A program made the position numbers and the translations under genes. Of a stretch of DNA of 64,000 nt, positions 1 to 64,000 are shown piece by piece. Positions within the stretch are counted from its first letter, which is position 1; each line of letters opens with the position of its first letter. The stretch spans positions 1,981 through 65,980 of the forward strand of contig CASTST010000001.1 of NCBI GenBank assembly GCA_949451655.1. The letters are read 5' to 3'. A model generated the notes under the pieces. It did not search any database. It saw nothing but the letters and a program-made list of their open reading frames with translations, and was not told the origin of the DNA. This stretch comes from an uncultured Eubacteriales bacterium. Its GTDB lineage: Bacteria; Bacillota; Clostridia; Oscillospirales; CAG-272.

Positions 1-1
1 C

Positions 2-811
2 ATTAACGGAGAATATGCAGGGATTTATACCTTGGGACAACAAGTGGAGGCAGGACAGGATCGGCTTTATATACAGGAGGACGCCGGAAACGTAAACACC
101 GGATTTTTACTGGAACTGGGCGTAAGCCGTGAAAGCGGACACCCTGTATTTTCCTCCTCTATATTGCGCAACATCGGCGTTTTGGAGCCTGCCAATGCGG
201 ACGAACAGACGCTGACTTATATTCAGAATTATATCAATGTAACGGACAACGCTGTAAAATTGATGGATCATTATGAAAATTATATAGACGTGCCATCGCT
301 CATTGACTGGTTTATTATGACAGAGCTTTCCTATAATGCAGACTCCTGTTTTCGGCGAAGCGTTTTCATGACCAAAGGGGCGGGACAGAAGCTGAAAATG
401 TCACAAGTTTGGGATTTTGATCTGGCATTTGGAAACAGTGTGGCAGACCAGCAGCGCTACGAGGAATGGGCGTGCTTGACGGATGATGGCGGATATGTGC
501 ATTATAACTGGATGTGTCAGCTGATGCGGGATGATGCATTTGTGGCACAGTTGCGGGAGCGGTGGAACCAGGTAAAAGATGAACTGCTGGAAACAGCAAT
601 GGCGTCACTGGAAAAAGGGTATCGCCTTACCGCGCCGTCAGCAGATGACAATTTTGCCCTGTGGGATATTTTGTTCGCACGGGTGGGAATGCAGCCGGAA
701 GCGGTTGTACTGTGCTACACCCACGAACGTCAGATTGAATATTTGAAAACATTTATTGAGACGCGCTGGAATTGGATAGATCAGGAGCTGAATGCTCCGG
801 CGGGGGCGTAA
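2..811 (+). CDS. CotH-family protein, C-terminal part (5' end lies upstream of the window)
   Basis: ORF 32..811 stays open back to base 2 in the same frame (INGEYAGIYTLGQQVE...). It carries the CotH-like motifs INGEYxGxY and WDFDLAFGN. Stop at 809-811. Confidence 0.7.
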   Translation: MNGEYAGIYTLGQQVEAGQDRLYIQEDAGNVNTGFLLELGVSRESGHPVFSSSILRNIGVLEPANADEQTLTYIQNYINVTDNAVKLMDHYENYIDVPSLIDWFIMTELSYNADSCFRRSVFMTKGAGQKLKMSQVWDFDLAFGNSVADQQRYEEWACLTDDGGYVHYNWMCQLMRDDAFVAQLRERWNQVKDELLETAMASLEKGYRLTAPSADDNFALWDILFARVGMQPEAVVLCYTHERQIEYLKTFIETRWNWIDQELNAPAGA

Positions 812-845
812 GCACATACGGATAAGGCTGCACGAACTTTATTGG

Positions 846-1539
846 GTTCCCCAGCAAAGGGAGCCTTCCCCAACTTTATATGCCTCCCCTGTGCTGGAGC
901 CGCGTAGCGGATCCTAGGGTGGTGGCGCAGCAAACTACTCTTATCTCAGCGCCCCCTTTGTGCAAGAGGTGGTGGCGCAGCAAACTACTCTTATCTCAGC
1001 GCCCCCTTGTGCAAAGGGGGGTGGCTCGCTGTAAGCGAGTCGGGGGGATTGTCTGTATATACTGCCGATTTGTAGTTTCTGCAAAATGATAGAATTACAA
1101 TCCCTCACCCGCTATCGCGGGAGCTCCCTTTGCACAAGGGAGCCTTTTTTTAAATTGGGAGTGCTACATGACAGCTCCCTTTTGCTGGGGGAACCTTTTT
1201 GTTTGTGCTATACGGAAGTTCCCTTTGCTGGGGGAGAGCCTACAATCAAGCTCTAAGCCTCCTTTGTGTCGGAGCCGCGTAGCGGATCCTAAGGTGGTGG
1301 CACAGCGTAAGCTGTGACGGAGGAATTGTCTCGCACATATCGCCGATTTGTAGTTCCTGCAAAATGATAGAATTACAATCCCTCAGTCATGCCGCTGGCA
1401 CGACAGCTCCCTTTACACAAGGGAGCCTTTTTAATGGGGGGCGCTATCGCGGGAGCTCCCCTGCTGGGGGAGGCTTTTTACATTGGGAGTGCTATTGCGG
1501 GATGCCCCTTTGCCGGGGAGCCTACAATCAAACTCTAAG
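846..1539 (+). repeat. Mosaic hairpin-repeat array R1 (2 full units)
   Basis: Cores GGGATTGT-N~45-ACAATCCC at 1045-1104 and 1322-1382, both in F orientation (CTGCCGATTTGTAG...AAAATGATAG). Each is flanked by G/C hairpins with TTGTGCAAA / TTTGCACAA loops. CCCCAGCAAAGGGG-type and GGAGCCGCGTAGCGGATCC-type hairpin modules fill the rest. Confidence 0.9.
918..1017 (+). repeat. 50-bp tandem duplication inside array R1
   Basis: GGTGGTGGCGCAGCAAACTACTCTTATCTCAGCGCCCCC..TTGTGCAA occurs twice head to tail (918-967 and 968-1017), differing only by small indels at the hairpin end. Confidence 0.85.
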
Positions 1540-1560
1540 TATCTTTCTCTAAGTATATTT

Positions 1561-1590
1561 AAAAAGACTCCCGCGGGGGAGTCTTTTTTT
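1561..1590. terminator. Bidirectional intrinsic terminator between the CotH gene and the HEPN/CBS gene
   Basis: AAAAAGACTCCC-GCGG-GGGAGTCTTTTTTT: a 7-bp G/C stem (1566-1583) with an A-run upstream and a T-run downstream. It sits 11 nt from the stop of the minus-strand gene. Confidence 0.8.
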
Positions 1591-1601
1591 CTATTTACTT
1601 T

Positions 1602-2294
1602 CTACTTTTCCGCACGCAATACGTCCCACGGGGTTATCATCCCCATAATAGGGCTTTTTTCATTTCCGCCGACTGTGACAAACACTGCTGCAACCCGTCT
1701 GCTGCCAGCATCCCTCTTTTGAAACAGTTTTTTTATCTCATAGCAGGATGCGTCCTGATCCACAAAATAAAACTTCTCCATAACATGCCGCTGCGGCGGA
1801 AGCACTGCTTCCATATCCCGCACCCGCAGTCCTGCCACCGGCTGATCCGGTCTGCTTCTGGTGTGTGCAAACAAGGATCCCACACTGAATACACCAGTTA
1901 GCCGCCGTTTTTCATCCACCACTGGAATATGAGAAAATCCGCGCTGCTCCATTTCCTCCAGCAAATCTGTCACAAGTTCGCCCCCGTCGGCACAATACAA
2001 CTGATCCGTAAGCGTTGCAATTGACAGCGCTGCCGGCGGATGTTTTGCATATTCTAATATTTCTTCTAAAATCCTGATGCTCGGTTCCGACGGCTGCATC
2101 GGCGCCTGCTGCTCAATCTTTCCGTGATGGGACAAAAGATTGCGCATTTCCCGAAACAAGTTCAGCTCCTCCTGCCACCGTGCTCCTTCCCTTGCGCCAA
2201 AATGTTGTATCGCGCCGGATCGTGTCTGATATTTTACGCCAAGAACCTCTTCCAAATCCCTGTACAGATTCAAAAATCGTTCGCTGTTGTCCAT
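1602..2294 (-). CDS. CBS-pair protein with an N-terminal HEPN-like domain
   Basis: ORF 1602..2306. The C-terminal half has CBS-type sequence (GFSHIPVVDEKRRLTGVFS...ITPWDVL). The N-terminal part has FREMRNLLSHH, an R-x4-H HEPN-type motif. ATG at 2294 is preferred over GTG at 2306 because of RBS spacing, but the start is uncertain. Confidence 0.75.
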   Translation of the reverse strand: MDNSERFLNLYRDLEEVLGVKYQTRSGAIQHFGAREGARWQEELNLFREMRNLLSHHGKIEQQAPMQPSEPSIRILEEILEYAKHPPAALSIATLTDQLYCADGGELVTDLLEEMEQRGFSHIPVVDEKRRLTGVFSVGSLFAHTRSRPDQPVAGLRVRDMEAVLPPQRHVMEKFYFVDQDASCYEIKKLFQKRDAGSRRVAAVFVTVGGNEKSPIMGMITPWDVLRAEK

Positions 2295-2587
2295 CCCTAT
2301 GACCACGCCTTTCTCTGCATTTGCAAACCGCAGTTTTCCGCTCTTCTACTCAATTTTAACACTTTCATGTCGATTTTGTAAAGAGCGATTTTTTTAAATT
2401 TACATTTCTAATTAAATATTGTTATCCGGTACCTCATTTGCAATACGAAAATTGCCGTTATATTCGTAAAAAGTGCATCAAACACTATAAATTGTAGTTT
2501 TGTGCAATTGTACAGTGTAATCTATACAATATGTAGATTTTCTGTTACTTTGTCAAACGTTGACGCTTTCATTCGTTAAAATTTAGG

Positions 2588-2620
2588 AAATCCCCTAAAA
2601 CCAAGATTTTTAGGGGATTT
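2588..2620. terminator. Orphan terminator-like hairpin in an AT-rich spacer
   Basis: AAATCCCCTAAAA-CCAAGA-TTTTAGGGGATTT, a perfect 13-bp stem. It is not adjacent to any ORF end. Confidence 0.3.
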
Positions 2621-2709
2621 TACCACGTCGCATCATGTCGAATGTTGTAGTAAAAGTTATAATTTTTGCGAAAAAATCCATTTCGTCTTAATCTTCAAAT
2701 TCGAACACT

Positions 2710-2718
2710 TGTTATAAT
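2710..2718 (+). promoter_or_regulatory. Extended -10 promoter element (TGtTATAAT) upstream of the 2750 ORF
   Basis: TGTTATAAT at 2710-2718 matches TGnTATAAT and lies about 30 nt upstream of the ATG at 2750. No good -35 element. Confidence 0.45.
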
Positions 2719-2749
2719 TTTGACAAATCTTATGAAAGGACGGTCAGAT

Positions 2750-3061
2750 ATGACACAAACACTGTTAAAAAATCAGCAGCAAGGAATTATACGTACGACA
2801 ACGAAGCGAGTCGCAGGAGATATTATTCTCCTATACCATCTGACCGAAGATCCTCTTCCGCCGAACCCGTTCAGCCACACTGCAAAGTATTCACTGAATG
2901 TTACAAAAGTTGACTGTGGCGGCACCAGAAAAGAGGAATGCCACCTGCCGGATATCACCAGAAACCACGCAGAGGCTGAACAGATCTTCGATATCATCAG
3001 CAGAGGCATGGTAACGCCATGTGCTGTGCATGATGTAGTCAGCGATTTGTTCGCTCTATAA
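2750..3061 (+). CDS. Hypothetical small protein (103 aa)
   Basis: Inner ATG of ORF 2666..3061, preceded by AAAGGA 8-9 nt upstream. No family recognised with confidence. Confidence 0.55.
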   Translation: MTQTLLKNQQQGIIRTTTKRVAGDIILLYHLTEDPLPPNPFSHTAKYSLNVTKVDCGGTRKEECHLPDITRNHAEAEQIFDIISRGMVTPCAVHDVVSDLFAL

Positions 3062-3091
3062 ATGAAAATGCCTTCCAATCCAAATAATGCA

Positions 3092-3122
3092 AACAGCACC
3101 GGTAAAAATACCGGTGCTGTTT
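3092..3122. terminator. Terminator-like hairpin between convergent genes
   Basis: AACAGCACCGG-TAAAAATA-CCGGTGCTGTT, an 11-bp perfect stem between the 2750..3061 gene (+) and sfsA (-). The U-tracts are weak. Confidence 0.5.
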
Positions 3123-3198
3123 GCTGTGAAAAAGTCAATATAATTATTTCATTTATCTCAATTATTTTATAATATATCAGCCGCAGAATGCTGTCGAA

Positions 3199-3870
3199 TT
3201 ATAGTCGAATTTCCACAGGTTTGTTAATTTTCATTGAATTTTCTGTAACATGGCAATCCATCGCCAAAAGCTCCACACCTGCATCCGCCGCCTCTGCCAG
3301 TGTATCTGCAAAATCCGGATCCATACGCCGATTCGGTGTGAAATAAACTACTCCTTCCATCTGAACCACAAAAAGAACACATGCTCTGTGTCCCTCCCGC
3401 GCAAGGCGGGTCAGGGTATGCAAATGCTTTGTTCCCCGCTGGGTAGGCGCGTCCGGAAACAGGACAACACCGTTTTCCTCCAGTGTTACCCCTTTCACTT
3501 CCAAGTATACGCATTCATCCCCTGTTTTTATGAAAAAGTCCAGACGAGATGTGCCGATTTTATATTCCGGATGAATTTCGGCACCGGGAAAAAGGATCGG
3601 TAAAAATGCAGCGGCAGCAGCATTTGGCGCTTGGGAGTCTATATTGATTAGTCTGCCTGCTTTTTCCACCGCAATCAGATCCCATGCTGTTTTCCGGGCC
3701 GGATTCTCTGCGGCGCAAAGCACAACGGATGCACCAGGGATCAATAGTTCCCGGCACCGTCCCGTATTTTTCACATGGCACACAAGCTGTTCGCCTGAAA
3801 CCTCCACATGGGCAATAAACCGATTGGGGCGGTCAATAAAACGACCGCGGACTGTTTTTTTGTATTCCAT
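3199..3870 (-). CDS. sfsA: Sugar fermentation stimulation protein SfsA
   Basis: 223-aa ORF. The N-terminus GRFIDRPNRFIAHVEVSGEQLVCHVKNTGRCRELL is typical of SfsA. Confidence 0.9.
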   Translation of the reverse strand: MEYKKTVRGRFIDRPNRFIAHVEVSGEQLVCHVKNTGRCRELLIPGASVVLCAAENPARKTAWDLIAVEKAGRLINIDSQAPNAAAAAFLPILFPGAEIHPEYKIGTSRLDFFIKTGDECVYLEVKGVTLEENGVVLFPDAPTQRGTKHLHTLTRLAREGHRACVLFVVQMEGVVYFTPNRRMDPDFADTLAEAADAGVELLAMDCHVTENSMKINKPVEIRL

Positions 3871-3930
3871 AGGAATTCCTCCCGTATTACAAGGAGATAT
3901 GCAAATTTTGTAATCTGCTTTAAAATTTAA

Positions 3931-4335
3931 GTTCCCATGTGAGCCTTTCCACCAGCTTTATATGCCCCCTTTGTGCTGGGGCCGTGCAGCGGATCCTAAG
4001 GTGGTGGCATGGCGCACTTCTCTACATCAACGCCTCCCAGTGAAGGAGTTTGCTACGCAAACTCCCGGGGAGGTGGCGCAGCACTTCATCTCCTTGTAAA
4101 GCCCCCCATGTGAGGACCTGCTGCGCAGTTCCGAGGGGTGCCGATATAATCGGCGGGGGGATTGTAAAACTGCCCGATTTGATGATCCTGCGAAATGATC
4201 GTATAAACAATCCCTCAGTCACAGCAAAGCTGTGACAGCTCCCTTTACACAAGGGAGCCTTTCCACCAGCTTTTTTCAACGCCCCCCTTGTGCAAAGGGG
4301 GGTGGCTCGCTGTAAGCGAGTCGGGGGGATTGTCT
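3931..4335 (+). repeat. Mosaic hairpin-repeat array R2 (1 full unit plus 1 half unit)
   Basis: Core at 4158-4214 (F, the GATCCTGCGAAATGATCGTATAA subtype). A left arm alone sits at 4281-4335 and ends right after GGGATTGTCT, 18 nt from the ygiQ stop. Confidence 0.9.
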
Positions 4336-4353
4336 AAAAGCGTGCTTCTTCTC

Positions 4354-6300
4354 CTATTTTCTTTTACCGCGGCGGCTACGCCCACCTTTGTTAACAGGAA
4401 ATTTTTTATTTGAAGCGCCCGCCTGCGAACGATTGTTAGACCTATCAGACTGGTTCTTAATTTTCTGGGTCTTCTGATTTCCTCCGGATTCTTTTCTGCT
4501 CCGGCTGGGACGAATCAGACAATCCGGACCGTATCCGATCAAATCCTCCCGCCCGCACCGGTGCAGGGCTTCCATCACCAGCCGGCGGTTTTCCGGTTTC
4601 CAATATTGCAGCAACGCCCGCTGCATCTGTTTTTCCTTATAATCTGTGGCAGTATACACTTTTTTGCCGGTTAGCGGATCCATTCCCGTATAATACATGA
4701 CCGTGGAAGCTGTGCCGGGAGTGGGATAAAAATCCTGCACCTGTTCGGGAGACAGTCCGATTCGTTTGATATACAGTGCCAATTCCACTGCATCGGACAA
4801 TCGGCTGCCCGGATGGCTGGACATAAGATAAGGTACCAGATACTGTTCCTTCCCCACCTGCTTCGTCAGCCGGAAAAACTTCTCCCGGAACCGGTCATAT
4901 ACACTGATATCCGGTTTTCCCATGCATCCCAGCACATGGGAAGTGCAGTGCTCCGGTGCAACCTTCAGCTGCCCGCTCACATGATCCTGCACAAGCTTTT
5001 TAAAGAAGGCATCGCTGCTGTCCTGCAGCATATAATCAAACCGGATTCCGCTGCGGATGAATACCTTTTTCACGCCGGGCACTGCCTCCACTGTCCGGAG
5101 CAGTTCTATGTACTCACCGTGATCCGCGTTCAGATGCTTACAAGGGGTTGGCACCAGACATCGCTTTCCCTGGCAAACGCCCCTTTCCAGCTGTTGCTTG
5201 CAGGCAGGATGGCGGAAATTCGCCGTGGGACCGCCAACATCATGAATATATCCCTTAAAATCCGGCATAGCTGCAATCAGCTCCGCTTCCCGGCGGACGC
5301 TTTCGATGCTTCTGCTGCGCACACTGCGTCCCTGATGAAAGGCAAGGGCGCAGAAATTACACCCGCCGAAGCAACCACGGTTATGGGTAATGGAAAATTT
5401 CACTTCGGAAATGGCAGGAACACCGCCGTCTTTGTCATACATAGGATGGACGGCACGCATGTAGGGCAATGCATACACCCGGTCCAGTTCCTCCTGCTCC
5501 AACGGGGGCATAGGGGGATTCTGCACCAGCATCCGATCCCCATAATATTCGGTTATAGCCTTGCCGCTGATGGCATCATTATTTTTATACTGAACAGCAA
5601 AAGCTTTCGCGTAGGCGGTCTTGTCCGTTTTCAGCAGATCATAATCAAAGGTTTCTTCCACTTTCGGATAATGGATTTCCTCATCCGCTTTACATAAATA
5701 TGCCGTGCCGCGCACGTCCCGGATTTTCTTTACCGGCACACCTTTATCCAACAGTTGGGCGATACGCAGTATAGATTTTTCTCCCATGCCGTAGGACAAA
5801 ATATCCGCCCGGCTGTCCACCAAAATACTGCGCCGCATCGCATTGCTCCAATAATCGTAATGGGCAAACCGACGCAGGGATGCTTCCAGTCCGCCGATAA
5901 TGATGGGCACATCACCGTATGCCTCCCGGATTCGGTTGCAGTAAACAATTACCGCCCGATCCGGCCGCATTCCTGCTTTTCCGCCGGGAGAATAATAATC
6001 ATATGTACGCTTTTTCTTAGAGACAGTATAGTGACTCACCATAGAATCAATGTTTCCGCTGGACACCAAAAATCCCAGACGGGGTTTGCCGAAGGTTTTC
6101 ATTGTCTGGCAGCTCTTATAATCAGGTTGAGGTAGCATTGCCACCACAAAGCCAGCGTCCTCCAGAACCCGGCTGATGATTGCGGCACCAAAAGATGGAT
6201 GATCCACATATGCATCTCCGCACACATACACAAAATCGGGCACATCCCGACCGGTATCATGCACCTCTTCCGGCGTTACCGGCAAAAATTTCATCTCCAT
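4354..6300 (-). CDS. ygiQ: YgiQ-family radical SAM protein (UPF0313)
   Basis: 648-aa ORF with an N-terminus typical of YgiQ ([26 protein letters not shown]) and a CxxxCxxC-type radical SAM cluster region (GCFGGCNFC). It ends in a Lys/Arg-rich tail. Confidence 0.9.
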
Positions 6301-6350
6301 TATGATGATCCTGCCTTTCTGTGGTTTGTATCATGGATTAAAAGAGAGAG

Positions 6351-6597
6351 CGGAGCAGCATTCCAAACTTAAGCCGCCTTTGTGCAAAAGGAGGTGGCGC
6401 GGCGTTAGCCGTGACGGAGGAATTGTCTGCATATACTGCCGATTTATAGATCCTGCAAAATGATTGTAGGACAATCCCTCAGTCACAGCAAAGCTGTGAC
6501 AGCCCCCTTTGCACAAGGGGGCCTTTTAACGTAGGTATATGCTTCGCGGAGCGAGCCCCCTATGGAACCGCGTAGCGAATCCTCACACATGGGAGCC
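6351..6597 (+). repeat. Mosaic hairpin-repeat array R3 (1 unit)
   Basis: Core at 6419-6478 (F). Arms are CCTTTGTGCAAAAGG, GGCGCGGC-GTTA-GCCGTGAC, GTCACAGC-AAA-GCTGTGAC and CCCCCTTTGCACAAGGGGG, followed by a GGAACCGCGTAGCGAATCC module. Confidence 0.9.
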
Positions 6598-6613
6598 TGA
6601 CAAAGCAGGCATC

Positions 6614-7042
6614 TCACTGGCAGTCCTCACATTCTTTATCCCGCTGCCGGTCAAACACGAGCACCCGACTGACAACATAGTTTAAAATTGTCACAATTAC
6701 AAGTACCGGCAGGCGCACGATGTTTTTATTCCAATGGGCAACTTCTACAAGCAGAGTGAGACAAACGGTCTGCACACCAAATGAAAGCAATCGCCCGGAA
6801 ATGAATTTAATCATTTCAAGCAGCATCGCATACCCACGTGCATGACTTGCAAACACATACCGCTTATTGGTGAAATAAGCAAACAAAACTGCTGCCACCC
6901 AGCTTATCGTCTGCGCTACCAGATAATGAACGGAAAACAAATTGCATAGAATATAATATACAATCAAATCTACGACAGTTGTCAGCCCGCCGAACAACGT
7001 ATATAACAAAAGATGCTGATATTTCAATAAAAGCCGTTTCAT
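6614..7042 (-). CDS. GtrA-family membrane protein
   Basis: Inner ATG (MKRLLLKYQ...) of ORF 6614..7114, with AAGGAG upstream. The longer ORF start runs into repeat array R4. GtrA-like sequence (FGGLTTVVDLIVYYIL...YFTNKRYVF). Confidence 0.8.
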   Translation of the reverse strand: MKRLLLKYQHLLLYTLFGGLTTVVDLIVYYILCNLFSVHYLVAQTISWVAAVLFAYFTNKRYVFASHARGYAMLLEMIKFISGRLLSFGVQTVCLTLLVEVAHWNKNIVRLPVLVIVTILNYVVSRVLVFDRQRDKECEDCQ

Positions 7043-7076
7043 TAAACGATTTCCGCTCCTTTTTAATTCAGTCTGT

Positions 7077-7392
7077 AAGCCTCCTCCCAGCAAAAGGGGG
7101 ACGGCACGCAGCACAGTCTATAAGCCTCCCATGTGAGGACCTGCTGCGCAGTTCCGAGGTGGTGCCGATACAAGCACCCACTCTAAGCCCCCCTTGTGCA
7201 AAGGGGGGTGCCGATGCAATCGGCGGGGGGATTGTCTGCACATACTACCGATTTGCTGATCCTGCAAAATGATCGTATAAACAATCCCCCAGTCTCCGCT
7301 GCGCGAAGCCAGCCCCCTATGGAGCCACGCAGTGGATCCTCACACGGGGGCCTTTTAACGTGGGTATATGCTTCGCAACAACCCCATAGGGA
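7077..7392 (+). repeat. Mosaic hairpin-repeat array R4 (1 unit)
   Basis: Core at 7228-7288 (F). The left arm is GCCGAT-GCA-ATCGGC plus GGGGGGATTGT. Flanking GAGGACCTGCTGCGCAGTTCCGAGG and GGAGCCACGCAGTGGATCC modules. Confidence 0.9.
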
Positions 7393-7436
7393 GTCAAAAC
7401 AATCTTCCCCTATATTTTGCACGGTACTGCACAGAT

Positions 7437-8030
7437 TTATCCTTCCGGCAGATTTTCCACCACCGTCTGATACTCTTCCCGGCTCATAAGAAGATTGAGC
7501 GCCGCAAGCAACGCCTTCGGTGTCATATCTCTGGGGAGGGACAGCGCACTGCACAGCAAATTTCTGCGCGCCGTGCTTCCTTCTGTTCCCGTCAGCCTAT
7601 CTGCAAAAAAATCTGCTTTGGTAATCGGATCCCGCTTTTTTTGCAGGACAGCATGCCGATCTGCAAATTTTTCAAATAATTCCCGCAGCAGCGCCGCATC
7701 CATCCCTTCTACGCCAAGCGTGCCCGCTTTGGACGGGGATTTTTTCCGTTTTTCTTTCCCGGCAATTTGCGGTATATATAAATTGTATATCTTATCCGGT
7801 TCTACAAAAGATTGAATATGGGAGCGAATCACCCCGCCCGCACCGTCACTGTCTGTTAAAATAATAATTCCGTTTTTGGACAGAGTGCGCAGCAGCGCCC
7901 GTTTTTCCCGGTTGTTGAATACACCAAATCCTTCCGTTGTAAGGATCGTCGCATCAATAACGGAGGATAGCTTGATCTGGTCGTATTTTCCCTCTACCAC
8001 TACCGGTATGGAAATCGGAATTTTATGCAC
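7437..8030 (-). CDS. Toprim-domain protein, RNase M5-like
   Basis: GTG at 8030 overlaps the holA stop (GTGCATAA) and has AGGGGG upstream. Toprim-type sequence VVVEGKYD...IIILTDSDGAGGVIRSHI. The longer ORF (to 8153) overlaps holA by 130 nt. Confidence 0.7.
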   Translation of the reverse strand: MHKIPISIPVVVEGKYDQIKLSSVIDATILTTEGFGVFNNREKRALLRTLSKNGIIILTDSDGAGGVIRSHIQSFVEPDKIYNLYIPQIAGKEKRKKSPSKAGTLGVEGMDAALLRELFEKFADRHAVLQKKRDPITKADFFADRLTGTEGSTARRNLLCSALSLPRDMTPKALLAALNLLMSREEYQTVVENLPEG

Positions 8031-9078
8031 GGCGCGCACCCCCTGCTTTCTTTGCCGGGATTGTGCAAATGACCCGTTCCAAAGCAATATAATCCAGCCT
8101 TGTGCTTTTGAGAAGCACATCTGCTTCTCTGCACCGCCCTGCGGCGGCAGCAAGCCGTGCAGGTTCCATTCCCCGCACAGCGGAAAGATACAATCCCGCC
8201 CGATAGGTGTGCATTTTGAGTGCAGACGCTACGCCCGCCTGATCGTATCCTGCTGCGGCAAGGCGGCTGACCGTCAGCATATCGCAAATGGCTTTTGATA
8301 CGGATGCCAGTGCAGCAACAGCGCTGATCTGATTTTTCTTATAATAAGAGAGAACGGACAGCGCCCGCCCACGATCTCCTGCTAAAACTGCATTGGCAAG
8401 GGCAAAAGCGTCCTCCTCCTGGACAGCGCAAGTGACAGATTGGATGTGAGACGGTTTCAATGCACAGATCCCGTTTGCCTGTGCATATGCAGCAAGCTTG
8501 TCCAATTCTCCGGACAAAATATACATATCCTTGCCGCATCGCTGGAGCATGGCATCGGCGGCCTGCTCCGTCATGGAAACGCCGGAACGTTCCAGTCGGC
8601 GTGCCATCCATTTTTTCAGTTCTCCCGGAGGATATGCCGCCATATTCACCATGGTGCAAACTGTTTCCAATTTTTTATATAGGGGAGATGGCTTTCCCCG
8701 TTCCGGCTTACCCGGATCAAAACCGCCGGCAGGGGGAGTGAGCAAGCACACGGTGCTGCTTTGATCCACCTTTGCAAGAATTTCCATAAGCTGCTTTTGC
8801 CCCGGTGCACCGAGAGTGTTCAGATTTGCCATATACTGAATGAACACCCTGTCCCCCATTACAGGAACTGCCAGTACAGCCTCCTGCAAATCGTCCAGAT
8901 CGGGGGCATCTGCGCCCATAGTATACATGTTGAAAGCGGCAAGGGTTGCATCGTCTGACAAAGTAAGTGTTTGGGCACGTCCGGCATAAAACCGCTTTAA
9001 ATAATCTTCTTCTCCATAAAGAAGATACGTACCGGCAAGTCCGTTTTTCATTTCACGCCGGAATGCTGCTTCCGTCAT
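8023..9078 (-). CDS. holA: DNA polymerase III subunit delta
   Basis: Inner ATG (MTEAAFRREMKNGLAGTYLLYGEEDYL...) preceded by AAAGGAGG. HolA-like over its whole length. Confidence 0.85.
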   Translation of the reverse strand: MTEAAFRREMKNGLAGTYLLYGEEDYLKRFYAGRAQTLTLSDDATLAAFNMYTMGADAPDLDDLQEAVLAVPVMGDRVFIQYMANLNTLGAPGQKQLMEILAKVDQSSTVCLLTPPAGGFDPGKPERGKPSPLYKKLETVCTMVNMAAYPPGELKKWMARRLERSGVSMTEQAADAMLQRCGKDMYILSGELDKLAAYAQANGICALKPSHIQSVTCAVQEEDAFALANAVLAGDRGRALSVLSYYKKNQISAVAALASVSKAICDMLTVSRLAAAGYDQAGVASALKMHTYRAGLYLSAVRGMEPARLAAAAGRCREADVLLKSTRLDYIALERVICTIPAKKAGGARRA

Positions 9079-9123
9079 GGTACCGCCTCCTTTCTGATTT
9101 AGATGAAATCGTTCGCAGTGCAT

Positions 9124-9604
9124 TTACGTTAAAGCCTCCCCCAGCAAAGGGGGGCAGCGCGCAGCTACCACCTCACCAAAGCCCCCCTTGTGCTGGAGCC
9201 GCGCAGCGGATCATAGGGTGGCGGCGCGGCTGCAAACTCACACCATACCCTAAGCCTCCCCCCAGCAAAGGGGGGTGGTGCGGCAAACTGCTCTTATCTC
9301 AGCGCCCCCCTTGTGCAAAGGGGGGTGGCTCGCTTAAGCGAGTCGGGGGGATTGTCTGTATATACTGCCGATTTGTAATTTCTGCAAAATGATAAAAGAA
9401 ACAATCCCTCAGTCATGCCAGCGGCATGACAGCTCCCTTTACACAAGGGAGCCTTTTAACGTGAGTGCTTGCTTCGCGGGAGCCAGCCCTCCCTTTTTGC
9501 CTGGGGAGCCTTTTTAGATTTTGCTCCACAGGAGCTCCCTTTACTGGGGGGAGGCTCACGCGCCCACCCCTATGGATCACTGCGCAAATCCTTGCATGGG
9601 AGCC
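9124..9604 (+). repeat. Mosaic hairpin-repeat array R5 (1 unit plus many accessory hairpins)
   Basis: Core at 9348-9408 (F). The left arm is nearly identical to those at 1001-1052 and 4281-4335. The array abuts the stop codon of the downstream gene at 9605. Confidence 0.9.
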
Positions 9605-10195
9605 TTATTCCTCTTGCACGTCCCCGCTCTCCGGACGCACACGAATCGTCATTTTTGTCCGCTGGGTAATCATTCCCCGCAGCTCCACTGCATAATCCAA
9701 CTCCAGAGTTCCGCCGGTTTCTTCCATATTATTTTCGATTTTCCTTCCGATCACACACAGATCCACCTGTCCGAAAGGCGTATCATATGTACTGTACTGC
9801 CGTACATTCGGTTCCACTGTGAAAACAGTGTTCATATCTCCGCTGCGGCTGACTGTAATATGACTGCTGCTTCCCTTTGGAAAAACAAGACTAACTTTTG
9901 TCGGTGCTGCACCTTCCTCATCCTCTATCGTTTCTATATAGGTCAGATGCAACAGACCTTCCTGCAGAGACAGTGTTCCCTCGCTGAAAAGGGTGCATGC
10001 ACCGCTTTCTTCCGATGCAGAATGTGCATGGGGCAGAGCATCGTCTTCTTCCAGATCGTCAAAGCCATCTGCTTCGCTGGTAAAGAGACTTTCCTTTCCC
10101 ATGTTGCGCTGGTGGCTTTCCACTTCGATGATTACAGCCAGACCTTCCTGCGCCTCTTTTTCCTCTGTCTCATATTCAAAAATCGGCAAGTCCAC
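9605..10195 (-). CDS. DUF1934-like beta-barrel protein with an acidic insertion
   Basis: ORF 9605..10234 (TTG). GTG at 10195 has GGAGAGGGG upstream and is preferred. The C-terminal half resembles the DUF1934/YwiB family (TLELDYAVELRGMITQRTKMTIRV). Confidence 0.6.
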   Translation of the reverse strand: MDLPIFEYETEEKEAQEGLAVIIEVESHQRNMGKESLFTSEADGFDDLEEDDALPHAHSASEESGACTLFSEGTLSLQEGLLHLTYIETIEDEEGAAPTKVSLVFPKGSSSHITVSRSGDMNTVFTVEPNVRQYSTYDTPFGQVDLCVIGRKIENNMEETGGTLELDYAVELRGMITQRTKMTIRVRPESGDVQEE

Positions 10196-10236
10196 TCCAC
10201 CCCTCTCCGTATTTTGCAGGATTACAAACCGCAACA

Positions 10237-10254
10237 GCCGGAGAAAACTCCGGC
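10237..10254 (-). terminator. Possible terminator hairpin after the isomerase gene
   Basis: GCCGGAG-TTTT-CTCCGGC on the minus strand, followed by a moderately T-rich stretch. Confidence 0.35.
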
Positions 10255-10348
10255 TGCCTGCGTCATTATTCTACCGCTTCTTTTTAATAGGATACCACAT
10301 TTTCCGCTTTTTTGCAAGAGAATCGGTCATTTTTTTGCATATACCATA

Positions 10349-11179
10349 TTACGGGAAATAAGGCGTTTCATTCGATGTGTATCCGTCCGGCATCACATAG
10401 GGACGGATATACTGGATAGTGAAGTCCACACCCCAGGAACCTTTTGCCTCTTTCCAGTATTCCGAGTGCGGCTCTATAGACAGCATACCGTCATATCCTT
10501 TGGTATACAGCATATCCATGACAGCGCCCCAGTTTGTCTGATCCAGTCCTGCCGGGGGATCATCATACCGCACGCCGTCTATGTACAGAGAGCCTTTAAT
10601 GTGGAAATGAAGAATTTTATGTCCCCAATCCCGCAGCTCCCGCAGGTAGTTGCGGTCGCCGCCGTGGGCAAAGCAGTGGGACACATCATATTTGATACCA
10701 AGCTCCGGCAGTGCGCCCAGCACAATTTCCCATGCCTTATCATCATATACAAAATTGTTCCAACCGCAGTTGTACACAGCGATTTTTACACCCAGCGGAC
10801 GTGCAAAATCCAACAGTTTTCCAAAGTATTCAATTGCACGCTGGCAGTTTTCATAGTAGGACATGGACTCCACCCGGTTGCAGCCGCAGTTGAATACCGG
10901 ACAGCCTATGATGGACGCTGCTTTGATAATGTCCATGTCCTCCTGCAGCATTTTTTCGATGATATTGCCTTCCTCGTCCAGCCGGATTGCGCCCCAGCGT
11001 CCGGTTGAGCCTACGGGAATCCCGTATTTTTTGCTGAGTTCTGCTATCTCCGGCGCTTTTTCCAAAAACGCCTTGCTGTCGCTGTAATAATTCACACAGA
11101 ATTCAATAGCATCCAGCCCTTTTTCCTTTACGTACCGGAACCCTTCTTCGTTCCAGCCGTTGATGATTCCAAGCTTCAT
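10349..11179 (-). CDS. Sugar phosphate isomerase/epimerase (xylose-isomerase-like TIM barrel)
   Basis: 276-aa ORF with overall similarity to AP-endonuclease-2/xylose-isomerase-like TIM barrel proteins (GLDAIEFCVN..., HFHIKG). Confidence 0.8.
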   Translation of the reverse strand: MKLGIINGWNEEGFRYVKEKGLDAIEFCVNYYSDSKAFLEKAPEIAELSKKYGIPVGSTGRWGAIRLDEEGNIIEKMLQEDMDIIKAASIIGCPVFNCGCNRVESMSYYENCQRAIEYFGKLLDFARPLGVKIAVYNCGWNNFVYDDKAWEIVLGALPELGIKYDVSHCFAHGGDRNYLRELRDWGHKILHFHIKGSLYIDGVRYDDPPAGLDQTNWGAVMDMLYTKGYDGMLSIEPHSEYWKEAKGSWGVDFTIQYIRPYVMPDGYTSNETPYFP

Positions 11180-11230
11180 GTTTATACCTGTACCTTTCTT
11201 TGTATATACGTTGGGTTTTGCAGACTTTGT

Positions 11231-11556
11231 AAGTCCCCTTGTACTGGAGCCGCGTAGCGGATCCTAGGGTGCTGTCGCGATAGCACCCTACTTTTATAGG
11301 CTCCCTTGTGCAAAGGGAGCTGGATCCGCGAAGCGGAGACTGAGGGATTGTTATACGATCATTTTGCAGGAATTACAAATCGACAGTATGTGCAAACAAT
11401 CCCCCCGCCGATTGCATCGGCACCCCCCTTTGCACAAGGGGGGCTTAAGTTGGTGTGGTTTGCCGTTCCGCACAAGGGAGGCTTTTGTTTGGTTGGAGCC
11501 ACGCAGTGGATCCTCACAAGGGAGCCTATAAAAGTTGGGTGCTGCACAGGAGAGCC
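11231..11556 (-). repeat. Mosaic hairpin-repeat array R6 (1 unit)
   Basis: Core at 11344-11403 in R orientation (GGGATTGTTATACGATCATTTTGCAGG...CAAATCGACAG...ACAATCCC). Arms are the reverse complement of the F layout. Confidence 0.9.
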
Positions 11557-11573
11557 TTCTTTTCTACTCCCCT

Positions 11574-12827
11574 TCACTCACGGATCTGTCCGTTGCCGCT
11601 GATGATGTACTTTTTCGTCGTCAGCGCGCTCAACCCCAGAGGACCCCGCGCGTGCAGCTTCTGGGTAGCAATGCCAACCTCTGCGCCCAGTCCGAAGCAA
11701 CCGCCGTCTGTAAACCGGGTGGAAACATTCACATATACGCAGGCAGACTCCACCGCACCGGTGAAATAGGATGCGGCATTCATGTCCTTTGTAATAATCG
11801 CTTCACTGTGGTTGGTGCTGTACCGGTTAATGTGCGCCACCGCTTCCTCGATGGACTCTACCACCTTAACCGCCACAATCAGATCGTCATATTCCGTTGC
11901 CCAGTCCGCCTCGTCTGCCGGGTTTACATCAATAATCTTTATCGTCTCCGGACAGCCCCGCAGCTCCACGCCCCGCTTTTCCAATTCCTGCTTGATCCGG
12001 GGCAGAAGCCCCGCAGCAACGTCTCTGTGTACCAGAATCGTTTCAATGGCATTGCATACGGACGGACGGGAGGTTTTCGCATTGACCGCAACAGACACCG
12101 CCATGCCCGGATCTCCGTCCCTATGAATATACAAATGGCAGTTTCCCGCACCTGTTTCGATCACGGGAACTTTGGCGTTTTCCACTACATTCTGAATCAG
12201 CCCCTTGCCTCCCCGGGGGATCAGCACGTCAATCAGTCCCCGCATTTCCATCAGCGCCTGTGCACCGGCACGGTCCGTGAAGGGAATCAGGGAAACGCAT
12301 GCCCGGGGCAGACCGCAGGATTCCAGCGCGTCTCCCGCTGTTTCAGTAATAGCGGTATTGGAGCGAATGGCTTCCTTGCCACCCCGAAGCACCGCCGCGT
12401 TGCCGCTTTTGATGCACAGCCCGGCAATATCCGCACTCACGTTGGGGCGGGACTCAAAAATCACACCCACCACGCCAAGGGGTACGCGGATATGCTTGAT
12501 TTCCATCCCGTTGGGACGGCTCTGCACCGTTCCCAGTCCAATGGGATCCTCCTGCATGACCAGGGCTTCCATGGCACAGGCGATTTCCTCCAACCGCGCC
12601 GGGGTGAGCAGCAGCCGATCCATCATTGCGACAGACAAGCCGTTTTCCCGCGCCGCTTCCATATCCGCTGTATTCGCAGCAAGGATTTTCTCCTGATTTT
12701 TCCGCAGAAGTGCTGCAAACGCAGTGAGCACACCGTTTCGGACTTCTCCGCTGGCACGTGCCAGCGCCGGTGCCGCAGCCTTTGCTCCCTCGCACAATTT
12801 TTTTACTTCTTCATAAATATCATGCAT
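11574..12827 (-). CDS. proA: Glutamate-5-semialdehyde dehydrogenase
   Basis: Inner ATG (MHDIYEEVKKL...) with AGAGGTGAG upstream, 4 nt after the proB stop. ProA-like throughout. Confidence 0.92.
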   Translation of the reverse strand: MHDIYEEVKKLCEGAKAAAPALARASGEVRNGVLTAFAALLRKNQEKILAANTADMEAARENGLSVAMMDRLLLTPARLEEIACAMEALVMQEDPIGLGTVQSRPNGMEIKHIRVPLGVVGVIFESRPNVSADIAGLCIKSGNAAVLRGGKEAIRSNTAITETAGDALESCGLPRACVSLIPFTDRAGAQALMEMRGLIDVLIPRGGKGLIQNVVENAKVPVIETGAGNCHLYIHRDGDPGMAVSVAVNAKTSRPSVCNAIETILVHRDVAAGLLPRIKQELEKRGVELRGCPETIKIIDVNPADEADWATEYDDLIVAVKVVESIEEAVAHINRYSTNHSEAIITKDMNAASYFTGAVESACVYVNVSTRFTDGGCFGLGAEVGIATQKLHARGPLGLSALTTKKYIISGNGQIRE

Positions 12828-12831
12828 CGTC

Positions 12832-13629
12832 TCACCTCTTTTTGGATGCTGCAAAATAAGTTCCGATCTTTTTCCCGTCTATAATGCTGTATAATATGGA
12901 CGGATCCTTGCCGCTGAGCAGGAGCATGGGAATTCCCGCCGCGCCGGCAATCTCCGCCGCCTGCACTTTTGTTTCCATTCCGCCGGTTCCCAGCGCGCTG
13001 CCTGCGCCGCCTGCACTTGCGCGGACCGCATCGGTAATTTCATCTATTCTGGAAAGGAGTTTTGCATCCGGATTTTTTCTGGGATCGCTATCATACATAC
13101 CGTCCACATCGGAAAGGTTGACCAGCAGATCCGATTCACACACAATGGCAACATAGGCGGATAAGGTATCGTTCCCTTTAAACTGGAGTCCCTCGTTGCT
13201 GACAGAGTCGTTTTCGTTGACAATCGGCACGCAGCCAAAATCCAGCAGCCGGTTGAAGGTATTTTTGATAATCTGCAGCCGGTTCGGATCGTCCACCACA
13301 TCCCGGGTCATGAGAATCTGCCCCACCTGATATCCATACATGGCAAACAGCCGCTCATACATGCGCATCAGCTCTGTCTGACCAACTGCTGCCAGCGCCT
13401 GTTTTTCATCCAGCGGACGGGGATGGATATCCATGCCCAGCTTGGCAGTTCCGGCAGTCACGGCACCGGAGGATACCAGCACCACTTCTCTGCCGGAATT
13501 CTTTATATCCGAAAGGGTGCGGACCAGTGTTTCCATACGGCGGATATTGAGCCGCCCCGTCTTTGCATGGGTCAGCGTGGAGGATCCGATTTTCACGGTG
13601 ATCCGGCGACATCTTTGTACGTTGTCCAT
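12832..13629 (-). CDS. proB: Glutamate 5-kinase (short form, no PUA domain)
   Basis: 265-aa ORF with ITVKIGSSTL... and the other ProB amino-acid kinase motifs. Confidence 0.92.
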   Translation of the reverse strand: MDNVQRCRRITVKIGSSTLTHAKTGRLNIRRMETLVRTLSDIKNSGREVVLVSSGAVTAGTAKLGMDIHPRPLDEKQALAAVGQTELMRMYERLFAMYGYQVGQILMTRDVVDDPNRLQIIKNTFNRLLDFGCVPIVNENDSVSNEGLQFKGNDTLSAYVAIVCESDLLVNLSDVDGMYDSDPRKNPDAKLLSRIDEITDAVRASAGGAGSALGTGGMETKVQAAEIAGAAGIPMLLLSGKDPSILYSIIDGKKIGTYFAASKKR

Positions 13630-13824
13630 TCCTTTGTAAAAATCTCCATTTTTTAAAAAAATTTACGAAATGTATTCAATTTCACCTGATAATATATTAT
13701 AATGGTATGAATACATATATTCCGGTTTCTTCCGGGGAAAAGATTGGTATACTCCAATCATTATACTATCAATTTCACGGGAATTCAAGGAAAACCGGCA
13801 AAAAATCAAAGGACGGACAGATTT

Positions 13825-14364
13825 ATGGAAAAGAAAAAATATGATGTTGTCATCGCAGACGTGGAAATGGCGATTATCTCTGACGAACGGGAAGATTTTG
13901 TAATGCGGCTGGTAAACGATCTGGATCAGAAAATCCGGGAAATCACACTCTCCAGCAAACGCTGCTCTAAAATGGATGCTGCGCTTCTTGTGGCGCTGGA
14001 TACAAACAGCGAACGGCTGAAAGCGGAAAAGCGGATTCGGAATCTGGAAGCGCAAATCGGCTTGTATGACGCAAATCTGCGCCGTCTGCGTGAAGAAAAT
14101 GCAAAACTGAAGGAAATCATGCTCAGCGGAAAAAACGCCCCGGCAGAGGAAGCGGCAGAACAGGAGCCGGAGGAAGAAGCACAGCCGGATATAGAACAGC
14201 TTGACATGACCCAGGCGGAGCCGGAAGAAGCAGCCGCAGAAGAAGAAACAGAAGTACAGGCCCAGCCGGAAGTGCAGCCGGAAAAAGCCCCTGAAGAGAG
14301 CGCCGACAGAGGAGACAAGCTGCGCCAGATTGAAAGCCTGCTCCGAGGCAAAAACAACGGATAA
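13825..14364 (+). CDS. zapA: Cell division protein ZapA with a Glu/Ala/Pro-rich C-terminal tail
   Basis: Inner ATG (MEKKKYDVVIADVEMAIISDEREDFVMRLVNDLDQKIREI...) with AAAGGA upstream. ZapA-like N-terminal domain, then a coiled coil and an acidic tail. Confidence 0.7.
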   Translation: MEKKKYDVVIADVEMAIISDEREDFVMRLVNDLDQKIREITLSSKRCSKMDAALLVALDTNSERLKAEKRIRNLEAQIGLYDANLRRLREENAKLKEIMLSGKNAPAEEAAEQEPEEEAQPDIEQLDMTQAEPEEAAAEEETEVQAQPEVQPEKAPEESADRGDKLRQIESLLRGKNNG

Positions 14365-16356
14365 ATGAAACATTCCTTGCCCGAACTGCTTGCACCCGCC
14401 GGAAATATGACTTCCTTAGAAGCCGCCATTGATGCAGGCGCAGACGCAGTTTATTTTGGGGCGGACGCGTTCAATGCCAGAATGCGGGCGGATAACTTCA
14501 AATCTGAAGAAACCACGCGGGCGCTGTCTCTTTGCCGCGCATTTGGTGTGCAGGCTTACATCACGCTGAACACCCGACTGACCGACCGGGAACTGCCCGA
14601 GGCAGTCTCCCTCGCCCGGCGTTTGTGGGATGCAGGTGCGGACGCATTCATTATAGCGGACGCAGGACTTGCGGCGCTGCTGCGGGAGCAAATTCCCGGC
14701 GTGCAGCTCCACGCCAGCACCCAAATGTCCGCTCACACGGAATTCGATGGGGCGGCATTGGAAGGGCTGGGATTTTCCCGCATGGTATGCCCCAGAGAAC
14801 TCTCTAAGTCTTCCCTCGCCCGCCTGTGCAGCCGCTCCCCCATTCCAATAGAAATGTTTATTCACGGCGCCCACTGCGTATCCTTTTCCGGGCAGTGTCT
14901 GATGAGCGCAGTCATGGGCGGCAGAAGCGGAAACAGGGGTTCCTGCGCCCAGCCATGCCGACTTCCCTATACATTGGGCAAGAAAAACGGGTATCCCCTC
15001 AGTCTGCGGGATCTGTGTCTGGCGGGGCATATTCCGGAAATTCTGGAAACAGGCGCCGCCAGTTTGAAAATTGAAGGGCGGCAAAAATCTGCGGAATATG
15101 TGTATACGGTGGTTTCCGTTTACCGGAAGCTGCTGGACGAGGCACGGGCAGCAACCCCCGATGAACTTGCTCTTTTGGAATCGGCATTCAGCCGCAGCGG
15201 ATTCACCGACGGATATTTCAGGGGCACCTATAAAACTATGCTGGGCGTGCGCACGCTGAAGGATTTTCACGAAAGTCAGCCGCCTGTATACGGTGGGCTG
15301 TCCCGCCGGGTTCCTGTAAATATAACATTGCATATACAAACCGGCGCGCCGGCAGTGCTGACTGCCGCATCCCCGGAAAAAACGGTTACAGTTTATTCAG
15401 ACGCGGCACTCGCGCAGGGAGACGTACCGCCTCCCGATGCGGATGCTGCCCGCAAAAATGCAGGGCGGCTGGGTGCAACGCCCTTTACCCTTGCGTCCTT
15501 CACCTATGAATCGGACGGAAAAGCGTTGTTCACTTTGTCTATGCTGAACCGGCTCCGCCGGATGGCTGTAGACGCGCTGCTGGCTCCGCCGGCACGGGAA
15601 AAAATGAAACAAATACCAAAAATGAGAGTTCACGCATGTGTACAAACAAAGCCCATATACACTGCATCGTTTTTGTCTCCCGCACAAATTACACCAGCAG
15701 CACGGGCGTTTTTTGACGAAATATATCTGCCCTATTCTGCGCCGGCACAGGATACGGGCATAGAACTCCCGCCATTTCTTTTGGGCGAAGATTTTGAAGC
15801 GGTATGGAAAACGGCAAAGCTTGCGCCGTACGTATTGGTGCACACGCCGGGACAGCTTATGGAGGCGGTACGGCGTGGCGTTCCCACACGGGCGTCTCTT
15901 CGGTTCAACACCTACAACAGCGAAACTGCCGCGGTATTGGCAGCGGCAGGCGCAGACTGCGTATATCTTTCGCCGGAGCTAACCCTTCCCCAGATGCGGG
16001 ACCTGCAAAGTCCCGTTCCCAAAGGCGCGGTTGTATACGGCAGACTGCCACTGATGCTTACCGTCCGGTGCGCCGTGTCCGGCGGCTGCCGCAGCTGCGG
16101 CAAGGACTGCGGCGGTATCTTACAGGATCGGCGGGGCGTATCATTCCCTGTAACCGGCACGGAGAAATGCGGAAACATCATCTGGAACAGCGTGCCAGTC
16201 TACATGGCAGATCGGATGGATGCGGTGAAAAGCGCAGGGATCACACGGATGCATTTTCTGTTTACTACAGAGGATGTTGTCGGCTGTGATCGGATCATCC
16301 GGGCATATCAGGAAGGCACCGCGCCGGGGAGTGCGATATATAGAATGAAAAAATGA
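14365..16356 (+). CDS. Peptidase U32 family protein
   Basis: 663-aa ORF. N-terminus ELLAPAGNMTSLEAAIDAGADAVYFG and the internal U32 signature region. The ATG directly follows the zapA stop. Confidence 0.88.
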   Translation: MKHSLPELLAPAGNMTSLEAAIDAGADAVYFGADAFNARMRADNFKSEETTRALSLCRAFGVQAYITLNTRLTDRELPEAVSLARRLWDAGADAFIIADAGLAALLREQIPGVQLHASTQMSAHTEFDGAALEGLGFSRMVCPRELSKSSLARLCSRSPIPIEMFIHGAHCVSFSGQCLMSAVMGGRSGNRGSCAQPCRLPYTLGKKNGYPLSLRDLCLAGHIPEILETGAASLKIEGRQKSAEYVYTVVSVYRKLLDEARAATPDELALLESAFSRSGFTDGYFRGTYKTMLGVRTLKDFHESQPPVYGGLSRRVPVNITLHIQTGAPAVLTAASPEKTVTVYSDAALAQGDVPPPDADAARKNAGRLGATPFTLASFTYESDGKALFTLSMLNRLRRMAVDALLAPPAREKMKQIPKMRVHACVQTKPIYTASFLSPAQITPAARAFFDEIYLPYSAPAQDTGIELPPFLLGEDFEAVWKTAKLAPYVLVHTPGQLMEAVRRGVPTRASLRFNTYNSETAAVLAAAGADCVYLSPELTLPQMRDLQSPVPKGAVVYGRLPLMLTVRCAVSGGCRSCGKDCGGILQDRRGVSFPVTGTEKCGNIIWNSVPVYMADRMDAVKSAGITRMHFLFTTEDVVGCDRIIRAYQEGTAPGSAIYRMKK

Positions 16357-16373
16357 AGGGGTAGCAGAAACTG

Positions 16374-16628
16374 AAAGGCTCCCATGTGAGGATCCACTGC
16401 GTGGCTCCATAGGGAGCTGGCGCGTGCCTCCTCTATAAGGCTCCCTTGTGCAAAGGGAGCTGGCACAGCTTTGCTGTGACTGAGGGATTGTAATACTATC
16501 ATATTGCAGGAAATACAAATCGCCAGCATGCGCAGACAATCCCCCCGCCGATTGCATCGGCACCCCCCTTTGCACAAGGGGGGCTAAGAACGGGTGCTTG
16601 CTCCGCGACAGCTCCCTTTGGTGGGGAA
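16374..16628 (-). repeat. Mosaic hairpin-repeat array R7 (1 unit)
   Basis: Core at 16484-16543 (R), preceded by a CCCATGTGAGGATCCACTGCGTGGCTCCATAGGG module. Confidence 0.9.
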
Positions 16629-16678
16629 AGTCCAATAACATATGTGCTATCCCAAATAAAAAATGAGGTTTTCAGGCA

Positions 16679-17125
16679 ATGGAAGAAAAAAATGTACATC
16701 TTCGGGTAAAATATTTAAAACCGGGTATGGAACCGCTCCAATATATTGACGGAAAATCCGACTGGATTGACCTGCGCATCTCGGAAACAGTGACGATGCA
16801 GGCAGGCGAATTCCGTCTCCTGCCTCTGGGCGTGGCGATCGCCCTCCCAGCAGGGTATGAAGCCCATGTAGTCCCCCGTTCTTCCACCTTCAAAAACTTC
16901 GGCATTATACAAACAAATCACATGGGTGTGATTGACGAATCCTACTGCGGGGACGGGGATCAGTGGTACATGCCTGCCTATGCCATGCGGGACACGGTAA
17001 TTGAGGAAGGCAGCCGCATTTGCCAGTTTCGGATCATGCGCCACCAGCCACCGCTTACCTTTGAAGCGGTGGACAATCTTGGAGGACCAAACCGGGGCGG
17101 CATTGGTTCCACCGGGAAGAAGTAA
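16679..17125 (+). CDS. dut: dUTP diphosphatase
   Basis: 148-aa ORF with dUTPase motifs (AHVVPRSS, GVIDESYCGDGD, NRGGIGSTG). Confidence 0.88.
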   Translation: MEEKNVHLRVKYLKPGMEPLQYIDGKSDWIDLRISETVTMQAGEFRLLPLGVAIALPAGYEAHVVPRSSTFKNFGIIQTNHMGVIDESYCGDGDQWYMPAYAMRDTVIEEGSRICQFRIMRHQPPLTFEAVDNLGGPNRGGIGSTGKK

Positions 17126-17138
17126 GTACTAACGCAGA

Positions 17139-17488
17139 AAGGCTCCTGCGAAGCATATACCCACGTTAAAAGGCTCCCCCCAGCAAAGGGAGCCGTTGCG
17201 ACGCGCCAAACCCATCAGCTTAAGCCCCCCTTGTGCAAAGGAAACTGGTTCGGCGCAGCTCCCCACTTAATAAAAGGCTCCCCCCAGCAAAGGGAGCTCC
17301 CGCGGAGCGGGTGAGGGATTGTCCTATGCTATCATTTTTGATAACCTACAAACAAATCGGCAGCATGTGCAGACAATCCCTCCGTCTCGCCTACGGCGAT
17401 CCACCCCCCTTTGCACAAGGGGGGCTAAGAGTAGGTGCTTGCATCGGCACTCACTCGGAACTGCGTAGCAGGTCCTCACAAGGGAGCC
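17139..17488 (-). repeat. Mosaic hairpin-repeat array R8 (1 unit)
   Basis: Core at 17315-17380 (R, slightly longer core), with several CCCCCCAGCAAAGGGAG hairpins upstream. Confidence 0.9.
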
Positions 17489-17538
17489 TACAAAATTTGT
17501 GCAAACCGAAAGAATACCCATAACGAAAGCGTACTATT

Positions 17539-18231
17539 ATGACTGAAAAACTCATCCTTGCTTCCGGATCTCCCCGGCGGCGGGAAATTCTTACAATGGC
17601 AGGATACCGGTTCACTGTTCTTTCGCCGGATGCGGACGAAAGCGCGCCGGGACTTTCCCCGGCGGAGCTGGTGCAGGAATTGTCCCGACGAAAAGCTGCG
17701 GCAGCCACAGCCGTTGCGGGGTCAGGATATGTGATACTTGCTGCGGATACGGTAGTGGCTCTGGATGAAAAAATTCTGGGGAAACCGAAAAATGCAGCGC
17801 ACGCGGCAGAGATGCTGTCCATGCTGTCCGGCAGAACCCACACCGTATACACAGGCTTCACCATATGCGGGGAAGCCCCCGCTGGCAAATATCGGATGCA
17901 GAATCTGCTCCACGATACATTGTCACACGAGGATAAGGATATCACTACTTCTTTCGAAGCAAATTGCGGGAACCCCCCCGCCGGCAAATATCCATCCATC
18001 ACCCATGCAGTCGCCGCGCAGGTTACCATGCGGGATATAACAAAAGAGGAAATAAACGCCTACGTCGCTACCGGATCCCCGCTGGATAAAGCGGGTGCAT
18101 ACGGCATTCAGGAATCGGCAGGCATGTTTGTGCAAAGCATTAAAGGAGATTACTACAGCATTATGGGACTGCCCATTTGTCCGATATCCGTGACTTTACG
18201 GGATACTTTTGGGATCGTCCCTGTGCTTTAA
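17539..18231 (+). CDS. maf: Maf-like nucleoside triphosphate pyrophosphatase (with a 33-codon insertion)
   Basis: 230-aa ORF with LILASGSPRRREIL... and DKAGAYGIQ motifs. The extra segment between VYTGF and VTM is bracketed by 18-bp direct repeats. Confidence 0.88.
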   Translation: MTEKLILASGSPRRREILTMAGYRFTVLSPDADESAPGLSPAELVQELSRRKAAAATAVAGSGYVILAADTVVALDEKILGKPKNAAHAAEMLSMLSGRTHTVYTGFTICGEAPAGKYRMQNLLHDTLSHEDKDITTSFEANCGNPPAGKYPSITHAVAAQVTMRDITKEEINAYVATGSPLDKAGAYGIQESAGMFVQSIKGDYYSIMGLPICPISVTLRDTFGIVPVL

Positions 18232-18269
18232 AAATACAACGTGAAAAACCGGGAAAGGTATAATATATT

Positions 18270-19286
18270 ATGAGTAAAAACATTGGAATTGATCTGGGAA
18301 CTGCCAACACCCTCGTCTACGTGCGAGGCAAGGGAATCGTTTTACGGGAACCGTCTGTGGTGGCGGTCGAACAGCGGAGCAAAAAAGTGGTTGCTGTGGG
18401 CAACGCGGCAAAGCTGATGCTTGGCAAAACCCCCGGTTCTATCATCGCCATGCGCCCTATGAAAGACGGCGTTATTGCAGAATTCGACTTTACCACCGCC
18501 ATGCTGCGGGACTTTTTCAAACGCACTGCCGGATCTACTGTTTTCAGTCATCCCCGGGTGATCGTCTGCATCCCTTACGGCGTTACGGAAGTGGAACGGC
18601 GCGCGGTGGAAGATGTGACACTGGAAGCAGGCGCACAAAGCGTTGCGCTGATTGAAGAACCCATCGCCGCTGCAATCGGCAGCGGACTGCGGGTGGAAGA
18701 CGCAAAAGGCAGTATGATCGTAGACATCGGCGGCGGCACCACAGAAGTAGCGGTCACCAGCCTTGGCGGAATCGTTCTTTCCACTTCCCTGCGGATTGCA
18801 GGAGACGAGCTGGACGAAGCGATTGTCAACTATATCAAAAAGCGTTACAACATCCTGATCGGTGAAATCACCGCAGAGATGCTGAAAAAGAAAATCGGCA
18901 GCGTACATCCCGGCGTGGATCGGGGAACAATGGAAATCCGCGGACGCAATCTGCTCAACGGACTGCCCGCTATTATCAGTGTTACCACTGCGGATATCCG
19001 GGAAGCTATGCACGAGCAGGTGTTCCATATTGTGGAAGCCATTCGCACCACACTGGAAAACACCCCGCCGGAGCTGTCCAGTGATATCTATGACAACGGC
19101 ATCACTCTTGCCGGCGGCGGCGCTCTGCTGGGCGGATTGGACGCGCTGATTACCCATGTGACAGGTATTAAAGCTACCATTGCAAAAGCGCCTCTGGACG
19201 CGGTAGCAGTCGGCATTGGCCATGTAATCGAAAGCATGGGCGACGCGAACGATATCGTACAATTCCGGGGCAGAAGCTCCCGATAA
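18270..19286 (+). CDS. mreB: Rod shape-determining protein MreB
   Basis: 338-aa ORF with IGIDLGTANTLVYV... actin-like ATPase motifs. Confidence 0.95.
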   Translation: MSKNIGIDLGTANTLVYVRGKGIVLREPSVVAVEQRSKKVVAVGNAAKLMLGKTPGSIIAMRPMKDGVIAEFDFTTAMLRDFFKRTAGSTVFSHPRVIVCIPYGVTEVERRAVEDVTLEAGAQSVALIEEPIAAAIGSGLRVEDAKGSMIVDIGGGTTEVAVTSLGGIVLSTSLRIAGDELDEAIVNYIKKRYNILIGEITAEMLKKKIGSVHPGVDRGTMEIRGRNLLNGLPAIISVTTADIREAMHEQVFHIVEAIRTTLENTPPELSSDIYDNGITLAGGGALLGGLDALITHVTGIKATIAKAPLDAVAVGIGHVIESMGDANDIVQFRGRSSR

Positions 19287-19319
19287 AAACCGAAGAATAC
19301 TGCGAAAGGAGAGAACGGC

Positions 19320-20159
19320 GTGCGCAATTTTCTAAAAACCAGATTTTTTATTGTCATCGTTTTGGTAACGCTTGTGCTCACCATTGTTCCCACCGTACTC
19401 AGCGCCATGGGACTTCATTCCGTTGTTAAAGATGCCGCAATGTCTCTTCTGACTCCCATACAGGGACTGTTCACCGCCGCCACAAATGCGGTGGAAGGGT
19501 TCACCTCATATTTTACAGAATTTGACCGGATTGTGGAAGAAAACAACGAGCTGCGCTCTCAGATTGACGCTCTCCAGGATGAAATTTACAAATCCCAGGA
19601 GCTTTCCCAGATGAACGAGTGGCTATACGACTATCTGGAACTGAAACGGGAACGGACAGATTTCAAATTTGAAAGTGCAGGCGTTACCGGCAGAGAAAGC
19701 GGAAACTATATGACCGTGTACACGCTGGACAAGGGAACCTCCCACGGCGTGCAGAAAAATATGCCGATTATCAGCAGCAAGGGAATTGTAGGATATGTAA
19801 CGGAAGCCGGCGTTGGCTGGTCCAAAGCGGTAACCATTTTGGAATCGGGGCAGGCGATTGGCGCATATGTGGAGCGCAGCGGCGCAGTAGGCGTTGTGGA
19901 AGGAGATTTTTCTCTTGCATCCGAGGGACTGTGCAAGCTGTCCTATCTCGGAGCAGACGCAGATGTGGAAGTCGGCGACCGGATTCTCTCCAGCGGATAC
20001 GGCAGCGTATATCCCCGCGCTCTTGTAATCGGATACGTCAAGGAAATTGAAAAAGATCCATACAGCCAAGCCCTCAATGTGTACATCCAGCCGGCGGCGT
20101 CCTTGTCCGACGAAGACCGGTTTATGATTATAACAGAATATGACGCCTACACAGAATAA
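19320..20159 (+). CDS. mreC: Rod shape-determining protein MreC
   Basis: GTG start with AAAGGAGAG upstream. N-terminal TM segment, a coiled coil and an MreC beta-domain. Positioned after mreB. Confidence 0.88.
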   Translation: MRNFLKTRFFIVIVLVTLVLTIVPTVLSAMGLHSVVKDAAMSLLTPIQGLFTAATNAVEGFTSYFTEFDRIVEENNELRSQIDALQDEIYKSQELSQMNEWLYDYLELKRERTDFKFESAGVTGRESGNYMTVYTLDKGTSHGVQKNMPIISSKGIVGYVTEAGVGWSKAVTILESGQAIGAYVERSGAVGVVEGDFSLASEGLCKLSYLGADADVEVGDRILSSGYGSVYPRALVIGYVKEIEKDPYSQALNVYIQPAASLSDEDRFMIITEYDAYTE

Positions 20160-20916
20160 CGGCGGAAGAAAAGGCGCTCCGCCCCGGAGAAACGGACAAG
20201 GAATCCCCGGGAAGGGACAGCGGACAGTGCCTGCAAGACCCCAGAATCGCCCGGTTCCCATGCAAAACAGGCAGCCCCGCCCCGGTCAGTCTCAGCGCAG
20301 ACGAAAACCGGCGCCCCCGCCTACACTTGGGCAAGCGCTTGCAGCGGAACTGAAAGATATTCTGCAAAAGCTCTGGTATTACATTTATGAAAACGTAGAA
20401 AGCATTTTGAAAGGCATTGTCTGCGGGCTGTATCTTGTGCTGTTACTGATGCTGCAAACCACCTTTTTCGTAGAATTTGCGCCGTTCGGCGCCGTGCCGG
20501 ATCTGCTTCTTTCCCTGACCGTGGCAATTGCCGTATCGGAAGGAGAAAAATGGGGAGCAGTATTCGGATTGATCGCCGCATCTCTTTCCCATATTGCAGG
20601 CGGCGCACCCGGACCGGTTCTGCTTCCTCTGCTGTATATGCCCGCGGGGTATTTCTGCGGAATCTGCGCAAAGGAATATCTGAGCGATTCCATCCCTGTG
20701 CGGGGAATCTACATTGCCGTCAGCGGCGCAGGACGGGGAATCATCACGGCAATTAGTGCCGCATGCATTCTGACTGCAAACCCGGCAGAAATTTTTCTGG
20801 ACATTGTCGTTCCGGAATTTTTCTCCACAGCCCTTATGGCGCCTGGCATTTATGGATTGATTTATCTTTCCATGAAGCCGTTCCACAAGTCTCGCGCGGA
20901 ACGGACGGAAAATTGA
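20140..20916 (+). CDS. mreD: Rod shape-determining protein MreD with a basic Pro/Gln/Arg-rich N-terminal extension
   Basis: The C-terminal ~170 aa are polytopic and MreD-like (PDLLLSLTVAIAV...). Positioned after mreC, overlapping it by 20 nt. The start is uncertain. Confidence 0.7.
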   Translation: MTPTQNNGGRKGAPPRRNGQGIPGKGQRTVPARPQNRPVPMQNRQPRPGQSQRRRKPAPPPTLGQALAAELKDILQKLWYYIYENVESILKGIVCGLYLVLLLMLQTTFFVEFAPFGAVPDLLLSLTVAIAVSEGEKWGAVFGLIAASLSHIAGGAPGPVLLPLLYMPAGYFCGICAKEYLSDSIPVRGIYIAVSGAGRGIITAISAACILTANPAEIFLDIVVPEFFSTALMAPGIYGLIYLSMKPFHKSRAERTEN

Positions 20917-20935
20917 AAGGCTGTACGGAGTAAGT

Positions 20936-21250
20936 AAGGCTTCCAACAAAGGGAGCACGAAGCATAAACTATACAAAAGGCTCCCTTGTGAGGATCTTCT
21001 ATGCAGTTTCGAGCGGGTGCCGATGCAAGCACTCACCAAACTAAAGCCCCCCTTGTGCAAAGGGGGGTGCCGATGCAATCGGCGGGGGGATTGTTTCGGT
21101 AGATTGCCGATTTATAGATTATTCAAAATGATAGTTTTACAATCCCTCAGTCACGGCTTTGCCGTGACAGCTCCCTTTACACAAGGGAGCCTTATGGAGG
21201 GAGTATGCGACGGCTCCCTATAGAGCCACGCAGTGAATCACAAGGGAACC
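20936..21250 (+). repeat. Mosaic hairpin-repeat array R9 (1 unit)
   Basis: Core at 21087-21146 (F). Arms are GCCGAT-GCA-ATCGGC and GTCACGGC-TTT-GCCGTGAC. Confidence 0.9.
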
Positions 21251-21287
21251 TTACAAAATTCTACAAATTTAAACTAAGGAGGTTTTT

Positions 21288-23405
21288 ATGAGCAAAAGAG
21301 AACATCTGGCAAGATACATATGCCTTGCCGCATTCTTTATTGTCGTCTGCCTGATTTTCATCGCCCGCCTAGTCAGTATACAAATCGCAGGGCAGGACTA
21401 TTATACAGAAACCTCCGGACCCAAAACCTATACCCGCAAGGAGATCATCCAGGCACAGCGGGGCAATATTTATGACTGCAACGGAACCGCATTGATCTCG
21501 AACGTGTTTTCCTATAATCTCTATCTGGATGCAGGCAGTCTGCCCCGTTCGGCGGCAGAACGCAATGAGATCCTGCTCCGTATTGTGCAAACTGCCCGGG
21601 ATAACGGTAGCGGAGACGCATTCACCATGCCGGATAATCCGTTCACCGTGGACGGTGATGTCGTATCCTTGGATAGCGAATTTATGAAAACCGTCTACGG
21701 CAAACGGCTGACAAAGCTGATTACCGATCTGAATTTCCCACCGGAAGATGACGGCTCCTGGGATGAGGAGGATCTTGCCGGCGCATATGAAGCGCTGCTG
21801 CTCCGATACGGTATTATCAACATCGAAGACAAAAAAACCATAGAAAATTATAACTCCGGGGACGCGGCGCTCCTGTTTTCCCTGCGTCTGGATATGGAAC
21901 TGAACAATTTTTCCGCCACAGAACCTTATACCATTTTGACAGATATCCCTGTGGAACTGATCAGCCGGATTCTGGAGGGCTCCACCAGAGGCATCCGGGT
22001 ATATAACGAATCCAAACGGATTTATCACTTTCCCGGTACCGCTTCCCATATTCTGGGGCGCGTAGGCAGAATTACCGCGGAAAACGCGGAGTATTACAAA
22101 GAGCTGGGCTATTCTATGGATGCAACCGTCGGCGTGGACGGTGCGGAAAAAGCCTTTGAAGAATATCTCCACGGGGTGGACGGCGAACTGACCGTTGTGG
22201 AAGACGGCTACGGAAATATACTGGAACAGTATGTGAGCCGGGAACCGGTGGCTGGACAGCATGTGTACCTCACTATTGACATCGAACTGCAAAAGGCGGC
22301 GGAAAAAGCCCTGGCGGACAACATCGCCCTGATCGCGGCAAAGGGCGCCGCGTCCGGCACACCCAATTCCGGTGAAGACGCCAACGCGGGCGCGCTGACC
22401 GCAGTGGACGCTAAAACCGGTGCGGTGCTGGCGCTGGCTTCCTGTCCTACCTTTGACCTTTCCACCTTTTCTGACACCTATAAGGATCTGATAGAGGATG
22501 AAAACGCACCCCTGTTCAACCGAGCATTGGAAGGCACCTACGCCCCCGGTTCTACCTTTAAACCCGGCGTAGCGGCGGCGGCGCTTCAGGAAGGCATCAT
22601 CACCCCGCAGACAGAAATTCAAGACCAGGGGCAGTATAAATTCTATACAGACTACCAGCCAAAATGCTGGATATATGCACCGAAATACGGTCACCGTACC
22701 CACGGTTATGTCAATGTGTCTGAAGCAATTCAAGTATCCTGCAACTACTTCTTCTATGAAATTGGCAGACAGCTTACTATTACTAAAATCGACACATACT
22801 GCGAAAAATACGGACTGGGACAGCCTACCGGCATCGAGCTAAGTGAAAAAACCGGTATCCTTGCGGGACCAAAATACAGAGAAGCAAACGGAAAAATCTG
22901 GTACGATGGTGACACACTTCAGGCGGCAATCGGTCAGTCCGACCACCTGTTTACCCCCCTGCAGATCAGTATGTACCTGTCTACCCTGCTGGGCGGCGGA
23001 AACCGGATGAGTGCCCATATTTTAAAGGAAACAAAGGACTATTTCGGCAATACCCTGTATACGGCAGAGCCGAAAGTCATTGATTCCATCCACTTGGATG
23101 AGACTGTTGTGCAAACTGTGCGCTACGCCATGAAGGATGTTACGGAAAACGGCTCCGCAGCCCGGGTATTTGTCAACTACCCCATTGCAATCGGCGGAAA
23201 AACCGGTACCGCACAGGTGTCGGATACCTCTTCCGACAACGCGACCTTTATTGCTTTTGCTCCCTTTGACGATCCCAGTATTGTCGCTACCTGCGTCATC
23301 GAACACGGTGCAACCGGAACGGATGCGGGCTTTGCTGTGCGGGATTTATTCAACGCATACTTTTTCCCGGCGGATAGCGGGACAGGAGATGGAGATACAC
23401 AATGA
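21288..23405 (+). CDS. mrdA: Penicillin-binding protein 2 (peptidoglycan D,D-transpeptidase)
   Basis: 705-aa ORF with AAGGAGG RBS, an N-terminal TM segment, and STFK and KTGTA transpeptidase motifs. Follows mreBCD. Confidence 0.9.
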   Translation: MSKREHLARYICLAAFFIVVCLIFIARLVSIQIAGQDYYTETSGPKTYTRKEIIQAQRGNIYDCNGTALISNVFSYNLYLDAGSLPRSAAERNEILLRIVQTARDNGSGDAFTMPDNPFTVDGDVVSLDSEFMKTVYGKRLTKLITDLNFPPEDDGSWDEEDLAGAYEALLLRYGIINIEDKKTIENYNSGDAALLFSLRLDMELNNFSATEPYTILTDIPVELISRILEGSTRGIRVYNESKRIYHFPGTASHILGRVGRITAENAEYYKELGYSMDATVGVDGAEKAFEEYLHGVDGELTVVEDGYGNILEQYVSREPVAGQHVYLTIDIELQKAAEKALADNIALIAAKGAASGTPNSGEDANAGALTAVDAKTGAVLALASCPTFDLSTFSDTYKDLIEDENAPLFNRALEGTYAPGSTFKPGVAAAALQEGIITPQTEIQDQGQYKFYTDYQPKCWIYAPKYGHRTHGYVNVSEAIQVSCNYFFYEIGRQLTITKIDTYCEKYGLGQPTGIELSEKTGILAGPKYREANGKIWYDGDTLQAAIGQSDHLFTPLQISMYLSTLLGGGNRMSAHILKETKDYFGNTLYTAEPKVIDSIHLDETVVQTVRYAMKDVTENGSAARVFVNYPIAIGGKTGTAQVSDTSSDNATFIAFAPFDDPSIVATCVIEHGATGTDAGFAVRDLFNAYFFPADSGTGDGDTQ

Positions 23406-24070
23406 TGAAAGAATCCAAACAGGCTGCCCGGCGCAGGGCGGCGGAAATCACGGAATTGCTTCGGCAGCGGTATCCGGACGCGGCATGTTCTCTGGACGCC
23501 GGCGAGGATCCCTGGCGGCTGCTGGTTATGGCGCGCCTGTCCGCCCAGTGTACGGATGAGCGGGTAAATATTGTAAGCGAAGGTTTGTTTGCGGCGCTGC
23601 CAACACCCCAGGCAATGGCGGACGCACCGCTGGAACAGATCGAGGGATTGATCAAATCCTGCGGGCTGTACCGGGGCAAGGCAAAAAGCATCCGGGACGC
23701 ATCCAGAATTCTGTGCGAGCAGTACGGCGGGCAGGTTCCCGATACCATGGAAGCCCTGCTGTCTCTCCCTGGCGTGGGGCGGAAAATCGCCAATTTGATT
23801 TTGGGAGACGTGTACGGGAAAGGCGGCATTGTGGCGGATACCCACTGTATGCGCATTTGCGGACGGCTGGGATTTTATCCGGCTGACCGGAAAAATCCCC
23901 TGCTGACAGAAAAAGTCATGTCCGAGCTTGTGGAGACAGAAGAGCAAAGTGCATTCTGCCACCGGCTGGTCCTGTTCGGAAGGGACGTGTGTACCGCCCG
24001 TTCCCCGAAATGCGGGGAATGTCCCTTGCGGCAGCTTTGTAAACATACACCTGATAAAACAGAAGAATAA
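23402..24070 (+). CDS. nth: Endonuclease III
   Basis: 222-aa ORF with an HhH-GPD region (LPGVGRKIANLIL) and a C-terminal 4Cys cluster (CTARSPKCGECPLRQLC). ATGA overlap with the PBP2 gene. Confidence 0.92.
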   Translation: MMKESKQAARRRAAEITELLRQRYPDAACSLDAGEDPWRLLVMARLSAQCTDERVNIVSEGLFAALPTPQAMADAPLEQIEGLIKSCGLYRGKAKSIRDASRILCEQYGGQVPDTMEALLSLPGVGRKIANLILGDVYGKGGIVADTHCMRICGRLGFYPADRKNPLLTEKVMSELVETEEQSAFCHRLVLFGRDVCTARSPKCGECPLRQLCKHTPDKTEE

Positions 24071-24084
24071 AAAAGGAGCACACA

Positions 24085-25101
24085 TTGAAAAAAGAAAAAA
24101 ATTGCCGGCTGGGCAAGGTTGGCGGACAAGCCGTTCTGGAAGGCGTAATGATGAAAAGCGGAGACAATGTGGCGCTTGCAGTCCGCAAGGAAGACGGAAC
24201 GATTGCACTGAAGAAAAGCACCTTCGTTTCCGCAAGAAAGAAAAATAAATTCTGGAACATCCCCTTAATTCGGGGCTGTGTAAACATGGTGGAAATGATG
24301 CGGCTGAGTTTTTCCACCTTAAACGACAGCGCGCAAATGCTGGGAATCGACGACACCCAGCCGGAAACCAAATTTGAAAAATGGCTGGATAAAAAATTCG
24401 GCGACAAGCTGATGAATGTGGTCATGACCATCGGCATGGTGCTGGGAATCATTCTCAGCGTGGGACTTTTCATGATTCTGCCAAACGTTGCCACCATGGG
24501 GCTGAACAAGCTGGTCACCTCCGGCGGCGGCACCCTGCCCAGCTTTGTACAAAATCTGATATCCGGCTTGCTCCGCATCCTGATTTTTATTGTGTATCTG
24601 CTCCTGGTTTCTATGATGAAGGATATCCGGCGCACCTTTGAATACCATGGGGCAGAGCATAAATCCGTAGCATGCTATGAAGCGGGACTGGAGCTGACCC
24701 CGGAAAACGCAGCAAAATGCACCCGTTTCCACCCCCGCTGCGGTACAAGCTTTATCTTTGTCATTTTGATTATTTCCATATTGGTCACCAGTTTTATCAA
24801 CTGGAACACCTGGCCCCAGTGGGCAATCATCGGTACAAAGCTGCTGATGCTGCCGGTCATTGTGGGCATCGGTTTCGAATTTCTCATGTTCGCCGGCAAG
24901 CATCCTAATCCCGTCACCCGGGTCTTGTCCGCGCCGGGTCTGTGGATGCAGCGGATCACCACAAAGGAGCCGGACGCATCCCAACTGGAAGTTGCGATCA
25001 CCGCTTTGAAAAACGCCATGCCGAAGGAATTTCCCGAGATTCTGACAGAGGAAAATGAGCCGGAAGAATCCGGAGAAGCTACAGAAAATGACCCTGCATG
25101 A
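24085..25101 (+). CDS. DUF1385 (YqhQ-like) membrane protein
   Basis: TTG start after AAAAGGAG. GGQAVLEGVMMKS and EYHGAEHK motifs are typical of DUF1385. Located upstream of prmC, as is common. Confidence 0.85.
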   Translation: MKKEKNCRLGKVGGQAVLEGVMMKSGDNVALAVRKEDGTIALKKSTFVSARKKNKFWNIPLIRGCVNMVEMMRLSFSTLNDSAQMLGIDDTQPETKFEKWLDKKFGDKLMNVVMTIGMVLGIILSVGLFMILPNVATMGLNKLVTSGGGTLPSFVQNLISGLLRILIFIVYLLLVSMMKDIRRTFEYHGAEHKSVACYEAGLELTPENAAKCTRFHPRCGTSFIFVILIISILVTSFINWNTWPQWAIIGTKLLMLPVIVGIGFEFLMFAGKHPNPVTRVLSAPGLWMQRITTKEPDASQLEVAITALKNAMPKEFPEILTEENEPEESGEATENDPA

Positions 25102-25891
25102 AATAACAGCGCGTCTGTCCGCCGCGGGTGTTGACAGTCCCCGGTTTGACGCGCTGGAACTGATTGTACATTTTGAAAAAATCAGCCGCGCGGCAGCGCT
25201 AACCGGCGGGAATTTTGAAAATCCGGATTTAGATCGTGCAGTGCAGCGGCGGTGCGAGCGTGAACCGCTTGCATATATTCTGGGTCAGTGGGATTTTATG
25301 GGACACACCTTTCGCCTGTCGCCGGAATGTCTCATTCCTCGCAGCGATACGGAGCTTCTCTGTTCCCTACTGATCCGTTCCCTCCCGGCAGGGGGGCGGT
25401 TCGCCGATTTATGTACCGGCAGCGGATGCATCGCCGTTTCCGCTCTGCTGGCGCGGGTGGATGCAGCGGGTGCGGCAGTGGAGCTGTATCCGGGTACTCT
25501 TACTGTAGCAGAAGAAAACGCCCGGCTCCACGGTGTGCAGGATCGGCTTGCACTGATCTACGCAGACATTCGCACATGGGAGCCGGAAGGCACCTTTGAC
25601 TGGATCGTTTCCAATCCCCCGTACGTGACAATGGAAGAAATGGAGTCCATTTCCCCGGAGGTATCGCTGGAGCCTGCCCGCGCTCTTACAGATGGCGGAG
25701 ACGGGCTGACCTTCTATCGGTGCATTTTTGACCGATATCCGAAATATCTGCGGGACGGCGGCGCCATTGCGGTGGAAATCGGCTGGCAGCAGGCAGACGC
25801 AGTCTGCGAAATCGCACGCGCCGCTGGAATGGAACCGACTGTGCTGCAGGATCTGGAAGGCAGGGACCGGGTTGTGTGTGCGAGAAAGTAA
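25088..25891 (+). CDS. prmC: Release factor glutamine methyltransferase
   Basis: Inner ATG (MTLHEITARL...) of ORF 25055..25891. NPPY motif (VSNPPYV) and SAM-binding motifs. Confidence 0.88.
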   Translation: MTLHEITARLSAAGVDSPRFDALELIVHFEKISRAAALTGGNFENPDLDRAVQRRCEREPLAYILGQWDFMGHTFRLSPECLIPRSDTELLCSLLIRSLPAGGRFADLCTGSGCIAVSALLARVDAAGAAVELYPGTLTVAEENARLHGVQDRLALIYADIRTWEPEGTFDWIVSNPPYVTMEEMESISPEVSLEPARALTDGGDGLTFYRCIFDRYPKYLRDGGAIAVEIGWQQADAVCEIARAAGMEPTVLQDLEGRDRVVCARK

Positions 25892-25950
25892 GTGTAAACT
25901 GAATAACTCCAGTAAAAGGAGATGCGCACAAAACTATTTTATTTACAAAG

Positions 25951-26203
25951 TTTCCCCTAGTAAAGGAAAGCGCACAGCGCAACTCCCCACTTAATAAAAA
26001 CCTCCCCCCAGCAAAGGAAGGCGAGTTTTGTGCAACTCCCTACTTAATAAAAGCCTCCCTTGTGCAAAGGGAGGTGGCACGGCGGAGCCGTGACGGAGGG
26101 ATTGTTTAAATAAACTGTCGATTTGCAGATTATTTAAAATGATAGAAGGGACAATCCCTCAGTCACAGCTTTGCTGTGACAGCTCCCTTTGCTGGGGGGA
26201 GCC
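25951..26203 (+). repeat. Mosaic hairpin-repeat array R10 (1 unit)
   Basis: Core at 26098-26158 (F). Arms are GGCACGGC-GGAG-CCGTGAC and GTCACAGC-TTT-GCTGTGAC. The terminal hairpin is of the TTTGCTG-loop type. Confidence 0.9.
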
Positions 26204-26259
26204 TCAAGTAAGCATTGCGCGTCTTACCCCGTTTTACATAGTTTCATTAAGGAGAGCAT

Positions 26260-27786
26260 ATGGAGAACAGAATCATTCAAATAACAGACACCTCCATGCG
26301 CGATGGAGAGCAAACCCCGGGCGTTCGTCTGGGCGTGCAGCAAAAGGTGGAATTTGCCCGTCAACTGGAACGGCTGGGCGTAGATGTAATCGAAGCAGGA
26401 TTTCCTGCCTCCTCTCCGGGAGATTTTCAGGCTGTTCAATCTGTGGCACAGACTGTATCAAACTGCACAGTCCAGGCGCTTTGCCGCGCAGTGCGAAGCG
26501 ATATTGACACCGCCCTCCTTGCCCTGCGGGATGCAAAAAAGCCCTGTATACATATTTTTCTTGCATCCAGCCCCCTCCATCTCCAGTATAAATTAAAAAT
26601 CACAGAAGAAGAAGCCCTCGCCGCCGTAGCGGACACCGTGGCATATGCGAAAAAATCCTGCCCCTGCATCCAATTTTCCCCCGAGGACGCCACCCGCAGC
26701 GACTTTGATTTCCTTTGCCGTATGATTGAAACGGCTCTGTCTGCCGGCGCAGACGGGATCAACATTCCCGACACAGTAGGCTACACCACCCCGGAGGAAT
26801 TTTCTGATCTGATCCGCCGACTCCATGAGCGGATCCCTGCCCTGTCCGATGCAATTGTCAGCGTGCACTGTCACGATGATCTGGGACTTGCCGTTGCCAA
26901 CAGCCTTGCAGCAGTAGGCGCAGGTGCGGCACGGGTGGAATGCACCGTCAACGGATTGGGCGAACGTGCCGGCAACGCGGCACTGGAAGAAATTGTAATG
27001 GCGCTCCATGTACGCAAGGATATTTTACACGCCTGCACAAACGTAAACACCCGGGAATTGGTGCGCACCAGCCGAATGGCAGCGTCTCTCACTGCCGTTG
27101 CCGTACCGCCGGGGAAATCCATTGTGGGACAAAACGCCTTTTCCCACGAATCGGGGATTCATCAACACGGGGTGCTTGCAAATCGGGAAACCTATGAAAT
27201 CATGCGCCCAGCCGATATCGGGCTGGATAAAAACACGCTGATTCTTGGAAAACTCAGCGGCAGACACGCCTTTTCACAGCGGCTGGAGCAGCTTGGCTAC
27301 GCGTTGGATGATAAGGGAATTGACGCGGCTTTTCACCGGTTCAAGGAAATTGCAGATAAAAAAACAGCCGTAACCGATGAGGATATCGGCGCAATCGTAA
27401 ACGAATATCTGGACGGACTCCACGGCAAATATTGGCTGGACTCCTTCCAGATTCAGTCCGGCAACCATATCAAAGCAATGGCGCTCCTTTCCCTGCGGGA
27501 CGGAGATGAAGTCTTTACGGAAGCCGCTCCGGGAGACGGACCCATCAACGCGGCATTCAACGCCATCGACCGGATCGCCGGGCGGGATGATATTGTGCTG
27601 GAAAGCTATTCCATCCGGGCGGTCACCGAAGGAACCGATGCGCTCGGTGAAGCACGGGTAAAAATATCCGCCGGCGGCGCGTCCTTTTCCGGGCGGGGCG
27701 TTTCTACAGATATTATCAAAGCAAGTATTAAAGCATATATCAATGCAGTCAACAAATGTGTGGCTGCCCAGGCAGAGGAAGGCTGA
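26260..27786 (+). CDS. leuA: 2-isopropylmalate synthase
   Basis: 508-aa ORF with AAGGAGAG RBS. ITDTSMRDGEQTPG and HCHDDLGLA motifs plus a LeuA dimerisation region. Confidence 0.9.
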   Translation: MENRIIQITDTSMRDGEQTPGVRLGVQQKVEFARQLERLGVDVIEAGFPASSPGDFQAVQSVAQTVSNCTVQALCRAVRSDIDTALLALRDAKKPCIHIFLASSPLHLQYKLKITEEEALAAVADTVAYAKKSCPCIQFSPEDATRSDFDFLCRMIETALSAGADGINIPDTVGYTTPEEFSDLIRRLHERIPALSDAIVSVHCHDDLGLAVANSLAAVGAGAARVECTVNGLGERAGNAALEEIVMALHVRKDILHACTNVNTRELVRTSRMAASLTAVAVPPGKSIVGQNAFSHESGIHQHGVLANRETYEIMRPADIGLDKNTLILGKLSGRHAFSQRLEQLGYALDDKGIDAAFHRFKEIADKKTAVTDEDIGAIVNEYLDGLHGKYWLDSFQIQSGNHIKAMALLSLRDGDEVFTEAAPGDGPINAAFNAIDRIAGRDDIVLESYSIRAVTEGTDALGEARVKISAGGASFSGRGVSTDIIKASIKAYINAVNKCVAAQAEEG

Positions 27787-27791
27787 AATCC

Positions 27792-29390
27792 ATGAAACTG
27801 GAAATATATGATTCTACCCTGCGGGAAGGGGAACAAAGCGCCACCGTCACCTTCACCTGGGAGGACAGACTTAAAATTATAAAGGAATTGGATCGGCTGG
27901 GCGTATCCTGCATTGAAACGGGAATGCTTACCTGTAAGCAGGATCTGGAATGGATTCGGCTGGCAGCCGCGCTGGAGCTGACAAACGCGTCCCTGTCCGT
28001 ATTCGGTGCAACCCGCCATGCAGGGGAATGCGCCCGGGACAGTGAGCTGCTGCACCTGCTTGCAGATGCGCCTGTTTCCACAGCATGTATTTTCGGAAAA
28101 AGCTGGGGATATCAGGTAGAGAAAGTGCTGCGCACCACAAAGGAAGAAAATCTTTCTATGGTCCGGGATTCCATTGCCTATCTAAGGGATGCAGGCAAGC
28201 GAGTGATCTTTGATGCAGAACATTTTTTTGACGGGTATTCCGATGACGCGGACTATGCCATATCCGTTCTGCACACTGCATGGCAGGCAGGCGCGGATAC
28301 GGTAGTCCTTTGCGATACCAACGGCGGCATGCTGCCGGACGTGATCGGCATGGCTGCGTCTGCGGCAGTTACAGCCGCAAAAGAAGCATCCCGGAAAACA
28401 GGACGGGATTGCAAGGTAGGCATTCACTGTCATAACGACATGGGGATGGCGGAAGCATGCTCCGTCAGTGCGGTGCTCAGCGGAGCTGTGCACGTGCAGG
28501 GTACAATCTCGGGCATTGGAGAACGGTGCGGCAATGCAAATCTGAACACCCTGATTCCGGTGCTCCAATTAAAGCTGGGATTTGACTGTATCGGAGAAGG
28601 ACTAACGGGACTCACCGACACGGCACGCCGGATCAATGAGCTTGCCAACCGAACCTTTGACGAACGAGAGCCGTTTGTAGGGGGATATGCGTTCACCCAT
28701 AAGGCGGGAACGCATATTGACGGGGTGATCAAAGCGCCGCGTTCTTTTGAACACATCGTTCCGGAGTCTGTGGGAAATATGCGCAATGTAATCATCAGTT
28801 CCCTGTCCGGTCGCTCCGCTATGGTAGAAAAAATGGCGCGGATTCTTCCCCATCTGGATCGAGAAAGTCCGGAAGTGGCCGCTGCACTGGAAGCGGTGCG
28901 CAAAAAAGAACAGGACGGCTATTCCTATGACGATGCGGAAGCATCTCTTCTGCTGGTAATCCGGGAAGCGCTTGGCATGCGGCGGCAATATTTTAAGGTT
29001 CCCCATTTTAAAGTGATGACCGACGAAGGGGGCGAGGCAACCGACAGCCTGCGCTCCACCGCAATGATAAAAGTATCTGTAGGCGGTGCGGAAGAACTGT
29101 GCGCCGCGGAAGGAAACGGTCCCGTAAACGCCATGGATACTGCCCTGCGGCAAGCATTGGGACGGTTTTATCCCGCCATTGAAAAGATGCACCTGACCGA
29201 TTTTAAAGTGCGCGTGATCAGTGGAGGTACCACTGCCGCCGTGGTGCGGGTTGTGATTGAATCCACAGACGGCGTGGCAGTCTGGCGCACGGTAGGCGTT
29301 TCGCCGGATATTATCAGCGCAAGCTGGCAGGCCCTGCGGGATTCGGTAGAATATATGCTGGATCTCCGAAATGGGGAAAAAGAAGGATAA
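27792..29390 (+). CDS. cimA: Citramalate synthase
   Basis: Inner ATG (MKLEIYDSTLREGEQSATVTF...) of ORF 27756..29390. CimA-type length (~530 aa) and a HCHNDMGMA motif. Confidence 0.8.
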   Translation: MKLEIYDSTLREGEQSATVTFTWEDRLKIIKELDRLGVSCIETGMLTCKQDLEWIRLAAALELTNASLSVFGATRHAGECARDSELLHLLADAPVSTACIFGKSWGYQVEKVLRTTKEENLSMVRDSIAYLRDAGKRVIFDAEHFFDGYSDDADYAISVLHTAWQAGADTVVLCDTNGGMLPDVIGMAASAAVTAAKEASRKTGRDCKVGIHCHNDMGMAEACSVSAVLSGAVHVQGTISGIGERCGNANLNTLIPVLQLKLGFDCIGEGLTGLTDTARRINELANRTFDEREPFVGGYAFTHKAGTHIDGVIKAPRSFEHIVPESVGNMRNVIISSLSGRSAMVEKMARILPHLDRESPEVAAALEAVRKKEQDGYSYDDAEASLLLVIREALGMRRQYFKVPHFKVMTDEGGEATDSLRSTAMIKVSVGGAEELCAAEGNGPVNAMDTALRQALGRFYPAIEKMHLTDFKVRVISGGTTAAVVRVVIESTDGVAVWRTVGVSPDIISASWQALRDSVEYMLDLRNGEKEG

Positions 29391-29404
29391 ATTTGCAGGG
29401 ACGA

Positions 29405-29675
29405 AAAGGCTCTGTGCATAAATATTATAACGCTCCCTTTGCTGGGGAAAGCCTACAATCAAACTCAAAGCCTCCTTTGTGCAAAAGGAGGTGGCATACC
29501 GTAGGTATGACGGAGGAATTGTCTCGCACATGCTGCCGATTTGTAGATTATCCAAAATGATAGAATTACAATCCCCCCGACATGCCTTTCAGGCATGCCA
29601 CCCCCTCGGAACTGCGCAGCAGGTCCTCACATGGGGGGCTTTGGTGGGGAAGTAGGCTCCCTCTGCTGGGAAGCC
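29405..29675 (+). repeat. Mosaic hairpin-repeat array R11 (1 unit, left-type arms on both sides)
   Basis: Core at 29515-29575 (F). The right flank ACAATCCCCCCG-ACATGCC..GGCATG-..GGAACTGCGCAGCAGGTCC.. is the reverse complement of the arm type normally found on the left. Confidence 0.9.
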
Positions 29676-29721
29676 TTATAAAATTTATACAAACTGTTTA
29701 TATAACCAAGGAGCAACGATC

Positions 29722-31110
29722 ATGCTGCATGATACCATAGCCGCTGTTTCCACCCCCTACGGAAAAGGGGGCATTGCCGTCATCCGCATCAGCGGAGACG
29801 AAACCCCTGCTGTGCTTCGGGGCTGTTTCCACACCTCTGGACCGGATCCTGTGGAAAATCCACGCCGTGCCTGCTTCGGTTCCATCGTTCTGAACGGTGA
29901 AACTGTAGATACCTGTCTGGTCACCTTTTTTGCAAACGGTGCGTCTTTCACCGGAGAAGCATCTGCAGAAATCAGCTGCCATGGGGGAACTGCTGTCACA
30001 GCCGCCGTATTGGAAGCAGTATTCCGCGCAGGCGCACGCCCTGCCCAGGCAGGCGAATTTACAAGGCGTGCTTTTTTGTGCGGCAAGTTATCCCTGGATC
30101 AAGCACAGGCTGTTGGACTTTTGATTGACGCAGACACAGACTCCCGCCGCCGTCTTGCCGCCGGTGCGCTGCAAGGCGCCCTGCGGGAAAAAACAGAAGG
30201 CATGCGTGCAAAACTAACCGCACTGCTTGCATCTCTTTACGCTACAATTGACTATCCGGAAGAAGATCTCGCAGAGCAAAGCACAGCAGAAATGTCCGCC
30301 GGATTTTCCGCCGTGACAGAGGAGCTGCATGCTCTGCTCGCCACCTACCGCACCGGAAGTGCAGTGGCAAACGGTGTGCAAACTGTAATCTGCGGTGCAC
30401 CGAACTGCGGAAAAAGTTCATTATATAACCGGATTTTGGGGCAGGAGCGGGCAATTGTAACGGATATTGCCGGCACAACCCGGGATACCCTTTGGGACAC
30501 CGCAGATTTCGGGGGAATCACTCTGCGTCTTGCAGATACTGCCGGACTGCGGGCGGAAGCAGAAACTGCGGATCTTGTGGAGCAAATCGGAGTGGAACGT
30601 TCCCGCCGCAATATAGAAGATGCGGAATTGATCTTTATTGTTTTGGACGGTTCCCGTCCTTTGGAAAAGCAAGAGGAAGAACTGCTGCGAGAGCTGAGTC
30701 AGCGCCAAGATGCAGTGAAAATCGCTGTGATCAATAAGACGGATTTATCCCCTATACCAAAACCGGATTTGAATATGATACAGTCAATGACAAACGAGAC
30801 TGTGGTTTTGTCGGCGAAAACCGGGGAGGGAATGGACGCCCTTGCCAAAGCGGTTGCCGCGCAATATGAAACCCAGAATCGTTCCTATGCAGCCGCGCCC
30901 CTAATTTGGGATGCACGCCACAAAGCCACTTTGGAAGACGCTATATCCCTGCTGGAAACAGCAGCAGGGGCACTGATCGCCGGTGAGCCGGCAGACGGTG
31001 TTTGCACATTGGCGGAAGAAGCGCTGGCAAGTTTATCCATGCTGGACGGCAGAGGCGTTTCGGAAGAAATTGTATCGGAAATATTCTCCCGGTTTTGTGT
31101 GGGAAAATAA
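29722..31110 (+). CDS. mnmE: tRNA modification GTPase MnmE
   Basis: 462-aa ORF with AAGGAG RBS. DTIAAVSTP..., G-domain motifs (GAPNCGKSS, DTAG, NKTD) and a C-terminal FCVGK. Confidence 0.93.
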   Translation: MLHDTIAAVSTPYGKGGIAVIRISGDETPAVLRGCFHTSGPDPVENPRRACFGSIVLNGETVDTCLVTFFANGASFTGEASAEISCHGGTAVTAAVLEAVFRAGARPAQAGEFTRRAFLCGKLSLDQAQAVGLLIDADTDSRRRLAAGALQGALREKTEGMRAKLTALLASLYATIDYPEEDLAEQSTAEMSAGFSAVTEELHALLATYRTGSAVANGVQTVICGAPNCGKSSLYNRILGQERAIVTDIAGTTRDTLWDTADFGGITLRLADTAGLRAEAETADLVEQIGVERSRRNIEDAELIFIVLDGSRPLEKQEEELLRELSQRQDAVKIAVINKTDLSPIPKPDLNMIQSMTNETVVLSAKTGEGMDALAKAVAAQYETQNRSYAAAPLIWDARHKATLEDAISLLETAAGALIAGEPADGVCTLAEEALASLSMLDGRGVSEEIVSEIFSRFCVGK

Positions 31111-31120
31111 ATAAAAGGAT

Positions 31121-31503
31121 AAAAAGGCTCCCCCAGCAAAGGGAGAACGCCTCAGGTACTTATCAACAAAAAGCCTCCCCCCGGCAAAGGGAGGTGGCAC
31201 ATCAAGTTATCACCAAACTAAAAGGCTCCCTTGTGCAAAGGGAGCTGTCACGGCAAAGCCGTGACTGAGGGATTGTCTTTGCTTTCATTTTGTAATTCCT
31301 TCAAATCGGCAGTATGCGCAAACAATCCCTCCGAGTTTTGCTGCGCAAAACCCACCCCCCTTTGCACAAGGGGGGCTTTGGTGGGTGAAAGCTTGGCGAT
31401 CTCCTCCCTTTGCTGTGGAGCCTTTTTTGTTTGTGCTGTGCAGGGGCTCCCTTTACTGGGGGGAGCTTTTGTTAGTACAGCATCGTGCGGCATACGGGAG
31501 CCT
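31121..31503 (-). repeat. Mosaic hairpin-repeat array R12 (1 unit)
   Basis: Core at 31269-31329 (R, the GAAAGCAAAG subtype shared with 41003-41062). Arms are GTCACGGC-AAA-GCCGTGAC and GTTTTGC-TGC-GCAAAAC. Confidence 0.9.
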
Positions 31504-31603
31504 TTTGTCTGTACTTCCCTAAAAGAAATTTTTTCATTTCTACTTCTACAAAACTTTTCCTCTGATTTTTCCTTCTCTTCCATATAAAAAAGCGGAAAAT
31601 CCC

Positions 31604-31632
31604 TTGACTGACGGCACTTTTGGGTATATAAT
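31604..31632 (+). promoter_or_regulatory. Sigma-A type promoter upstream of rny
   Basis: TTGACT (31604-31609), a 17-nt spacer, then TATAAT (31627-31632). About 145 nt upstream of the rny start. Confidence 0.7.
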
Positions 31633-31776
31633 AATTTATATGTATGCTTATATTCCGGCATCCCGCCGACTTTCATATATACCCTTAAAAGCCAGGCTTT
31701 CGGACCGTTTTGGCAGTATGCATATGATTTTGATTTTTGATTGATAAAAAGATCACTTGGAAAAGGAGGTATTGCA

Positions 31777-33345
31777 TTGCCCGCTGTTGCAACTTACATA
31801 ATTATTGCGGTTGTCGCTGCCATCGCCGGCATTGCGGTTGGTGTGCCTGTCGGCATTACCTACCGTAAAAGAATTGCTGAAGCACAGATCGGTTCTGCCG
31901 AACTGCAGGCAAAAAAAATTATTGCTGACGGAATGAATCAGGCGAAAGCAGACGCCGCTGCAGCAAAAAAAGAAGCCCTTATCGAAGCAAAAGAAGAAAT
32001 GCTTCGGGCGAAAAATGAATTTGAGCAGGAAATCAAAGAGCGGCGCAGCGAACTGTCCCGTCAGGAACGCCGCGTCCAGTCTAAAGAGGAAACCCTTGAC
32101 CGGAAAACCGATGCATTGGAAAAAAAGGACGAAAACCTGTCCAAAAAAATTGAGGAAAACGAGCGCGCTGCCGAGGATTTGCAGAATCTGAAAACAGAAG
32201 CACGTATGACTCTCCAGCGTATTTCCGGCATGACTGCCGAACAGGCAAAAGACAAACTGATTGAAGAAATGGTGGAGGAAGTCCGCCACGAGCAAGCCAA
32301 AAAAATGGTGGAGCTGGAACAGGAATTCAAGGATGAAGCGGATGATAAAGCCCGCAACATCATTGCCCAGGCGATCCAGCGCTGTGCCGCGGATCATGTT
32401 GCAGAAATTACAGTTTCCACTGTAACCCTGCCAAATGAGGATATGAAGGGTCGGATTATCGGTCGTGAAGGTCGGAATATCCGTACCATCGAAACCCTAA
32501 CCGGCGTTGATCTCATCATTGACGACACACCGGAAGCAATCACAATTTCCAGCTTTGATCCTGTCCGCCGTGAGGTAGCGCGGATTGCACTGGAACGGCT
32601 GATTACCGACGGCAGAATCCACCCCACCCGCATTGAGGAAATGGTGGAAAAAGCGAAACATGAAGTAGACGTTGCAATCAAGAAAGCCGGTGATGCCGCT
32701 ACCTTTGAAACCGGTATCCACGGTTTGGGCGGCGAGCTGGTTCGTTTGCTGGGTCGCTTGAAATACCGTACCAGCTACGGACAGAACGTGCTCAATCACT
32801 CTATCGAAGTATCGCTTCTTTCCGGCGTAATTGCGGACGAGCTTGGCGTGGACAATATGCTTGCAAAGCGCGCCGGTTTGCTGCATGATATTGGTAAGGC
32901 CCTTACCGCCGAGATGGAAGGTTCCCACGTACAGCTTGGTGTGGATATTGCAAGAAAGTATAAAGAAGGCAAGGACGTAATCCATGCCATTGAAGCCCAC
33001 CACGGCGATGTGGAACCGCAGACCCTTGTGGCAATGATCGTGCAGGCTGCAGACGCGATTTCCGCCGCACGCCCCGGCGCGCGGCGCGAAAATCTGGAAA
33101 ACTATATCAAACGGCTTACCAAACTGGAAGAAATCGCAAAGAGCTTTGAAGGCGTTGAAAAATCCTTTGCAATCCAGGCAGGACGCGAAGTCCGGATTAT
33201 GGTAAAACCGGAGGTTGTTTCCGATGACCGCATGCCTCTTGTAGCACGGGATATCGTGAAAAAAATCGAAGACGAGCTGGAATATCCGGGACAGATCAAA
33301 GTACACATTGTCCGGGAAAGCCGCGCGATTGATTACGCGAAATGA
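31777..33345 (+). CDS. rny: Ribonuclease Y
   Basis: TTG at 31777 sits 7 nt after AAAAGGAGG (the ORF track starts at 31741). N-terminal TM segment, coiled coil, KH domain ([12 protein letters not shown]) and HD domain. Confidence 0.93.
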
Positions 33346-33420
33346 GAACCCGACCCGTCAACAAAATTAAAAATTGCGGACGGATACCCTGGAACCTTGT
33401 TGTTTACACAATAAAAATAA

Positions 33421-33458
33421 AAATCCCTTCTCAATCGAGAAGGGATTTTTTATTTTTG
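33421..33458 (+). terminator. Intrinsic terminator of rny
   Basis: AAATCCCTTCTC-AATC-GAGAAGGGATTT followed by TTTATTTTTG. Confidence 0.85.
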
Positions 33459-33477
33459 CGGCTGCACAAACTTTGCA

Positions 33478-33832
33478 AGGATCCCATGTGCAAATCACAC
33501 CAAACAAAACCCCCCTTATGCTGTACCAATAAAAAGGCTCCCTTGTGCAATACCACCAAATAAAAAGCCCCCCTTGTGCAAAGGGGGCTCCCGCGAAGCG
33601 GGTGAGGGATTGTTATACAATCATTTTGGATAATCTTCAAATCGACAGTATATACAAACAATCCCCCCGTCACAGCAAAGCTGTGACACCCCCTCGGAAC
33701 TGCGCAGCAGGTCCTCACATGGGGGGCTTTGGTGGGGAAGGAGGCTCCCTTTGCTGGGGGGAGCCTACAAAAATTGGATGTTATCGCGACAGCTCCCTAT
33801 GGAGCCACACAGTGGATACTCACAAGGGAGCC
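33478..33832 (-). repeat. Mosaic hairpin-repeat array R13 (1 unit)
   Basis: Core at 33606-33665 (R). Preceded by three truncated half-hairpins of the type G/C-run + TTGTGCAA + ..CACCAAA(C/T)AAAA. Confidence 0.9.
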
Positions 33833-33978
33833 TTACAAACTTTGTACAAACTTACAACAAATATCCTATTCCACAGAGTTTTCCAAAGCTTTTGTGGAAA
33901 ACCGGTGGGAAAGCATGTTCCGTTGACAAACTGCACATTGTAATGTAAAATAAATCTATCTTCTAAGGAGAATCAACC

Positions 33979-34494
33979 GTGGAAATTTCAAAAAATCACA
34001 GCGTATGTTTTACCGGGCACCGCCAAGTATTGGGAAAACATACCCACATACTCCCCATTCGGCTGGAAAAAACAATAATAAATCTGATCCGCTTGGGCTA
34101 CAACAATTTTATTGCCGGCGGTGCAGTGGGATTTGACATGATTGCGGCAGAGACCGTTCTTTTGGCGCGGGAATATAATCCAGCAATCACGCTTTTTCTT
34201 GCGCTTCCCTGCCGGAATCAGACTGCACGCTGGAAAAATCCTTCCGATATAGAACGATACAACCGTCTGCTTGCACAGGCAAACGATATCCACTATATTC
34301 AGGATGCATATTCCAGCACATGCATGCACAAGCGCAACCGCTGGATGGTAGATCACAGTGCAGTCTGCGTGGCATATTTGAATGATACGGCGCGTGGTGG
34401 CACTGCTTATACCGTAAATTATGCAAATACACAGGATTTGCCTGTAGTCAATTTGGCAAGCAGCAATTATTTGGAAGCATTTGGAGAAGAATAA
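33979..34494 (+). CDS. SLOG-family protein (DUF1273/YpsA-like)
   Basis: GTG start after AAGGAG. CFTGHR motif and GGAVGFDMIAAE are typical of DUF1273. Confidence 0.75.
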   Translation: MEISKNHSVCFTGHRQVLGKHTHILPIRLEKTIINLIRLGYNNFIAGGAVGFDMIAAETVLLAREYNPAITLFLALPCRNQTARWKNPSDIERYNRLLAQANDIHYIQDAYSSTCMHKRNRWMVDHSAVCVAYLNDTARGGTAYTVNYANTQDLPVVNLASSNYLEAFGEE

Positions 34495-34506
34495 AAAATA
34501 ATAAGC

Positions 34507-34798
34507 TTTCACCAAACAAAAAAGGCTCCAGCAAAGAGAGCTGTCACAGCAAAACATATTAGTAGAAGCCCCCCTTGTGCAAATCCCACCAAACAAAAGC
34601 CTCCCTTGTGCAAAGGGAGGTGGCGCGGCGTAAGCCGTGGCGGAGGGATTGTCTGCACGAACTGCCGATTTGTAGATTATCTAAAATAATAGCAGGGACA
34701 ATCCCTCAGTCGCTATCGCGACAGCTCCCTTTACACAAGGGAGCCTATAAAAGTTGGGTGCTATGCTATCGCGACACCCCCCTTTGCACAAGGGGGGC
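34507..34798 (+). repeat. Mosaic hairpin-repeat array R14 (1 unit)
   Basis: Core at 34645-34705 (F). Arms are GGCGCGGC-GTAA-GCCGTGGC and GTCGC-TAT-CGCGAC. Confidence 0.9.
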
Positions 34799-34820
34799 TT
34801 TTGTTTTCTACTCTTTCCCG

Positions 34821-35426
34821 TTAATATGTTGGACTGTCCAGCCGCCATGCGCCGTTTTCATAGATCATTTGCACTTCAACCACAGTATCTTCTTTTCCGT
34901 CTACATAGGATTGCACTTTCACTACCGCGCTGTTTCCCTTTTTGCTTACAACCTGCACATCCGTACCGTATGTCCGGGTATCTATGACGGTGAAATCCTT
35001 GCGCACTGCAAGGGTTCCGCTTTCCGTTTCCATATACCGGGCATAAGTGGCTGTTGATCCCTCATCGGAAATGCCGGTAAACGCCATTTCATAGAGATAT
35101 GCGCAGTACGACTCAGAATAAACCTTTTCCGTTGCTTCTTTGATTCTGTCTACAGAATCGTATCCGGTACTTTTATCTACAGGCAGATACTGCAAAAGAC
35201 TTACGCTTGTTTTAATTTCCCGTGCGAACGCCGCCGCAGCTTCGCTGTCCTCTACCACTGCTGCAAGTCCCTTTCCAAAGTAAATTTCATTGACAGGAAT
35301 ACTTTCTGCAATCAGATCTGCCGCAGCTTCTATAATTTCATCATCGGTAAAGGCAGACCCACCGCAACCTGCCAAAAGAAAAATCATACAGGCAGCTGCA
35401 AGCAGAGATACAAACTTTCTTTTCAT
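34821..35426 (-). CDS. Putative lipoprotein
   Basis: 201-aa ORF with signal peptide and lipobox (LLAGC-GGS). GAAAGGGA RBS. It sits 31 nt downstream of gyrA. Confidence 0.75.
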   Translation of the reverse strand: MKRKFVSLLAAACMIFLLAGCGGSAFTDDEIIEAAADLIAESIPVNEIYFGKGLAAVVEDSEAAAAFAREIKTSVSLLQYLPVDKSTGYDSVDRIKEATEKVYSESYCAYLYEMAFTGISDEGSTATYARYMETESGTLAVRKDFTVIDTRTYGTDVQVVSKKGNSAVVKVQSYVDGKEDTVVEVQMIYENGAWRLDSPTY

Positions 35427-35457
35427 GCTAAAGAATCCCTTTCACATGTATGCAAAC

Positions 35458-38088
35458 TTATACTTCACTTTCTCCGGCAGGACCTTCTGTTTCCGCGTTT
35501 TCCGCAGTTTCAGATACAGCTTCATCAGATTCTTCTGTTTCCGCTTCCTCATCCTCTTCTATTTTCTCTGCCACAGCAAAGCTTACAATAGAAGCGTCGT
35601 CTGCAAGCCGCATTACCCGCACGCCGGTTGCACTGCTGCCCTTCAGCAGAGATACTTCCGAGGCGGCAATCCGGATCAGTGTACCAGTATCGGTGATGAG
35701 CATCAAATCTTCATCCTCCGTTGCGACTGCTACGCCGCACAGCTTACCGGTTTTTTCGGAAATACTTTGACAGCGCACACCCATATTGGGTCGGTTTTTC
35801 CGGCGGAAATTGGAGAAGGGTACCCGCTTGCCGATTCCCTTTTCCGTAATGGTGACCATATAATGGGTTTCCTGCCATACCGGATCATTTTCCACAATGA
35901 CAGCGCCTACTACCCGGTCGCCTTCCCGCAGCCGGATACCGGTAACACCCCGGGAGGTTCTGCCCACGACCCGGACATCACTTTCCGCAAAACGTGAGCC
36001 TTGTCCGTCGGCGGTGGCAATCAGGATATCCGCATCGCCCATGGTTCTGTCCACAAAGATGAGATTATCTCCCTCATCCAGATTGATCGCAATTTTTCCG
36101 CCCTTGCGCTGATATTCGAATTCGCTGAGGGCTGTCCGTTTGATAACGCCTGCTTGGGTAACCATCACAAGATATTCATCACTGGCAAATCCCGCAATGG
36201 AAATAATGGCGGTGACGCTTTCGCCTTCCTCCAGATCCAGCAGATTGACAATATTGGTTCCCTTTGCTGTGCGGGACGCTTCCGGAATCTGGTATGCTTT
36301 TTTCGCAAACACCTTACCCCGGCTTGTAAACAGCAGCAGATAAGAATGACTGTCTGCAACGATAACCTTTTCCGTATAGTCTTCTTCCTTCATAGTGAGT
36401 CCGGCTTTGCCCATACCGCCGCGCCGCTGTGCTGCATATACATCCGCAGGCTGCCGTTTCACATATCCGGTCTTGGTCATCGTGATAATACACTTGTGCT
36501 GTTCGATGAGATCCTCAAGCTGGATTTCATCGTGAGATTCAACCAGCTCTGTCTTTCTTCCGTCTGCAAATTTCCGGCGGATTTCAGACAGCTCATCCTT
36601 GATAATTCCCTTCACTTTTTCAGGATCTGCCAGAATTCCACGCAGCTCTGCTACAGCCGCCGACAATTCTGCCAGTTTTTCTTCAATTTTCTGCCGTTCC
36701 AAGCCCGAAAGCCGACCCAGAGGCATAGATACTATAGCCTGTGCTTGCTCGTCAGAAAGACCCGCATTTTCGCTTCCTGCGAATTCAAGGAGTCCTTCCC
36801 TTGTGGAGATGTCCGCATTCTGGCTTCCGTCTCCCACAAAGCGGGCTTTCAAATTCTCTTTTGCGGTAGGCGTGTCCGGGCTGCTGCGGATAATGGAAAT
36901 TACTTCATCAATATTGTCGATGGCAATTTTATATCCTTCATACAGGTGCGCTTCCCGCAGGGCTTTATTTAGTTCAAACTGAGTACGCCGGGTGATAACG
37001 CTTTTCTGATGGTCAATATATGCTTCCAGAATCTGCTTCAGATTGAGCACCTTCGGCTCGCCGTTCAGCAGCGCCAGCATATTGATGGCGCAGGTATCCT
37101 GCAGCTGGGTATATTTATACAGCTGATTCAGAATAATCTGACAGTTTGCATCCCGCCGGCATTCGATGACAATCCGCATACCGTGGCGTCCGGATTCGTC
37201 CCGGATTCCGGTGATTCCTTCCACCCGTTTATCCCGCACCAGATTTGCAATGGATTCCACCAGCATGGATTTATTCACCTGATAGGGAATTTCCGTTACG
37301 ATAATCCGGTGCTTCTCTTCTTCAATATTTGCCCGGGCGCGCACCATAACCCGTCCCCGTCCGGTGGTATATGCTTCATATATGCCCGCGCTGCCGTAGA
37401 TAGTAGCAGCTGTCGGAAAATCCGGTCCTTTTATGTACTGCATGAGCGCAGGAATTTCTGCTTCCGGATTGTCCAGAAGGAACAAGGTTCCGTCAATGAC
37501 CTCGCCCATATTATGAGGCGGGATATTGGTTGCCATACCTACTGCAATACCGACAGATCCGTTGACCAGCAAATTGGGGAACCGGGCGGGCAGCACGGTA
37601 GGCTCCTTACGCCGGTTATCGAAGTTGGGCATAAAATCCACAACATCTTTTTCAATATCCTGCATCAGCTCGCTGGCAAGCTTGGACATGCGTGCTTCCG
37701 TATAACGGTATGCAGCCGCGCCGTCTCCGTCAATGGAGCCGAAGTTTCCGTGTCCCTGAATCAGCGGATACCGAAGCGAAAAGTCCTGCGCCATACGAAC
37801 CATTGTGCCGTATACGGCGCTGTCACCGTGCGGGTGATACCGACCCAGCACGTTACCGACTGTCGTTGCAGATTTGCGGAACGGCTTGTCATGTGTCAGA
37901 TTGTCCTCGTACATTGCGTACATAATACGCCGCTGTCCGGGTTTCATTCCGTCCCGCACGTCCGGCAGGGCACGGCTGATGATTACGGACATAGAATATT
38001 CCAGAAAAGATTGGCGCACCCGCTTTTCCATGGCAATGGGTTTGATTTTCTGCTCCGGAAATTCAATATTATTATTTTCTTCGCGCAC
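35458..38088 (-). CDS. gyrA: DNA gyrase subunit A
   Basis: 876-aa ORF, GTG start after AAGGGG. GyrA motifs ([11 protein letters not shown], the GyrA-box region) and an acidic C-terminal tail. Confidence 0.97.
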
Positions 38089-38125
38089 GTTTCTACCCCT
38101 TTATTGTAAGCAAATACATATTTGC

Positions 38126-40093
<1,968 letters not shown>

Positions 40094-40117
40094 TTACAGC
40101 ATGCGGTGCGCAATGCT

Positions 40118-40405
40118 TTATTTTTCATAATTTTCCTGCTGTCCGGCACGTCCGCACAAACTGCGGGCAGACAGCTTACATAAAATGACCCGCTCATCCG
40201 TATCGCGAGAACGTGCGGTGCGGGATTTTCCCGTAAGGAGAAAGGATTTCGGCAAATCGTCTCCTGCGAGGATCAGTTTTTTTTCTTTTTCCGCAAAGCG
40301 CAGAAATTCTTTGGTTGTTTTTTGCGTATTGACGTTGTCTATATCAAAGATACCGATAATATCGGATTTTGTAACAGACACGTCTGCACCCAGGTATAAA
40401 AACAT
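40118..40405 (-). CDS. remB: DUF370 protein (RemB/YaaB-like)
   Basis: 95-aa ORF. SDIIGIFDID...FL are DUF370 hallmarks. Its position immediately upstream of gyrB matches Bacillus. Confidence 0.8.
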   Translation of the reverse strand: MFLYLGADVSVTKSDIIGIFDIDNVNTQKTTKEFLRFAEKEKKLILAGDDLPKSFLLTGKSRTARSRDTDERVILCKLSARSLCGRAGQQENYEK

Positions 40406-40523
40406 AAGTGTCCTTTCAAATAAGCTAAATACGGCTTTTATTGGAAAGAGACTCTAAATAGGATATATATTTTAGGGTCTCACTTGGTACAGGGGGGCAC
40501 ATTAGCCAAAGTTTCCACTTTAT

Positions 40524-41372
40524 AAGGCTCCCCCAGCAAAAGGAGTTTCCATATAGCACAAACTTCAAAAGGCTCTCTTGCGCTATAAGGAATATGACGT
40601 ATCAAATTACCACCATACTCAAGCCTCCCCCAAACAAAGGAAAGTGGCGCAGCGCAAACTTCCACTTCCTTCATAAGCCCCCCCATGTGAGGACCTGCTG
40701 CGCAGTTCCGAGGGGGTGGCTTTCCATATGCGAGTCGGGGGGATTGTCTGCATATACTGCCGATTTTGAGATCATTCAAAATGATAGTAAAACAATCCCT
40801 CAGTCTCCGCTACCGCGGAGCCAGCTCCCTTTACACAAGGGAGCCTTTATAAATTGGGGAGCGCTATCGCGCCAGCTACCACCTCACCAAAGCCCCCTTA
40901 TACTGAAGCCACATAGCGGAAGGTGGTGGCGTAGTAAGTTTTCGCCCCATTCAAGCCTCCCCCCAGCAAAGGGGGGGTGGGTTTTGCGCAGCAAAACTCG
41001 GAGGGATTGTTTGCGCATACTGCCGATTTGAAGAAATACAAATTGAAAGCAAAGACAATCCCTCACCCGCTTCGCGGGAGCTCCCTTTGCACAAGGGAGC
41101 CTTTTAAAGTTATGTGCTACACAGGAGTTCCTTTTGCTGGGGGAGCCTATAATCAAGCCCTAAGCCTCCCCTGTGCAAGGGGAGGTGTCAGCTAAGCGTA
41201 GCGTTGCTGACGGAGGGGTTGTTTCGCACATATCGCCACTTTATGGTTCCTGCGAAATGATAGTTTTACAATCCCTCAGTCACGGCTAAGCCGTGCCAGA
41301 TCCTTTACTGGAGGGAGCCTTTTGGTTTGATGCTTCATGACAGCTCCCGATAAAGCCACGCAGTGAATTCCC
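40524..41372 (+). repeat. Mosaic hairpin-repeat array R15 (3 units in tandem)
   Basis: Cores at 40739-40799, 41003-41062 and 41215-41275 (the last degenerate, with GGGGTTGT), all F. This is the longest array in the window and fills the dnaN-remB gap. Confidence 0.9.
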
Positions 41373-41402
41373 GCTGATCCTTATAAAGTTCCTTACTCTT
41401 TC

Positions 41403-42557
41403 TTATTTTCCGTTCATCCGCAAAGGCATAATGAACAAGGTATATTTTACCGGCTGTCTCTCTTCTATTTCTCCCTCGCCGGGTTCTATACACATACCCA
41501 TGAGCGGTCCGTTCATCCGCAGACACACCACTTCCGTCTCACCTGCTGCTTTCAGTGCATCCAAAAGATACCGGCAATTAAACGCAATTACCAAGGTTTC
41601 TCCTGTAAAATGAATCGGCATCTCTTCATAGATACTTCCGCCGGCAGATGAAGATGAAATTTTCAACATTCCCTCCTCAAATTCCAGCTTAATATACGTT
41701 TTTGAATTGCTTCCTCCCAGTTTATCTTCCGTTACAATAGACGCACGTTCCACTGCGCGGATCAGCTCTGCTGCGTTAATAAATGCAATCCGGTCATAAT
41801 TCTCCGGCAAGATTCTGTTATAATTGAGATACTCCCCATCAATCAATCTGGAAAAATAGGTATATCCGTCAATCTGGAAAATAACATGCTTTCTTGCGAG
41901 GGAAACGGTGATTTCTTCTTCCGTATCTTTTATCATGCGCATGATTTCCATCAGAATTCTTCCGGGAATGATGAAGGACGCATCCGGCGCTCCCTCTTCC
42001 AAATTTGCCTGTGCAAGTCCCAATCGGTTTCCGTCGCATCCCACGCAACGCAGCGTTTCATCTTCTACTGTAAAATAAACACCCGTAAAAATTGGCTTGG
42101 ATGCGTTCTGCGCAATGGCAAAAATCGTTTTGGATATCATTTTCCGCAGAAGATACTGGGGCATTTTATAATTTCTGTCTCCTGATAACAGCGGCAGCGC
42201 AGGAAAGTTTTCTCCCGGCAGTGCATTGATTTCAAATGTGCTGTTTCCGCTTTTAATATGCACACGGTTTTTATCGTCCACTTCTATGAGAATATCTCCG
42301 GCAGGCAGACTGCGGACTATCTGCAAAATATTTTGGCTGTTTATAATATAGCTTCCTTCCTGCAAAATAGTTGCCTCCACAGAAGTACGCAATCCCTTTT
42401 CCATATCGTATGCTGTAATCTGGCAGGTTCCCTCTGCGGGTCCGGGACACTCGAACAATATTCCTTCAATTGCTGCTACTGTATTTCTTGCAGGGGCAAC
42501 GGAAGCAGCTGGCGCCAGTGCTGCAAGGAGTGTATCTCTATCAAATTGCACTTTCAT
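41403..42557 (-). CDS. dnaN: DNA polymerase III subunit beta
   Basis: ATG (MKVQFDRDTLL...) at 42557. The ORF track uses TTG at 42569. Sliding-clamp sequence throughout. Confidence 0.95.
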   Translation of the reverse strand: MKVQFDRDTLLAALAPAASVAPARNTVAAIEGILFECPGPAEGTCQITAYDMEKGLRTSVEATILQEGSYIINSQNILQIVRSLPAGDILIEVDDKNRVHIKSGNSTFEINALPGENFPALPLLSGDRNYKMPQYLLRKMISKTIFAIAQNASKPIFTGVYFTVEDETLRCVGCDGNRLGLAQANLEEGAPDASFIIPGRILMEIMRMIKDTEEEITVSLARKHVIFQIDGYTYFSRLIDGEYLNYNRILPENYDRIAFINAAELIRAVERASIVTEDKLGGSNSKTYIKLEFEEGMLKISSSSAGGSIYEEMPIHFTGETLVIAFNCRYLLDALKAAGETEVVCLRMNGPLMGMCIEPGEGEIEERQPVKYTLFIMPLRMNGK

Positions 42558-42569
42558 AATGATATTCAA

Positions 42570-43054
42570 CCTTTCTTTGCAAGCAATCTGTACGCTGCGC
42601 TATGCAGTCCGGTCAGCAGTGTAATGCTTGCTTTTTCAATAATAAATAAAATAAATATAATAATAAATAAAACAGAAGAAACAGTAGGTACTGTGGAAAT
42701 TGTGGAAAACCGGGAAAAGCCTGTCACCACTGTAAAAATTTAGTGGATGTTTCAATTTTGCTTTTTGGAAAACCCTTGGAAATCTGTGGAAAAACAGAAC
42801 GAATTTTTCCGAATTTTAGATTTTTTAGTTTCATTGGGAAAATATATGTTTTCCAAAGGTATTTTTTCTTTCCATATCCTGTGGAAAAGTCTTTTTATTG
42901 ATGCAGGAGTAAAACAGGAAAAAAGTTTTCCACAGGATCGCATTTTTGTATTCCAAAGGAATACGCCGTTTGACAAAAAGGCTTTTCTTTCCCTTTTCCG
43001 GACTTTTTCCAAAGGGTTTTCCACAGCTTTTCTCCCTTTGGAAAAGTCTTTGGA
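42570..43054. other. oriC (dnaA-dnaN spacer) with a DnaA-box cluster
   Basis: TGTGGAAAT at 42692-42700. TGTGGAAAA at 42701-42709, 42785-42793 and 42880-42888. TTTTCCACA at 42926-42934 and 43017-43025. The latter two forms match the 9-bp consensus TTATCCACA at 8 of 9 positions. Weaker TTTTCCAAA sites lie at 42849 and 43005. No credible coding ORF. Confidence 0.8.
42638..42672. other. AT-only tract, candidate DNA unwinding element of oriC
   Basis: 35 consecutive A/T bases (AATAATAAATAAAATAAATATAATAATAAATAAAA) between the DnaA-box cluster and dnaN. Confidence 0.6.
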
Positions 43055-44470
43055 TTAGCTTTTGACTTCTGTAATGATTTCCACAATTTCATTATTCAGC
43101 CGGTGATTGTTTTGTATCTCTGTTTCAATCGCCTGAATATTGCTGTGGACGGTGGAATGATCCCTGTCCAGCATTTTTCCGATTTGCGGAAGGGACAGAT
43201 CCAGTACCTTACGGATCACATACATGGACACATTTCTGGCTGTGCGGATATTTTTGGTGCGTCCTTTTCCCAAAATCTGTTCCACAGTAACGTCATATTT
43301 TCGTGCGGTAACTTCCAGTATATTGTCCACCGTTTCGCTGACTGGTTTGTTTTCCCGGAAATATTCCGGAATGGAGGATTTCACCATTTCCAGCGTAATT
43401 GGTCGTCCGCTCAGAAAGGAAACTGCGCCGATTTTTTTGAGCGCGCCTTCAATCTGACGGATATTGGAATCCAGCCGTTCTGCTAAAAAGGCAAGCACGG
43501 TGTTGGGTACATTCAGATTGTTTTTTTCCGCCTTTTTCTGGAGAATAGCAAGCCGAAGTTCATATTCGGGCGGCTGCACATCTGCAATCATACCCTGTAC
43601 AAAACGGGTTTTAATCCGTTCTTCCAGAGTGAACATTTCCCGGGGAGGACGGTCGCTGGTGACAACAATTTGCTTGCGGTTTTCATACAGCGCATTGAAG
43701 GTGTGGAAAAATTCTTCCTGCGTGGAGGTTTTTCCGGATACGAACTGAATATCGTCGATGAGCAGCATATCGGCTTTGCGGTATTTATCCCGAAATTTTC
43801 CTGTTGTTTTTTTGGATATGGATTCAATCAGTTCGTTCATGAAATCTTCGCTTTTAGTGCAGATAATTGACATGTTCGGCCGCATTTTCTGCACCCGGTT
43901 TGCGATAGCATACATGAGATGGGTTTTTCCAAGCCCGCTTGGACCGTAAATGAACAGGGGGTTATAGTTATGATGCCCGCCGGGATCGTTGGATACAGCC
44001 ACGCTGCAGGCGTGTGCAAACTGATTGGAGGAGCCGACAATAAAATTTTCAAAGGTATATTCCGGGCAAAGTCCTGAAGAATGGAGAATTTCATCTGATT
44101 CTTCCGTCTCGGTAAGATCGGATCTGTTTTGCATGGCGTCCGATTCATGATTTTCCTGTTCCATCGCAATTCGATCGGTAGGAATGCAGAAGTTGCGTTC
44201 CCGGACTACATCGCAGATGATTTCAATATCCGGCTCATATCCCAGGGCATCTGTAACGCTTTTTTTTATCAGTTCCCCGCATTTGGTAACAAGAAATTTT
44301 CGTTTCAGTTCATCGCTTGTTGCGAAGATGAGCTTTTCCGTGTCGATTTGCAGCAGATGCAGATCGGAAAACCAAAGATCGAACGCTGTTTCCGACATAG
44401 TGGCATTTTTGCGGATCTGATCAATGATTGAATTCATAAACAGGGAAAGTTCTTCCTGTGACGATTCCAT
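43055..44470 (-). CDS. dnaA: Chromosomal replication initiator protein DnaA
   Basis: 471-aa ORF with AAAGGAG RBS, AAA+ motifs (GPSGLGKTHL) and a C-terminal DnaA-box-binding domain. Confidence 0.97.
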   Translation of the reverse strand: MESSQEELSLFMNSIIDQIRKNATMSETAFDLWFSDLHLLQIDTEKLIFATSDELKRKFLVTKCGELIKKSVTDALGYEPDIEIICDVVRERNFCIPTDRIAMEQENHESDAMQNRSDLTETEESDEILHSSGLCPEYTFENFIVGSSNQFAHACSVAVSNDPGGHHNYNPLFIYGPSGLGKTHLMYAIANRVQKMRPNMSIICTKSEDFMNELIESISKKTTGKFRDKYRKADMLLIDDIQFVSGKTSTQEEFFHTFNALYENRKQIVVTSDRPPREMFTLEERIKTRFVQGMIADVQPPEYELRLAILQKKAEKNNLNVPNTVLAFLAERLDSNIRQIEGALKKIGAVSFLSGRPITLEMVKSSIPEYFRENKPVSETVDNILEVTARKYDVTVEQILGKGRTKNIRTARNVSMYVIRKVLDLSLPQIGKMLDRDHSTVHSNIQAIETEIQNNHRLNNEIVEIITEVKS

Positions 44471-44550
44471 GCTGTCTGCTCCTTTCCGGAACGGAAAACT
44501 TGTTTCCGTTCGTATTTTATCTTCATTATAATTAAATGCTATATAAAGTT

Positions 44551-44579
44551 ATTATAGCACAAACAGTAGTTTTTTTCAA
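44551..44579 (-). promoter_or_regulatory. Sigma-A promoter of dnaA
   Basis: On the minus strand: TTGAAA (44574-44579), a 17-nt spacer, then TGcTATAAT (44551-44559). About 80 nt upstream of the dnaA ATG. Confidence 0.65.
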
Positions 44580-44674
44580 GGGAAAAGGTAAGAGTTTTGT
44601 GCTATATTGAGAATAAAAAATATTATGAAATGGTTCCTATATGATAGATTCGATTTTTAGATTTCAACAAACAA

Positions 44675-45097
44675 AAAAGCCCCCTTATCGGATGGAACCA
44701 ATATAAAAAGGCATCCCCCAGTAAAGGGTGCCTTCAAAAACATACCAAGCCTCCTTTGTGCAAAAGGAGGTGGCACAGCGTAAGCTGTGACGGAGGAATT
44801 GTCTCGCACATATCGCCGATTTGTAGTTTCTGCAAAATGATAGAATTACAATCCCTCAGTCTCCGCTGCGCGGATCCAGCTCCCTTTGCACAAGGGAGCC
44901 TTTTTAATGGGGGGCGCTACGTGACGCTCCCTAGGATTCGCATAGCGGATCCTCACATGGGAGCCTTTTTGCGGGTACCGCTTCACGACATCTTCCTTTA
45001 CTGGGGGTGTCTTCAAAAAAACATACTTTAAGGCCCCCTTTGCACAAGGGGGCCTTATAACGTGGGTGCTATGTGACAGTTCCCTTTGCCAGGGAAT
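44675..45097 (+). repeat. Mosaic hairpin-repeat array R16 (1 unit)
   Basis: Core at 44795-44855 (F). The unit at 44749-44905 is a clean exemplar, and its core plus left arm nearly match the copy at 1300-1384. Confidence 0.9.
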
Positions 45098-45123
45098 TTA
45101 TAAAATAAACGCGTGACTGCGTG

Positions 45124-46044
45124 TTACAGCACAAACAAACGTATCGGTTTGATTGCACTGCCCTTTTCCGGATATTCCCGTACTTCTCCCAATGCAAAAA
45201 ACGTATCATTTTGATAGATCCGTACATGCGTTCCAAGCTGGAAATCTGTTTTCAGCTTCCATTGATACAGTTCTGTACCTCCACGGATTAGCTTTGCCTG
45301 AAAATCGTTTACGTGTATGGAAGGACAATCTGCAAATAAGGATTCACAGGGGCGCACCATAGCAATCCGTTCTTCTATTGTTGCAGCTTCCAGTTCTTCA
45401 ATCGTGTGTGCATGGGTTAAATCGTACAGACCGGATCTGGTACGGCGCAGCGCCGCCATAACTCCGCCGCAGCCAAGTTTATCTCCAATATCTGCGCATA
45501 GTGTACGTATATAAGTTCCTTTGGAACATGCAACGTTCAGTTTATAGGTTTTATCTGTTAGCTTTTCCACATCAATTGAATCAATATGTATGGGTCGGCT
45601 TTCCCGCTCAATTATCTCTCCCTGACGGGCTGCGTCAACGAGCTTCACCCCGCCTACTTTGATTGCACTATACATAGGGGGCATTTGCATGATATCTCCG
45701 ATAAAGGTGGATATAACAGAACGCACGGTATTTTCATCGGGAATAAGGTTTGTTTCAGATAAAATTTCTCCAGTGATATCTTGAGTATCTGTAGTCATTC
45801 CAAGCTGCAGTATCGCTTCATATTCCTTATTATTGGATAGGAGAAATTCGCTGGCTTTGACTGCTCTGCCAACCAGAACGGGCAGTACGCCGGTGGCAAG
45901 GGGATCCAATGTTCCTGTATGTCCTACACGGGGCGTATCGTAAAGTTTTCGCAGAATTTGCACGATACGATGGCTGGTAACGCCTTCATGCTTATCAATG
46001 ATAATTACACCGGACACAATGTCCGGTTTGTCTCTTCGTTTCAT
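45124..46044 (-). CDS. truB: tRNA pseudouridine(55) synthase
   Basis: Inner ATG (MKRRDKPDIVSGVIIIDKHEGVTSH...) overlapping the nrnA stop (ATGA). Catalytic GTLDP motif. Confidence 0.92.
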   Translation of the reverse strand: MKRRDKPDIVSGVIIIDKHEGVTSHRIVQILRKLYDTPRVGHTGTLDPLATGVLPVLVGRAVKASEFLLSNNKEYEAILQLGMTTDTQDITGEILSETNLIPDENTVRSVISTFIGDIMQMPPMYSAIKVGGVKLVDAARQGEIIERESRPIHIDSIDVEKLTDKTYKLNVACSKGTYIRTLCADIGDKLGCGGVMAALRRTRSGLYDLTHAHTIEELEAATIEERIAMVRPCESLFADCPSIHVNDFQAKLIRGGTELYQWKLKTDFQLGTHVRIYQNDTFFALGEVREYPEKGSAIKPIRLFVL

Positions 46045-47102
46045 ATATTGTTTTCTTTCATATATAAATTTATTGGATCTGCAAAAGCAGCTACAACCTT
46101 CTCTGCCGCTTCTTCGCATGAAGACGCTGTTATAGCGGCACCGGCTGCTCGTTTGTGTCCGCCGCCGCCAAACTTTGATAAAACTGCGGCAACATCAATA
46201 TCACAGTTGGATCTGGCAGAAATTTTAAAGGTGCCCGGGTCTGTTTTGCTTTCTTTTAAAGATAATCCGACCAATACGCCCGAAACGGAACGGGGGATGT
46301 CCACCATTCCTCCAAAATCAAAGTCAGATAAACCGTTTTCCGCAGGCAAAGATGCAGAAATGCATACATAAGCCAATATATTGTCATATGCAAGGTGCAG
46401 GCGTTCTATTACCAATTTTTGTGCCTGTAATTCCTGCATGGTACGACACCCGTGGAGACGATGGGCAATGCTTGCAGGATCGCCACCTCCATCGTTGGCG
46501 TGATTGATGGTTTCAACAAGAGCCGCACCGATGCGGAAGGTTTCCGGCGTGGTATTGCTGTATTGGAAGGAACCTGTATCTGCAGAAATAGCAGCGTATA
46601 TTGCACGGCAGACGGAAGGATTTTCCGTGATTTTTTCTCTTTGCATCAATTCCTTATATATAGCAAAAATCAGTTCTCCTGTGGCGCTTGCATTTGGCTG
46701 TAAACAATAGGAAGAAAAAAGAGTGCAGTTTCCATGATGATCTATGGAAAGGGTTACCTGGTCTGCAAGATTGGATAAACGACCGAGCTGTGTAGGAGAA
46801 GCAACATCTATAGACCAGATATAGTCATAGTCTTTTTCCATATTTTCCGTATATTCAATGGAAGTTTGTCCGTCCAGCAAAAAGCGGAGGTATTCCGGCA
46901 CATCTGATGTGCAGGCGCAATGCGCAGTACCGCCCATAAGTGTATATATTTTGCGCAGTGCAAATGCGGAACCTACCGTATCCCCGTCCGGATTTACATG
47001 ACAAAGAAGCAGCAGTTTTTTATCGGATTTTATATATGCTTCCAGCAGGTTGCATACTTCCGATATGTTAAGCTGTAAAAAATTTGAATTGTTCTGTATC
47101 AT
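46041..47102 (-). CDS. nrnA: DHH-family phosphoesterase (NrnA-like)
   Basis: 353-aa ORF with DHH motifs (HVNPDGD, DHHGN) and the DHHA1 GGGH motif. ATGA overlap with rbfA. Confidence 0.85.
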   Translation of the reverse strand: MIQNNSNFLQLNISEVCNLLEAYIKSDKKLLLLCHVNPDGDTVGSAFALRKIYTLMGGTAHCACTSDVPEYLRFLLDGQTSIEYTENMEKDYDYIWSIDVASPTQLGRLSNLADQVTLSIDHHGNCTLFSSYCLQPNASATGELIFAIYKELMQREKITENPSVCRAIYAAISADTGSFQYSNTTPETFRIGAALVETINHANDGGGDPASIAHRLHGCRTMQELQAQKLVIERLHLAYDNILAYVCISASLPAENGLSDFDFGGMVDIPRSVSGVLVGLSLKESKTDPGTFKISARSNCDIDVAAVLSKFGGGGHKRAAGAAITASSCEEAAEKVVAAFADPINLYMKENNI

Positions 47103-47488
47103 GCGTTATCCTCAGATTCTGTTTCTTCCGGATCGCTGAAAGTGAGATTGTTGATTTTTGCAGCGATGTCTACACCTCTGCGCAAAGAGTCATCTAATAT
47201 AAAGGATAATTCCGGCGTAATGCGCAGGTTCAATCGTTGTGCCAACTGGCTGCGTATAAATCCGGCGGCGCTGCGCAGTCCCTGTGCGAGTTCTTTCATT
47301 TCTTCCGGTGTTGCATTATCGGACAATGTGGAATAAAAAACTTTTGCATATTTAAAGTCCGGTGTCACTTCCACAGAGGTGACGGTGATAAAAGCGCCGG
47401 AAACCCGGGGATCTTTCACATCCCGGAGAATATCGCATATTTCCTGGCGAGCGGCGTCGCCCACTCTGTGCTGTCTATATTTTCCCAT
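47099..47488 (-). CDS. rbfA: Ribosome-binding factor A
   Basis: Inner ATG (MGKYRQHRVGDAARQEICDILRDVKDPRV...) of ORF 47099..47569. RbfA-like with an acidic tail. Confidence 0.88.
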   Translation of the reverse strand: MGKYRQHRVGDAARQEICDILRDVKDPRVSGAFITVTSVEVTPDFKYAKVFYSTLSDNATPEEMKELAQGLRSAAGFIRSQLAQRLNLRITPELSFILDDSLRRGVDIAAKINNLTFSDPEETESEDNA

Positions 47489-47587
47489 AATATTGGCTCC
47501 ATTTCGGTTATAAGATAAATTGTATATATTATTAGAATGTCCGTATTTAGTATAGCATAAACTGGACAAAAATGGAAGAGGCGAAAA

Positions 47588-47603
47588 TGTTTCACGTGAA
47601 ACA
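47588..47603. promoter_or_regulatory. parS centromere-like site
   Basis: TGTTTCACGTGAAACA is a perfect match to the 16-bp Firmicute parS palindrome. It is intergenic, upstream of rbfA. Confidence 0.85.
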
Positions 47604-47657
47604 TTTTGTAATGATCAGTCTCCCTTGTTGCTGGATTTTGTATAGCACAAATTATAT

Positions 47658-47958
47658 AAAGGCTCCCCTCAGCAAAGGGAGCTGTTGCATCAAATCACAC
47701 CATACTCAAGCCTCCCTTGTGCAAAGGGAGGTGGTTTTTGCTGTGCAAAAACCGGAGGGATTGTAAAGCGATCATTTTGCAGGAATTGCAAATCAACAAT
47801 ATAGCTTTGACAATCCCTCAGTCTCCGCTACGCGAAGCCAGCTCCCTTTGCACAAGGGAGCCTATAAAAGTTGGGCTCCATTGCGACTGCTCCCTTTGAT
47901 AGGGGGGAGGCTTTTAACGTGGTGAGGATTCACTGCGCGGCTCCAGCAGAAAGGAGTC
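47658..47958. repeat. Mosaic hairpin-repeat array R17 (1 unit with core inverted relative to its arms)
   Basis: Core at 47757-47817 reads GATCATTTTGCAGG...CAAATCAACA (R). The arms are in F layout: GGAGGTGG-hairpin-CCGGAGGGATTGT on the left and ACAATCCCTCAG-hairpin-AGCTCCC on the right. Confidence 0.85.
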
Positions 47959-48010
47959 TTGGAGAGGTGGAAGCTATCCCAGCAAAAAAAGCTTCTGCAC
48001 AGGCAAACGA

Positions 48011-48039
48011 AAAAGAACCGCCATATGGCGGTTCTTTTT
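48011..48039. terminator. Bidirectional intrinsic terminator after cysS
   Basis: AAAAGAACCGCCA-TA-TGGCGGTTCTTTT, a 12-bp stem with A/T runs on both sides, 7 nt from the cysS stop. Confidence 0.85.
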
Positions 48040-48045
48040 ACTGTT

Positions 48046-49464
48046 TTATTTTTTCAGCTTAAATGTAGTGCCTTGTGCGGTATCTTCTAAAATAACGCCC
48101 TGTTCCAAAAGTGCGGCACGAATTGCATCCGCTTTTGCATAATCTTTATCCTTCTTTGCAGCAGAACGAAGAGCAATTTGCTCCTCAATCTGTGCAATCC
48201 ACGCAGGATCTGCATTTTCCAATGCATTCGCTTCCCGGATTTTTGCAGCGCCTTCGATCAGATTCAAACACAAAACCTGATCAAAGTCCCGGATCAATGC
48301 AAGCTTTGTGCCATCGCTAATGTCTGCTTTCAGCACGTCATACAAAGTTGTGATTGCAAGGGATGTATTCAAATCATTATCCATTGCTGCTGCAAAGGAC
48401 GCTTTGTATGGTTCAGCGGCAGTTCCGTCCGCATGACCGTCTGCAAGCTTTGCAATGTTGCCCAGCAGCTTATCATAAGCAGTTGCAGCGTTGTCCAAAT
48501 TCTCCCATGTAAAAATCAAAGATTTGCGATAGTGGGATTGGAGACAGAAAAACCGATATGCCATCGGATCATAACCTTTGTCCTCCAAAAGGGATACGGT
48601 CAAAAATTCTCCGCTGGATTTGCTCATTTTTCCACTGTTTGTATTGAGATGCAGCACATGGAACCAATGCTTGCACCATTCATGACCTACATATGCTTCA
48701 CTCTGGGCAATCTCATTTGTGTGGTGAGGAAAAATATTGTCTACGCCGCCGCAATGGATATCCAGATATTCTCCCAAATGCTTCATGGAAATGCAGGAGC
48801 ATTCAATATGCCAACCAGGATATCCCAAACCCCAGGGACTGTTCCATTTCAATTCCTGATCGTCGAACTTGGATTTGGTAAACCAAAGCACAAAATCCGC
48901 TTTATTTTTTTTATTATCGTCCTTTTCAACGCCTTCCCGCACACCTTCCTGTAAATCGTCCTCCTGAAAGTTGTGGAAAACATTATACTGGGGAATGGTG
49001 GAGGTATCAAAATATACATTGCCGCCCGCAATATACGCATGACCATCAGCAAGCAGTTTTTTGATAACTTTAATAAATTCGCCAATGCATTTTGTGGCAG
49101 GTTCTACCACGTCGGGGCGGCGAATATTTAATTTTTTGCAGTCATTGAAAAACGCATCGGTATAATACTGGGCGATTTCCAAAACAGTCTTTTTCTCCCG
49201 TTTTGCGCCCTTAAGCATTTTATCTTCGCCGGTATCAGCATCGCTGGTGAGATGTCCAACATCAGTAATATTCATGACCCGTTTTACATCCAAGCCGGTA
49301 TAACGAAGATATTTTTCCAGCACATCTTCCATAATATAAGTGCGCAGATTTCCGATATGGGCATAATGATATACGGTAGGTCCACAGGTATACATAGATA
49401 CCTTGCCGGGCTGACGGGGAACAAAATCTTCTTTTTCACGGGTTAGCGTATTATAAAGCTTCAT
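48046..49464 (-). CDS. cysS: Cysteine--tRNA ligase
   Basis: 472-aa ORF with HIGN and KMSKS motifs. The start overlaps the stop of the upstream CPBP gene. Confidence 0.96.
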   Translation of the reverse strand: MKLYNTLTREKEDFVPRQPGKVSMYTCGPTVYHYAHIGNLRTYIMEDVLEKYLRYTGLDVKRVMNITDVGHLTSDADTGEDKMLKGAKREKKTVLEIAQYYTDAFFNDCKKLNIRRPDVVEPATKCIGEFIKVIKKLLADGHAYIAGGNVYFDTSTIPQYNVFHNFQEDDLQEGVREGVEKDDNKKNKADFVLWFTKSKFDDQELKWNSPWGLGYPGWHIECSCISMKHLGEYLDIHCGGVDNIFPHHTNEIAQSEAYVGHEWCKHWFHVLHLNTNSGKMSKSSGEFLTVSLLEDKGYDPMAYRFFCLQSHYRKSLIFTWENLDNAATAYDKLLGNIAKLADGHADGTAAEPYKASFAAAMDNDLNTSLAITTLYDVLKADISDGTKLALIRDFDQVLCLNLIEGAAKIREANALENADPAWIAQIEEQIALRSAAKKDKDYAKADAIRAALLEQGVILEDTAQGTTFKLKK

Positions 49465-50420
49465 AAGGGATTCCTTTCCGAATGGGGATTTGCATTGATT
49501 TCTGCTTTATTGGATTCTTTTCTGAATATAAAATACATTCCAAACAGGAAAATTGCAATACTAATAAAAAACAGAGAATAAGCCAGCATATCCGTTGTAA
49601 TCAGTGGGGTAAAATAGCTGAAGCAGTTGAATGCAATATGAAAAAGCATAGAAGGGATAATAGATTGATATTTTTCAAATAAAAGCGCCATTAAAAATCC
49701 AATCAAAGAGGCATATACAAATTGCATCCAGTTCATATGCGCAGCACCGAAGATTAAGGCTGACAGGATTTGCGCAGCCATCACAGGCATAGCCCGGCGC
49801 AGGCGGGTATAAATCAATCCCCGGAAAACGATTTCCTCTAAAATCGGTGTAATGATTCCTATGCATAGCACTTCCATGATAAAGTTGCCGCCGCCAAAGG
49901 CAAGGGTATAATACTCACTATTTGCAGCTTCCGCTTCTTTTATAGCGGGAAATAGAATGGTAAGAAGAGAAATAGCAACGACAACAATAATTTGAGCAGA
50001 AGCGCCAAGGGCAAGGGATGCAGTTCCGGCAGATGGGGATATTTTGGCAAAAGAGATTTCTTTTGTAAAACGTTTGCCCCGTAACGTATAAAATAGCAGA
50101 TAGATTAACACAAGAACCAAAGCGGAACAAATAGAAATCAATGCGAAATATTTGGAAAACGTACTCCAGTATACGTGGGAGAAAACGGCTTCATCCGTAT
50201 ATGCGGAATATGGAAGAGATCCCTGCACGCAAAGTGAATAAAGAATAACTACGCCGTTTTGTACTGCAAACATTACTCCATAGATAAACAGTGCATATAG
50301 TATGGAAAGTAAAAAATCGCCTGCGGGAGATCGTTTCGGTTGGGGTGCGCCGCAGTCAGCGCAGAAACGGTCTTTTACCAAAACATTTGGATTTCCGCAA
50401 TAATGACATTTATAACGCAT
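49461..50420 (-). CDS. CPBP-family intramembrane protease with an N-terminal zinc ribbon
   Basis: 319-aa ORF. CHYCGN...CADCG zinc ribbon, multiple TM segments, and EEIVFRG and FGAAH..HIAFN motifs. Confidence 0.8.
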   Translation of the reverse strand: MRYKCHYCGNPNVLVKDRFCADCGAPQPKRSPAGDFLLSILYALFIYGVMFAVQNGVVILYSLCVQGSLPYSAYTDEAVFSHVYWSTFSKYFALISICSALVLVLIYLLFYTLRGKRFTKEISFAKISPSAGTASLALGASAQIIVVVAISLLTILFPAIKEAEAANSEYYTLAFGGGNFIMEVLCIGIITPILEEIVFRGLIYTRLRRAMPVMAAQILSALIFGAAHMNWMQFVYASLIGFLMALLFEKYQSIIPSMLFHIAFNCFSYFTPLITTDMLAYSLFFISIAIFLFGMYFIFRKESNKAEINANPHSERNPL

Positions 50421-50472
50421 AAAATCCCTTCTTCCACAAAATAAAATTTACAATTTTTACCATATCATTGTG

Positions 50473-50890
50473 TTTCCTCAGTAAAGGGAATACATAGCAC
50501 ATGCTTAGACAACCCCTCCGTCAGCATCGCTATGCTCAGCTGACACCTCCTCGGGAGTTCGCGAAGCGAATCTCCTCCACTGGGGAGGCTAAGATTTGGT
50601 GAAGGGCTTTCCAGTAAAGAGAGGAGAAACATCTGCACTGACTTCATAAGGCGCCCCCCAGCAAAGGGAGCTGGCACGGTACAAGCTCCACCTTCCTTTA
50701 TAGCCTCCCTTGTGCAAAGGGAGGTGGGTTTTGCGCAGCAAAACGCGGAGGGATTGTATGCATGTACTGTCAACTTGAAGATTATTAAAAATGAAAGTAG
50801 AAACAATCCCTCACCCGCTTCGCGGGAGCTCCCTTTGCACAAGGGAGCCTTATAAAAGTAAATGCTACGTGATAGTTCCCTTTGCAGGAG
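50473..50890 (+). repeat. Mosaic hairpin-repeat array R18 (1 unit plus 1 partial unit)
   Basis: Core at 50750-50810 (F). A partial copy in R orientation at ~50490-50550 retains ~15 nt of core plus one arm (ACAACCCCTCCGTCAGC..GCTGACACCTCC), related to the arm at 41185-41222. Confidence 0.85.
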
Positions 50891-50966
50891 ACTGGGTATG
50901 GCAAAATCTCTGCCGTTATTCCCTATATAGTAGCATAGCACTCCTATGAAGGTATCCCATAAACCT

Positions 50967-51689
50967 TTACTTCTTACCTTCTAATTCTGCAAGCCGCTGT
51001 TCCAGCGTCTGCAGGCTGTGCCGTACAGAACACAGCTCCTGTGAAACCGGGTCAGGAATGTGCACCTGATCCAAATCAATGGGATCTACTTTGTTCCCGT
51101 CTCTGCGTACCACATGGGCGGGAATACCCACAGCTGTACAATTTTCCGGCACAGGACCGAGTACCACGGCGCCGGCTGCGATTTTTGCACCGTCACCAAC
51201 CGTAAAGTTTCCAAGCACCTTTGCCCCTGCACCTACCATTACGTTATTTCCAAGAGTAGGATGACGCTTTCCGGTGTCTTTTCCGGTACCGCCCAAAGTC
51301 ACACCCTGATACAAGGTGCAGTTGTCGCCTATAATTGTCGTTTCGCCGATTACAACACCACTGCCGTGGTCGATAAACAAACCGTGCCCGATGGTTGCAC
51401 CGGGATGAATTTCAATTCCTGTAAGAAAACGTGCAGTTTGGGATATAAAACGTGCGCTGGTATATTTCTTTTTTCGGTATAGCCGATTGGACATGCGATA
51501 TGCAAGCAGGGCGTGGAATCCGGAATAAAGCAACGCAGCTTCCGCGCGGCTTTTTACAGCCGGGTCACGGTCGCAGATTGCATCCACATCCCGCCGGGTT
51601 TCATTTACAAAATTCTGTACGCCCCGGCTGATAGATCCGAAAGACTGATCCCATGCTTTTTTGTTTATTGTAATTTTGATTTTACCCAT
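50967..51689 (-). CDS. cysE: Serine O-acetyltransferase
   Basis: 240-aa ORF with a SATase N-domain (DRDPAVKSRAEAALLYSGFHAL) and hexapeptide repeats. Confidence 0.92.
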   Translation of the reverse strand: MGKIKITINKKAWDQSFGSISRGVQNFVNETRRDVDAICDRDPAVKSRAEAALLYSGFHALLAYRMSNRLYRKKKYTSARFISQTARFLTGIEIHPGATIGHGLFIDHGSGVVIGETTIIGDNCTLYQGVTLGGTGKDTGKRHPTLGNNVMVGAGAKVLGNFTVGDGAKIAAGAVVLGPVPENCTAVGIPAHVVRRDGNKVDPIDLDQVHIPDPVSQELCSVRHSLQTLEQRLAELEGKK

Positions 51690-51763
51690 TCAAATTACCG
51701 TACTTTCTTTGGCTTAAAAGGAAAATAATCGCTTTTGTCAGTATATGCGAAAATGAGGCAGTT

Positions 51764-52633
51764 TCATTCCTGCGGTGCGGCTGTATTTCCGCCGGCAGTG
51801 TCTGCCTGTACGATTAAACCGTCTTCAAAATAGCCAGTGTAGGTTCTGCCGTCCGGCCAGGTATAGGTTCCCTGCCCCCACAGGGTGTTATTCTGAAATT
51901 CCCCTGTATATACCTCTCCATTGGGCCAGGTGTAGGTTCCCTGTCCCCAGCGCTGATCTGCAAGAAAATCTCCTTCATAAACGCCGCCGTCTGCGTATTT
52001 GTATATGCCTTTTCCTTCTTTTGCGCCTTTGACATAGGAGCCTTCATAGGACGCGCCATCCGCCATGGTATGCACGCCTTCCCCGTCCTTTAAATCGTCC
52101 TTGAAGGAGCCGGTATATACGCTTCCATCCGCCCAGGTATACGTTCCTTGCCCGGATTTGTTGCCGTTTTCATATTCACCGTCATATATATCGCCGTTTG
52201 CAAAGGTAGTCACGCCGTGACCGTGCTGCCGGTCCTCATAAAATTCCCCTTCATAAATGTCTCCATTCTCCCGGGTCAGCTTGCCGGTTCCATGCTTGAC
52301 GAGATGCTTAACTTCCCCTTCATACACATCCCCGTTTGAATATTCCAATATCTTATTTTCTGCGTCATATGTGGCGGTAAGCCCTTTTACCGCGCTGTCT
52401 CCGCCATAAGAGATATGTCCGGTGGCAGGCATGCCGTCACTATTTAAAACGCCGACAAAGGATACGGAAAATCCGGTGTCAAAGCGGTATTTAACATATC
52501 GGATCCCAAAAAGATATAAAATCCCTACGATCAGCAGAATGCTCACCAATATAGAAACGCCGATAATAATGAAGTTGGTGCGGGTTTGAAAGCCGGTTTT
52601 CATTTTGCGTTTATTTTGTTTGGGCTGGGACAT
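51764..52633 (-). CDS. Membrane-anchored MORN-repeat protein
   Basis: 289-aa ORF with GGAG RBS, one N-terminal TM segment, and about 8 YEGE/YxGxxxxGxxxGxG MORN repeats. Confidence 0.8.
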   Translation of the reverse strand: MSQPKQNKRKMKTGFQTRTNFIIIGVSILVSILLIVGILYLFGIRYVKYRFDTGFSVSFVGVLNSDGMPATGHISYGGDSAVKGLTATYDAENKILEYSNGDVYEGEVKHLVKHGTGKLTRENGDIYEGEFYEDRQHGHGVTTFANGDIYDGEYENGNKSGQGTYTWADGSVYTGSFKDDLKDGEGVHTMADGASYEGSYVKGAKEGKGIYKYADGGVYEGDFLADQRWGQGTYTWPNGEVYTGEFQNNTLWGQGTYTWPDGRTYTGYFEDGLIVQADTAGGNTAAPQE

Positions 52634-52654
52634 GACAGTCTCCTTTCGCAGGGG

Positions 52655-53221
52655 TTACAGATTTTTAAACATGGTGATTGCGTTGTCAATCATCTGCAGA
52701 AGCTCCGGAATGAAAAAAGTAGCAAGAACGGCGATAACAAGAAGAATTATCCCGCCAATGAGGAGCCAGATTGGCGCGCTTCCTTTTTTCTCATAGCGAA
52801 CCTCGGCATGATACTTTTTTTCTTCCGGTACATAAAGCCGTGCTAAGGTTAAATCCAATTTTGGATTTGGCTGTGCCGATCCGGTAAAGAAACGGCGAAT
52901 GGCGCCGAATCGTTTATGTTCCGACGGGAGTAAACATTCCCCAGGATTTGCAATAGAAACAGATTTACGCAGGGCAGTGCCGTCCCGAAGAGCGCGCTTC
53001 ATTCCCCATGCGGGACGTCCAAGCTCGGATAGCGTTTTACCTGCTTCCGGGGACAAGCATTCTGCCGCAAGGAGTGCGCGTACCACACCGCCTAAATACC
53101 ATTTATTATATATAGAGGCAATGCCGCCGATCAGTATGCCTGCGTAAAGACCCCATATAATCAGGGTGAGAGATATGGTGGAATTCTCAAATGAAAAATT
53201 TGTATAAATGTCCAGTAACAT
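52655..53221 (-). CDS. Hypothetical membrane protein
   Basis: Inner ATG (MLLDIYTNFSFE...) with AAGGAGG 7 nt upstream. The longer ORF start (53293) runs into the spacer. Two or three predicted TM segments. Confidence 0.65.
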   Translation of the reverse strand: MLLDIYTNFSFENSTISLTLIIWGLYAGILIGGIASIYNKWYLGGVVRALLAAECLSPEAGKTLSELGRPAWGMKRALRDGTALRKSVSIANPGECLLPSEHKRFGAIRRFFTGSAQPNPKLDLTLARLYVPEEKKYHAEVRYEKKGSAPIWLLIGGIILLVIAVLATFFIPELLQMIDNAITMFKNL

Positions 53222-53302
53222 AGGAGACCTCCTTATGAATCTGGATTTTTGTACGATATTTGGAGGGACTTTCGGGTGGGGGGTATAGCACAAACTTTAT
53301 TA

Positions 53303-53725
53303 GCCACCCCCAGCTGGAGTCGCGCTGCAAGTTCCCACCTAACTTTATAGGCTCTCCCAGCAAAGGGAGCTGTCACGGTGCAGGCTCCGTCCTTTTTAGC
53401 CTCCCTTGTGCAAAGGGAGGTGGCACGCCGTAGGCGTGACGAAGGGATTGTCTGTACATACTGCCGATTAGTAGATTATCCAAAATGATAGTTTTACAAT
53501 CCCCCCGCCGATTGTATCGGCACCCCCTCTTGCTGGGGGCTTCCAAACAAACCTAAGCCTCCTGTGTGAGGATCCGCTGCGCGGCTCCAAAAGGAGGTGG
53601 CGCGGCGTTAGCCGTGACGGAGGAATTGTCTGTACATACTGCTGATTTGTAGATTATCTAAAATGATAGTATTACAATCCCTCACCCGCTACGCGGGAGC
53701 TCCCTTTGCACAAGGGAGCCTTTTT
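53303..53725 (+). repeat. Mosaic hairpin-repeat array R19 (2 units)
   Basis: Cores at 53444-53503 (F, left-type arms on both sides) and 53622-53681 (F). The array ends GGGAGCCTTTTT, 12 nt from the serS stop. Confidence 0.9.
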
Positions 53726-53736
53726 ACGTTTGTATA

Positions 53737-55023
53737 TCAGTCTTTCTTCAGAATATCCGTACCAAGATACTTTTGTAAAACCTCCGGCACAGAGACGCTG
53801 CCGTCCGCATTCTGATTCTGTTCTACGATTGCGGGCAGGATGCGGCTGGTTGCCAGACCGGAACCGTTCAATGTGTGTACAAATTCCGTTGTATTGCTGC
53901 CGTCCCGCTTGAAACGGATGCTTCCCCGGCGCGCCTGATAATCCCGCGCATTGGAAACAGAGGACACTTCTTTATATCCGTCCATGGAAGGAATGTGGAT
54001 TTCAATGTCATATGTCCGTGCCATAGATGCGGAGCAGTCTGCTGCGGCAAGCTTCACGGTGCGGAAATGGAATCCCAGACCCTTTACCAGCGCTTCCGCT
54101 TTTCCTACCAGTTCTTCAAAAGCTGCGTCGGAATCCTCCGGACGGGTGTACTGTACCATTTCAACCTTGTTAAACTGATGTCCCCGTACCATGCCCCGTT
54201 CATCTGTCCGGTAAGAGCCGGCTTCCCTGCGGAAACAGGGTGTGTAGGAGATATATTTCCGGGGCAGATCTGCCTCGGTGAGAATTTCATCCCGATGGAG
54301 GGATACAAGAGCAGTTTCTGCGGTAGGCAGCATGAACCGGCGTCGCTCATCCTCCGCAGTTTCCAGCCAGTATACTTCATCCTTAAATTTCGGGAACTGA
54401 CCTGCGGTAAGTCCGCATTCGTAGCCCAGCATATGGGGTACCAGCACCAGCTCATATCCATCGGAAAGGTGGGTGTCAATAAAGTAGTTCAGCAGTGCCC
54501 ACTCCAAGCGTGCACCCATTCCGCGGTAAATCCAGAATCCGTTTCCGGACAGCTTTGTTCCCCGCTTATAGTCGATCAGTCCCAGATCGGTACACAGATC
54601 TACGTGATTTTTCGGTTCAAAATCAAAATGATGAGGCTCGCCGAAATAGCGGATCGGTTCGTTGTTCTCTTTTCCGCCGGGCGCCAGATCCGGATCCGGC
54701 AGGTTGGGCAGTCCCAGCAGCAGATTGTTGTATTCTGCTTCCACCTGTGCCAGCTTTTCATCGTTCGCTTTAATCTGTGCGGACAGCTCTTTCATAGCTG
54801 CAAAAATGGGAGAGGGATCCTTTCCCTCTTTTTTCATTTGAGGGATTTGCTTGGTGGCGCGGTTCTGTTCCGCTTTTTTTGCTTCATTCTCGCTTATCAT
54901 TTCCCGACGGCGTGCGTCCAGTTCTACAATACGCGCAATGTCGTCCTTTGCGTCTGTTCCTTTTGCCGCCAGACGGCGGACAATTTCTTCCGGATTTTCC
55001 CGAATCAGTTTAATGTCCAGCAT
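53737..55023 (-). CDS. serS: Serine--tRNA ligase
   Basis: 428-aa ORF with AGGAG RBS, an N-terminal coiled coil and class II motifs. Confidence 0.96.
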   Translation of the reverse strand: MLDIKLIRENPEEIVRRLAAKGTDAKDDIARIVELDARRREMISENEAKKAEQNRATKQIPQMKKEGKDPSPIFAAMKELSAQIKANDEKLAQVEAEYNNLLLGLPNLPDPDLAPGGKENNEPIRYFGEPHHFDFEPKNHVDLCTDLGLIDYKRGTKLSGNGFWIYRGMGARLEWALLNYFIDTHLSDGYELVLVPHMLGYECGLTAGQFPKFKDEVYWLETAEDERRRFMLPTAETALVSLHRDEILTEADLPRKYISYTPCFRREAGSYRTDERGMVRGHQFNKVEMVQYTRPEDSDAAFEELVGKAEALVKGLGFHFRTVKLAAADCSASMARTYDIEIHIPSMDGYKEVSSVSNARDYQARRGSIRFKRDGSNTTEFVHTLNGSGLATSRILPAIVEQNQNADGSVSVPEVLQKYLGTDILKKD

Positions 55024-55063
55024 TGTTGCAACTCCTAATCAGTTATATAGAAATATATAAATT

Positions 55064-55936
55064 TTATTCTTCCGTAATTTTCCTGCCGCATACGGTTTCC
55101 AGCAGGGTTTCCAAATCGGTTTCATCAGAAAATTCAATAGATATGGTTTTTCTGCCGCCTTTGGTGGAAATCCGGCACCACCGTCCGGTAAGTCCGGTAA
55201 CCTTGTGCTCCAGCTCTGCTACATAGTTTACCTGCACGCCCGGTTCCTTGGGTGCGGGTGCAGGACGCTGTTTGTTCTGGGCTTTTACGGCGGCTTCCGT
55301 TTCCCGCACGGACAGATTGCGTGCAACAATCCGCTGGGCTAAGGCTTCGATACCGTCTTTGTCCCGCAGTCCCAGCAGTGCGCGGCAGTGCCCCGCAGTC
55401 AGTCTGCCATCCTGTAACATTACCGCAATACATTCCGGCAGATCCAGCAGACGCAGCGAATTGGCAATGGCGCTGCGGGATTTTCCCAGCCGTCCTGCCA
55501 CTTCCTCCTGGGTCAGATCAAACTGGGCAAGAAGGGTTTGATATGCCTGCGCTTCTTCATATGGATTGAGATCCTCCCGCTGGAGGTTTTCGATCAGGGC
55601 AAGCTGCGCGGTACGCAAATCGTCCGCTTCCAGCAGCAGCGCGGGGATTTCCGTCAGTCCTGCCAGCTTGGACGCCCGCCACCGCCGTTCCCCGGCGATA
55701 ATCTGGTACAGTCCATTTTGCCCTTCCCGCACCAGAATCGGCTGAAGCACGCCGTTTGCAGCAATGGAATCTGCAAGCTGAGACAGTGCCTCCGGATCAA
55801 AATGCTGCCGGGGCTGGTCGCTTTTCGGCTCCACCTGAGACAGGCGCAGCTTGATGACGCTGTCCTGGGGCTGATCCGGTGTGTTGTCGGAAAAAATCAT
55901 ATCAAGCCCTCTGCCGAGGGCAGGTTTTTTTGCCAT
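55064..55936 (-). CDS. parB: Chromosome partitioning protein ParB/Spo0J
   Basis: 290-aa ORF with GGAGG RBS. ParB-box (GERRWRAS) and HTH region. Confidence 0.93.
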   Translation of the reverse strand: MAKKPALGRGLDMIFSDNTPDQPQDSVIKLRLSQVEPKSDQPRQHFDPEALSQLADSIAANGVLQPILVREGQNGLYQIIAGERRWRASKLAGLTEIPALLLEADDLRTAQLALIENLQREDLNPYEEAQAYQTLLAQFDLTQEEVAGRLGKSRSAIANSLRLLDLPECIAVMLQDGRLTAGHCRALLGLRDKDGIEALAQRIVARNLSVRETEAAVKAQNKQRPAPAPKEPGVQVNYVAELEHKVTGLTGRWCRISTKGGRKTISIEFSDETDLETLLETVCGRKITEE

Positions 55937-56006
55937 GAGTACCTCCGTATTTTATCATGGGGAAGAAGCGAATGTGCGGCTTTATTGGGGCTCGCCGCGG
56001 GCGCCG

Positions 56007-56121
56007 CTTAGCCCTTTTTTGTAAAAAAGGGCTAAGAACCCAAAAAACTTTAAAAAGGAATTATATAATTCTATTGGAGTTTTTGAGGATTCAAAAGGGA
56101 CTTTTTACAAAAAGTTCCTTT
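56007..56121. other. Three palindromes in the parA-parB spacer
   Basis: CTTAGCCCTTTTTTGTAAAAAAGGGCTAAG (56007-36), GAATTATATAATTC (56058-71) and AAAGGGACTTTTTACAAAAAGTTCCTTT (56094-121). Confidence 0.6.
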
Positions 56122-56154
56122 TGCGGGGTCAGGGGCAGCGCCCCTATGTAATTC

Positions 56155-56925
56155 TTACAGAACCCGGGAAACCAGTTCCTTTGCAATTTCCATATATGCA
56201 AGGGAGCCTTTTGAATACTTGTCGTGATAGAAAATCGGCTGTCCGAAGCTGGGCGCTTCCGAAAGCTTTACGTTACGCACTACAGGCGTTTTAAACAGCT
56301 TGTCCGCATAGTAGCGTTTCAATTCCGCAAGCACCTGGGTGGAAAGGTTGAGCCGTCCGTTATACATAGTAATCAGAATGCCTGTGATTGACAGAAGGGG
56401 ATTGTATAACTGCTTCACTTTTTTGATAGAGATCATCAGCTGGGACAGCCCTTCCAGTGAGTAATATTCACACTGCATGGGAATCACCACACCGTGGGAA
56501 CAGGAAAGGGCATTTACAGTAAGCATACCCAATGAGGGGGGGCAATCGGTGAAAACAAAGTCAAAATCTTCTCCAACATCGGCAAGCACGCTGCGCAGGG
56601 AGTATTCCCGTTTTTCCCGGTCCAGCAGTTCGATTTCAGCGCCTGCAAGATCCATGGTGGCAGGCAGGAGCCAGAGTCTGTTAAATTGGGTGGGAACGAT
56701 TGCCGCGGCGGGGGAGCAGCCCCCGAGCAATGCGTCGTACATGGAATAGTGCAAAGATTTTTTATTCTGACCTACGCCGCTGGTAGCATTTCCCTGGGGA
56801 TCCAGATCGGCAAGGAGCACGCGGAATCCGAGGCTTGCAACGCAGGCGGCTATATTGACAGCGGAAGTGGTTTTGCCCACACCGCCTTTTTGATTTGCAA
56901 ATGAGATAATAACAGGTCCGCCCAC
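56155..56925 (-). CDS. parA: Chromosome partitioning ATPase ParA/Soj
   Basis: GTG at 56925, 6-7 nt after GGAGG (VGGPVIISFANQKGGVGKTTS...). The longer ORF start (57027) runs into repeat array R20. Confidence 0.9.
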   Translation of the reverse strand: MGGPVIISFANQKGGVGKTTSAVNIAACVASLGFRVLLADLDPQGNATSGVGQNKKSLHYSMYDALLGGCSPAAAIVPTQFNRLWLLPATMDLAGAEIELLDREKREYSLRSVLADVGEDFDFVFTDCPPSLGMLTVNALSCSHGVVIPMQCEYYSLEGLSQLMISIKKVKQLYNPLLSITGILITMYNGRLNLSTQVLAELKRYYADKLFKTPVVRNVKLSEAPSFGQPIFYHDKYSKGSLAYMEIAKELVSRVL

Positions 56926-57022
56926 TACATAACCTCCATATATAAATTCATACCTTATATTATAAGGCTGCGGGGGATTTTTGTCAACAGAATTTGATGC
57001 GGTGTTATAAAGATTTCGGCAA

Positions 57023-57187
57023 AGCACAGACTAAAAGGCTCCCTTGTGCAAAGGGAGCTGGCTCCGCGTAGCGGAGACTGAGGGATTGTTATACTATCAT
57101 TTTGAATAATCTTCAAATCGGCAGTATGTGCAAACAATTCCTCCGTCTTGCCTTACGGCAAGCCACCTCCTTTTGCACAAAGGAGGC
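57023..57187 (-). repeat. Mosaic hairpin-repeat unit R20
   Basis: Core at 57082-57141 (R). The first ~110 nt, including the 14-nt lead-in AGCACAGACTAAAA, are nearly identical to R21. Confidence 0.9.
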
Positions 57188-57225
57188 TGATAAAGTTCCT
57201 GCGAATTTGAAAAATATCTATTCAT

Positions 57226-57281
57226 ATTTACAACAGATTCGTTGTAAATTCCCGGTGATATATCTCAATACTATTGTAAAT
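57226..57281. promoter_or_regulatory. Candidate operator upstream of the HTH gene
   Basis: ATTTACAAC-N6-GTTGTAAAT palindrome (57226-57249) plus a third half-site ATTGTAAAT (57273-57281). A TGcTATAGT extended -10 lies at ~57303. Confidence 0.35.
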
Positions 57282-57437
57282 GGAATACCTACATATTTTT
57301 TGTGCTATAGTTATACTTGTTTATTGGATCATGTAAATTGTTCTCTATTTTGTCCGTTTTTCATCCCAATGGATCCTGTGCGGAAAAAGACGGAATGTGT
57401 ATAATTTTAGTAAATAACAAAAGATAGGTGGGTGTGA

Positions 57438-57755
57438 ATGGACAGTATAAAATTGGGAATCAAAATCAGAAAATGCAGACAAGCCCGCCATCTAAGTCAA
57501 AATGAATTAGCGGAGAAAGCAGAAATCAGTACAAGATATCTTGGGGATATCGAACGGGGAGCAAAGATTCCAAAACTATCAACTTTCATCAATTTACTGA
57601 ATGCAATGAATGTATCAGCAGACTATGTACTTATGGACGCGTTGCATGTGCAGCAATCGGAATTGGAAGTATCTTTTGAGTATCTTCCGCCGGAAACAAA
57701 AACAAAAATGCTGGATGTTTTGGAGACAATGATCCGCAATTTTGCGAACGGATGA
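57438..57755 (+). CDS. XRE-family helix-turn-helix transcriptional regulator
   Basis: 105-aa ORF. LSQNELAEKAEISTRYLGDIERG is a Cro/C1-type HTH. Confidence 0.85.
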   Translation: MDSIKLGIKIRKCRQARHLSQNELAEKAEISTRYLGDIERGAKIPKLSTFINLLNAMNVSADYVLMDALHVQQSELEVSFEYLPPETKTKMLDVLETMIRNFANG

Positions 57756-58150
57756 GCCACGATCTTATTAAAAAGCAGATTGCTTTCATTGAAGCCTGCG
57801 GGCGGATTGTCCTTCCTCCGTATATATGCAAAACGATGGACTGGGAGCCGGGCATGGACATTATTGCAACCAAAGTAGGTGGGATATTGGTTTTGCAGCC
57901 GGCGGTCCGTCCGAAATGCTGTATTTGCGGGGCGGATTTGCGTGTTAAAAAGCTTCTACATACATACATTTGTCAGGATTGCATTGATCATGGGGATAAA
58001 TACCTGATATGGGAAAAAACGGCAAAGGTATGGGAAGGAAGAGATGACTATGAGGATGAGTGTGTGGAAGAAATAGGAGAGCTCTGCGATTATGGGTATG
58101 ACAATGAAAACGAAGAAGATTATGATAGTGATGCGTTTATGAGAAATTAA
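57752..58150 (+). CDS. AbrB/SpoVT-like domain protein with a Cys4 ribbon and an acidic tail
   Basis: 132-aa ORF overlapping the HTH gene by 4 nt. GRIVLPPYICKTMDWEPGMDII..LVLQP resembles a swapped-hairpin AbrB fold. CCICG...CQDC follows, then an Asp/Glu-rich C-terminus. Confidence 0.6.
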   Translation: MSHDLIKKQIAFIEACGRIVLPPYICKTMDWEPGMDIIATKVGGILVLQPAVRPKCCICGADLRVKKLLHTYICQDCIDHGDKYLIWEKTAKVWEGRDDYEDECVEEIGELCDYGYDNENEEDYDSDAFMRN

Positions 58151-58413
58151 GCACAGACTAAAAAGGCTCCCTTGTGCAAAGGGAGCTGGCTCCGCATAGC
58201 GGAGACTGAGGGATTGTTATACTATCATTTTGAATAATCTTCAAATCGACAGTGTGTGCAGACAATCCCTCCGTGTTTTGCTGCGCAAAACCCACCTCCC
58301 TTTGCACAAGGGAGGCTTTGGTGAGGTGGTAACTTGGTGTGCCACCTCCTTTTGCTAGGAGGAGGCTTTAGTATGGCGGTAGCTGGCGCGTCACTTTCCT
58401 CTACCGGGTGAGC
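58150..58413 (-). repeat. Mosaic hairpin-repeat array R21 (1 unit)
   Basis: Core at 58210-58269 (R). It is a direct repeat of R20 across the right-type arm and core, with a different distal arm (GTTTTGC-TGC-GCAAAAC). Confidence 0.9.
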
Positions 58414-58425
58414 CTTTGTTCCCGC

Positions 58426-58457
58426 AAAAAACGCTTTGCGTATGCAAAGCGTTTTTT
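58426..58457 (-). terminator. Intrinsic terminator after jag
   Basis: AAAAAACGCTTTGC-GTAT-GCAAAGCGTTTTTT, a 14-bp stem flanked by A and T runs, 3 nt from the jag stop. Confidence 0.85.
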
Positions 58458-58459
58458 AC

Positions 58460-59461
58460 TTATTCTTCCGTTTTGTTTGCTTCAGGACGGGGTCCTCTGC
58501 GGCGGCGGTCAACTTTGTCCGCACCTTCGTAGCAAACTACGATTTTGCGGTTTTCATCCCGTCCAACCGAGTGGGTGGATACATTTTCAATATCCTGAAT
58601 TTCAGAGTGGATAATGCGCCGCTCAAAGGGATTCATAGGCTCCAGCACAATATTTCTGCGATATTTCTGTGCTTTTGCAGCTGTCCGACGCGCCAGAGCG
58701 CGCAGAGTTTCCTCCCGCTTGCGGCGGTAATTTTCAATATCTACGATAATCTTTACAAAATCCTTGGAGGTTCCGCCGCCCTTGCGGTGGGTGCAAAGAT
58801 TTACAAGATACTGAATCGCATCCAGCGTTTCTCCATGGTGCCCAATGAGAATGCCCGCGCCTTCTCCGGTGATTTCCATCCGGGGATATGTGTTTCCGCC
58901 AATTCCGGAAGGTTCGTCCTCTACAAATTCTGCTTTTGCGTCAACGCCCATATCGGAAAGAAGCATATTCAAAAAGGACAGTGCGCATGCCCGCTCTTCA
59001 TCGGTGATTTCGATAACTTTGGTTTCTTTGATATTTTTGGCTTTCGGTGCGCTTTCCTGTTTTGCAGCAGGCGCTGCCTCCTTTTTCGGAGCAGGAGCAG
59101 ATTTTGCAGGCTTTGCTGCTTCTTCTGTCTTTACAGGTTTTGCAGGGGCAGCTTCCGCCAGCTTGTCCTTCTTTGGAGCAGCCGGCTTTTTCTGTGCCGG
59201 TGTGCTTCCGTCTCCGCCTTTGCCTGTGGCGACTTTCAGTCCCTTAATAGATGCTACGATGCCGGAAAGATCCGTATCTTCCTCTTCCGGTTCATCGTTG
59301 ATGATTACTTTAATTTTTGCAGGGGAAGCGCCGATTCCGAAGATTCCCTTTTTCGGCATTTCCAAAATCTCATACTGGACATTTTCCCCGCTGTATTCCG
59401 ACTGCGCCTGTGCCATAGCGGCTTCAAAGGTTTTGCCGGTGATAATGATTTCTTCTGCCAT
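58460..59461 (-). CDS. jag: RNA-binding protein Jag/KhpB (Jag_N, KH, R3H) with a Pro/Ala/Lys-rich linker
   Basis: Inner ATG (MAEEIIITGKTFEAAMAQA...). C-terminal KH/R3H region (LEPMNPFERRIIH). Positioned after yidC. Confidence 0.88.
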   Translation of the reverse strand: MAEEIIITGKTFEAAMAQAQSEYSGENVQYEILEMPKKGIFGIGASPAKIKVIINDEPEEEDTDLSGIVASIKGLKVATGKGGDGSTPAQKKPAAPKKDKLAEAAPAKPVKTEEAAKPAKSAPAPKKEAAPAAKQESAPKAKNIKETKVIEITDEERACALSFLNMLLSDMGVDAKAEFVEDEPSGIGGNTYPRMEITGEGAGILIGHHGETLDAIQYLVNLCTHRKGGGTSKDFVKIIVDIENYRRKREETLRALARRTAAKAQKYRRNIVLEPMNPFERRIIHSEIQDIENVSTHSVGRDENRKIVVCYEGADKVDRRRRGPRPEANKTEE

Positions 59462-59508
59462 AACGATCTCCATTTTCAAGCTGTTTTCGGACGACCGCCC
59501 GAAATGCT

Positions 59509-60660
59509 TTATTTCTTTTTATACTGTTTTGTGCCCTTGTCCTCTTTGATCAAAGGGGCTTCGGCGCTGTCCGCCGGGGGCAGTTCCTTTTTCTCTGCCT
59601 TTTCAGCAGACTCTTTCGGCGCGTCCTTCTTGCTGTCGATTGCGGGAGTGCTTTCATCCTCATCGTCAATATGATGGAGGGAGCGTTTGCCGCTGCCGGC
59701 AGGAAGTGTGCCGCCCGGTTTCTTCTTGTTCTTTTTGGACGAGCCGTTCAATTCCCGTTCTGCCGCTTTATAGTCCTCTTCCGTAAAGGTTGGGGGCGGC
59801 ATGATCTTGTACAAAGCCATTTGCTGGAGTGTTGCCGCAATGGAGCGGTAAATCCAGTAGATACCTACAGCAGCAGGCATATAGAAAGAAACATATACAG
59901 AAATCAGCGGTGTGGTGTACATCATAATCTTCATGGAAAGACTATTCTGCTGCGCTTTCGTTGCAGGATCCTGATATGTAAAATGCCGGGTGATGATCTG
60001 GCTTGCGATCATGACAACAAAAATCAGAACCGGAATCAGCACCAGAATAGATGCAAATTTCGGTGCCTGGGACATGTCAAATCCGCCGATTGAGAAGGTG
60101 GGAAGCACGGTAGGCGTTTCCCCGTTTAGAAGCGTATTGACATGTTCGGTTTCATCCTTGTGTTCCAGCAGATACCGCAGGATGTCATACTGCTGGGAAC
60201 GCACATCTTGGGAAATTGCAATCCCCGCGTTTTTGAAGTTTTCGACAATTTTTGCAATCCCGCTGCCGTCAAACCGGCAGATTCCGCAGATATACCGCAG
60301 GGGGTTGACAATCACCTGATACAGTGCCAGAATAATGGGAAGCTGGATCAGCATGGGAAGACAGCCGCCCATGGGGTTGAAGCCGTTTTCCTGATACATT
60401 TTCTGGGTTTCTTCCTGCATTTTCAGCTGGGTTGCCTGGTCCGTGCGACCTGCGTATTTTTTACGCAGCGCAGCAACCTTGGGGGCAAGGGCAGCCTGTT
60501 TCAGGGAGTTTTTGTGGGTGCGGATACCAAAGATAAAGCAAAGCACAAGCTGCACCAGAACGGTGAATACAGCAAGGGCTGCAAGATAGTTCGGGAAGAT
60601 CCAGCAGCAGAACTGCATGAGATACCCGAAGGGGACGATCAGATAATCAAAAAAGCTCAT
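59509..60660 (-). CDS. yidC: Membrane protein insertase YidC with a long Lys-rich C-terminal tail
   Basis: 383-aa ORF with the YidC/Oxa1 core (GGCLPMLIQLPI...). Positioned after yidD/rnpA. Confidence 0.92.
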   Translation of the reverse strand: MSFFDYLIVPFGYLMQFCCWIFPNYLAALAVFTVLVQLVLCFIFGIRTHKNSLKQAALAPKVAALRKKYAGRTDQATQLKMQEETQKMYQENGFNPMGGCLPMLIQLPIILALYQVIVNPLRYICGICRFDGSGIAKIVENFKNAGIAISQDVRSQQYDILRYLLEHKDETEHVNTLLNGETPTVLPTFSIGGFDMSQAPKFASILVLIPVLIFVVMIASQIITRHFTYQDPATKAQQNSLSMKIMMYTTPLISVYVSFYMPAAVGIYWIYRSIAATLQQMALYKIMPPPTFTEEDYKAAERELNGSSKKNKKKPGGTLPAGSGKRSLHHIDDEDESTPAIDSKKDAPKESAEKAEKKELPPADSAEAPLIKEDKGTKQYKKK

Positions 60661-60699
60661 CTTTCAGATTTACCTTTCAGAAGGTTAATACAAGGGCAG

Positions 60700-60939
60700 T
60701 CAGTGTTTCTTTTTCCCGGATTTGCGCACGGGTACAGGATCATATCCGCCCCTTCCCCAAGGATTGCATCGCAGAATCCGCCAGAGGGAAAGCGCAAGAC
60801 CCCGCACCACGCCCCACTCCTCAATGGCAAGAATGCAATACTGGGAGCAGGTAGGGGTAAACCGGCAGCGCGCTGGAAAAAGAGGAGAAAGGAATTTTTG
60901 GTACAGGCGCACCGGCGCCTGAAAAATCTTTTTAAACAT
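60700..60939 (-). CDS. yidD: Membrane protein insertion efficiency factor YidD
   Basis: 79-aa ORF with the YQKFLSPLFPARCRFTPTCSQY motif. Confidence 0.92.
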   Translation of the reverse strand: MFKKIFQAPVRLYQKFLSPLFPARCRFTPTCSQYCILAIEEWGVVRGLALSLWRILRCNPWGRGGYDPVPVRKSGKKKH

Positions 60940-61352
60940 TATTGCCCCGAACCGCTGTGCGGTTCTTTCTGTTTTTGTTGCTGAAGCATGTCAACTTTGC
61001 GCAGGCAGTACTGCAAATCACGCAAAACGTCCTGCATTTTTGAAACCGTGGCGGCATGCCTTGCGGTAATCACCACAAGATAGCCTTTTTTCACACCTAT
61101 TTCTGCGTCTGTCAGTCTGTATGCCTCGCGGATAACCCGCTTGGCACGGTTGCGTTCCACGGCACCTCCGATTTTCTTTGAGGCGGAAATGCCCACGCGG
61201 TTGATCGTTTGCTTCATGGGATTTGCGGCGCGCAGGGCGCGCGCCTTACGGTCGCCCAGGATATATACGCAAACAGTTTTAGCCGCGGCGCGCCTGCCGC
61301 GGGCATATGCTTTCTGGTATAGATGATTTTCGCAAATGGCGATCTGCTTCAC
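60939..61352 (-). CDS. rnpA: Ribonuclease P protein component
   Basis: GTG at 61352, 6 nt after GGGAGG (the ORF track start is at 61385). RnpA-like (VGISASKKIGGAVERNRAKRVIREAYR). TAATG overlap with yidD. Confidence 0.88.
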   Translation of the reverse strand: MKQIAICENHLYQKAYARGRRAAAKTVCVYILGDRKARALRAANPMKQTINRVGISASKKIGGAVERNRAKRVIREAYRLTDAEIGVKKGYLVVITARHAATVSKMQDVLRDLQYCLRKVDMLQQQKQKEPHSGSGQ

Positions 61353-61493
61353 ATCTGACCTCCCGGGTTTGATAAAATCAGACAAAACGCTGTAACAAAA
61401 GAACGCCTCCGAACGATCCGTAGTCCGGATCCAAAGCGGAGGCGGGCGGGGAATCCCCGCTTTTTCTCATGGTAGAGGCTCACAGTGCCCCGT

Positions 61494-61628
61494 TTAGTGC
61501 GTCAGTCTTGCTCTGCCTTTCGCACGGCGTCTTTTCAAAACTTTTCTGCCATCGGCAGTTTTCATTCTTTTACGGAAACCGTGTTCCTTTTTTCTCTGAC
61601 GCTTTTTCGGTTGATATGTCCGGAGCAT
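61494..61628 (-). CDS. rpmH: 50S ribosomal protein L34
   Basis: Not in the ORF track because it is shorter than 60 aa. Minus-strand ATG at 61628 follows TAAGGAGG and translates to [44 protein letters not shown]. Stop at 61494-61496. Confidence 0.95.
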
Positions 61629-61717
61629 ATTTGCACCTCCTTACGGTTTATCGAAATTTTAATTATTTCCTGAAATTTGTTTGGACAACTAAGTCCACAG
61701 ACGCATAGGCAATAATC

Positions 61718-61747
61718 ATTATACATAGAAAGTGGCATATTTGTCAA
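61718..61747 (-). promoter_or_regulatory. Sigma-A promoter of rpmH-rnpA
   Basis: On the minus strand: TTGACA (61742-61747), an 18-nt spacer, then TATAAT (61718-61723) with TG at the extended -10 position. Confidence 0.75.
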
Positions 61748-61843
61748 GGGTTTTCTGAAATTTTACCGGTGTAAAAAGGGATTTTCCGGGAGGGAATCTA
61801 TATGTTGTATTTGGGACTGTGCCAGGGTACAAGAAAAAATATA

Positions 61844-62270
61844 AAAAGGCTCCTCGTGCGATGCTAACCAAACGTAAAAAGTCTCCCCCGGTAAAGGGGG
61901 CGCACCGTACTCCACCAACCTTAAAGCCTCCCAGCAAAGGGAGCTCCCACGGAGCGTCCAAACTTTATAAGGCTCCCTTGTGTAAAGGGAGCTGTCACAG
62001 CTTTGCTGTGACTGAGGGATTGTCTATGCTATCATTTTGAATAATCTATAAATCGGCAATCCACCGAAACAATCCCTCCGGGTTTTGCGTAGCAAAACCC
62101 ACCTCCCTTTGCACAAGGGAGGCTTCAGTTTAGTGGGTGCTTGCATCGGCACCTCCTTTACACAAGGGGGGCTTATAACGTAAGCGCTTGCTCCGCGGGA
62201 CCCCCCTTTTGCTGGGGCTTTTTGTTTGGCGAAAATCGCACAAGGGAGCCTAACGGAGCGAATCCCCTCC
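61844..62270 (-). repeat. Mosaic hairpin-repeat array R22 (1 unit)
   Basis: Core at 62016-62076 (R). Arms are GTCACAGC-TTT-GCTGTGAC and GGTTTTGC-GTA-GCAAAACC, with multiple accessory hairpins on both sides. Confidence 0.9.
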
Positions 62271-62375
62271 ATATTTTACTGAAAATTTTTAAAAATCCCC
62301 ATAAACCGGTTTCGAAAAATATTTTAATATGCTATACTTGTATATATACTATACAAATAAAAGAGGAATTTACAT

Positions 62376-63470
62376 ATGTATGATTATTTAATCGTAGGCG
62401 CCGGTCTGTTCGGCGCAGTTTTTGCACAGGAGGCGACCCGGGCGGGAAAATCCTGCCTTGTGATAGATCGGCGGGATCATATCGGCGGCAATTTGTATAC
62501 CAAGGAAATTGAGGGTGTGGAAACACATATGTATGGCGCGCATATTTTCCATACCAGTGATCGGACTGTATGGGAATATGTGAATCGGTTCGCCGAGTTT
62601 AACCGATATACCAACAGTCCCATTGCTCTGTATAAGGGAAAAGCATACAATATGCCTTTTAATATGAACACCTTCAACAGCCTTTGGGGTGTGATTACGC
62701 CCCAGCAGGCGCGGGAAAAAATCGACGCGCAGATTGCGGCTGCCGGGATCACCGAGCCGAAAAACTTGGAAGAGCAGGCGCTGTCTTTGGTGGGACGGGA
62801 TATTTATGAAACGCTTGTAAAAGGATATACGGAAAAGCAGTGGGGGCGCCGGGCGACGGAGCTGCCGGCGTTCATCATCCGCCGTCTGCCGGTGCGGTTT
62901 ACCTATGACAATAATTATTTCAACGACAGTTTTCAGGGAATCCCGGTGGAGGGATACACCAAGATGATTGAACGGATGCTGGAAGGGGCGGAGGTACGGT
63001 TGAACTGCGACTATTTTGGAGCCCGGGAGGAGCTGTCCGCTCTTGCAAAAACAACGGTATTCACTGGAATGATCGACCAGTTTTATGATTACCGCTTTGG
63101 AATGCTGGAGTATCGGAGCCTGCGTTTTGAAACGGAAGTTTTGGATATGGAAAACTATCAGGGCAACGCAGTGGTGAATTATACGGAATATGAAGTGCCC
63201 TATACCCGGATTATCGAGCACAAGCATTTTACATTTGGTTCAGGCGGGAAGACGGTAATCACCCGGGAATATCCCGCGGTGTGGAAGCCGGGAGACGAGC
63301 CGTACTACCCTATGAACGATGAAAAAAACAACGCCCTATATGAGAAGTACAAGGCGCTGGCGGATCAGGAGAAAAACGTATTGTTCGGCGGCAGACTGGG
63401 CAGATATAAATATTATGATATGCATCATGTAGTCGCGCAGGCATTGGAATTGGCGCAGTCCGTTTTGTGA
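62376..63470 (+). CDS. glf: UDP-galactopyranose mutase
   Basis: 364-aa ORF with an N-terminal FAD fold (YDYLIVGAGLFGAVFA). Glf-like throughout. Confidence 0.93.
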   Translation: MYDYLIVGAGLFGAVFAQEATRAGKSCLVIDRRDHIGGNLYTKEIEGVETHMYGAHIFHTSDRTVWEYVNRFAEFNRYTNSPIALYKGKAYNMPFNMNTFNSLWGVITPQQAREKIDAQIAAAGITEPKNLEEQALSLVGRDIYETLVKGYTEKQWGRRATELPAFIIRRLPVRFTYDNNYFNDSFQGIPVEGYTKMIERMLEGAEVRLNCDYFGAREELSALAKTTVFTGMIDQFYDYRFGMLEYRSLRFETEVLDMENYQGNAVVNYTEYEVPYTRIIEHKHFTFGSGGKTVITREYPAVWKPGDEPYYPMNDEKNNALYEKYKALADQEKNVLFGGRLGRYKYYDMHHVVAQALELAQSVL

Positions 63471-63486
63471 GCGCGCAGACGAGAAG

Positions 63487-64000
63487 CTCACTTGTGGATC
63501 CACTGTGTGGCTCCACAGGGAAGTGTTGCGTAGAACCTACGTTAAAAGGCCCCCATGTGAGGATCCGCTACGCGGCTCCATAGGGGGCTGTCGACCAAGC
63601 GTAGCGACGTCGACTGGGGGATTGTTTCTACTATCATTTTGGATAACCTGCAAATCGGCAGCATGTACAGACAATTCCTCCGTCTTGATCGCTATGCTTG
63701 GGCAAGACACCTCCTTTTGCACAAAGGAGGCTTTAGTATGTTGGTAGCTGTCGCGTAGCACCCACGATAAAAGGCTCCCCCCAGCAAAGAGACTTCCGCG
63801 GAGCACAAACATGAAAAGGCCCCCTTGTGCAAAGGGGGCTGTCACAGCTTTGCTGTGACTGAGGGATTGTAATTCTATCATTTTGCAGGATCTACAAATC
63901 GACAGCATGTGCGAGACAATCCCTCCGTCACGGCTGCGCCGTGCCACCTCCCTTTACACAAGGGAGGCTTAGGGTTTGATTGCAGCCCCCCTTTGCACAA
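63487..64000 (-). repeat. Mosaic hairpin-repeat array R23 (2 units, runs off the window)
   Basis: Cores at 63618-63678 and 63863-63923 (both R). The array is still in progress at base 64000. Confidence 0.9.

Follow-up and report, generated by a model that had tools for sequence, protein, structure and literature searches.

What kind of element is a nested palindrome whose stems differ from copy to copy and whose short motifs are kept? The question was raised by a locus of about 150 bp in the dnaA–dnaN–gyrBA region of an uncultured gut Clostridiales bacterium. The window (the whole stretch of DNA analysed) is 64,000 nucleotides long. The original prediction described two outer hairpins (H1 and H4) enclosing two variable hairpins (H2 and H3), a box and its complement, and an A/T-rich core; the palindrome was confirmed at 44749-44900 with its parts in the order claimed (Table 1). 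The two arms are of distinct types, L and R. The exemplar H1 consists of a G·T pair at the base (G44749·T44771), eight pairs (44750-44757 with 44763-44770) and an effective loop GTGCA (44758-44762). A conserved G·A mismatch, typical of L arms, is found at the second position of H2. Read from L to R, H4 (44879-44899) with its CTTTTT tail resembles an intrinsic terminator.

A covariance model was trained on 15 copies and then run on the window, returning 28 full and two partial copies. All 28 full units are intergenic, each consists of two inverted arms, and all share a single related core and a single L-to-R polarity; 26 of the 28 combine one L arm with one R arm. They cover 4,331 bp, which is 35% of the intergenic DNA and 6.8% of the window as a whole, and a unit is present in 22 of the 26 spacers that are 150 bp or longer. 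The adjoining housekeeping genes include dnaA, dnaN, gyrB, gyrA, cysS, truB and serS. Counted as motifs in the window, TTTGCACAA/TTGTGCAAA occurred 45 times (1.0 expected) and TTGTGCAAAGGG-N15-35-GGGATTGT 30 times (0 expected). Comparison of the whole window with Rfam 15 gave no match at the gathering score, and at E <= 10 only chance-level matches were obtained around the unit. Integron attC sites follow promoterless cassette genes, close to an integron integrase; no integrase was present in the window, and the units adjoin housekeeping genes. The repeat family was not found described in the published literature on DUF559, YcjD, Vsr-like nucleases, Oscillospiraceae REPs and Clostridia MITEs.

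Table 1. Parts of the exemplar unit and further copies of the repeat in the window; scores are those of the covariance model.
Feature	Position	Strand	Score (bits)	Basis or remark
Exemplar unit	44749-44900, then CTTTTT tail to 44905	+		read from sequence
H1, L-arm outer hairpin	44749-44771	+		sequence; alignment columns 1-23
H2, variable hairpin GGCACAGC-GTAA-GCTGTGAC	44772-44791	+		sequence
Left box GAGGAATTGT (family consensus GAGGGATTGT)	44793-44802	+		sequence
Asymmetric A/T-rich core, 45 nt	44803-44847	+		same slot as DUF559 gene in full-length elements
Right box ACAATCCCTC, complement of left box	44848-44857	+		sequence
H3, R-arm variable hairpin GTCTCCGC-TGC-GCGGATCC	44859-44877	+		sequence
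H4, R-arm outer hairpin GCTCCCTT-TGCAC-AAGGGAGC, then C + T5 run	44879-44905	+		
Degenerate partial copy adjoining exemplar	44911-45057	-	22.6	
Solo outer hairpin GGCCCCC-TTGTGCAAA-GGGGGCC	45029-45057	-		beside exemplar
Two tandem units	1000-1144; 1257-1427	+	150.8; 133.0	second with long alternative outer hairpin
Unit; partial single-arm copy	4101-4259; 4281-4376	+	102.1; 39.8	
Unit	6373-6523	+	166.3	
Unit, alternative outer hairpin in R arm	7187-7352	+		
Unit	9304-9453	+	162.8	
Unit	11299-11444	-	152.8	
Unit	16439-16584	-	152.4	
Unit	17276-17425	-	124.9	
Unit	21046-21191	+		co-directional with flanking genes (one of two such)
Unit	26053-26203	+		co-directional with flanking genes; R-arm loop TTTGCTGGG
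Unit, two L-type arms, one with alternative outer hairpin	29470-29639	+		
Unit	31224-31376	-	162.1	
Unit	33567-33727	-	117.2	
Unit	34599-34745	+	154.7	
Three units, spacer downstream of dnaN	40677-40845; 40957-41101; 41164-41319	+		related strains: one unit
Unit, divergent core	47710-47862	+ from arms		model scores equal on both strands
Unit	50703-50849	+	144.8	
Two tandem units	53399-53540; 53557-53720	+		first with L+L arms
Unit, highest score of all copies	57037-57187	-	174.6	
Unit	58165-58316	-	169.6	
Unit	61971-62123	-	157.8	
Two units	63548-63731; 63818-63968	-	98.5; 166.9	

The claim that stem sequences change and stay complementary was borne out. In an alignment of 117 distinct copies, which was itself fitted to the model, paired cells made up 96.6% (82% in shuffles), and the covariation score was 0.347 compared with 0.109 after shuffling (reached in none of 500 shuffles) and about 0.05-0.07 with the partners slid. 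Two-sided changes were found at every modelled pair of H2 (7/7) and H3 (8/8); the H1 and H4 stems showed two-state swaps. The box stem changed on both sides at one of ten pairs, in one sequence, and is thus a conserved inverted repeat. In an independent count of hairpins, 362 distinct arms contained 145 H2 stem types, and contiguous Watson–Crick pairs averaged 6.0 (3.1 in shuffles).

The outer loops had been called invariant, which is too strong: the exact 9-mer was present in 35 of 56 arms, the remainder carrying a single C-to-T change (TTGTGTAAA; seven arms), a long alternative hairpin (eight) or CCAGCAAA-type and other variant loops (six; CTGTGCAAG at 41216). Although not strictly invariant, the sequences of the loops and of the GGGATTGT/ACAATCCC box are retained across many genera; the outer loop and box stay fixed, whereas the H2 stems and the core vary freely. 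The 43-nt core of the original prediction is conserved in this lineage, but elsewhere measures from 1 to >100 nt or is a gene. Because the pattern of varied stems and fixed motifs holds across many genera, the hairpins are under constraint. This part of the proposal of structural selection stands, and a trans partner that recognises the fixed motifs is plausible, with a DUF559 protein as a candidate; a reading as RNA is disfavoured. GNA triloops were found in 162 of the 362 inner hairpins (148 closed by C-G) and the complementary TNC loops in four, and the base of the outer hairpin is a G·T pair in 321 of the 362 arms. In both arms it is the outside-to-centre strand that carries the GNA loops and the G·T pair. 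C-GNA-G loops are known from stable DNA mini-hairpins and are unlike the usual stable RNA loops.

Kissing loops or an H1:H4 duplex had also been suggested. The duplex is predicted by a single-strand fold. Stem position 6, however, pairs in about 10% between the arms compared with 95-96% within each hairpin, since the L and R arms differ conservedly; at position 4 the between-arm pairing is 60% of units compared with 96-97% inside the hairpin. Local pairing of H1 is 91-98% (127 units). The C/T loop variant was barely coordinated between H1 and H4 (combinations 40, 32, 28 and 22), which speaks against kissing loops, and the complementarity of the two loops arises because the arms are inverted repeats. 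The covariation therefore supports local H1 and H4 hairpins over a duplex or kissing loops.

In many Oscillospirales the same two arms enclose a DUF559 gene (~120 amino acids) where the core would be. Of 115 loci selected solely by the arm pattern, five encode DUF559 (Pfam E 1e-31), with the gene precisely framed by one L arm and one R arm. Conversely, among 52 non-redundant metagenome loci selected solely by the protein, the L arm abutted the start codon in 32 and the R arm lay at the stop in 36. The loci examined included 43 non-redundant full-length elements. DUF559 was the framed gene in more than 40 non-redundant cases and the sole gene found framed by the arms. The full-length junctions read GGAGGGATTGT-n-ATG at the start, and at the end the codons ..KQSLSQL lead into ACAATCCCTCAG. 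In these copies the left box contains the Shine–Dalgarno sequence directly before the start codon and the right box codes the final residues (..QSL..).

Three diverged DUF559 clades (49-66% identity) were found with the same arm design and other fixed motifs, the outer loops being TATCA, TTG and AGAG and the boxes GGGTGGAA, GATGAGGGTAAT and GGATGAGGGA; such co-divergence of arms and protein would follow equally from simple linkage. Some DUF559 genes lie between two elements and not within one (L192 and L208). Neither the window nor about 200 kb from close relatives contained a DUF559 gene, and none was found among viral loci that total 561 kb and carry 97 arms; the existence of a trans-acting source in this genome is therefore an assumption. 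The core was considered as a remnant of the gene and this was rejected (local alignment score 12, compared with 11.7 ± 1.4 in shuffles); as the core lacks similarity to the gene, its origin by deletion stays a proposal.

Pfam and NCBIfam searches with the framed protein returned only DUF559/PRK09767, without a known transposase. A model of the protein was predicted with a pLDDT of 89. Its nearest solved folds in Foldseek were 3HRL (DUF559) and then the catalytic domain of I-Bth0305I (3R3P; E 1e-4, TM-score 0.83 normalised to target length), with Vsr further down. D51, E62, D64 and H68 are invariant in 59 DUF559 homologues. Judged from the predicted fold, the framed protein is a Vsr-like PD-(D/E)XK nuclease whose relatives include a homing enzyme. 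Libraries of defence systems and phages gave only weak matches, to the nuclease domain. PD-(D/E)XK nucleases only hydrolyse, and none is known to serve as a sole transposase.

The unit is probably a gene-less miniature of nuclease-encoding palindromic selfish elements that inhabit gut Clostridia (Oscillospirales and relatives) and act as DNA. In the full-length element the L arm comprises an A-run, an outer hairpin with the fixed loop, TG, a free-sequence hairpin and the box with the ribosome-binding site. The middle is the ~120-aa DUF559 gene for the Vsr-like PD-(D/E)XK endonuclease, and the R arm comprises the box complement over the last codons, a free-sequence hairpin, the outer hairpin and a T-run. 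The window units have both arms, with 43-45 nt of A/T-rich filler where the gene would be, and this presumed deletion derivative would itself have multiplied into almost every intergenic spacer. The arms would fold as hairpins on the strand running 5'-to-3' from the outside to the centre; a nuclease supplied in trans may recognise the fixed motifs (loop and box) and cut, and host break repair and recombination between copies would then copy, convert and re-array the units. The architecture, the link to the gene, the co-divergence of arms and protein and the pattern of turnover are shown by the data; cleavage of these sites by the nuclease, and spread driven by it, are inferred. A broader claim is made more tentatively: these may represent a new class of mobile or selfish DNA in which the sole protein, a 120-aa DUF559 nuclease, recognises folded DNA arms and gene-less miniatures are able to colonise almost all intergenic spacers of a genome. 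If so, a function would be assigned to the large uncharacterised DUF559 family, and the explanation could extend to CGTC-tagged REPs or to the dispersed repeat beside E. coli ycjD.

Turnover was followed in related strains. The same spacer contained one, two or three tandem units in closely related strains, and whole H2/H3 hairpins had been swapped between close strains at orthologous units with identical cores; at the orthologue of the exemplar, other hairpins occupy the place of H3. This pattern fits break repair. No consistent direct repeat indicating target-site duplication was found at 124 elements, the flanks of which are an A-run and a T-run, mirror images of each other. A megablast gap search at 11 strain loci gave no clean filled-versus-empty site, and the spacer alignments revealed nothing beyond gain or loss of tandem units and swaps of cassettes. 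With no transposase precedent and no clean filled/empty site, the nuclease reading leaves dispersal to new spacers unexplained.

The units are antisense to the flanking genes in 16 of 18 cases (p = 0.0013), and their orientation tracks the gene strand across three strand switches inside 64 kb; it follows transcription rather than replication. This bias implies that transcription matters and leaves room for a role at the RNA level. The trend was alike in other genomes, 7 versus 3, which is not significant, and full-length copies showed no bias with respect to their upstream neighbours (28 versus 30, by a crude ORF method). The R-arm end fits the terminator pattern but faces against the flanking genes in 16 of 18 units. 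The canonical terminators of these genes are separate and lie upstream of the units; a role of the units as intrinsic terminators of the flanking genes was rejected on both grounds. None of the units in the 40-59 kb interval contained a match to a consensus promoter, and an extended -10 seen by eye in the core (TGATAGAAT) was dropped because it varies between copies. Three further readings, whose motifs are not general across copies, were also discarded: a CsrA-binding or Shine–Dalgarno sponge, a Chi-like AGCGG in the hairpins and an IHF site in the core.

Four other explanations were weighed. It is conceivable, although unlikely, that an older arm repeat spread by other means and that DUF559 is a homing-type gene parasitising the centre of the GGGATTGT/ACAATCCC palindrome. 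The box palindrome would then be the enzyme's own cleavage site, destroyed by insertion of the gene, and the window units would not have been produced by the nuclease but would be alleles that are either immune or invaded and decayed. The gene is exactly central in a palindrome of 16-20 bp, near-uninterrupted centres exist at other loci (cores of 1-9 nt at L008, L078, L081 and L024), and in its fold the protein comes closest to a homing endonuclease, which cleaves a pseudopalindrome as a dimer. The genes are also about 25-fold rarer than the elements, and conversion of hairpin cassettes is expected from repeated cutting and repair. This explanation leaves the spread of the arms unaccounted for. 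The outer loops, far from the centre, also differ by protein clade; the core lengths are continuous from 1 to >100 nt with no trace of a gene remnant; and no occupied/empty allele pair at one locus was found at the 11 strain loci or in the spacer alignments. A structured RNA serving the host (a 3'-UTR stabiliser, processing site, terminator/insulator or small RNA), the hairpins of which DUF559 borrows as UTRs, is improbable. The GNA loops, the G·T base pair and the G·T wobbles are mirrored on the two arms and not placed on one transcript strand, and C-G-closed GNA triloops are generally known as a signature of DNA hairpins. The strong covariation, the RNA fold z-score of -7.5, the terminator-like R-arm outer hairpin with its T-run, the orientation tracking three strand switches in 64 kb and a box that contains a Shine–Dalgarno sequence, the complement of which follows the stop codon, would all suit an RNA; yet upstream of the units the flanking genes keep canonical terminators of their own, most units oppose the genes with their strong terminator end, the core is dispensable and no Rfam family matches. 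One to three copies per spacer among close strains is also unlike a tuned regulatory site.

The remaining two explanations concern other sources of hairpins. REP/REPIN-like or IS200/IS605-derived hairpins mobilised by an HUH tyrosine transposase (RAYT/TnpA) whose gene lies elsewhere in the genome, with DUF559 as a passenger, appear very improbable. High-copy extragenic hairpin repeats in inverted pairs without target duplications would be expected of such a system, and the inner hairpin of the L arm, which reads CGTC-stem-loop-stem-GCCA on the bottom strand, resembles the head and CCA tail of CGTC-tagged REPs (PMC3733652), but in more than 40 independent cases no gene other than DUF559 was found between the arms. 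IS200/IS605 ends are same-strand hairpins, whereas every asymmetric feature here is mirrored, and the orientation follows transcription, not replication. The same mirroring, together with the three flips of orientation with gene strand in 64 kb, separates the units from IS200/IS605 miniatures (PATEs). Scarcely credible is an origin of the stems as by-products of palindrome-making mutation (template switching or quasi-palindrome correction) in AT/GC-skewed spacers, with neither selection nor function. The stems are indeed nearly perfect (0.055 mismatches per hairpin), and identical stems with AAA or TTT loops indicate hairpin flipping. Such mutation does not account for 9-nt loops and a 10-nt box fixed in many genera, the fixed L/R polarity, the approximately 40:1 excess of GNA over TNC loops or the precise framing of a conserved gene.

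If the link between arms and nuclease holds, DUF559, a very common protein family, gains a testable role; the framed clade alone contains more than 8,000 clusters at 90% identity, and the family includes E. coli YcjD. Orphan hairpin repeats without a known transposase would gain a candidate class of enzyme. In abundant but uncultured gut Clostridia, a repeat that makes up about one third of the DNA between genes breaks assemblies of short reads, yields spurious gene calls, drives strain rearrangements and occurs in prophages. The arms are also a natural experiment in the design of DNA hairpins, with 145 stem sequences and C-GNA-G loops.

The preferred reading, a miniature of a nuclease-encoding element, was compared with known repeat systems. 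Correia elements (Neisseria), ERIC, BOX and RUP are likewise intergenic, 100-160 bp in length and present in both orientations, with long terminal inverted repeats. They and other MITEs are co-transcribed with their neighbours, have terminator- or promoter-like ends and correspond to a longer element that has lost its interior, features that the units would share. The L and R arms are terminal inverted repeats common to the units and a longer coding partner, the DUF559 element, as in MITEs. The present family differs in having no TA or other target duplication, in a full-length partner that encodes no known transposase and in arms conserved as structure, not as sequence. BIMEs of E. coli are mosaics of interchangeable hairpin types and fixed linkers, with binding roles for gyrase, IHF and Pol I. 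They share the modular hairpins, fixed linkers and occasional tandem clusters, and differ in their motifs and associated enzyme.

Homing endonuclease genes of the Vsr-like (EDxHD) family, either free-standing or borne by introns, such as I-Bth0305I (PMC3239194), share the nuclease fold (the second-best structural match), a central position of the gene in palindromic sequence and a turnover resembling gene conversion. DUF559 is here a bare 120-aa catalytic domain with no NUMOD/HTH DNA-binding region, and its presumed target is a dispersed spacer repeat, not a conserved host gene. The REPIN/REP–RAYT systems of Pseudomonas and E. coli (PMC3116915, PMC3733652) resemble the present family in their abundant extragenic hairpins replicating as an inverted pair, variable stems with fixed short motifs, absence of target duplications, and a gene for a small single-domain enzyme framed by the repeats, with repeat type and enzyme clade co-diverging. 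Here, however, the framed gene encodes a DUF559 nuclease, not an HUH tyrosine transposase, each arm has two hairpins and a box that doubles as ribosome-binding site or last codons, the hosts are Clostridia and the repeats are far denser, at about 7% of the sequence.

The CGTC-tagged REPs, among them dRS3 in Neisseria and RPE-4/-6 in Rickettsia, have no known mobilising enzyme (PMC3733652). Set against the verbal description of these repeats (PMC3733652), the bottom strand of the L-arm inner hairpin has the CGTC-stem-loop-stem-GCCA form, the R arms reading AGTC..GACA, and a head-to-head organisation is shared; the length of the stem and its A-T start match poorly. The one DUF559 structure solved, 3HRL (NGO0050), comes from Neisseria gonorrhoeae.

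The window comprises the dnaA-dnaN-gyrB-gyrA region in an uncultured bacterium from the gut (Pfam domains DnaA, DnaN, GyrB, GyrA, TruB, CysS and others), and JGI metagenome contigs are identical to it in sequence. The exemplar unit, located in the 653 bp truB-dnaA spacer, agrees exactly with the original prediction. A covariance model was built from 15 copies; the search with this model, which had been proposed as a check, identified 28 full and two partial copies in the window, and in every copy one strand outscored the other. The loop 9-mer TTGTGCAAA occurs 45 times (1.0 expected) and a composite pattern (loop, 15-35 nt, GGGATTGT) 30 times (0 expected). The 28 copies total 4,331 bp, corresponding to 6.8% of the window and 35% of its non-coding DNA. 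At least one copy is present in 22 of the 26 spacers of 150 bp or more, and none was found inside credible genes of the window. The coordinates of individual features are presented in the table.

Spurious ORFs of 130-160 aa were called across units, one of them annotated by JGI as a 145-aa 'gene'. The contig of locus L003 ends within the exemplar unit; short-read contigs break inside units. Despite the presence of dnaA, dnaN and gyrBA, the coding strand and the cumulative GC skew both change direction at ~14, ~34 and ~56 kb of the window. A single switch at dnaA is absent, and minus-strand genes occupy 45-57 kb, to the right of dnaA. This layout reflects either an unusual origin region or an assembly rearranged or mis-joined at repeats.

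Coordinates and motifs of individual features (window positions unless a locus is named)
Feature	Position	Remark
dnaA	43055-44470	minus strand
Exemplar unit	44749-44905	
Variant-loop arm	41216	CTGTGCAAG
Alternative outer hairpin	1257-1300	approximate unit end
Alternative outer hairpin	4101-4140	approximate unit end
Alternative outer hairpin	7310-7352	approximate unit end
Alternative outer hairpin	29600-29639	approximate unit end
Alternative outer hairpin	33690-33727	approximate unit end
Alternative outer hairpin	40677-40720	approximate unit end
Alternative outer hairpin	53557-53600	approximate unit end
Alternative outer hairpin	63548-63590	approximate unit end
Solo outer hairpin	45029-45057	GGCCCCC-TTGTGCAAA-GGGGGCC
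Solo outer hairpin	44710-44735	CCAGTAAA-loop variant
Flank module	1145-1170	
Flank module	9454-9475	
Flank module	21020-21045	
Spurious ORF	40594-41031	JGI 145-aa 'gene'
Spurious ORF	50465-50941	
Spurious ORF	63537-63947	
Bidirectional terminator	48010-48039	
Bidirectional terminator	58426-58457	
Block loss, related strain	L121, ~9509-10001	GCA_948988265.1 contig
E. coli K-12 ycjD locus	L222, 1351200-1351830	NC_000913.3
Diverged DUF559 clade	L071, L223	outer loop TATCA; box GGGTGGAA
Diverged DUF559 clade	L227	outer loop TTG; box GATGAGGGTAAT
Diverged DUF559 clade	L229	outer loop AGAG; box GGATGAGGGA

The covariation of the stems, as originally proposed, is genuine. Across an alignment of 117 distinct copies (window plus related strains), which leans towards the model, 96.6% of cells were paired (82% in shuffles), and the covariation score was 0.347 compared with 0.109 for shuffled alignments (reached by 0 of 500 shuffles) and 0.05-0.07 with slid partners. 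Two-sided changes were found at seven of seven pairs in H2 and eight of eight in H3, with up to four pair types; H1 and H4 showed two-state swaps, and the box stem changed on both sides at only one of ten pairs, in one sequence alone. An independent count over 362 distinct arms from all loci gave 145 different H2 stems, with a mean of 6.0 contiguous Watson-Crick pairs (3.1 shuffled).

The arms are not equivalent, 26 of the 28 units having one L arm, GCC(T/C)CC..GG(A/G)GG-TG-(hairpin with G.A mismatch)-CGGAGGGATTGT, and one R arm, GGC(T/C)CCC..GGGAGC-TG-(hairpin)-CTGAGGGATTGT. Because the arms differ, local hairpins can be told apart from a long H1:H4 duplex. Covariation does not support the duplex, though it is favoured by the single-strand thermodynamic fold: stem position 6 pairs in 95-96% of cases within the hairpin versus ~10% between arms, and position 4 in 96-97% versus 60%. 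Kissing loops, the other long-range contact envisaged, gain no support either, since the C/T variants of the H1 and H4 loops are barely coordinated. Covariation thus upholds the local H1 and H4 hairpins, and the structure originally proposed is partly right. The loops proved less uniform than the term 'invariant' had implied: the exact 9-mer is present in only 35 of the 56 window arms, seven carry TTGTGTAAA, six carry CCAGCAAA/TTTGCTGG-type or other variants and in eight the TTGTGCAAA hairpin is replaced by a nested longer one, CCCCC-ATGTGAGGACCTGCTGCGCAGTTCCGA-GGGGG. The replaced and variant-loop arms indicate that the outer hairpin consists of alternative modules.

Two outer hairpins stand solo, without the remaining unit. 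Semi-conserved mirror-image flank modules (TTT..TTGGTGNGTGCTTGC; GTGCCGATGCAAGCAC) lie outside the outer hairpins of most units; the repeats could belong to larger composite arrays.

A scan for the exact pattern, with each species represented by one genome, gave at least 115 stretches. Hosts among the matches listed are Oscillospiraceae, Faecousia, Acutalibacteraceae, Scatosoma, Christensenellales, Ruminococcus, Butyricicoccus and other MAGs, with one cultured isolate (Ruminococcaceae bacterium AM07-15). Arm design and fixed motifs are unchanged across these genomes, single arms also occur and the boxes lie between 1 nt and >100 nt apart. The A/T-rich core, taken originally as a general part of the unit, is lineage-specific, being present in only 12 of 115 other-genome loci among the matches listed.

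In five of the 115 loci listed, selected by arms only, a gene of 119-122 aa lies between the arms exactly at the core position; it encodes DUF559 (PF04480, E 1e-31). The L arm of these loci ends in GGAGGGATTGT, 1-3 bases 5' of the start codon, which implies that the box supplies the ribosome-binding site, and the last codons (..KQSLSQL) fall within the R-arm box and the beginning of H3. A protein-only metagenome scan yielded 52 non-redundant DUF559 loci; using strict patterns, an L arm abuts the start in 32 and an R arm lies at the stop in 36, and several of the remaining loci adjoin variant or neighbouring elements. The clade contains at least 8,000 clusters at 90% identity. Three diverged clades have other outer loops and boxes and the same architecture (A-run, pyrimidine/purine outer hairpin, TG, GAA-loop inner hairpin, RBS box, gene, mirror image). 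The structure model of DUF559 is confident (pLDDT 89); among solved folds, 3HRL (DUF559, Neisseria gonorrhoeae) and the homing endonuclease I-Bth0305I (catalytic domain) come nearest, with Vsr lower. D51, E62, D64 and H68 are invariant among 59 homologues.

The window units have both arms and the L-to-R polarity of the gene-bearing elements, and very probably are gene-less members of this DUF559 cassette family. They share one related filler of 43-45 nt, which indicates that the gene-less form itself multiplied; no similarity of the filler to the DUF559 gene was detected. The relation is the classical one of miniature and coding partner.

At two loci (L156, L168) the DUF559 gene is followed 3' by an R-arm box, one hairpin and an inverted box (ACAATCCCTCA-GTCAGCCGTCAGGCTGAC-TGAGGGGTTGT). 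These are two elements fused head-to-head via a shared hairpin, which hints at hairpin-mediated inversion or recombination. The arm pattern is also present in 65 viral or prophage stretches (L233-L297, IMG/VR), with several copies per contig; these 561 kb contain 97 arms and no DUF559 gene. The miniature form may travel between hosts in phages.

Related-strain loci covered 10 kb either side of dnaA. Gene sequences are 85-92% identical, with the alignments interrupted at unit-bearing spacers. In a comparison of L120-L130 with the window, the truB-dnaA and cysS-rbfA spacers of strains sharing identical flanks contain one, two or three units in tandem, with a 17-19-nt linker, CTAACAAAACAAACCTAA, between them; the spacer downstream of dnaN holds three units in the window versus one in other strains. 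In orthologous units with identical cores H2 and H3 differ outright (for example GTCACAGC-AAA-GCTGTGAC, GTCGAC-GAA-GTCGAC and a 25-nt version), and whole hairpin cassettes are therefore exchanged. Target duplications were absent among 124 elements, and a clean filled-versus-empty site was not found among 11 strain loci. This turnover fits frequent breakage and repair between copies; it does not account for the spread to new spacers. One related strain (L121) lacks the rbfA-DHH-truB block between cysS and dnaA and has parA/parB further upstream; the break points of this rearrangement fall in unit-bearing spacers.

GNA triloops are present in 162 of the 362 inner hairpins, 148 of them closed by C-G; GNNA loops account for a further 70 and the complementary TNC loops for four. 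C-GNA-G is a motif of unusually stable DNA mini-hairpins. A G.T pair lies at the outer-hairpin base in 321 of 362 arms. On both arms these features occupy the strand running 5' to 3' from outside to centre; this placement mirrors the inverted repeat, not a single transcript, and is evidence for action at the DNA level. A central cut followed by 5' resection would leave these strands as 3' single-stranded tails, and the placement would fit a nuclease acting at the box. No Rfam family matched, a further point in favour of DNA. Other evidence indicates that transcription matters. Read from L to R, the R-arm outer hairpin with its T-run has a terminator-like score. The terminator-like end faces against the genes in 16 of 18 units between co-directional genes (p = 0.0013), unit orientation flips with gene strand three times in the window and the trend in other genomes is alike (7 versus 3, not significant). 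The simplest reading is that terminators inserted in sense orientation are selected against. The flanking genes have retained canonical terminators of their own, and ordinary strong bidirectional ones (AAAAAGAACCGCC..GGCGGTTCTTTTT) lie between gene ends and units; termination of host genes thus does not require the units. The best explanation, taken whole, is probably action at the DNA level with the nuclease provided in trans.

The closest working analogy is REPIN/RAYT, where hairpins likewise form inverted pairs, stems vary while motifs stay fixed, target sites are not duplicated and the repeats frame a small enzyme gene. That gene encodes an HUH transposase in REPIN/RAYT and a PD-(D/E)XK nuclease here. 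A coding partner is a trait shared with MITEs, from which the unit differs by the absence of target duplication and of a known transposase. The DUF559 gene resembles homing endonuclease genes in fold and in lying at a palindrome centre, a putative cleavage site; allelic empty sites were not found. The L-arm inner hairpin resembles CGTC-tagged REPs, which 'apparently lack a dedicated transposase' (PMC3733652), as a lead only. No published description of the unit family, or of a DUF559 link to dispersed palindromes, was found in literature of incomplete coverage. The family is widespread, nuclease-linked and palindromic, and apparently undescribed; that it constitutes a truly new class of mobile DNA is possible but less likely than not. 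DUF559 proteins are 14-fold enriched among predicted targets in a programmed-inversion survey (PMC9881135), which fits genes framed by inverted repeats. In E. coli, the DUF559 gene ycjD has its start codon inside a perfect hairpin, CACCTCATTCTGACAA..TTGTCAGAATGAGGTG, on the 3' arm. A stretch of 261 bp around the 3' end of this gene has a median of 16 matching places per E. coli genome; ycjD is therefore a second DUF559 gene next to a dispersed repeat.

Follow-up and report, generated by a model that had tools for sequence, protein, structure and literature searches.

The canonical replication origin of Firmicutes, clostridia included, has the arrangement rnpA-rpmH | dnaA-dnaN and a bipartite structure (oriC1 and oriC2), as in B. 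subtilis and C. difficile (PMC7561715). In the 64-kb stretch of DNA analysed here (the window), which derives from an uncultured gut Clostridia, rpmH is neither adjacent to nor divergent from dnaA, whose upstream neighbour is truB. This raises the questions of whether the genes between 44.7 and 61.8 kb have been inverted beside the origin, for how long they have faced it, and whether the repeat arrays bounding the block had any part in the event.

Gene order and position of the origin

NCBIfam and Pfam identities, together with the strands of the genes, confirmed the original prediction that the whole rpmH...truB set lies on the same strand as dnaA (Table 1). Read along the minus strand, the order is rpmH-rnpA-yidD-yidC-jag-parA-parB-serS-...-cysS-rbfA-nrnA-truB-dnaA-dnaN-gyrB-gyrA, with 17.2 kb between the starts of rpmH and dnaA, in agreement with the claimed displacement of about 17 kb. 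Flipping 44.7-61.8 kb would regain the canonical rpmH|dnaA layout of Firmicutes, of which the present one is the mirror image. The canonical 'origin' operon, jag-yidC-yidD-rnpA-rpmH (58460-61628), lies 17 kb from dnaA, with transcription running toward it. An ORF at 50465-50941 was rejected as a gene, being repeat-derived; in the relative S90 (90% DnaA identity), the cysE/CPBP spacer measures only 23 bp.

Table 1. Features of the window, with positions counted from its first nucleotide.
Feature	Position	Strand	Basis or remark
Second head-on block	14365-34494	+	other replichore
mnmE	29722-31110	+	within the second block
gyrA	35458-38088	-	NCBIfam/Pfam
gyrB	38126-40090	-	NCBIfam/Pfam
dnaN	41403-42569	-	NCBIfam/Pfam
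oriC, dnaN/dnaA spacer	42570-43054		DnaA boxes, trio-like run, AT-rich stretch
dnaA	43055-44470	-	NCBIfam/Pfam
dnaA/truB spacer	44471-45123		left junction; dnaA promoter region (44471-44700) and array R16
Full repeat element, left array R16	44744-44909	+	nhmmer
truB	45124-46044	-	truB-nrnA-rbfA module (45124-47488), transcribed toward dnaA
nrnA	46041-47102	-	NCBIfam/Pfam
rbfA	47099-47488	-	NCBIfam/Pfam
Perfect parS	47588-47603		TGTTTCACGTGAAACA; directly upstream of rbfA, 4.5 kb from oriC
cysS	48046-49464	-	NCBIfam/Pfam
CPBP protease	49461-50420	-	NCBIfam/Pfam
cysE	50967-51689	-	NCBIfam/Pfam
MORN protein	51764-52633	-	NCBIfam/Pfam
188-aa ORF	52655-53221	-	
serS	53737-55023	-	NCBIfam/Pfam
parB	55064-55936	-	NCBIfam/Pfam
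parA	56155-56925	-	NCBIfam/Pfam
jag/parA variable islet	57029-58323		two direct repeat copies around two ORFs
Islet repeat copies	57029-57188, 58158-58323	- (both)	nhmmer
XRE-HTH gene, in islet	57438-57755	+	
132-aa ORF, in islet	57752-58150		
jag	58460-59479	-	NCBIfam/Pfam
yidC	59509-60660	-	NCBIfam/Pfam
yidD	60700-60939	-	NCBIfam/Pfam
rnpA	60939-61385	-	NCBIfam/Pfam
rpmH	61494-61628	-	NCBIfam/Pfam
rpmH/glf spacer	61629-62375		right junction; rpmH promoter region and array R22
Repeat element, right array R22	61963-62130	-	nhmmer
glf (UDP-galactopyranose mutase)	62376-63470	+	NCBIfam/Pfam; first gene past the block; GC3 skew +0.215, leading-like

As in the canonical origin, the dnaA-dnaN-(remA-like)-gyrB-gyrA segment is contiguous. 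The dnaA/dnaN spacer holds five exact and ten near-exact (at most one mismatch) TTTTCCACA DnaA boxes, with two tandem boxes at 42692-42709, a trio-like CAG AAG AAA CAG TAG run at 42673-42690 and an AT-rich stretch at 42633-42672 adjoining dnaN. The last two are, by likeness to B. subtilis, a putative trio and unwinding element. At the sequence level, this box cluster with its trio-like run and AT-rich stretch near dnaN resembles oriC2, where C. difficile DnaA melts DNA, both halves of the origin being needed for melting in vitro (PMC7561715). Unlike the canonical origin, which in clostridia has 9-19 boxes upstream of dnaA (PMC7561715), the locus shows no oriC1-type second cluster there, and rpmH lies far off on the same strand: the dnaA/truB spacer contains no exact and one near-exact box, with none in the dnaA promoter region. 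Relatives have 0-2 boxes upstream of dnaA, and a cluster at this place was found in none of the clade members checked, not even in L001 with its canonical gene order.

The position of the origin was also approached by change-point regression of coding-strand GC3 skew, with 53 genes and then with 61 (reaching 73.5 kb), so that the analysis spans about 73 kb of the genome. With both gene sets the switch fits best at 42.0-43.5 kb. An origin at about 62 kb, upstream of rpmH, would make rpmH...truB, dnaA, dnaN and gyrBA all co-directional with the leftward fork, and is suggested by the divergent transcription of rpmH (minus) and glf (plus), by the raw cumulative GC skew, which falls until about 55-56 kb, and by the switch in repeat orientation between 53.7 and 57.0 kb. 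The gene-strand term accounts for the raw minimum at 55 kb, and the strand-corrected GC3 fit is far worse with that origin: for 53 genes, the RSS is 136 at the best fit, 196 with the origin at 62 kb and 203 with no switch, and for 61 genes the values are 149.6, 210.5 and 220.2. No DnaA boxes were found in the rpmH/glf spacer, against ten in the dnaA/dnaN spacer, and the GC3 skew of the block is lagging-like, all of which makes a misplaced origin very unlikely. In the 61-gene set, minus-strand and plus-strand means are +0.138 and -0.042 left of the origin (p=0.0018), and -0.047 and +0.224 right of it (p=0.00014). The same regression in S90 was uninformative (flat RSS).

The strand-compositional switch therefore coincides with the DnaA-box cluster in the dnaA/dnaN spacer, as expected from the original prediction, which had placed the origin at 42.6-43.05 kb; the switch at about 62 kb that it had named as the opposing case was not found. 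With the origin in this spacer, the block is truly head-on to the rightward fork.

Strand composition of the head-on genes

GC3 skew averages -0.064 over the 17 minus-strand genes to the right of the origin, dnaA among them. This mean cannot be told apart from that of the head-on block on the other replichore (-0.066, p=0.93) and differs from that of the co-oriented minus-strand genes (+0.138, p=0.0008). Values for the block genes range from -0.035 to -0.116, against +0.14 for co-oriented genes, and this lagging-strand skew points to a long head-on residence. It speaks against a recent inversion, since recently flipped genes would keep a leading-strand GC3 skew. dnaA itself has a lagging-like skew (-0.12), which fits forks starting from the dnaA/dnaN spacer.

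The second head-on block comprises genes for a U32 peptidase, dut, maf, mreBC, PBP2, nth, prmC, leuA/cimA, mnmE, rny and ypsA, with a lagging-like GC3 skew (-0.075 pooled), and its ypsA/rny boundary is kept in S90 and S85 (85% DnaA identity). The displacement of mnmE into a plus-strand block held, the block, initially put at 13.8-34.5 kb, being all-plus at 14.4-34.5 kb. The reported absence of mnmG, rsmG and noc from the window also stood: the first two gave no match by tblastn, and noc is lacking because there is a single ParB-like gene. Together, the two head-on blocks account for about two-thirds of the coding bases in the window.

Junctions and flanking repeats

The bounding arrays consist of members of a family of quasi-palindromic elements of about 165 nt, and multi-copy repeats often break short-read contigs, which could suggest that the block was mis-joined at them. 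Such an assembly artefact is scarcely conceivable, as independent assemblies reproduce both junctions. Two JGI samples match the left junction at 100% identity. The right one is bridged in JGI samples 3300006147 and 3300006217, at 99.99-100% identity, as well as in the 93%-identical L094. Moreover, S90 assemblies from NCBI, Logan and JGI, free of the repeat, span both junctions.

The element has four hairpins and a long-range stem around a 45-nt asymmetric core. nhmmer detected 29 copies in the window (20 plus, 9 minus), occupying nearly every intergenic spacer, with six copies inside the block; their orientation flips at about 55 kb, not at the origin. By description, it is comparable to REP/BIME, BOX and Correia/ERIC-type (MITE-like) elements in being short, modular, hairpin-rich, quasi-palindromic, exclusively intergenic, lineage-specific and of very high copy number. 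It differs from them in its own hairpin architecture, matching no Rfam family, and the window showed no transposase associated with it.

The original prediction took the arrays at 44.7 and 62.0 kb for the substrates of a recombination-mediated inversion. Their core elements are indeed oppositely oriented, and elements so abundant and quasi-palindromic could in principle recombine. With 20 plus and 9 minus copies, two drawn at random have opposite orientations in about 43% of cases, so that there is nothing special in the inverted pair, the more so with six other copies within the block. The boundary copies belong to different stem sub-families and are 70.7% identical, ranking 280 of 378 pairs and falling below the family median of 74.5%. 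S90 and ParA-96% share the layout and have no element copy in about 240 kb of their loci, S90 at about 77% nucleotide identity, which argues against the repeats as the cause. Contigs of three of the five samples end within the 62-kb array, but their tips are poly-C junk with no alternative junction, and a dnaA-rpmH join is absent from every assembled contig examined. Considering also the lagging-like GC3 skew already acquired, a recent or reversible inversion through homologous recombination between the arrays is highly improbable. More generally, ubiquitous intergenic repeats flank almost any block, and finding them at a breakpoint says little about what caused it.

Relatives, proposed mechanism and meaning

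At least three other lineages (S90, S85 and ParA-96%) have the co-oriented layout, with about 75-77% nucleotide identity across the dnaA region in the two that were measured. In S90 (GCA_910586545.1 and others) the order is glf | rpmH rnpA yidC jag | uvrA acn glnA pyrG clpP | deoC pnp parA parB serS...truB dnaA dnaN gyrB gyrA, with a repeat-free dnaA/truB spacer of 283 bp. Relatives with as little as 59% DnaA identity keep the truB-nrnA-rbfA module beside dnaA, L102 shares this end of the layout, and a perfect parS occupies the same place in S90, S85, S96 and L102, with one-mismatch copies in L101. The opposite orientation is found in L101, where rsmG-parB-parS-rbfA-nrnA-truB diverges from dnaA, and in L001, which has the canonical jag-yidC-rnpA-rpmH | dnaA. 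The synteny comparison thus bore out the existence of the other orientation in outgroups; it did not support a recent or polymorphic event, since the layout is fixed across lineages and many assemblies.

The layout probably goes back to an ancient en-bloc inversion, now fixed, that turned round the canonical array beside the origin. A piecemeal history, in which the parA...truB and rpmH...jag modules arrived independently by separate translocations or inversions, is less probable, though it deserves some weight. The jag/parA junction is hypervariable, measuring 1.4 kb in the window, 5 kb in L094 and about 10.5 kb in S90, where the mixed-strand insert uvrA-acn-glnA-pyrG-clpP-deoC-pnp indicates that the block may be composite; the L094 insert consists of other genes. 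In the 59% relative, about 85 kb separate rnpA-yidC-jag-mnmE from dnaA, which has kept parB-rbfA-nrnA-truB beside it, meaning that several independent rearrangements clearly occurred in the clade. Likewise, L102 (65% DnaA identity) has mnmG-parS-rbfA-nrnA-truB running into dnaA with no rpmH module within 10 kb, and L091 (71%) and L100 (65%) carry unrelated genes upstream of dnaA. Against this, the order in the direction of transcription is exactly canonical, which independent moves would have to recreate by chance, and the glf/rpmH adjacency is common to the window and S90. We infer a single inversion, not several events, as well as the polarity of the change, from outgroups that are few and distant.

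In the model of an en-bloc inversion, rpmH-rnpA-yidC-jag-...-parAB-parS-rbfA-nrnA-truB would have flipped as one in the ancestor of the host lineage and the three others, with breakpoints in the rpmH/dnaA spacer and beyond truB; the intact rpmH...parAB...truB order would be explained because such an inversion preserves internal order. The clade's origin would be a single DnaA-box/trio-like/AT-rich unit in the dnaA/dnaN spacer. A break just upstream of dnaA would have left it intact, because there is no box cluster there, and the lack of such a cluster in the clade may be why the inversion was tolerated. About 17 kb of housekeeping genes (25 kb in a sister species) now face dnaA, head-on to the rightward fork, and the flank upstream of dnaA may since have turned into a rearrangement hotspot. 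Later and smaller changes would include the move of mnmE, the loss of mnmG and rsmG from the array's side, the insertion of serS...cysS between parB and parS and the turnover of the jag/parA junction. The elements of about 165 nt would have spread through the spacers of this species afterwards, as bystanders.

Clostridium tetani E88 is a known exception to the clostridial rpmH-dnaA linkage, having an uncharacterised gene upstream of dnaA (PMC7561715). The linkage is broken in both cases with dnaA-dnaN intact; unlike in E88, the whole rpmH...parAB array is here kept nearby, inverted, in a state common to several species. Large inversions anchored at the origin or terminus, reportedly visible as 'X-alignments' between genomes, likewise end near the origin and become fixed in lineages. 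Classic ones are symmetric about the origin, so genes stay co-oriented with replication, whereas the present block is one-sided and has every gene turned head-on. Engineered head-on inversions in B. subtilis are said to slow forks and lower fitness; they too place essential or highly expressed genes head-on near the origin, but the state described here is natural and stable over species-level divergence.

It is a rather doubtful, broader reading that the clade gave up a bipartite origin for a single dnaA/dnaN unit, stably keeping conserved housekeeping operons (rpmH-rnpA-yidC-jag, parAB-parS, serS, cysS and rbfA-truB) head-on beside oriC. If selection maintains this state and it is not simply tolerated, for instance through transcription that converges on dnaA/oriC and aids the control of initiation or fork progression, it would be a natural counter-example to the essential-gene co-orientation rule in Firmicutes. 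The textbook rnpA-rpmH | dnaA-dnaN layout and its bipartite box clusters fail in this uncultured gut Clostridia group, which bears on automatic origin prediction and on coverage-based growth-rate estimates assuming that dnaA/rpmH mark the origin. At this locus, essential genes lie head-on next to the origin in a natural setting that has been stable in evolution.

Gene arrangement and replication origin

Family searches confirmed every gene named in the original prediction, and the geometry described there proved right: rpmH and dnaA lie 17.2 kb apart on one strand, and a flip of the 44.7-61.8 kb block would recreate both the rpmH/dnaA divergence and the canonical gene order. The displacement of mnmE into a plus-strand block was likewise borne out, and neither mnmG nor rsmG was found within the window.

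Features of the block and its surroundings
Feature	Position	Strand	Remarks
Second head-on block	14365-34494	plus	other replichore
mnmE	29722-31110		inside the all-plus block (14.4-34.5 kb)
dnaN, small remA-like ORF, gyrB, gyrA		minus	in transcription order after dnaA
dnaN/dnaA spacer	42570-43054		DnaA-box cluster
Tandem DnaA-box pair	42692-42709		
dnaA	43055-44470	minus	
rbfA, nrnA		minus	before truB; family searches
truB	45124-46044	minus	family searches
parS	47588-47603		perfect; directly upstream of rbfA
parA, parB, serS, 188-aa ORF, MORN protein, cysE, CPBP protease, cysS		minus	in transcription order
jag/parA spacer			1.4 kb
jag	58460-59479	minus	family searches
rnpA, yidD, yidC		minus	in order after rpmH along transcription; family searches
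rpmH	61494-61628	minus	family searches
glf	62376-63470	plus	beyond rpmH
Repeat element, example copies	1253-1436, 6366-6532, 44744-44909, 57029-57188, 58158-58323, 61963-62130		

The dnaN/dnaA spacer holds 5 exact and 10 near-exact TTTTCCACA boxes, the tandem pair adjoining the run CAG AAG AAA CAG TAG and, beside dnaN, 40 nt of AT-rich sequence; the dnaA/truB spacer has no exact and one near-exact box. Because raw GC skew tracks gene strand, the model b + a x (co-oriented or not) was fitted to the per-gene values of coding-strand skew at third codon positions (GC3 skew), each candidate origin being tried, over about 73 kb of genome. With 53 genes the best-fitting origin fell at 42.0-43.5 kb, where the residual sum of squares (RSS) was 136; placing it at 62 kb raised the RSS to 196, and a model with no switch gave 203. 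A further 8 genes, reaching 73.5 kb, left the optimum in place (149.6, 210.5 and 220.2, respectively). Left of 43 kb the mean GC3 skew was +0.138 for minus-strand and -0.042 for plus-strand genes (p=0.0018), and to the right the sign was flipped, with -0.047 and +0.224 (p=0.00014). The box cluster and the GC3 switch therefore place the origin at about 43 kb, as originally predicted, so that the rightward fork meets the block head-on. Initiation at 62 kb, which would leave the block co-oriented with replication, is quite unlikely given its poorer fit and the lack of DnaA boxes in the rpmH/glf spacer, where a split origin half upstream of rpmH was also sought and not found. The regression repeated in S90, a relative with 90% DnaA identity, gave a flat RSS, there being too few minus-strand genes, and so did not confirm the origin position independently. 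The minimum of the raw cumulative GC skew, at about 55-56 kb, was rejected as an origin marker, being confounded by gene strand.

Published clostridial origins carry 9-19 boxes upstream of dnaA, and both halves are needed for melting in vitro (PMC7561715). In contrast, the clade studied here is without the upstream half, the spacer upstream of dnaA having 0-2 boxes in all relatives compared, including the canonical locus L001. A DnaA-box cluster in the dnaA/dnaN spacer alone, with no cluster of the upstream type, was seen in the window (cluster at 42570-43054, none at 44471-44700) and in the relatives' loci L001, L086, L088, L091 and L100-L102.

The second head-on block, about 20 kb with mreBCD, PBP2, leuA/cimA, mnmE, rny and others, also has a lagging-like GC3 skew, and its ypsA/rny edge is kept in S90 and S85 (DnaA 85%). 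Counting both blocks, head-on coding bases make up about two-thirds of the window.

Junctions, age and distribution of the layout

The window sequence corresponds to JGI metagenome contig Ga0080710_1000032 (172.8 kb). The truB/dnaA junction was found 100% identical in a second sample, and contigs from a third sample and from strain L094 (93% identical) read across the rpmH/glf junction; L094 was the useful one among 6 loci returned by a YidC metagenome scan. This recurrence contradicts misassembly at the repeats, which can hardly be credited as the source of the layout. An alternative isomer was sought in contig ends inside the 62-kb array, but these tips were poly-C junk and revealed no other junction.

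An inverted gene keeps its old coding-strand skew until mutation re-equilibrates it. The 17 minus-strand genes from dnaA rightward (dnaA included) have a mean GC3 skew of -0.064. This is no different from the -0.066 of the other head-on block (p=0.93), whereas co-oriented minus-strand genes average +0.138 (p=0.0008). From this lagging-like skew it follows that the block genes became head-on long ago.

Species-representative genomes, with a top DnaA match of 49%, were too distant for breakpoint-level synteny and served as outgroup only. Closer at hand was S90, about 77% identical at the nucleotide level and represented by GCA_910586545.1 and by assemblies from Logan and JGI. It has the order glf / rpmH rnpA yidC jag / uvrA acn / glnA pyrG / clpP / deoC pnp parA parB serS...cysS rbfA nrnA truB dnaA dnaN gyrB gyrA, with rpmH and dnaA 25 kb apart on one strand. 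The parA...truB-dnaA part is common to S85 and to a lineage with 96% ParA identity. In L102 (DnaA 65%), mnmG-parS-rbfA-nrnA-truB-nitroreductase runs into dnaA, while in L101 (DnaA 59%) rsmG-parB-parS-rbfA-nrnA-truB-nitroreductase lies in reverse orientation, divergent from dnaA, with the rnpA-yidC-jag-mnmE module about 85 kb off. L001 (DnaA 49%) has the canonical jag-yidC-rnpA-rpmH / dnaA, and L091 and L100 carry unrelated genes on the upstream side of dnaA. The dnaA-dnaN-gyrB-gyrA side is unchanged in all relatives compared.

The same-strand-as-dnaA share in the 10 kb upstream of dnaA, from a crude ORF count, was 100% in the window, S90 and L102, and at most 80% in the other 58 loci compared (0% in 23 of them); it was used qualitatively only, since ORF calling was rough, L001 scoring 0.61 despite its canonical rpmH module. 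The nearest reference MAGs (L001-L009) gave intermediate shares, and co-orientation near the origin has therefore eroded across the broader clade.

The parS site directly upstream of rbfA recurs in L086 (7227), L088 (5631), L102 (6442 and 6467) and L101 (3728 and 3757), thus down to 59% DnaA identity, and is perfect except in L101, whose two copies have one mismatch each; parS-rbfA-nrnA-truB forms an origin-proximal module detached from the usual nusA-infB operon. The jag/parA junction is hypervariable, measuring 1.4 kb in the window (57029-58323: two direct repeat copies enclosing an XRE-HTH gene and a 132-aa ORF), 5 kb in L094 (4396-9329: AraC-family, HEAT-like and YfjL-like genes) and 10.5 kb in S90 (locus L110, 11076-21008: uvrA-acn-glnA-pyrG-clpP-deoC-pnp). 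Beyond glf, the window species (locus L115, 11626-21095) has patatin, pfkB, ruvX, SNF, Band7, NfeD, serpin and LysR genes, wholly unlike the trmD, rimM, radC, DUF2079, tilS and hpt of S90 (L110, 1-7437), which makes glf another synteny breakpoint.

The repeat element at the block boundaries

The array unit is a quasi-palindromic structured element of about 165 nt, comprising hairpin H1, variable hairpin H2, a long-range stem GGAGGGATTGT...ACAATCCCTC round a 45-nt asymmetric core, variable hairpin H3, and hairpin H4, which together with the T run that follows it resembles an intrinsic terminator. Compensatory changes are seen in the stems, with double changes at 8 of the 29 predicted pairs (one H3 pair is AU in 9 copies, UA in 6 and GC in 6). 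No Rfam family matched, whether the full 64 kb was searched at the gathering threshold or the array at 44.6-45.15 kb at E<=1. A search with nhmmer found 29 copies in the 64 kb (20 '+', 9 '-'), in nearly every intergenic spacer, about one per 2.2 kb. Two ORFs, 50465-50941 (158 aa) and 63537-63947 (136 aa), were rejected as genes, being repeat-array read-throughs without family hits; in S90 the cysE/CPBP spacer measures just 23 bp.

The arrays bounding the block had been proposed as the inverted copies behind a recombination event. Their opposite orientation stands; their role as cause does not, given that the boundary copies share just 70.7% identity (rank 280 of 378 pairs) and that six more copies lie inside the block. 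Two copies in direct orientation flank the jag/parA islet. Moreover, L094 carries the element and the relative with 85% DnaA identity has diverged copies of it, but none was found in about 240 kb of S90 and ParA-96% loci, although both lineages share the layout; the repeats are therefore not the cause of the shared arrangement. A recent repeat-mediated flip is thus contradicted by these element-free relatives and by the already lagging-like skew of the block, and must be considered very improbable.

Element orientation forms 6 runs against about 13 expected ('+' 1-9.5, '-' 11.3-17.4, '+' 21-29.6, '-' 31.2-33.7, '+' 34.6-53.7 and '-' 57-64 kb). It was rejected as a replication-direction marker, the last switch neither being at the origin nor following gene strand.

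History of the arrangement

The layout probably arose when the array was inverted en bloc, long ago, one of the breaks falling in the rpmH/dnaA spacer. The canonical array would have flipped once with its order kept, rpmH first and truB last along transcription; the kept internal order fits such a single flip, which the conserved glf/rpmH and truB/dnaA adjacencies and the outgroup orientations also support, the polarity resting on a few distant outgroups. A break beside dnaA would have been tolerated because the clade's origin is without the upstream half. The main rival, a piecemeal history, is possible but distinctly less probable. Following the en-bloc inversion, mnmE would have moved, mnmG and rsmG would have gone from beside the array, serS...cysS would have been inserted between parB and parS, and the jag/parA junction would have turned over.

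At the level of the lineage this layout departs from the Firmicutes rule, but the kind of event is already known: a fixed chromosomal inversion with the rpmH-dnaA linkage lost.

Follow-up and report, generated by a model that had tools for sequence, protein, structure and literature searches.

Introduction

The question raised by the cysS-rbfA spacer analyzed here is whether a short A/T-rich segment, found reversed between its two flanking arms, is a working invertible element or a variant that was inverted in the past and has been inherited as such. The window, that is, the whole 64-kb stretch of DNA that was analyzed, covers the chromosomal origin neighborhood of an uncultured Clostridia bacterium and carries dnaA, dnaN, gyrB, gyrA, parA, parB, yidC, rnpA, mnmE, rny, mreBC, and other housekeeping genes. 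Its intergenic regions hold many copies of a palindromic repeat, one of which, located at 47708-47862 in the interval bounded by the cysS terminator (48010-48039) and by the promoter/operator region of rbfA, was singled out in an earlier note on this DNA, where the core at 47757-47817 was described as reversed relative to both arms. A single inversion was proposed there as the simplest origin, and the core was put forward as a candidate invertible element carrying a promoter-like motif in about half of the copies. The sequences quoted in support are indeed present at the positions given for them. This copy is referred to below as unit 47757.

A dense family of nested palindromic repeats

The pattern GGGATTGT-N36-52-ACAATCCC, applied with at most one mismatch, picks out 28 units in the 64-kb window, all of them intergenic (between ORFs), at a density of ~1 unit per 2.3 kb that takes up ~7% of the window. 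Each unit is a nested palindrome of ~165 bp in which an A/T core of 44-45 nt stands between an A-type and a B-type arm, the two arms (~55 nt each) lying in inverted orientation and each holding an outer hairpin as well as a variable-stem hairpin closed by a GNA loop. Read along the unit, the order of parts is H1, H2, (G)GAGGGATTGT, the A/T-rich core, ACAATCCCTC, H3, and H4, often with a T-run after H4, and in each unit the core is bracketed by a perfect inverted repeat of ~10 bp. H1 is exemplified by GCCTCCCTT-GTGCA-AAGGGAGG, while the stem of H2 differs in sequence among copies, its pairing always being kept. Two sets of linked markers distinguish the arms: GCC.CCC..GGG.GG-TGG plus CGG[AG]GG before ATTGT for the A type, and GGC.CCC..GGG.GC-TG plus [AC]TGAGG or GTGAGG before ATTGT for the B type. 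Each arm type also tends to have its own H2/H3 cassettes. Solo arms and mosaic clusters are also present in the family, together with ~27 solo small hairpin modules in the window.

A whole unit can also fold as one long hairpin, at a free energy of -49 kcal/mol for DNA and of -80 to -85 kcal/mol for RNA, and fold z-scores of -9 to -10 are obtained on either strand. When the arms are read toward the core, their triloops are GNA (GCA 33, GTA 30, GAA 15), the complements being almost absent, and each arm is more stable in this reading direction. Thus, the element is symmetric and favors no transcript strand, and for this reason its interpretation as a single structured RNA, one strand of which would fold better, was dropped. 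A tandem-repeat or CRISPR-like reading was likewise rejected, given that the copies are dispersed, with one to three per intergenic region.

Rfam searches returned no matches at gathering thresholds for the whole window and none at E <= 1 for 47600-47960, and literature searches turned up no description of the repeat family. Relatives' loci were sought with the palindromic, orientation-neutral pattern GAGGGATTGT-N43-46-ACAATCCCTC, which recovered more than 100 loci in metagenome-assembled genomes (MAGs) of uncultured Clostridia, Oscillospiraceae, and Eubacteriales from the guts of goat, sheep, buffalo, and deer. The host group of the family is uncultured, Oscillospirales-like Clostridia of the herbivore gut. 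Across these MAGs the arms are conserved and the cores are lineage-specific, falling into at least eight unrelated core families, all of 43-46 nt. In the core alignment, the conserved center is quasi-palindromic (GATTTG-N11-CAAAATG), a motif that may be taken, at the level of sequence, as the sole hint of a candidate binding site for a dimeric protein.

Anatomy and core orientation of unit 47757

Unit 47757 is preceded by a solo small hairpin module of family D5 (GGCTCCCCTCAGCAAAGGGAGC, 47659-47684), which was called terminator-like; modules of this kind mark the breakpoints of larger block inversions in strain comparison. The A arm opens on the plus strand with H1 at 47710-47731, called as a stem-loop, in which the outer hairpin GCCTCCCTT-GTGCA-AAGGGAGG is followed by TGG and the A-type markers are present. 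H2 follows on the same strand at 47735-47751 (TTTTTGC-TGT-GCAAAAA) and belongs to the 'GTTTTGC..GCAAAAC' cassette, which is limited to A arms and recurs in units 31269, 41003, 50750, 58210, and 62016. The left copy of the inner inverted repeat, GAGGGATTGT, occupies 47755-47764, with the G at 47754 as an A-type marker; the right copy, ACAATCCCTC, occupies 47810-47819, with the A at 47820 as a B-type marker. Between them lies the 45-nt A/T-rich core (47765-47809), reversed relative to both arms, so that it is the minus strand that reads CAAAGCTATATTGTTGATTTGCAATTCCTGCAAAATGATCGCTTT. The B arm continues on the plus strand with the variable-stem hairpin H3 at 47822-47839 (TCTCCGC-TACG-CGAAGCC), a member of the 'CTCCGC..GCGGAG' cassette found in B arms and shared with units 7228, 11344, 40740, 44795, 57082, and 58210, and ends with the outer hairpin H4 at 47841-47861 (GCTCCCTT-TGCAC-AAGGGAGC, family D7). 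The spacer TATAAAAGTTGGGCTCCATTGCGACTG and the next hairpin module follow at 47862-47910, and, according to strain alignment, this segment and the unit are together turned around with respect to rbfA in strains L004 and L003. The inner inverted repeats, previously given as 8 bp, are longer: the perfect repeat measures 10 bp, and the core ends AAAGC (47765-47769) and GCTTT (47804-47808) make it 15 bp long if a single bulged base is allowed.

To call orientation, each core was compared with all others in both its forward and its reversed reading, and the outcome is unambiguous in all 28 units. The minus orientation of the 47757 core is favored in 26 of 27 pairwise comparisons, and its forward-minus-reverse score of 11.15 stands against -0.18 +/- 3.18 for 2000 shuffles, a single one of which reaches 11.15. 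In 25 window units, the core has its ACTGCCGATTTG end next to the A arm and its AAAATGATAG end next to the B arm (canonical, or A/B); 25 versus 1 corresponds to a binomial p of 8e-7. Both arms of unit 47757 are complete and typical of their type, and each is on the wrong side of the core (B/A). The reversal that had first drawn attention to this unit is therefore real. The accompanying count, in which 27 of 28 units share one layout, needs correction: the units at 29515 and 53444 are A/A, and the tally is 25 A/B, 2 A/A, and 1 B/A.

Recurrence of the swapped arrangement

Orientation-free clustering of 158 units, drawn from the window and related MAGs, assigns 99 units to the window's core family, namely, 74 A/B, 14 B/A, 7 A/A, and no B/B. 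Seven other core families, which have the same arms and identical inner repeats, contribute 40 units, none of them swapped and two of them B/B (Fisher p = 0.01 for the difference between the two groups). Counting A/B and B/A units, the B/A share is 14/88 in the window's core family versus 0/38 in the other families. The swapped form was encountered in 13 units from other MAGs, and ~3 of 24 units picked up incidentally, outside the search pattern, are swapped as well. The swapped arrangement is a recurrent minority state of the family rather than a unique event.

The composition of these units constrains how they arose. Each of the 14 B/A units has the inner as well as the outer markers of both its arms exchanged; chimeric arms, which combine an inner A marker with an outer B marker, were found in L014 and L025. 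With B/B units absent and A/A units rare, two independent arm replacements cannot yield 14 B/A units, and once independent replacement is ruled out, a single concerted core-reversing event is required. The earlier suggestion that one inversion is the simplest origin is thus borne out by the joint exchange of all arm markers and by the counts of 0 B/B and 7 A/A. Identity within B/A cores is 0.642 versus 0.633 between B/A and A/B cores (permutation p = 0.24), and the nearest neighbors of swapped cores are mostly A/B cores. A few B/A units from different loci of one MAG do resemble each other; L063:4242 and L085:3970, for example, are mutual nearest neighbors at 0.84 identity. As B/A cores do not cluster and a few same-MAG lookalikes exist, the swapped state arises repeatedly and occasionally propagates.

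Strain comparison

Assembled contigs that encode an identical RbfA protein were compared across the cysS-rbfA spacer, which proved to differ greatly from one close strain to the next. The sequence across the unit is identical to that of the window in three JGI assemblies (L001, L008, and L009), which are independent and come from different samples; the window is 100% identical to Ga0080710_1000032, and L005 is a poor-quality copy of the window's arrangement. L004, which is 98.6% identical to the window in the flanking genes, has the same swapped unit, consisting of the A arm, the reversed core with the unusual CAAAGCTATAyTGyTGATTTG half, and the B arm, and here the whole block, including a 27-nt flank, is inverted relative to rbfA. 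L002 and L122 have an unrelated canonical unit at the locus, L003 has no unit there, and a sister species (RbfA 89% identical) has a 207-bp spacer free of any unit and hence offers no orthologue for comparison. In L007, the right arm and right core half are shared with the window in the same orientation, a canonical left core half is joined to an A arm, and the breakpoint lies inside the core. This contig ends inside the repeat and may be chimeric.

The core-to-arm relation is therefore constant among strains, which implies that the swapped state predates the strain split and has been stably inherited. Comparison of the orthologous locus in related strains, proposed earlier as a check on the switch idea, yielded no contig with a changed core-to-arm relation among the window, L001, L008, L009, L005, and L004. 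The canonical-orientation ancestor of unit 47757 was not found among the compared contigs, and a metagenome scan with the conserved rbfA operator/promoter sequence retrieved one contig, which starts at the match and has no sequence upstream of it.

Two other sites, flanking the HTH gene at 57438-57755, were followed through ten contigs that represent approximately five strain haplotypes and 30 units. All 30 units are canonical, and no core-only flip was seen at either site among these haplotypes; the orientation of the whole unit differs between strain groups at both.

Inversions at other scales

In the mnmE-rny spacer, unit 31269 of the window and L021:2286, the latter from a MAG ~90% identical to the window in genes, have the same 45-nt core, letter for letter, and do not differ in their arm cassettes. 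Between them, a block comprising the unit and a 27-nt spacer is inverted between the 14-bp inverted repeats GCAAAGGGRGGTGG/CCACCYCCCTTTGC, which are formed by two hairpin modules. At the same site in L012, the arms are oriented as in the window, and the core is reversed and diverged. At the smallest scale, the loop of the perfectly palindromic arm hairpin GTCACAGC-NNN-GCTGTGAC is AAA or TTT in similar numbers, 12 to 14. Segments between the palindromic modules of the family are thus inverted at three scales, of 3 nt, 45 nt, and more than 200 nt. Modules that are all either palindromic themselves or inverted repeats of one another make the segments between them prone to inversion.

Gene context and the promoter question

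In co-directional gene contexts, A/B cores point against transcription in 25 cases and with it in 9. In the window alone, the ratio is 14 to 2 by a hand count based on Pfam-supported gene strands and 13 to 2 by an ORF-based tally. B/A cores follow the gene direction in five cases and oppose it in one (p = 0.014 versus A/B). With A/B and B/A cores opposite relative to genes, it is the arms that keep the orientation rule and not the core. The outer hairpin of the B arm together with its T-run is terminator-like when read outward, and a likely reason for the rule is that an orientation in which it ends sense transcription would not be tolerated. The adherence of the arms rather than the core to the gene rule, combined with the quasi-palindromic core center, suggests that reversal of a core probably costs little and that a core flip is near-neutral.

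As for the proposed promoter function, an extended -10-like motif, TGnTAnnnT, is present in 14 of the 28 cores, where it points into the B arm, in agreement with the earlier estimate of about half of the copies; however, it never occurs with a usable -35, and it is absent from the very core that is reversed. A sigma-70 consensus scan left all cores between 40 and 60 kb without a predicted promoter, and in the 47757 core neither strand has a promoter-like site. In a Pfam scan, the ~50 ORFs of the window showed no Resolvase, Phage_integrase, Y1_Tnp, or DDE match and no recombinase, invertase, or transposase domain, so that the search for an invertase gene, which had also been recommended, came back empty in the window. 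Taken with the orientation fixed across contigs, these results speak against the core of 47757 as a working invertible element.

Origin of the reversed core

The reading that we consider probable is passive, inverted-repeat-mediated inversion, preserved as an old fixed variant, in a hitherto undescribed family of repeats resembling REPINs and BIMEs. The data do not support an active switch, all tests run on assemblies having come out against it. The core of 47757 would have been reversed once, in an ancestor of the sampled strains, with crossover or template-switch points inside GAGGGATTGT (47755-47764) and ACAATCCCTC (47810-47819), and the swapped state would have remained fixed in its descendants ever since. 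The reversal may have come about through template switching across the hairpin stem during replication, or through gene conversion from a copy aligned antiparallel, for which the arms are suited in being inverted copies of one another. Where inverted-repeat arms exceed 9 bp, template switching between them is known to invert spacers and hairpin loops in a reversible and repeated manner, the documented spacers being 2-8 nt long (PMC8604942; PMC8794818). Unit 47757 has the features expected of such an event, namely, perfect 10-bp inverted repeats, a 45-nt core as in other copies that aligns to them only when reversed, and canonical arms.

Several points weigh against passive inversion. The 45-nt spacer is far longer than the published 2-8 nt; the contrast between 14/88 and 0/38 could point to a feature specific to this core; and inversion polymorphism between 98.6%-identical strains suggests fairly high rates of rearrangement. 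As no canonical ancestor was found, the event itself is unobserved, and inversion in situ and antiparallel gene conversion would look the same. In Bacteroides, inversions down to 57 bp vary within clonal populations (10.1101/2023.03.11.532203), so small size alone does not exclude an enzyme-driven flip, and our initial argument that 45 bp is too short for enzymatic inversion was softened in view of this reported inverton.

Unit-to-unit exchange, which the earlier note offered as a possible refutation, does occur in this family, as attested by A/A units, chimeric arms, and the core breakpoint of L007, but it is insufficient on its own to generate the swapped form. That two separate recombination or gene-conversion events replaced the left and right arms of 47757 around an unmoved core is unlikely, even though arm exchange has given rise to the A/A units at 29515 and 53444 and to the chimeric arms of L014 and L025, and L007 differs from the window by the left arm and left core half. 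L007 may itself be chimeric, the expected frequency of double replacement is ~0 where B/B units number 0/99 and A/A units 7, compared to 14 swapped units observed, and the markers of both arms changed places together in every one of these 14. It is also rather unlikely, if slightly less so, that 47757 was inserted already swapped, as a member of a distinct subfamily that had a single origin and spread by transposition. The unusual left core half CAAAGCTATAyTGyTGATTTG, joined to a B arm, is shared by L004 and the window, and there are B/A cores that have as nearest neighbor another B/A core from a different locus of their own MAG (L063:4242 and L085:3970, for example, at 0.84). Yet L004 and the window represent the same locus and not two insertions, B/A cores are no more alike than B/A and A/B cores (p = 0.24) and have mostly A/B nearest neighbors, and neither a target-site duplication nor an autonomous parent element was found. 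A mis-joined repeat in a metagenome contig can practically be dismissed: contigs do often end within these closely packed repeats, as in L004 and L007, but the identical unit is present in three independent JGI assemblies, a related version is present in a Logan assembly, and 13 swapped units come from other MAGs.

Very unlikely, too, is a programmed inverton, in which a dedicated site-specific recombinase acting at GGGATTGT/ACAATCCC would flip the cores and thereby re-orient an outward-facing extended -10 promoter. Such a system would account for the perfect inverted repeats that flank the segment, for TGnTAnnnT directed toward the B arm in 14 of 28 cores, and for a swapped state that recurs in 14 of 99 units without clustering, and short invertons of ~57 bp are on record. 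Against it stand an orientation skewed 74 to 14 and fixed in every contig of the 47757 locus, the lack of core-only flips in the strain haplotypes of two other sites, the ~50 window ORFs devoid of recombinase domains, the 47757 core devoid of the -10-like motif, with no core in the 40-60 kb region scoring as a sigma-70 promoter, and the absence of flips in 40 units of seven sister core families that have identical inner repeats. Broader still is the notion that the cores form miniature invertible cassettes throughout the genome, half of them with an outward-facing extended -10 element, and that a recombinase or a hairpin-driven mechanism at GGGATTGT/ACAATCCC flips them fairly often, to which we would give only an outside chance; if it were true, local transcription, sense or antisense, could be toggled in hundreds of intergenic regions, and the swapped fraction of 14/99, specific to this core family, and the block inversions at 98.6% identity would be its visible trace.

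Relation to known repeat and inversion systems

REPINs are doublets of REP sequences that form hairpins and are mobilized by RAYT transposases in Pseudomonas and Enterobacteria. Like them, the present family has two palindromic units inverted around a less conserved spacer, the whole folding into a long hairpin, and hundreds of extragenic copies in which the spacer varies by copy or lineage while the palindromes are conserved. REPIN populations, too, hold a rare reversed configuration beside the common one, AA-TT versus TT-AA (PMC3337134). Unlike in REPINs, the arm here is ~55 nt long (two hairpins plus a 10-bp inner repeat) compared to 16-25 nt for a REP, the host is a Firmicutes-type anaerobe, and in place of a hairpin-forming spacer there is a conserved A/T motif of 44-46 nt as the core. 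No gene for a RAYT (IS200-like HUH-Y1) was seen in the 64-kb window and the fragments checked.

A second parallel is with BIME-1, or RIP-RIB, elements of E. coli, in which Y and Z REPs are inverted around an L motif with an IHF site. Both families have two palindromic subtypes (A/B corresponding to Y/Z) inverted around an A/T-rich central motif with fixed polarity, which in our case takes the form of A and B arms keeping their polarity toward the core in 25 of the 28 units of the window and in 74 of the 99 units of the core family, and both include solo units and mosaic clusters. The density here, at ~1 unit per 2.3 kb, is far higher, and, judged by eye, the units show no evident resemblance to the E. 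coli REP consensus. BIME clusters have been associated with recombination, and Correia elements and other bacterial MITEs have in common with the present family that some copies carry promoter-like or terminator-like ends (PMC3184786). Further likenesses to the latter are a size of ~100-170 bp, terminal inverted repeats with no transposase gene in the core between them, arm variants in several combinations, and a transcript that can fold into a long hairpin; a difference is that the arms here are themselves internally palindromic. Filled and empty sites (29390-29690 and 25882-26248 of the window versus L012) differ by whole module arrays and show no direct repeat at their edges, and thus no target-site duplication. 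A search of ~0.8 Mb for unpaired arms, as would flank an autonomous parent element, recovered solo arms only, none of them bracketing a gene. The family works like a REPIN, BIME, or MITE, its membership in any one of these classes being unproven.

As a rearrangement, the reversal resembles template-switch inversion in that the arms are perfect over at least 10 bp, that only the spacer is reverse-complemented with its length kept, and that the change is recurrent and, on an evolutionary timescale, reversible; it departs from the documented cases in scale, with 45 nt here and at least 200 nt for the block inversions compared to 2-8 nt. Invertons, familiar from fimS, hin, the invertible promoters of Bacteroides, and the PhaseFinder and PhaVa catalogues, likewise present a segment bounded by inverted repeats that is found in both orientations across family copies. 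Unlike them, the 47757 locus shows no population heterogeneity in the assemblies, has no recombinase nearby, and lacks a promoter, and its 45 bp are below the usual sizes, most invertons being <300 bp and the shortest cited example that we found 57 bp. We file the family as new interspersed palindromic repeat elements and the 47757 copy as a fixed core-inversion variant.

Implications

The claim of a new invertible switch fails the tests that could be run on assemblies, and the specific finding at 47757 is modest. It carries a caution for inverton predictors that rely on inverted repeats alone, and another for metagenome assemblers, given that contigs break at these repeats. The interest lies rather in the substrate, an undescribed and extremely dense repeat with arms conserved across MAGs and cores that are lineage-specific. 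Its nested palindromes appear to drive frequent local inversions of cores, units, and multi-module blocks between strains and species, which makes the family a natural system for studies of inverted-repeat-mediated rearrangement and a source of strain markers.

Conserved arms and lineage-specific cores

Across species, the arms of the repeat units are conserved and the A/T cores are specific to lineage (comparison contigs L010-L110 and the window). In other MAG lineages, at least seven further core types, mutually unrelated, are housed inside the same arms and the same inner inverted repeat (GAGGGATTGT/ACAATCCCTC), as found in units from L010-L110 such as those of L066, L056, L088, L041, and L089. 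Core length is constrained across these alternative types, at 43-46 nt.

The variable arm hairpins (e.g., 47735-47751 and 1024-1042) have, in all arms of the window, stems that are free to vary in sequence, with pairing kept. Read toward the core, their loops are nearly always GNA or GNRA (GCA, GTA, GAA, GTAA), and the complements of these loops are nearly absent. The d(GCGNAGC) motif is a DNA mini-hairpin of unusual stability.

Exchange of arms and inversion of units

Two units of the window, at 29515-29575 and 53444-53503, carry an A-type arm at either side (A/A). The wider family of units with the window's core type holds seven A/A units and no unit with two B-type arms, and arm exchange between units therefore seems to be one-way. 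Solo arms, each consisting of an A arm and inner repeat without core or partner arm, lie at 4283-4335 and 50480-50520; the unit at 1002-1054 has an A arm that is 100% identical to the former across 53 nt.

Whole units also differ in orientation between genomes. The block at 31146-31354, composed of a unit and a 27-nt spacer, lies in the opposite orientation in a related genome of ~90% gene identity (L021:2211-2372), with an identical core and with breakpoints within a 14-bp inverted repeat built from two hairpin modules. At both spacers flanking the HTH gene, where the window has its units at 57082-57141 and 58210-58269, opposite whole-unit orientations also occur among the window and contigs L127-L136, which encode an identical HTH protein. 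The arm cassettes at both spacers differ among the window and these contigs, and the parA-HTH spacer ranges from ~510 to 1040 bp in length.

Genes of the replication-origin neighbourhood (dnaA, dnaN, gyrB, gyrA, parB, parA, jag, yidC, and rnpA) occupy 35458-44470 and 55064-61466, in an unusual layout that places truB through parA upstream of dnaA, on its strand. About 95 bp 5′ of the rbfA start lies a perfect 24-bp palindrome, AAAATGTTTCACGTGAAACATTTT (47584-47607), of which the 14-bp centre, TGTTTCACGTGAAACA, is unchanged in all strains compared and in the sister species; all sequence 5′ of this centre in the rbfA upstream region turns over among them. The palindrome is probably a transcription-factor operator of the rbfA-nrnA-truB operon.

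Hairpin modules and terminators

Together with a spacer, the small hairpin modules (AAGGCTCCCCCCAGCAAAGGGAGC), ~27 in the window, build short tandem arrays that repeat every ~30-53 nt (918-1025, 1421-1523, 25954-26059, and 33498-33581), and such arrays adjoin many of the window's units. A terminator scan of 40000-59999 returned 52 terminator-like sites versus 24.4 expected from shuffles, a twofold excess due largely to the outer hairpins of B arms and to solo modules. The repeats may be a source of many of the intrinsic terminators of this genome.

Follow-up and report, generated by a model that had tools for sequence, protein, structure and literature searches.

A two-gene cassette of an XRE-type regulator and an AbrB-like protein between parA and jag, bracketed by copies of an abundant palindromic repeat

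Gene content of the locus

The locus lies in a 64,000-nucleotide stretch of DNA (hereafter the window) and consists of two genes placed between parA on the left and jag on the right, both identified by Pfam (Table 1). The first gene encodes an XRE-family helix-turn-helix (HTH) protein and the second, designated ORF2, overlaps it by 4 nt (ATGA). A sequence-only reading of this DNA had described such a pair, and the sequence and the list of open reading frames place both genes, overlap included, where it had put them. The same reading had called the segment A/T-richer, which agrees with a GC content of 39% for the HTH gene, 43% for ORF2 and 31% for the gap upstream, against 49.5% for the whole window. 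The flanking parA product shares 100% amino-acid identity with its orthologue in the sister species (L006; related loci are designated by L numbers), whose DNA is about 92% identical to the window and whose ParB protein is 99.7% identical. The mechanical ORF call extends parA to 57027; the GTG at 56925, which the parA promoter precedes, is likely its true start.

Table 1. Features of the parA-jag interval (positions in the window)
Feature	Position	Strand	Basis
parA (soj-type ATPase)	56155..56925	-	Pfam AAA_31 1.7e-58, CbiA
Sigma-70-type consensus promoter for parA, TTGACA-17-TATAAT, 12/12 matches	56959..56987	-	Promoter scan
R20, copy of an abundant ~165-nt palindromic modular repeat	57022..57190	+	Repeat comparison, fold
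AT-rich operon regulatory region, 31% GC	57191..57437	+	Kept in L004, L005, L039 and L028
Dyad, candidate HTH operator	57226..57249	.	Sequence, Markov simulation
Third half-site	57274..57281	+	Kept in L004, L039 and L028
Candidate extended -10, TGcTATAGT	57303..57311	+	Read from sequence, inference
Second candidate -10, TATAAT	57400-57405	+	Read from sequence, inference
Ribosome-binding site AGGTGGG	57426-57432	+	Read from sequence
XRE-family HTH repressor, 105 aa	57438..57755	+	Pfam HTH_3 1.7e-14
ORF2, 132 aa, coupled translationally to the HTH gene via ATGA	57752..58150	+	Sequence, ORF list
AbrB/SpoVT/MazE-like swapped-hairpin domain, ORF2 residues 8-52	57773..57907	+	AF2, Foldseek, profiles
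C4 zinc ribbon, ORF2 residues 53-80	57908..57991	+	C56, C59, C74, C77; CxxC-x14-CxxC
Acidic aromatic-rich tail, ORF2 residues 93-132	58028..58147	+	17 D/E, 2 K/R, pI 4.05, predicted disordered
R21, full repeat element, begins within the ORF2 stop codon	58149..58320	+	Repeat comparison
Additional repeat-family hairpin modules (families D2, D3) appended to R21	58321..58413	+	Repeat listing
Bidirectional terminator, perfect 14-bp stem, common to jag and the cassette	58426..58457	.	Kept in L004 and L006
jag (khpB)	58460..59479	-	Pfam Jag_N, KH_KhpA-B, R3H

The HTH gene and its upstream region

The HTH_3 match of the first protein spans residues 10-63 and scores 54.1 bits against a Pfam cut-off of 23, which places it in the XRE/Cro-C1 family, as had been read from the sequence. 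The HTH itself occupies residues 6-66 and is followed by a helical C-terminal extension (residues 67-105); the gene displays a dN/dS of 0-0.14. Full-length matches, below the cut-off where one exists, were obtained with RstR and with HTH_VI and CapH of PADLOC, and the solved structures nearest to the HTH domain are DdrO, ImmR and SinR. DdrO, ImmR, SinR and CapH are repressors that a partner encoded alongside them inactivates. Near the HTH gene, no metallopeptidase of the ImmA/IrrE/CapP type was found, no CBASS system and no prophage; the sole partner gene is ORF2, in which Pfam, NCBIfam and PADLOC detected no peptidase family or motif.

The regulatory region upstream contains the dyad ATTTACAAC-N6-GTTGTAAAT, put forward in the sequence-only reading as a candidate operator. 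Its arms measure 9+9 bp; 59 of 2000 Markov simulations of the gap produced arms of at least 9 nt (~3%), which makes the dyad by itself only moderately unlikely. The dyad is kept with one mismatch each in L004 and L039, and in L028 it reads GGATAATTACAA-N8-TTGTAATTATCC, the same T-to-A change having occurred in both half-sites alongside a T32A substitution in the predicted recognition helix, a covariation seen in a single genome. A third half-site, TTGTAAAT, lies further downstream; three of the nine occurrences of this string in the window fall in the gap upstream of the HTH gene. The HTH protein is predicted to bind the dyad and the extra half-site; the location of the dyad, about 190 nt upstream of the HTH start codon, counts against an operator role. 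Both candidate -10 elements are kept in L028. Each of them lacks a -35 element, for which reason a simple promoter scan missed them, and this lack too counts against the proposed control of the operon.

ORF2, an AbrB-like protein with a conserved acidic tail

ORF2 belongs to a rare family. Eight homologues were found among 5.8 billion proteins and a metagenome scan with the ORF2 alignment recovered at least two loci; with about ten known members, the statistics of the family are thin. The family was absent from a viral-contig scan and from a phage collection, and a plasmid collection yielded one distant AbrB-family match and no member of the family. Its dN/dS ranges from 0.17 to 0.37.

The sequence-only reading had assigned the 132-aa protein an AbrB/SpoVT-like fold and proposed structure prediction as the check. 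The AlphaFold2 (AF2) model reaches a pLDDT of about 90 over residues 11-80, and its best Foldseek matches are AbrB (9a4b, 1yfb), SpoVT, MazE and Abh, with probabilities of 0.9-1.0 and weak E-values (8e-3 to 0.7); the match with the full-length AbrB model 9a4b extends across 93 columns. At the sequence level, the ORF2 profile reaches AbrB-plus-CxxC proteins of about 80 aa at 1e-8 to 1e-3. Of the 31 proteins in alignment A4, 19 match PF04014, and the joint profile matches the AbrB N-domain in the PDB at 7e-10. A tblastn match falls on an annotated AbrB-family gene (4e-4), and ORF2 also matches phrog_4681, labelled 'antitoxin', at 2.7e-4. Taken alone, ORF2 gave no family above threshold in Pfam, NCBIfam or PADLOC, its score against TIGR01439 being 12.8 bits (E = 0.076) versus a cut-off of 28.3, and the profile of the tail-bearing subfamily by itself found no AbrB match in the PDB. 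ORF2 thus has the predicted fold of the swapped-hairpin superfamily and stays below the curated sequence thresholds, and its homology to AbrB is therefore transitive.

The Cys4 ribbon that had been noticed in the second protein was recovered with the same high confidence (pLDDT about 90), its four cysteines being invariant or nearly so. It matches uS14/S29-type ribbons as well as the full-length AbrB model 9a4b; it occupies the place of the AbrB C-terminal multimerisation domain, with ORF2 C56 aligned to the essential AbrB C54. Two anti-sigma likenesses of this region were considered and set aside. H70, C74 and C77 form the HxxxCxxC motif of ZAS anti-sigma factors, which was rejected because H70 is unconserved in the homologues, and the resemblance to Gin/CsfB (E = 0.034 with a broad profile, and a Pfam Gin match on one short relative) is too weak.

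In AbrB, R8, R15, R23 and R24 form the proposed DNA-binding site (PMC4022651). Arginine occupies the R8, R15 and R23 positions in 16, 20 and 16 of 24 short relatives, compared with none, three and none of the seven tail-bearing proteins, of which four carry H, Q or G at the R15 position and four have K or R at the R24 position. Most of the arginines with which AbrB contacts DNA are therefore lost from the tail-bearing subfamily, which may no longer bind DNA. The window ORF2 keeps R18 at the R15 position and a lysine at the R24 position, so that residual DNA binding is possible in this member.

The acidic tail, likewise noted in the sequence-only reading, proved to be the most conserved part of the ORF2 family, invariant over large parts. 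Between ORF2 and its L001 homologue, dN is 0.088 and dS 1.39 in the tail, against a dN of 0.376 in the AbrB-like domain, and the dN/dS of the tail is the lowest. The whole protein has a pI of 4.5 and a strongly negative net charge. A search with the tail alone as query returned no candidates and was uninformative, being probably limited by the word index.

The flanking repeats

R20 is composed, in order, of a lead-in, an outer hairpin, a second hairpin, GACTGAGGGATTGT, the core, ACAATTCCTCCG, a CTTGCC-TTAC-GGCAAG hairpin and an outer hairpin, and folds into a single long hairpin (dG -77 kcal/mol, z = -9.1). R21 lies in direct orientation relative to R20; the two share an identical 15-nt lead-in, AAGCACAGACTAAAA, and 95% identity across 117 nt (96% across the first ~113 nt), in line with the near-identity over the first ~110 nt reported from the sequence alone. 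The distal arms differ as had been described, that of R21 being GTTTTGC-TGC-GCAAAAC.

Both copies belong to a palindromic repeat family that is spread over the whole genome and settles in gaps of the terminator type. The repeat motif was observed 63 times in the 64-kb window versus 4 expected, at least 28 full elements are present in these 64 kb, and repeats sit in about half of the intergenic gaps and in nearly all gaps longer than 300 nt, so that bracketing of a gene pair by two copies is expected by chance. Sharing of modules in a mosaic fashion is general within the family. The lead-in recurs as well: AAGCACAGACTAAAA-like outer modules are found in the repeat copy at 63797-63989 (GGAGCACAAACATGAAAAGG), in L004 (ACGCACAGACTTCAAAAGC) and in L039 (ACGCACAGACATCAACAGCC), and the lead-in is therefore not a target-site duplication. 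Rfam returned nothing meaningful, either for the whole window at gathering thresholds or for positions 56900-58500 at E-value thresholds, and a literature search with the repeat sequence strings gave chance matches only.

R20 and R21 are the most similar of 378 repeat pairs (96% over left arm and core) and are no outlier, the next pairs reaching 92%, 91% and 90%. In the comparison with the sister species, the distal arms of both copies are orthologous to those of the L006 copies (97% for R20). The left arm and core of R20 are 82% identical to the L006 copy and not orthologous, and those of R21 show 71% identity to the L006 copy versus 96% to R20. As the two flanking copies of L006 are only 71% identical to each other, the near-identity of R20 and R21 reflects recent local homogenisation of two copies 1.1 kb apart.

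The locus in relatives

Four related genomes (L006, L004 and L007/L031) also carry ORF2 between parA and jag. The repeat copies around it vary: they are inverted in L004, L031, L028 and L039 and reduced to a single hairpin in L007 and L031, and in L007 no full repeat separates ORF2 from jag. Between the window and L006 the distal arms are orthologous. The adjoining regulator varies too. A coupled XRE gene of allele A is found in the window, L004, L005, L028 and L039, an XRE gene with an allele-B N-terminal half in L006, a divergently transcribed XRE gene in L031, L007 and L038, and a gene for an Arc-like 66-aa protein (phrog_582, 1.7e-5) in L032-L037 and L040, the last of which harbours two tandem ORF2-like genes; no XRE or Arc-like regulator was called next to ORF2 in L001-L003. 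The N-terminal half of the HTH gene and its upstream region move together as alleles: in L006 and L031 the regulatory region and the 5' half of the HTH gene are replaced by unrelated sequence, and in L039 the A-type gene is directly preceded by a B-type HTH remnant that a repeat has cut short. ORF2 is the constant element and its neighbour the swappable one. On the right-hand side, the cassette is followed by a DUF4430 gene in L028 and by a class-II tRNA-synthetase-like gene in L005, whose contig has 1.6x coverage, diverges exactly at a repeat and may be an assembly chimera.

Discussion

In the direct repeats, the sequence-only reading had seen the trace of recombination within the repeat core that had inserted or duplicated the cassette; under such a model the repeats would be the sites of its mobility. 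R20 and R21 do form the most similar pair of the window, in direct orientation around a cassette of low GC, the mosaic junctions do coincide with repeats, as at the truncated remnant of L039, and L028 and L005 do show other right-hand neighbours, but the last case possibly rests on a chimeric contig. We nevertheless consider this origin very unlikely, given that repeats occur everywhere in the genome, that the lead-in belongs to the repeat family at large, that the near-identity of the two copies is specific to the lineage of the window, and that the window ORF list contains no recombinase gene nearby. Above all, ORF2 stays between parA and jag while the flanking copies change orientation, become dissimilar or dwindle, so that conservation at this position without the repeats, which the sequence-only reading had itself named as the finding that would contradict insertion, is largely what the relatives display. 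The empty site with a single repeat unit that it had suggested looking for was not found in a Jag search across GTDB species because synteny breaks in genomes at about 80% Jag identity, where no parA lies within 6 kb of jag and jag is followed by other genes, namely uvrA in L012 and, in L008, unrelated genes together with repeats. Nor did the locus reveal the marks of a mobile cassette or composite MITE, namely a target-site duplication or cassette-specific junctions, an empty site and co-travelling copies. The repeats flanking the HTH-ORF2 pair are not evidence of insertion of the operon.

Two other readings concern the function of the pair. It had been suggested to be toxin-antitoxin-like (TA), and one can imagine an HTH protein guarding a harmful ORF2, or ORF2 as an orphan AbrB-type antitoxin whose toxin is lost or lies elsewhere. 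The layout with its 4-nt overlap, the low GC of the pair, the phrog_4681 match and the combination of an AbrB-like N-domain with a disordered acidic C-terminus, a design reminiscent of MazE and VapB, are consistent with this, as is the exchange of the first DNA-binding gene between the XRE and Arc-like classes before a constant second gene; mix-and-match partner swapping is typical of type II TA modules. The idea found no direct support, however: neither in the window nor in five other architectures does a toxin-family gene adjoin ORF2, PADLOC does not detect ORF2, and the 154-aa neighbour in L001, without a family or PADLOC hit, reads as a membrane or secreted protein. ORF2 moreover stands without a called regulator in L001-L003, is duplicated in tandem in L040, faces a divergent HTH gene in L031 and L038, which is no TA layout, and is missing as a family from phage and plasmid collections. 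No toxin is known to adopt the AbrB fold, and this also counts against a TA role, which we regard as rather improbable, although a looser form in which the HTH repressor guards a harmful product keeps some probability. An ordinary DNA-binding AbrB transition-state regulator of the clostridial form, with a zinc-ribbon C-domain, a tail that modulates activity (for instance by auto-inhibition) and the HTH protein as co-regulator, would account for the match of fold and architecture with full-length AbrB, for the tblastn match on an AbrB-family gene, for the annotation of a short relative as 'transcriptional pleiotropic regulator of transition state genes' and for the G17-R18 and K27 residues kept in the window ORF2. 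It sits poorly with the tail-bearing proteins, none of the seven having arginine at R8 or R23 and four having replaced it at R15, with an N-domain that evolves faster than the tail, and with the strongly negative charge of the protein (pI 4.5), and we deem it unlikely.

The reading we prefer, to which we attach about as much belief as doubt, is that of a small chromosomal regulatory operon, rather than a repeat-borne insertion, whose ORF2 product is a tightly repressed AbrB-derived protein acting via protein contacts. The XRE repressor would bind the upstream dyad and the third half-site and so govern transcription both of its own gene and of ORF2, to which that gene is translationally coupled. 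The ORF2 protein would oligomerise like AbrB and act through protein contacts of its acidic tail. It might be a decoy, an anti-repressor or a mimic of DNA aimed at some conserved DNA-binding protein of the cell, much as AbbA is for AbrB or SinI for SinR, and this would set it apart from the classical transition-state regulators that bind DNA. In the HTH and RHH neighbours the C-terminal extensions are acidic too, and these neighbours are therefore no obvious partners for the tail.

A bolder proposal, which we put forward as a doubtful one, is that ORF2 founds a new class of non-DNA-binding AbrB-derived effectors, the whole being a guarded anti-repressor or TA-like module. Under this proposal, a zinc-ribbon-stabilised oligomer would display the hyper-conserved acidic aromatic tails, which would either mimic DNA or capture a conserved DNA-binding protein of the cell or an RNA polymerase factor. 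The effector would be so potent that each lineage holds it under a repressor of its own, interchangeable between lineages, the guards being the XRE A, XRE B, divergent XRE and Arc-like proteins. The flanking repeats, inverting and homogenising in place, may drive the shuffling of repressor alleles at the ORF2 locus.

If the preferred operon reading holds, AbrB-type regulators have yielded a derivative that no longer contacts DNA and relies instead on its conserved acidic tail. The logic of the AbrB/AbbA pair would then have an intramolecular counterpart, in uncultured Clostridia of the gut. The swappable-repressor pattern would give genome searches a simple mark by which to recognise similar guarded payloads. 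In addition, the locus provides a clean natural example of hyper-abundant palindromic repeats that flip, homogenise and mark recombination junctions without moving the genes they bracket, and cautions against reading repeat brackets as insertion scars. Its practical importance is modest, the ORF2 family being rare.

Comparison with known systems

By its non-coding, intergenic, hairpin-forming and modular nature, short length and great abundance, the R20/R21 family resembles MITE-like repeats of the REP/BIME, Correia, BOX and RUP types. It differs from them by an unusually high density (28 per 64 kb), by outer hairpins that are themselves palindromic and by copies that flip in place between relatives, and it has neither an Rfam family nor a paper matched by sequence.

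The HTH protein resembles, by profile or structure, the small XRE repressors with C-terminal oligomerisation extensions, namely RstR, CapH, ImmR, DdrO and SinR; the locus differs from the ImmR/ImmA, DdrO/IrrE and CapH/CapP pairs in that no metallopeptidase is co-encoded. With the AbrB-fold antitoxins MazE, VapB and PemI, ORF2 shares the fold class, the disordered acidic C-terminus and the two-gene layout with a 4-nt overlap, but it has no toxin gene, is the second gene and not the first, bears a zinc ribbon and is conserved without a toxin partner.

The closest relatives of ORF2 are AbrB, Abh and SpoVT of Bacillus and the ~80-aa clostridial-type AbrB proteins with a CxxC-x14-CxxC C-domain, which are likewise small and built on a swapped-hairpin N-domain. 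Unlike them, ORF2 carries a 40-residue acidic tail as its best-conserved part, falls below the Pfam and TIGRFAM thresholds, belongs to a subfamily that lacks arginine at R8 and R23 and does not conserve it at R15, and adjoins a small dedicated repressor (with no such regulator called in L001-L003). AbbA, an acidic mimic of DNA by which AbrB is displaced (bioRxiv 10.1101/2024.08.12.607668), serves here, together with SinI/SinR, as a working analogy drawn from function and not from sequence: ORF2 is acidic (pI about 4.5) and encoded beside a SinR-related XRE repressor, and it differs from AbbA and SinI in bearing the AbrB-like domain itself.

Locus layout

Between parA and jag in the window lies a coupled pair of genes, encoding an XRE-family repressor (HTH gene) and a 132-aa AbrB-like protein (ORF2), flanked by two copies, R20 and R21, of an abundant palindromic repeat. 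As the sequence-only reading had described, the two genes overlap and are poor in GC (39% in the HTH gene, 43% in ORF2, vs 49.5% for the window), which was confirmed by the sequence, the ORF list, Pfam and base composition.

Features of the parA-jag interval and example repeat sites in the window
Feature	Position	Remarks	Basis
serS, parB, parA		left of R20, in that order; minus strand	sequence and ORF list; ParA by Pfam
R20 repeat	57022-57190		sequence
Gap 5' of HTH gene		247 nt, 31% GC	sequence
Candidate operator dyad	57226-57249	ATTTACAAC-N6-GTTGTAAAT	sequence
XRE HTH gene	57438-57755		HTH confirmed by Pfam
ORF2	57752-58150	4-nt overlap with HTH gene	ORF list
R21 repeat	58149 to about 58413	begins within ORF2 stop codon	sequence
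Perfect bidirectional terminator	58426-58457		sequence
jag, yidC, rnpA		right of terminator, in that order; minus strand	Jag by Pfam
Example repeat sites	979-1170, 1256-1448, 40674-41341, 53378-53747, 61950-62142, 63552-63989		

The mechanically called parA ORF (GTG at 57027) traverses a perfect TTGACA-17-TATAAT promoter (56959-56987), and the GTG at 56925, 3' of a GGAGG ribosome-binding site, is probably the true start. The origin-proximal gene order is rearranged (window 55064-61385; L008, L012, L014-L027, the L numbers denoting related genome or metagenome loci): jag lies directly beside the parAB-serS block, and trmE/gidA/rsmG are missing between the two. In two related genomes inspected, jag is followed by uvrA (L012) or by repeats and unrelated genes (L008), and this difference places a synteny breakpoint after jag.

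The repeat family

There are 63 occurrences of the motif GACTGAGGGATTGT in the window, where 4 would be expected, and these pair into 28 full elements of ~165 nt in 64 kb, about one per 2.3 kb. In aligned copies, an outer hairpin at each end encloses, in order, a variable second hairpin, a conserved 14-mer, the ~44-nt core, the 14-mer inverted and another variable hairpin. The whole is a modular palindrome that folds as a single long hairpin (z = -9.1 for R20, -7.3 for R21). Stems differ among copies on both sides (GGCTCCC/GGGAGCC vs GGCCCCC/GGGGGCC), so the hairpins are maintained. No Rfam family matched the repeat, and a literature search returned no matching paper. Since about half of the intergenic gaps in the window, and nearly every gap >300 nt, hold repeats, a transcription unit with copies on both sides is to be expected.

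R20 and R21 lie in direct orientation and are 95% identical over 117 nt, including an identical 15-nt lead-in; their near-identity over ~110 nt and their differing distal arms are exactly as first described. Over the left arm plus core (57022-57133 vs 58149-58261) they share 95.6% identity, making them the closest of 378 repeat pairs over this region (96%). Other pairs reach 90-92% there and some have right arms alike at 98-100%, so that module sharing is a property of the family. In the sister species L006, the orthologous copies (8283-8394 and 7212-7319) are 71% identical to each other, and 82% and 71% identical to the window's left arm plus core, while the distal arms are orthologous (97% for R20; 86% for R21, a comparison limited by the shorter extracted L006 segment). 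The near-identity is therefore a lineage-specific homogenisation and not a scar of cassette entry; it spans about 110 nt between copies 1.1 kb apart and looks like gene conversion. The lead-in was also considered as a target duplication and rejected, as the outer modules of other copies resemble it.

The repeat core is flipped at the same locus among close relatives (window vs L004:1020-1200, L031:188-346, L028:1-60 and L039:365-572), the inversion affecting the right-hand core in L004 and L005, and the left-hand copy in L031, L028 and L039. Because the outer hairpins are themselves palindromic, the two ends of an element repeat each other in direct as well as inverted orientation, which could permit in-place inversion or deletion. 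After ORF2, L007 and L031 retain only a lone outer-type hairpin.

Locus history among relatives

A Jag-based scan of GTDB species representatives, mapped by tblastn and blastn, puts the window among uncultured Clostridia, close to Candidatus Avispirillum. In L006 (about 92% nucleotide identity; amino-acid identity 100% for ParA and 99.7% for ParB), the genes run yidC-jag-ORF2-HTH-parA-parB and a repeat lies to either side; in L004 (about 94%), they run HTH-ORF2-jag. In L007 (about 89%), ORF2 adjoins jag across a simple hairpin without a full repeat; L031, which overlaps L007 at 89% identity, gives the lineage order parA, repeat, XRE-B', terminator, divergent XRE2 and ORF2. These arrangements make ORF2 a resident of the parA-jag interval across the clade. 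In more distant relatives (Jag about 80%), different genes follow jag and parA is absent within 6 kb, and hence no empty parA-jag site carrying a single repeat, as the sequence-only reading had anticipated, was found. L028 carries a coupled HTH-ORF2 pair beside DUF4430 genes, which in L008 lie about 3 kb from jag; L008 has no HTH-ORF2 cassette. In L005 (1100-2092), the pair encodes the same proteins as in L004, and after the repeat comes not jag but a class-II tRNA-synthetase-like gene, HisS/HisZ-like on reading its sequence; coverage of this contig is 1.6x and its divergence begins exactly at the repeat, so that it is an assembly chimera or a real rearrangement.

ORF2 itself is constant while its neighbour varies. 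That neighbour is an XRE-A gene coupled to ORF2, an XRE-B/A chimera, XRE2 in divergent orientation (L031, L007, L038) or, 27 nt upstream, a gene for a 66-aa Arc-like protein (L032-L037, L040; phrog_582 at 1.7e-5). In L001-L003 no such regulator was called; there, ORF2 has a VanY gene on one side and a 154-aa gene on the other. In L040 (121-945), a metagenome contig with the same repeat family, the Arc-like gene precedes two tandem ORF2-like genes without the acidic tail.

ORF2, an AbrB-like protein with a conserved acidic tail

Homologues of ORF2 are rare: a set of 5.8 billion clustered proteins contains only 8. When 1.84 billion representatives were searched exhaustively with a profile, 7 hits fell below 1e-10; the other 66 (E 1e-8 to 1e-3) are mostly ~80-aa proteins aligned to residues ~8-82. 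PF04014 was detected in 19 of the 31 sequences of the alignment of ORF2 with these short relatives, one of which is annotated as a transition-state regulator, and the joint profile matched the AbrB, Abh and SpoVT N-domains in the PDB (7e-10 to 3e-8). ORF2 alone gave only sub-threshold matches (TIGR01439, 0.076; phrog_4681, 2.7e-4; a Paenibacillus AbrB-family gene, 4e-4). AlphaFold modelled residues 11-80 at pLDDT ~90 with a disordered tail, and Foldseek ranked a full-length AbrB model first, then the AbrB N-domain, SpoVT, MazE and Abh. Conservation of the four ribbon cysteines (CxxC-x14-CxxC) is complete or almost complete; the ribbon occupies the place of the AbrB multimerisation domain, and C56 aligns with C54 of AbrB, a residue required for tetramerisation. 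Together, these data support the AbrB-like fold predicted for ORF2, with the Cys4 ribbon and acidic tail first read from the sequence. Between the ribbon (residues 56-77, 57917-57982; ...[FY]ICxxC) and the zinc module of Gin/CsfB, an anti-sigma-G factor, there is a weak likeness (PDB 5n7y, matched by the broad profile at E = 0.034; one short relative matches Pfam Gin at 3e-3), probably a generic ribbon similarity.

At the positions of the DNA-contact arginines R8, R15 and R23 proposed for AbrB (PMC4022651), the tail-bearing proteins have arginine in 0/7, 3/7 and 0/7 cases vs 16/24, 20/24 and 16/24 among the short relatives. The tail (residues 93-132) is acidic and aromatic (17 D/E vs 2 K/R, pI 4.05) and is the most conserved segment, with the lowest dN/dS; against L001, its dN is 0.088 at a dS of 1.39, while that of the N-domain is 0.376. 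Residues ~78-92 (57983-58027) form a short, sharply divergent patch (IDHGDKYLIWEKTA vs IECAEKSTIYEHSI), common to the window and P0005 and absent from L004, L005 and L006. The flanking DNA is almost identical, which suggests a second recombination mosaic, within ORF2; dN is near dS across residues 53-92.

The HTH gene and its candidate operator

The product of the HTH gene (dN/dS 0-0.14) is an XRE protein of 105 aa whose C-terminal extension is helical. Over its full length this protein matches the RstR, CapH and HTH_VI profiles, below the cut-off where one is curated; its HTH domain matches the solved structures of DdrO, ImmR and SinR. The HTH gene is a mosaic in which the N-terminal half, together with the upstream region, occurs as allele A (window, L004, L005, L028, L039) or B (L006:8089-8200; L031:360-812). 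In L006, an allele-B N-terminal half is fused to the common 3' half; in L039 (150-365, 609-1347), a B-type promoter and frameshifted 5' remnant, cut by a repeat, lie directly 5' of an intact A-type gene. The palindrome noted earlier as a candidate operator is present, with an arm length seen in about 3% of simulated gaps of equal composition, and every allele A carries it together with a third TTGTAAAT half-site. In L028, where the arms are 12 bp long, both half-sites show the same T-to-A change, and the HTH protein has T32A where the predicted recognition helix begins. Allele B has a different palindrome, (T/A)GTGTACACTA. The DNA-binding half is thus linked to its upstream DNA, as predicted for an autoregulated repressor-operator pair, and the HTH protein may well bind the dyad region.

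Discussion

The best-supported reading, to which we give roughly even chances, is a repressor-guarded payload. The XRE protein would bind the dyad region and limit transcription of its own gene and of the coupled ORF2, an AbrB-derived, putatively oligomeric protein that may be stabilised by its zinc ribbon and have given up the canonical DNA-contact surface. Its conserved acidic tail would target a protein partner, serving as decoy, anti-repressor or DNA mimic.

That ORF2 is instead an ordinary DNA-binding AbrB paralogue would suit its fold, and is unlikely given the arginine pattern of the tail-bearing proteins. Somewhat less likely still is a toxin-antitoxin-like guarded effector or orphan antitoxin: the coupled gene pair and the MazE match fit this proposal, and no toxin family was found beside ORF2, nor any recombinase, phage or plasmid link of the cassette, among the window ORFs, in PADLOC or in viral, phage and plasmid collections. 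We consider improbable the initial proposal, inspired by the flanking copies, that the cassette was inserted or duplicated through the repeat core, as ORF2 stays in place across the clade while the repeats around it change.

Set beside known systems, the tail action proposed for the guarded payload has analogues in AbbA acting on AbrB and SinI acting on SinR; ORF2 is a new variation on AbrB, in an otherwise ordinary locus.
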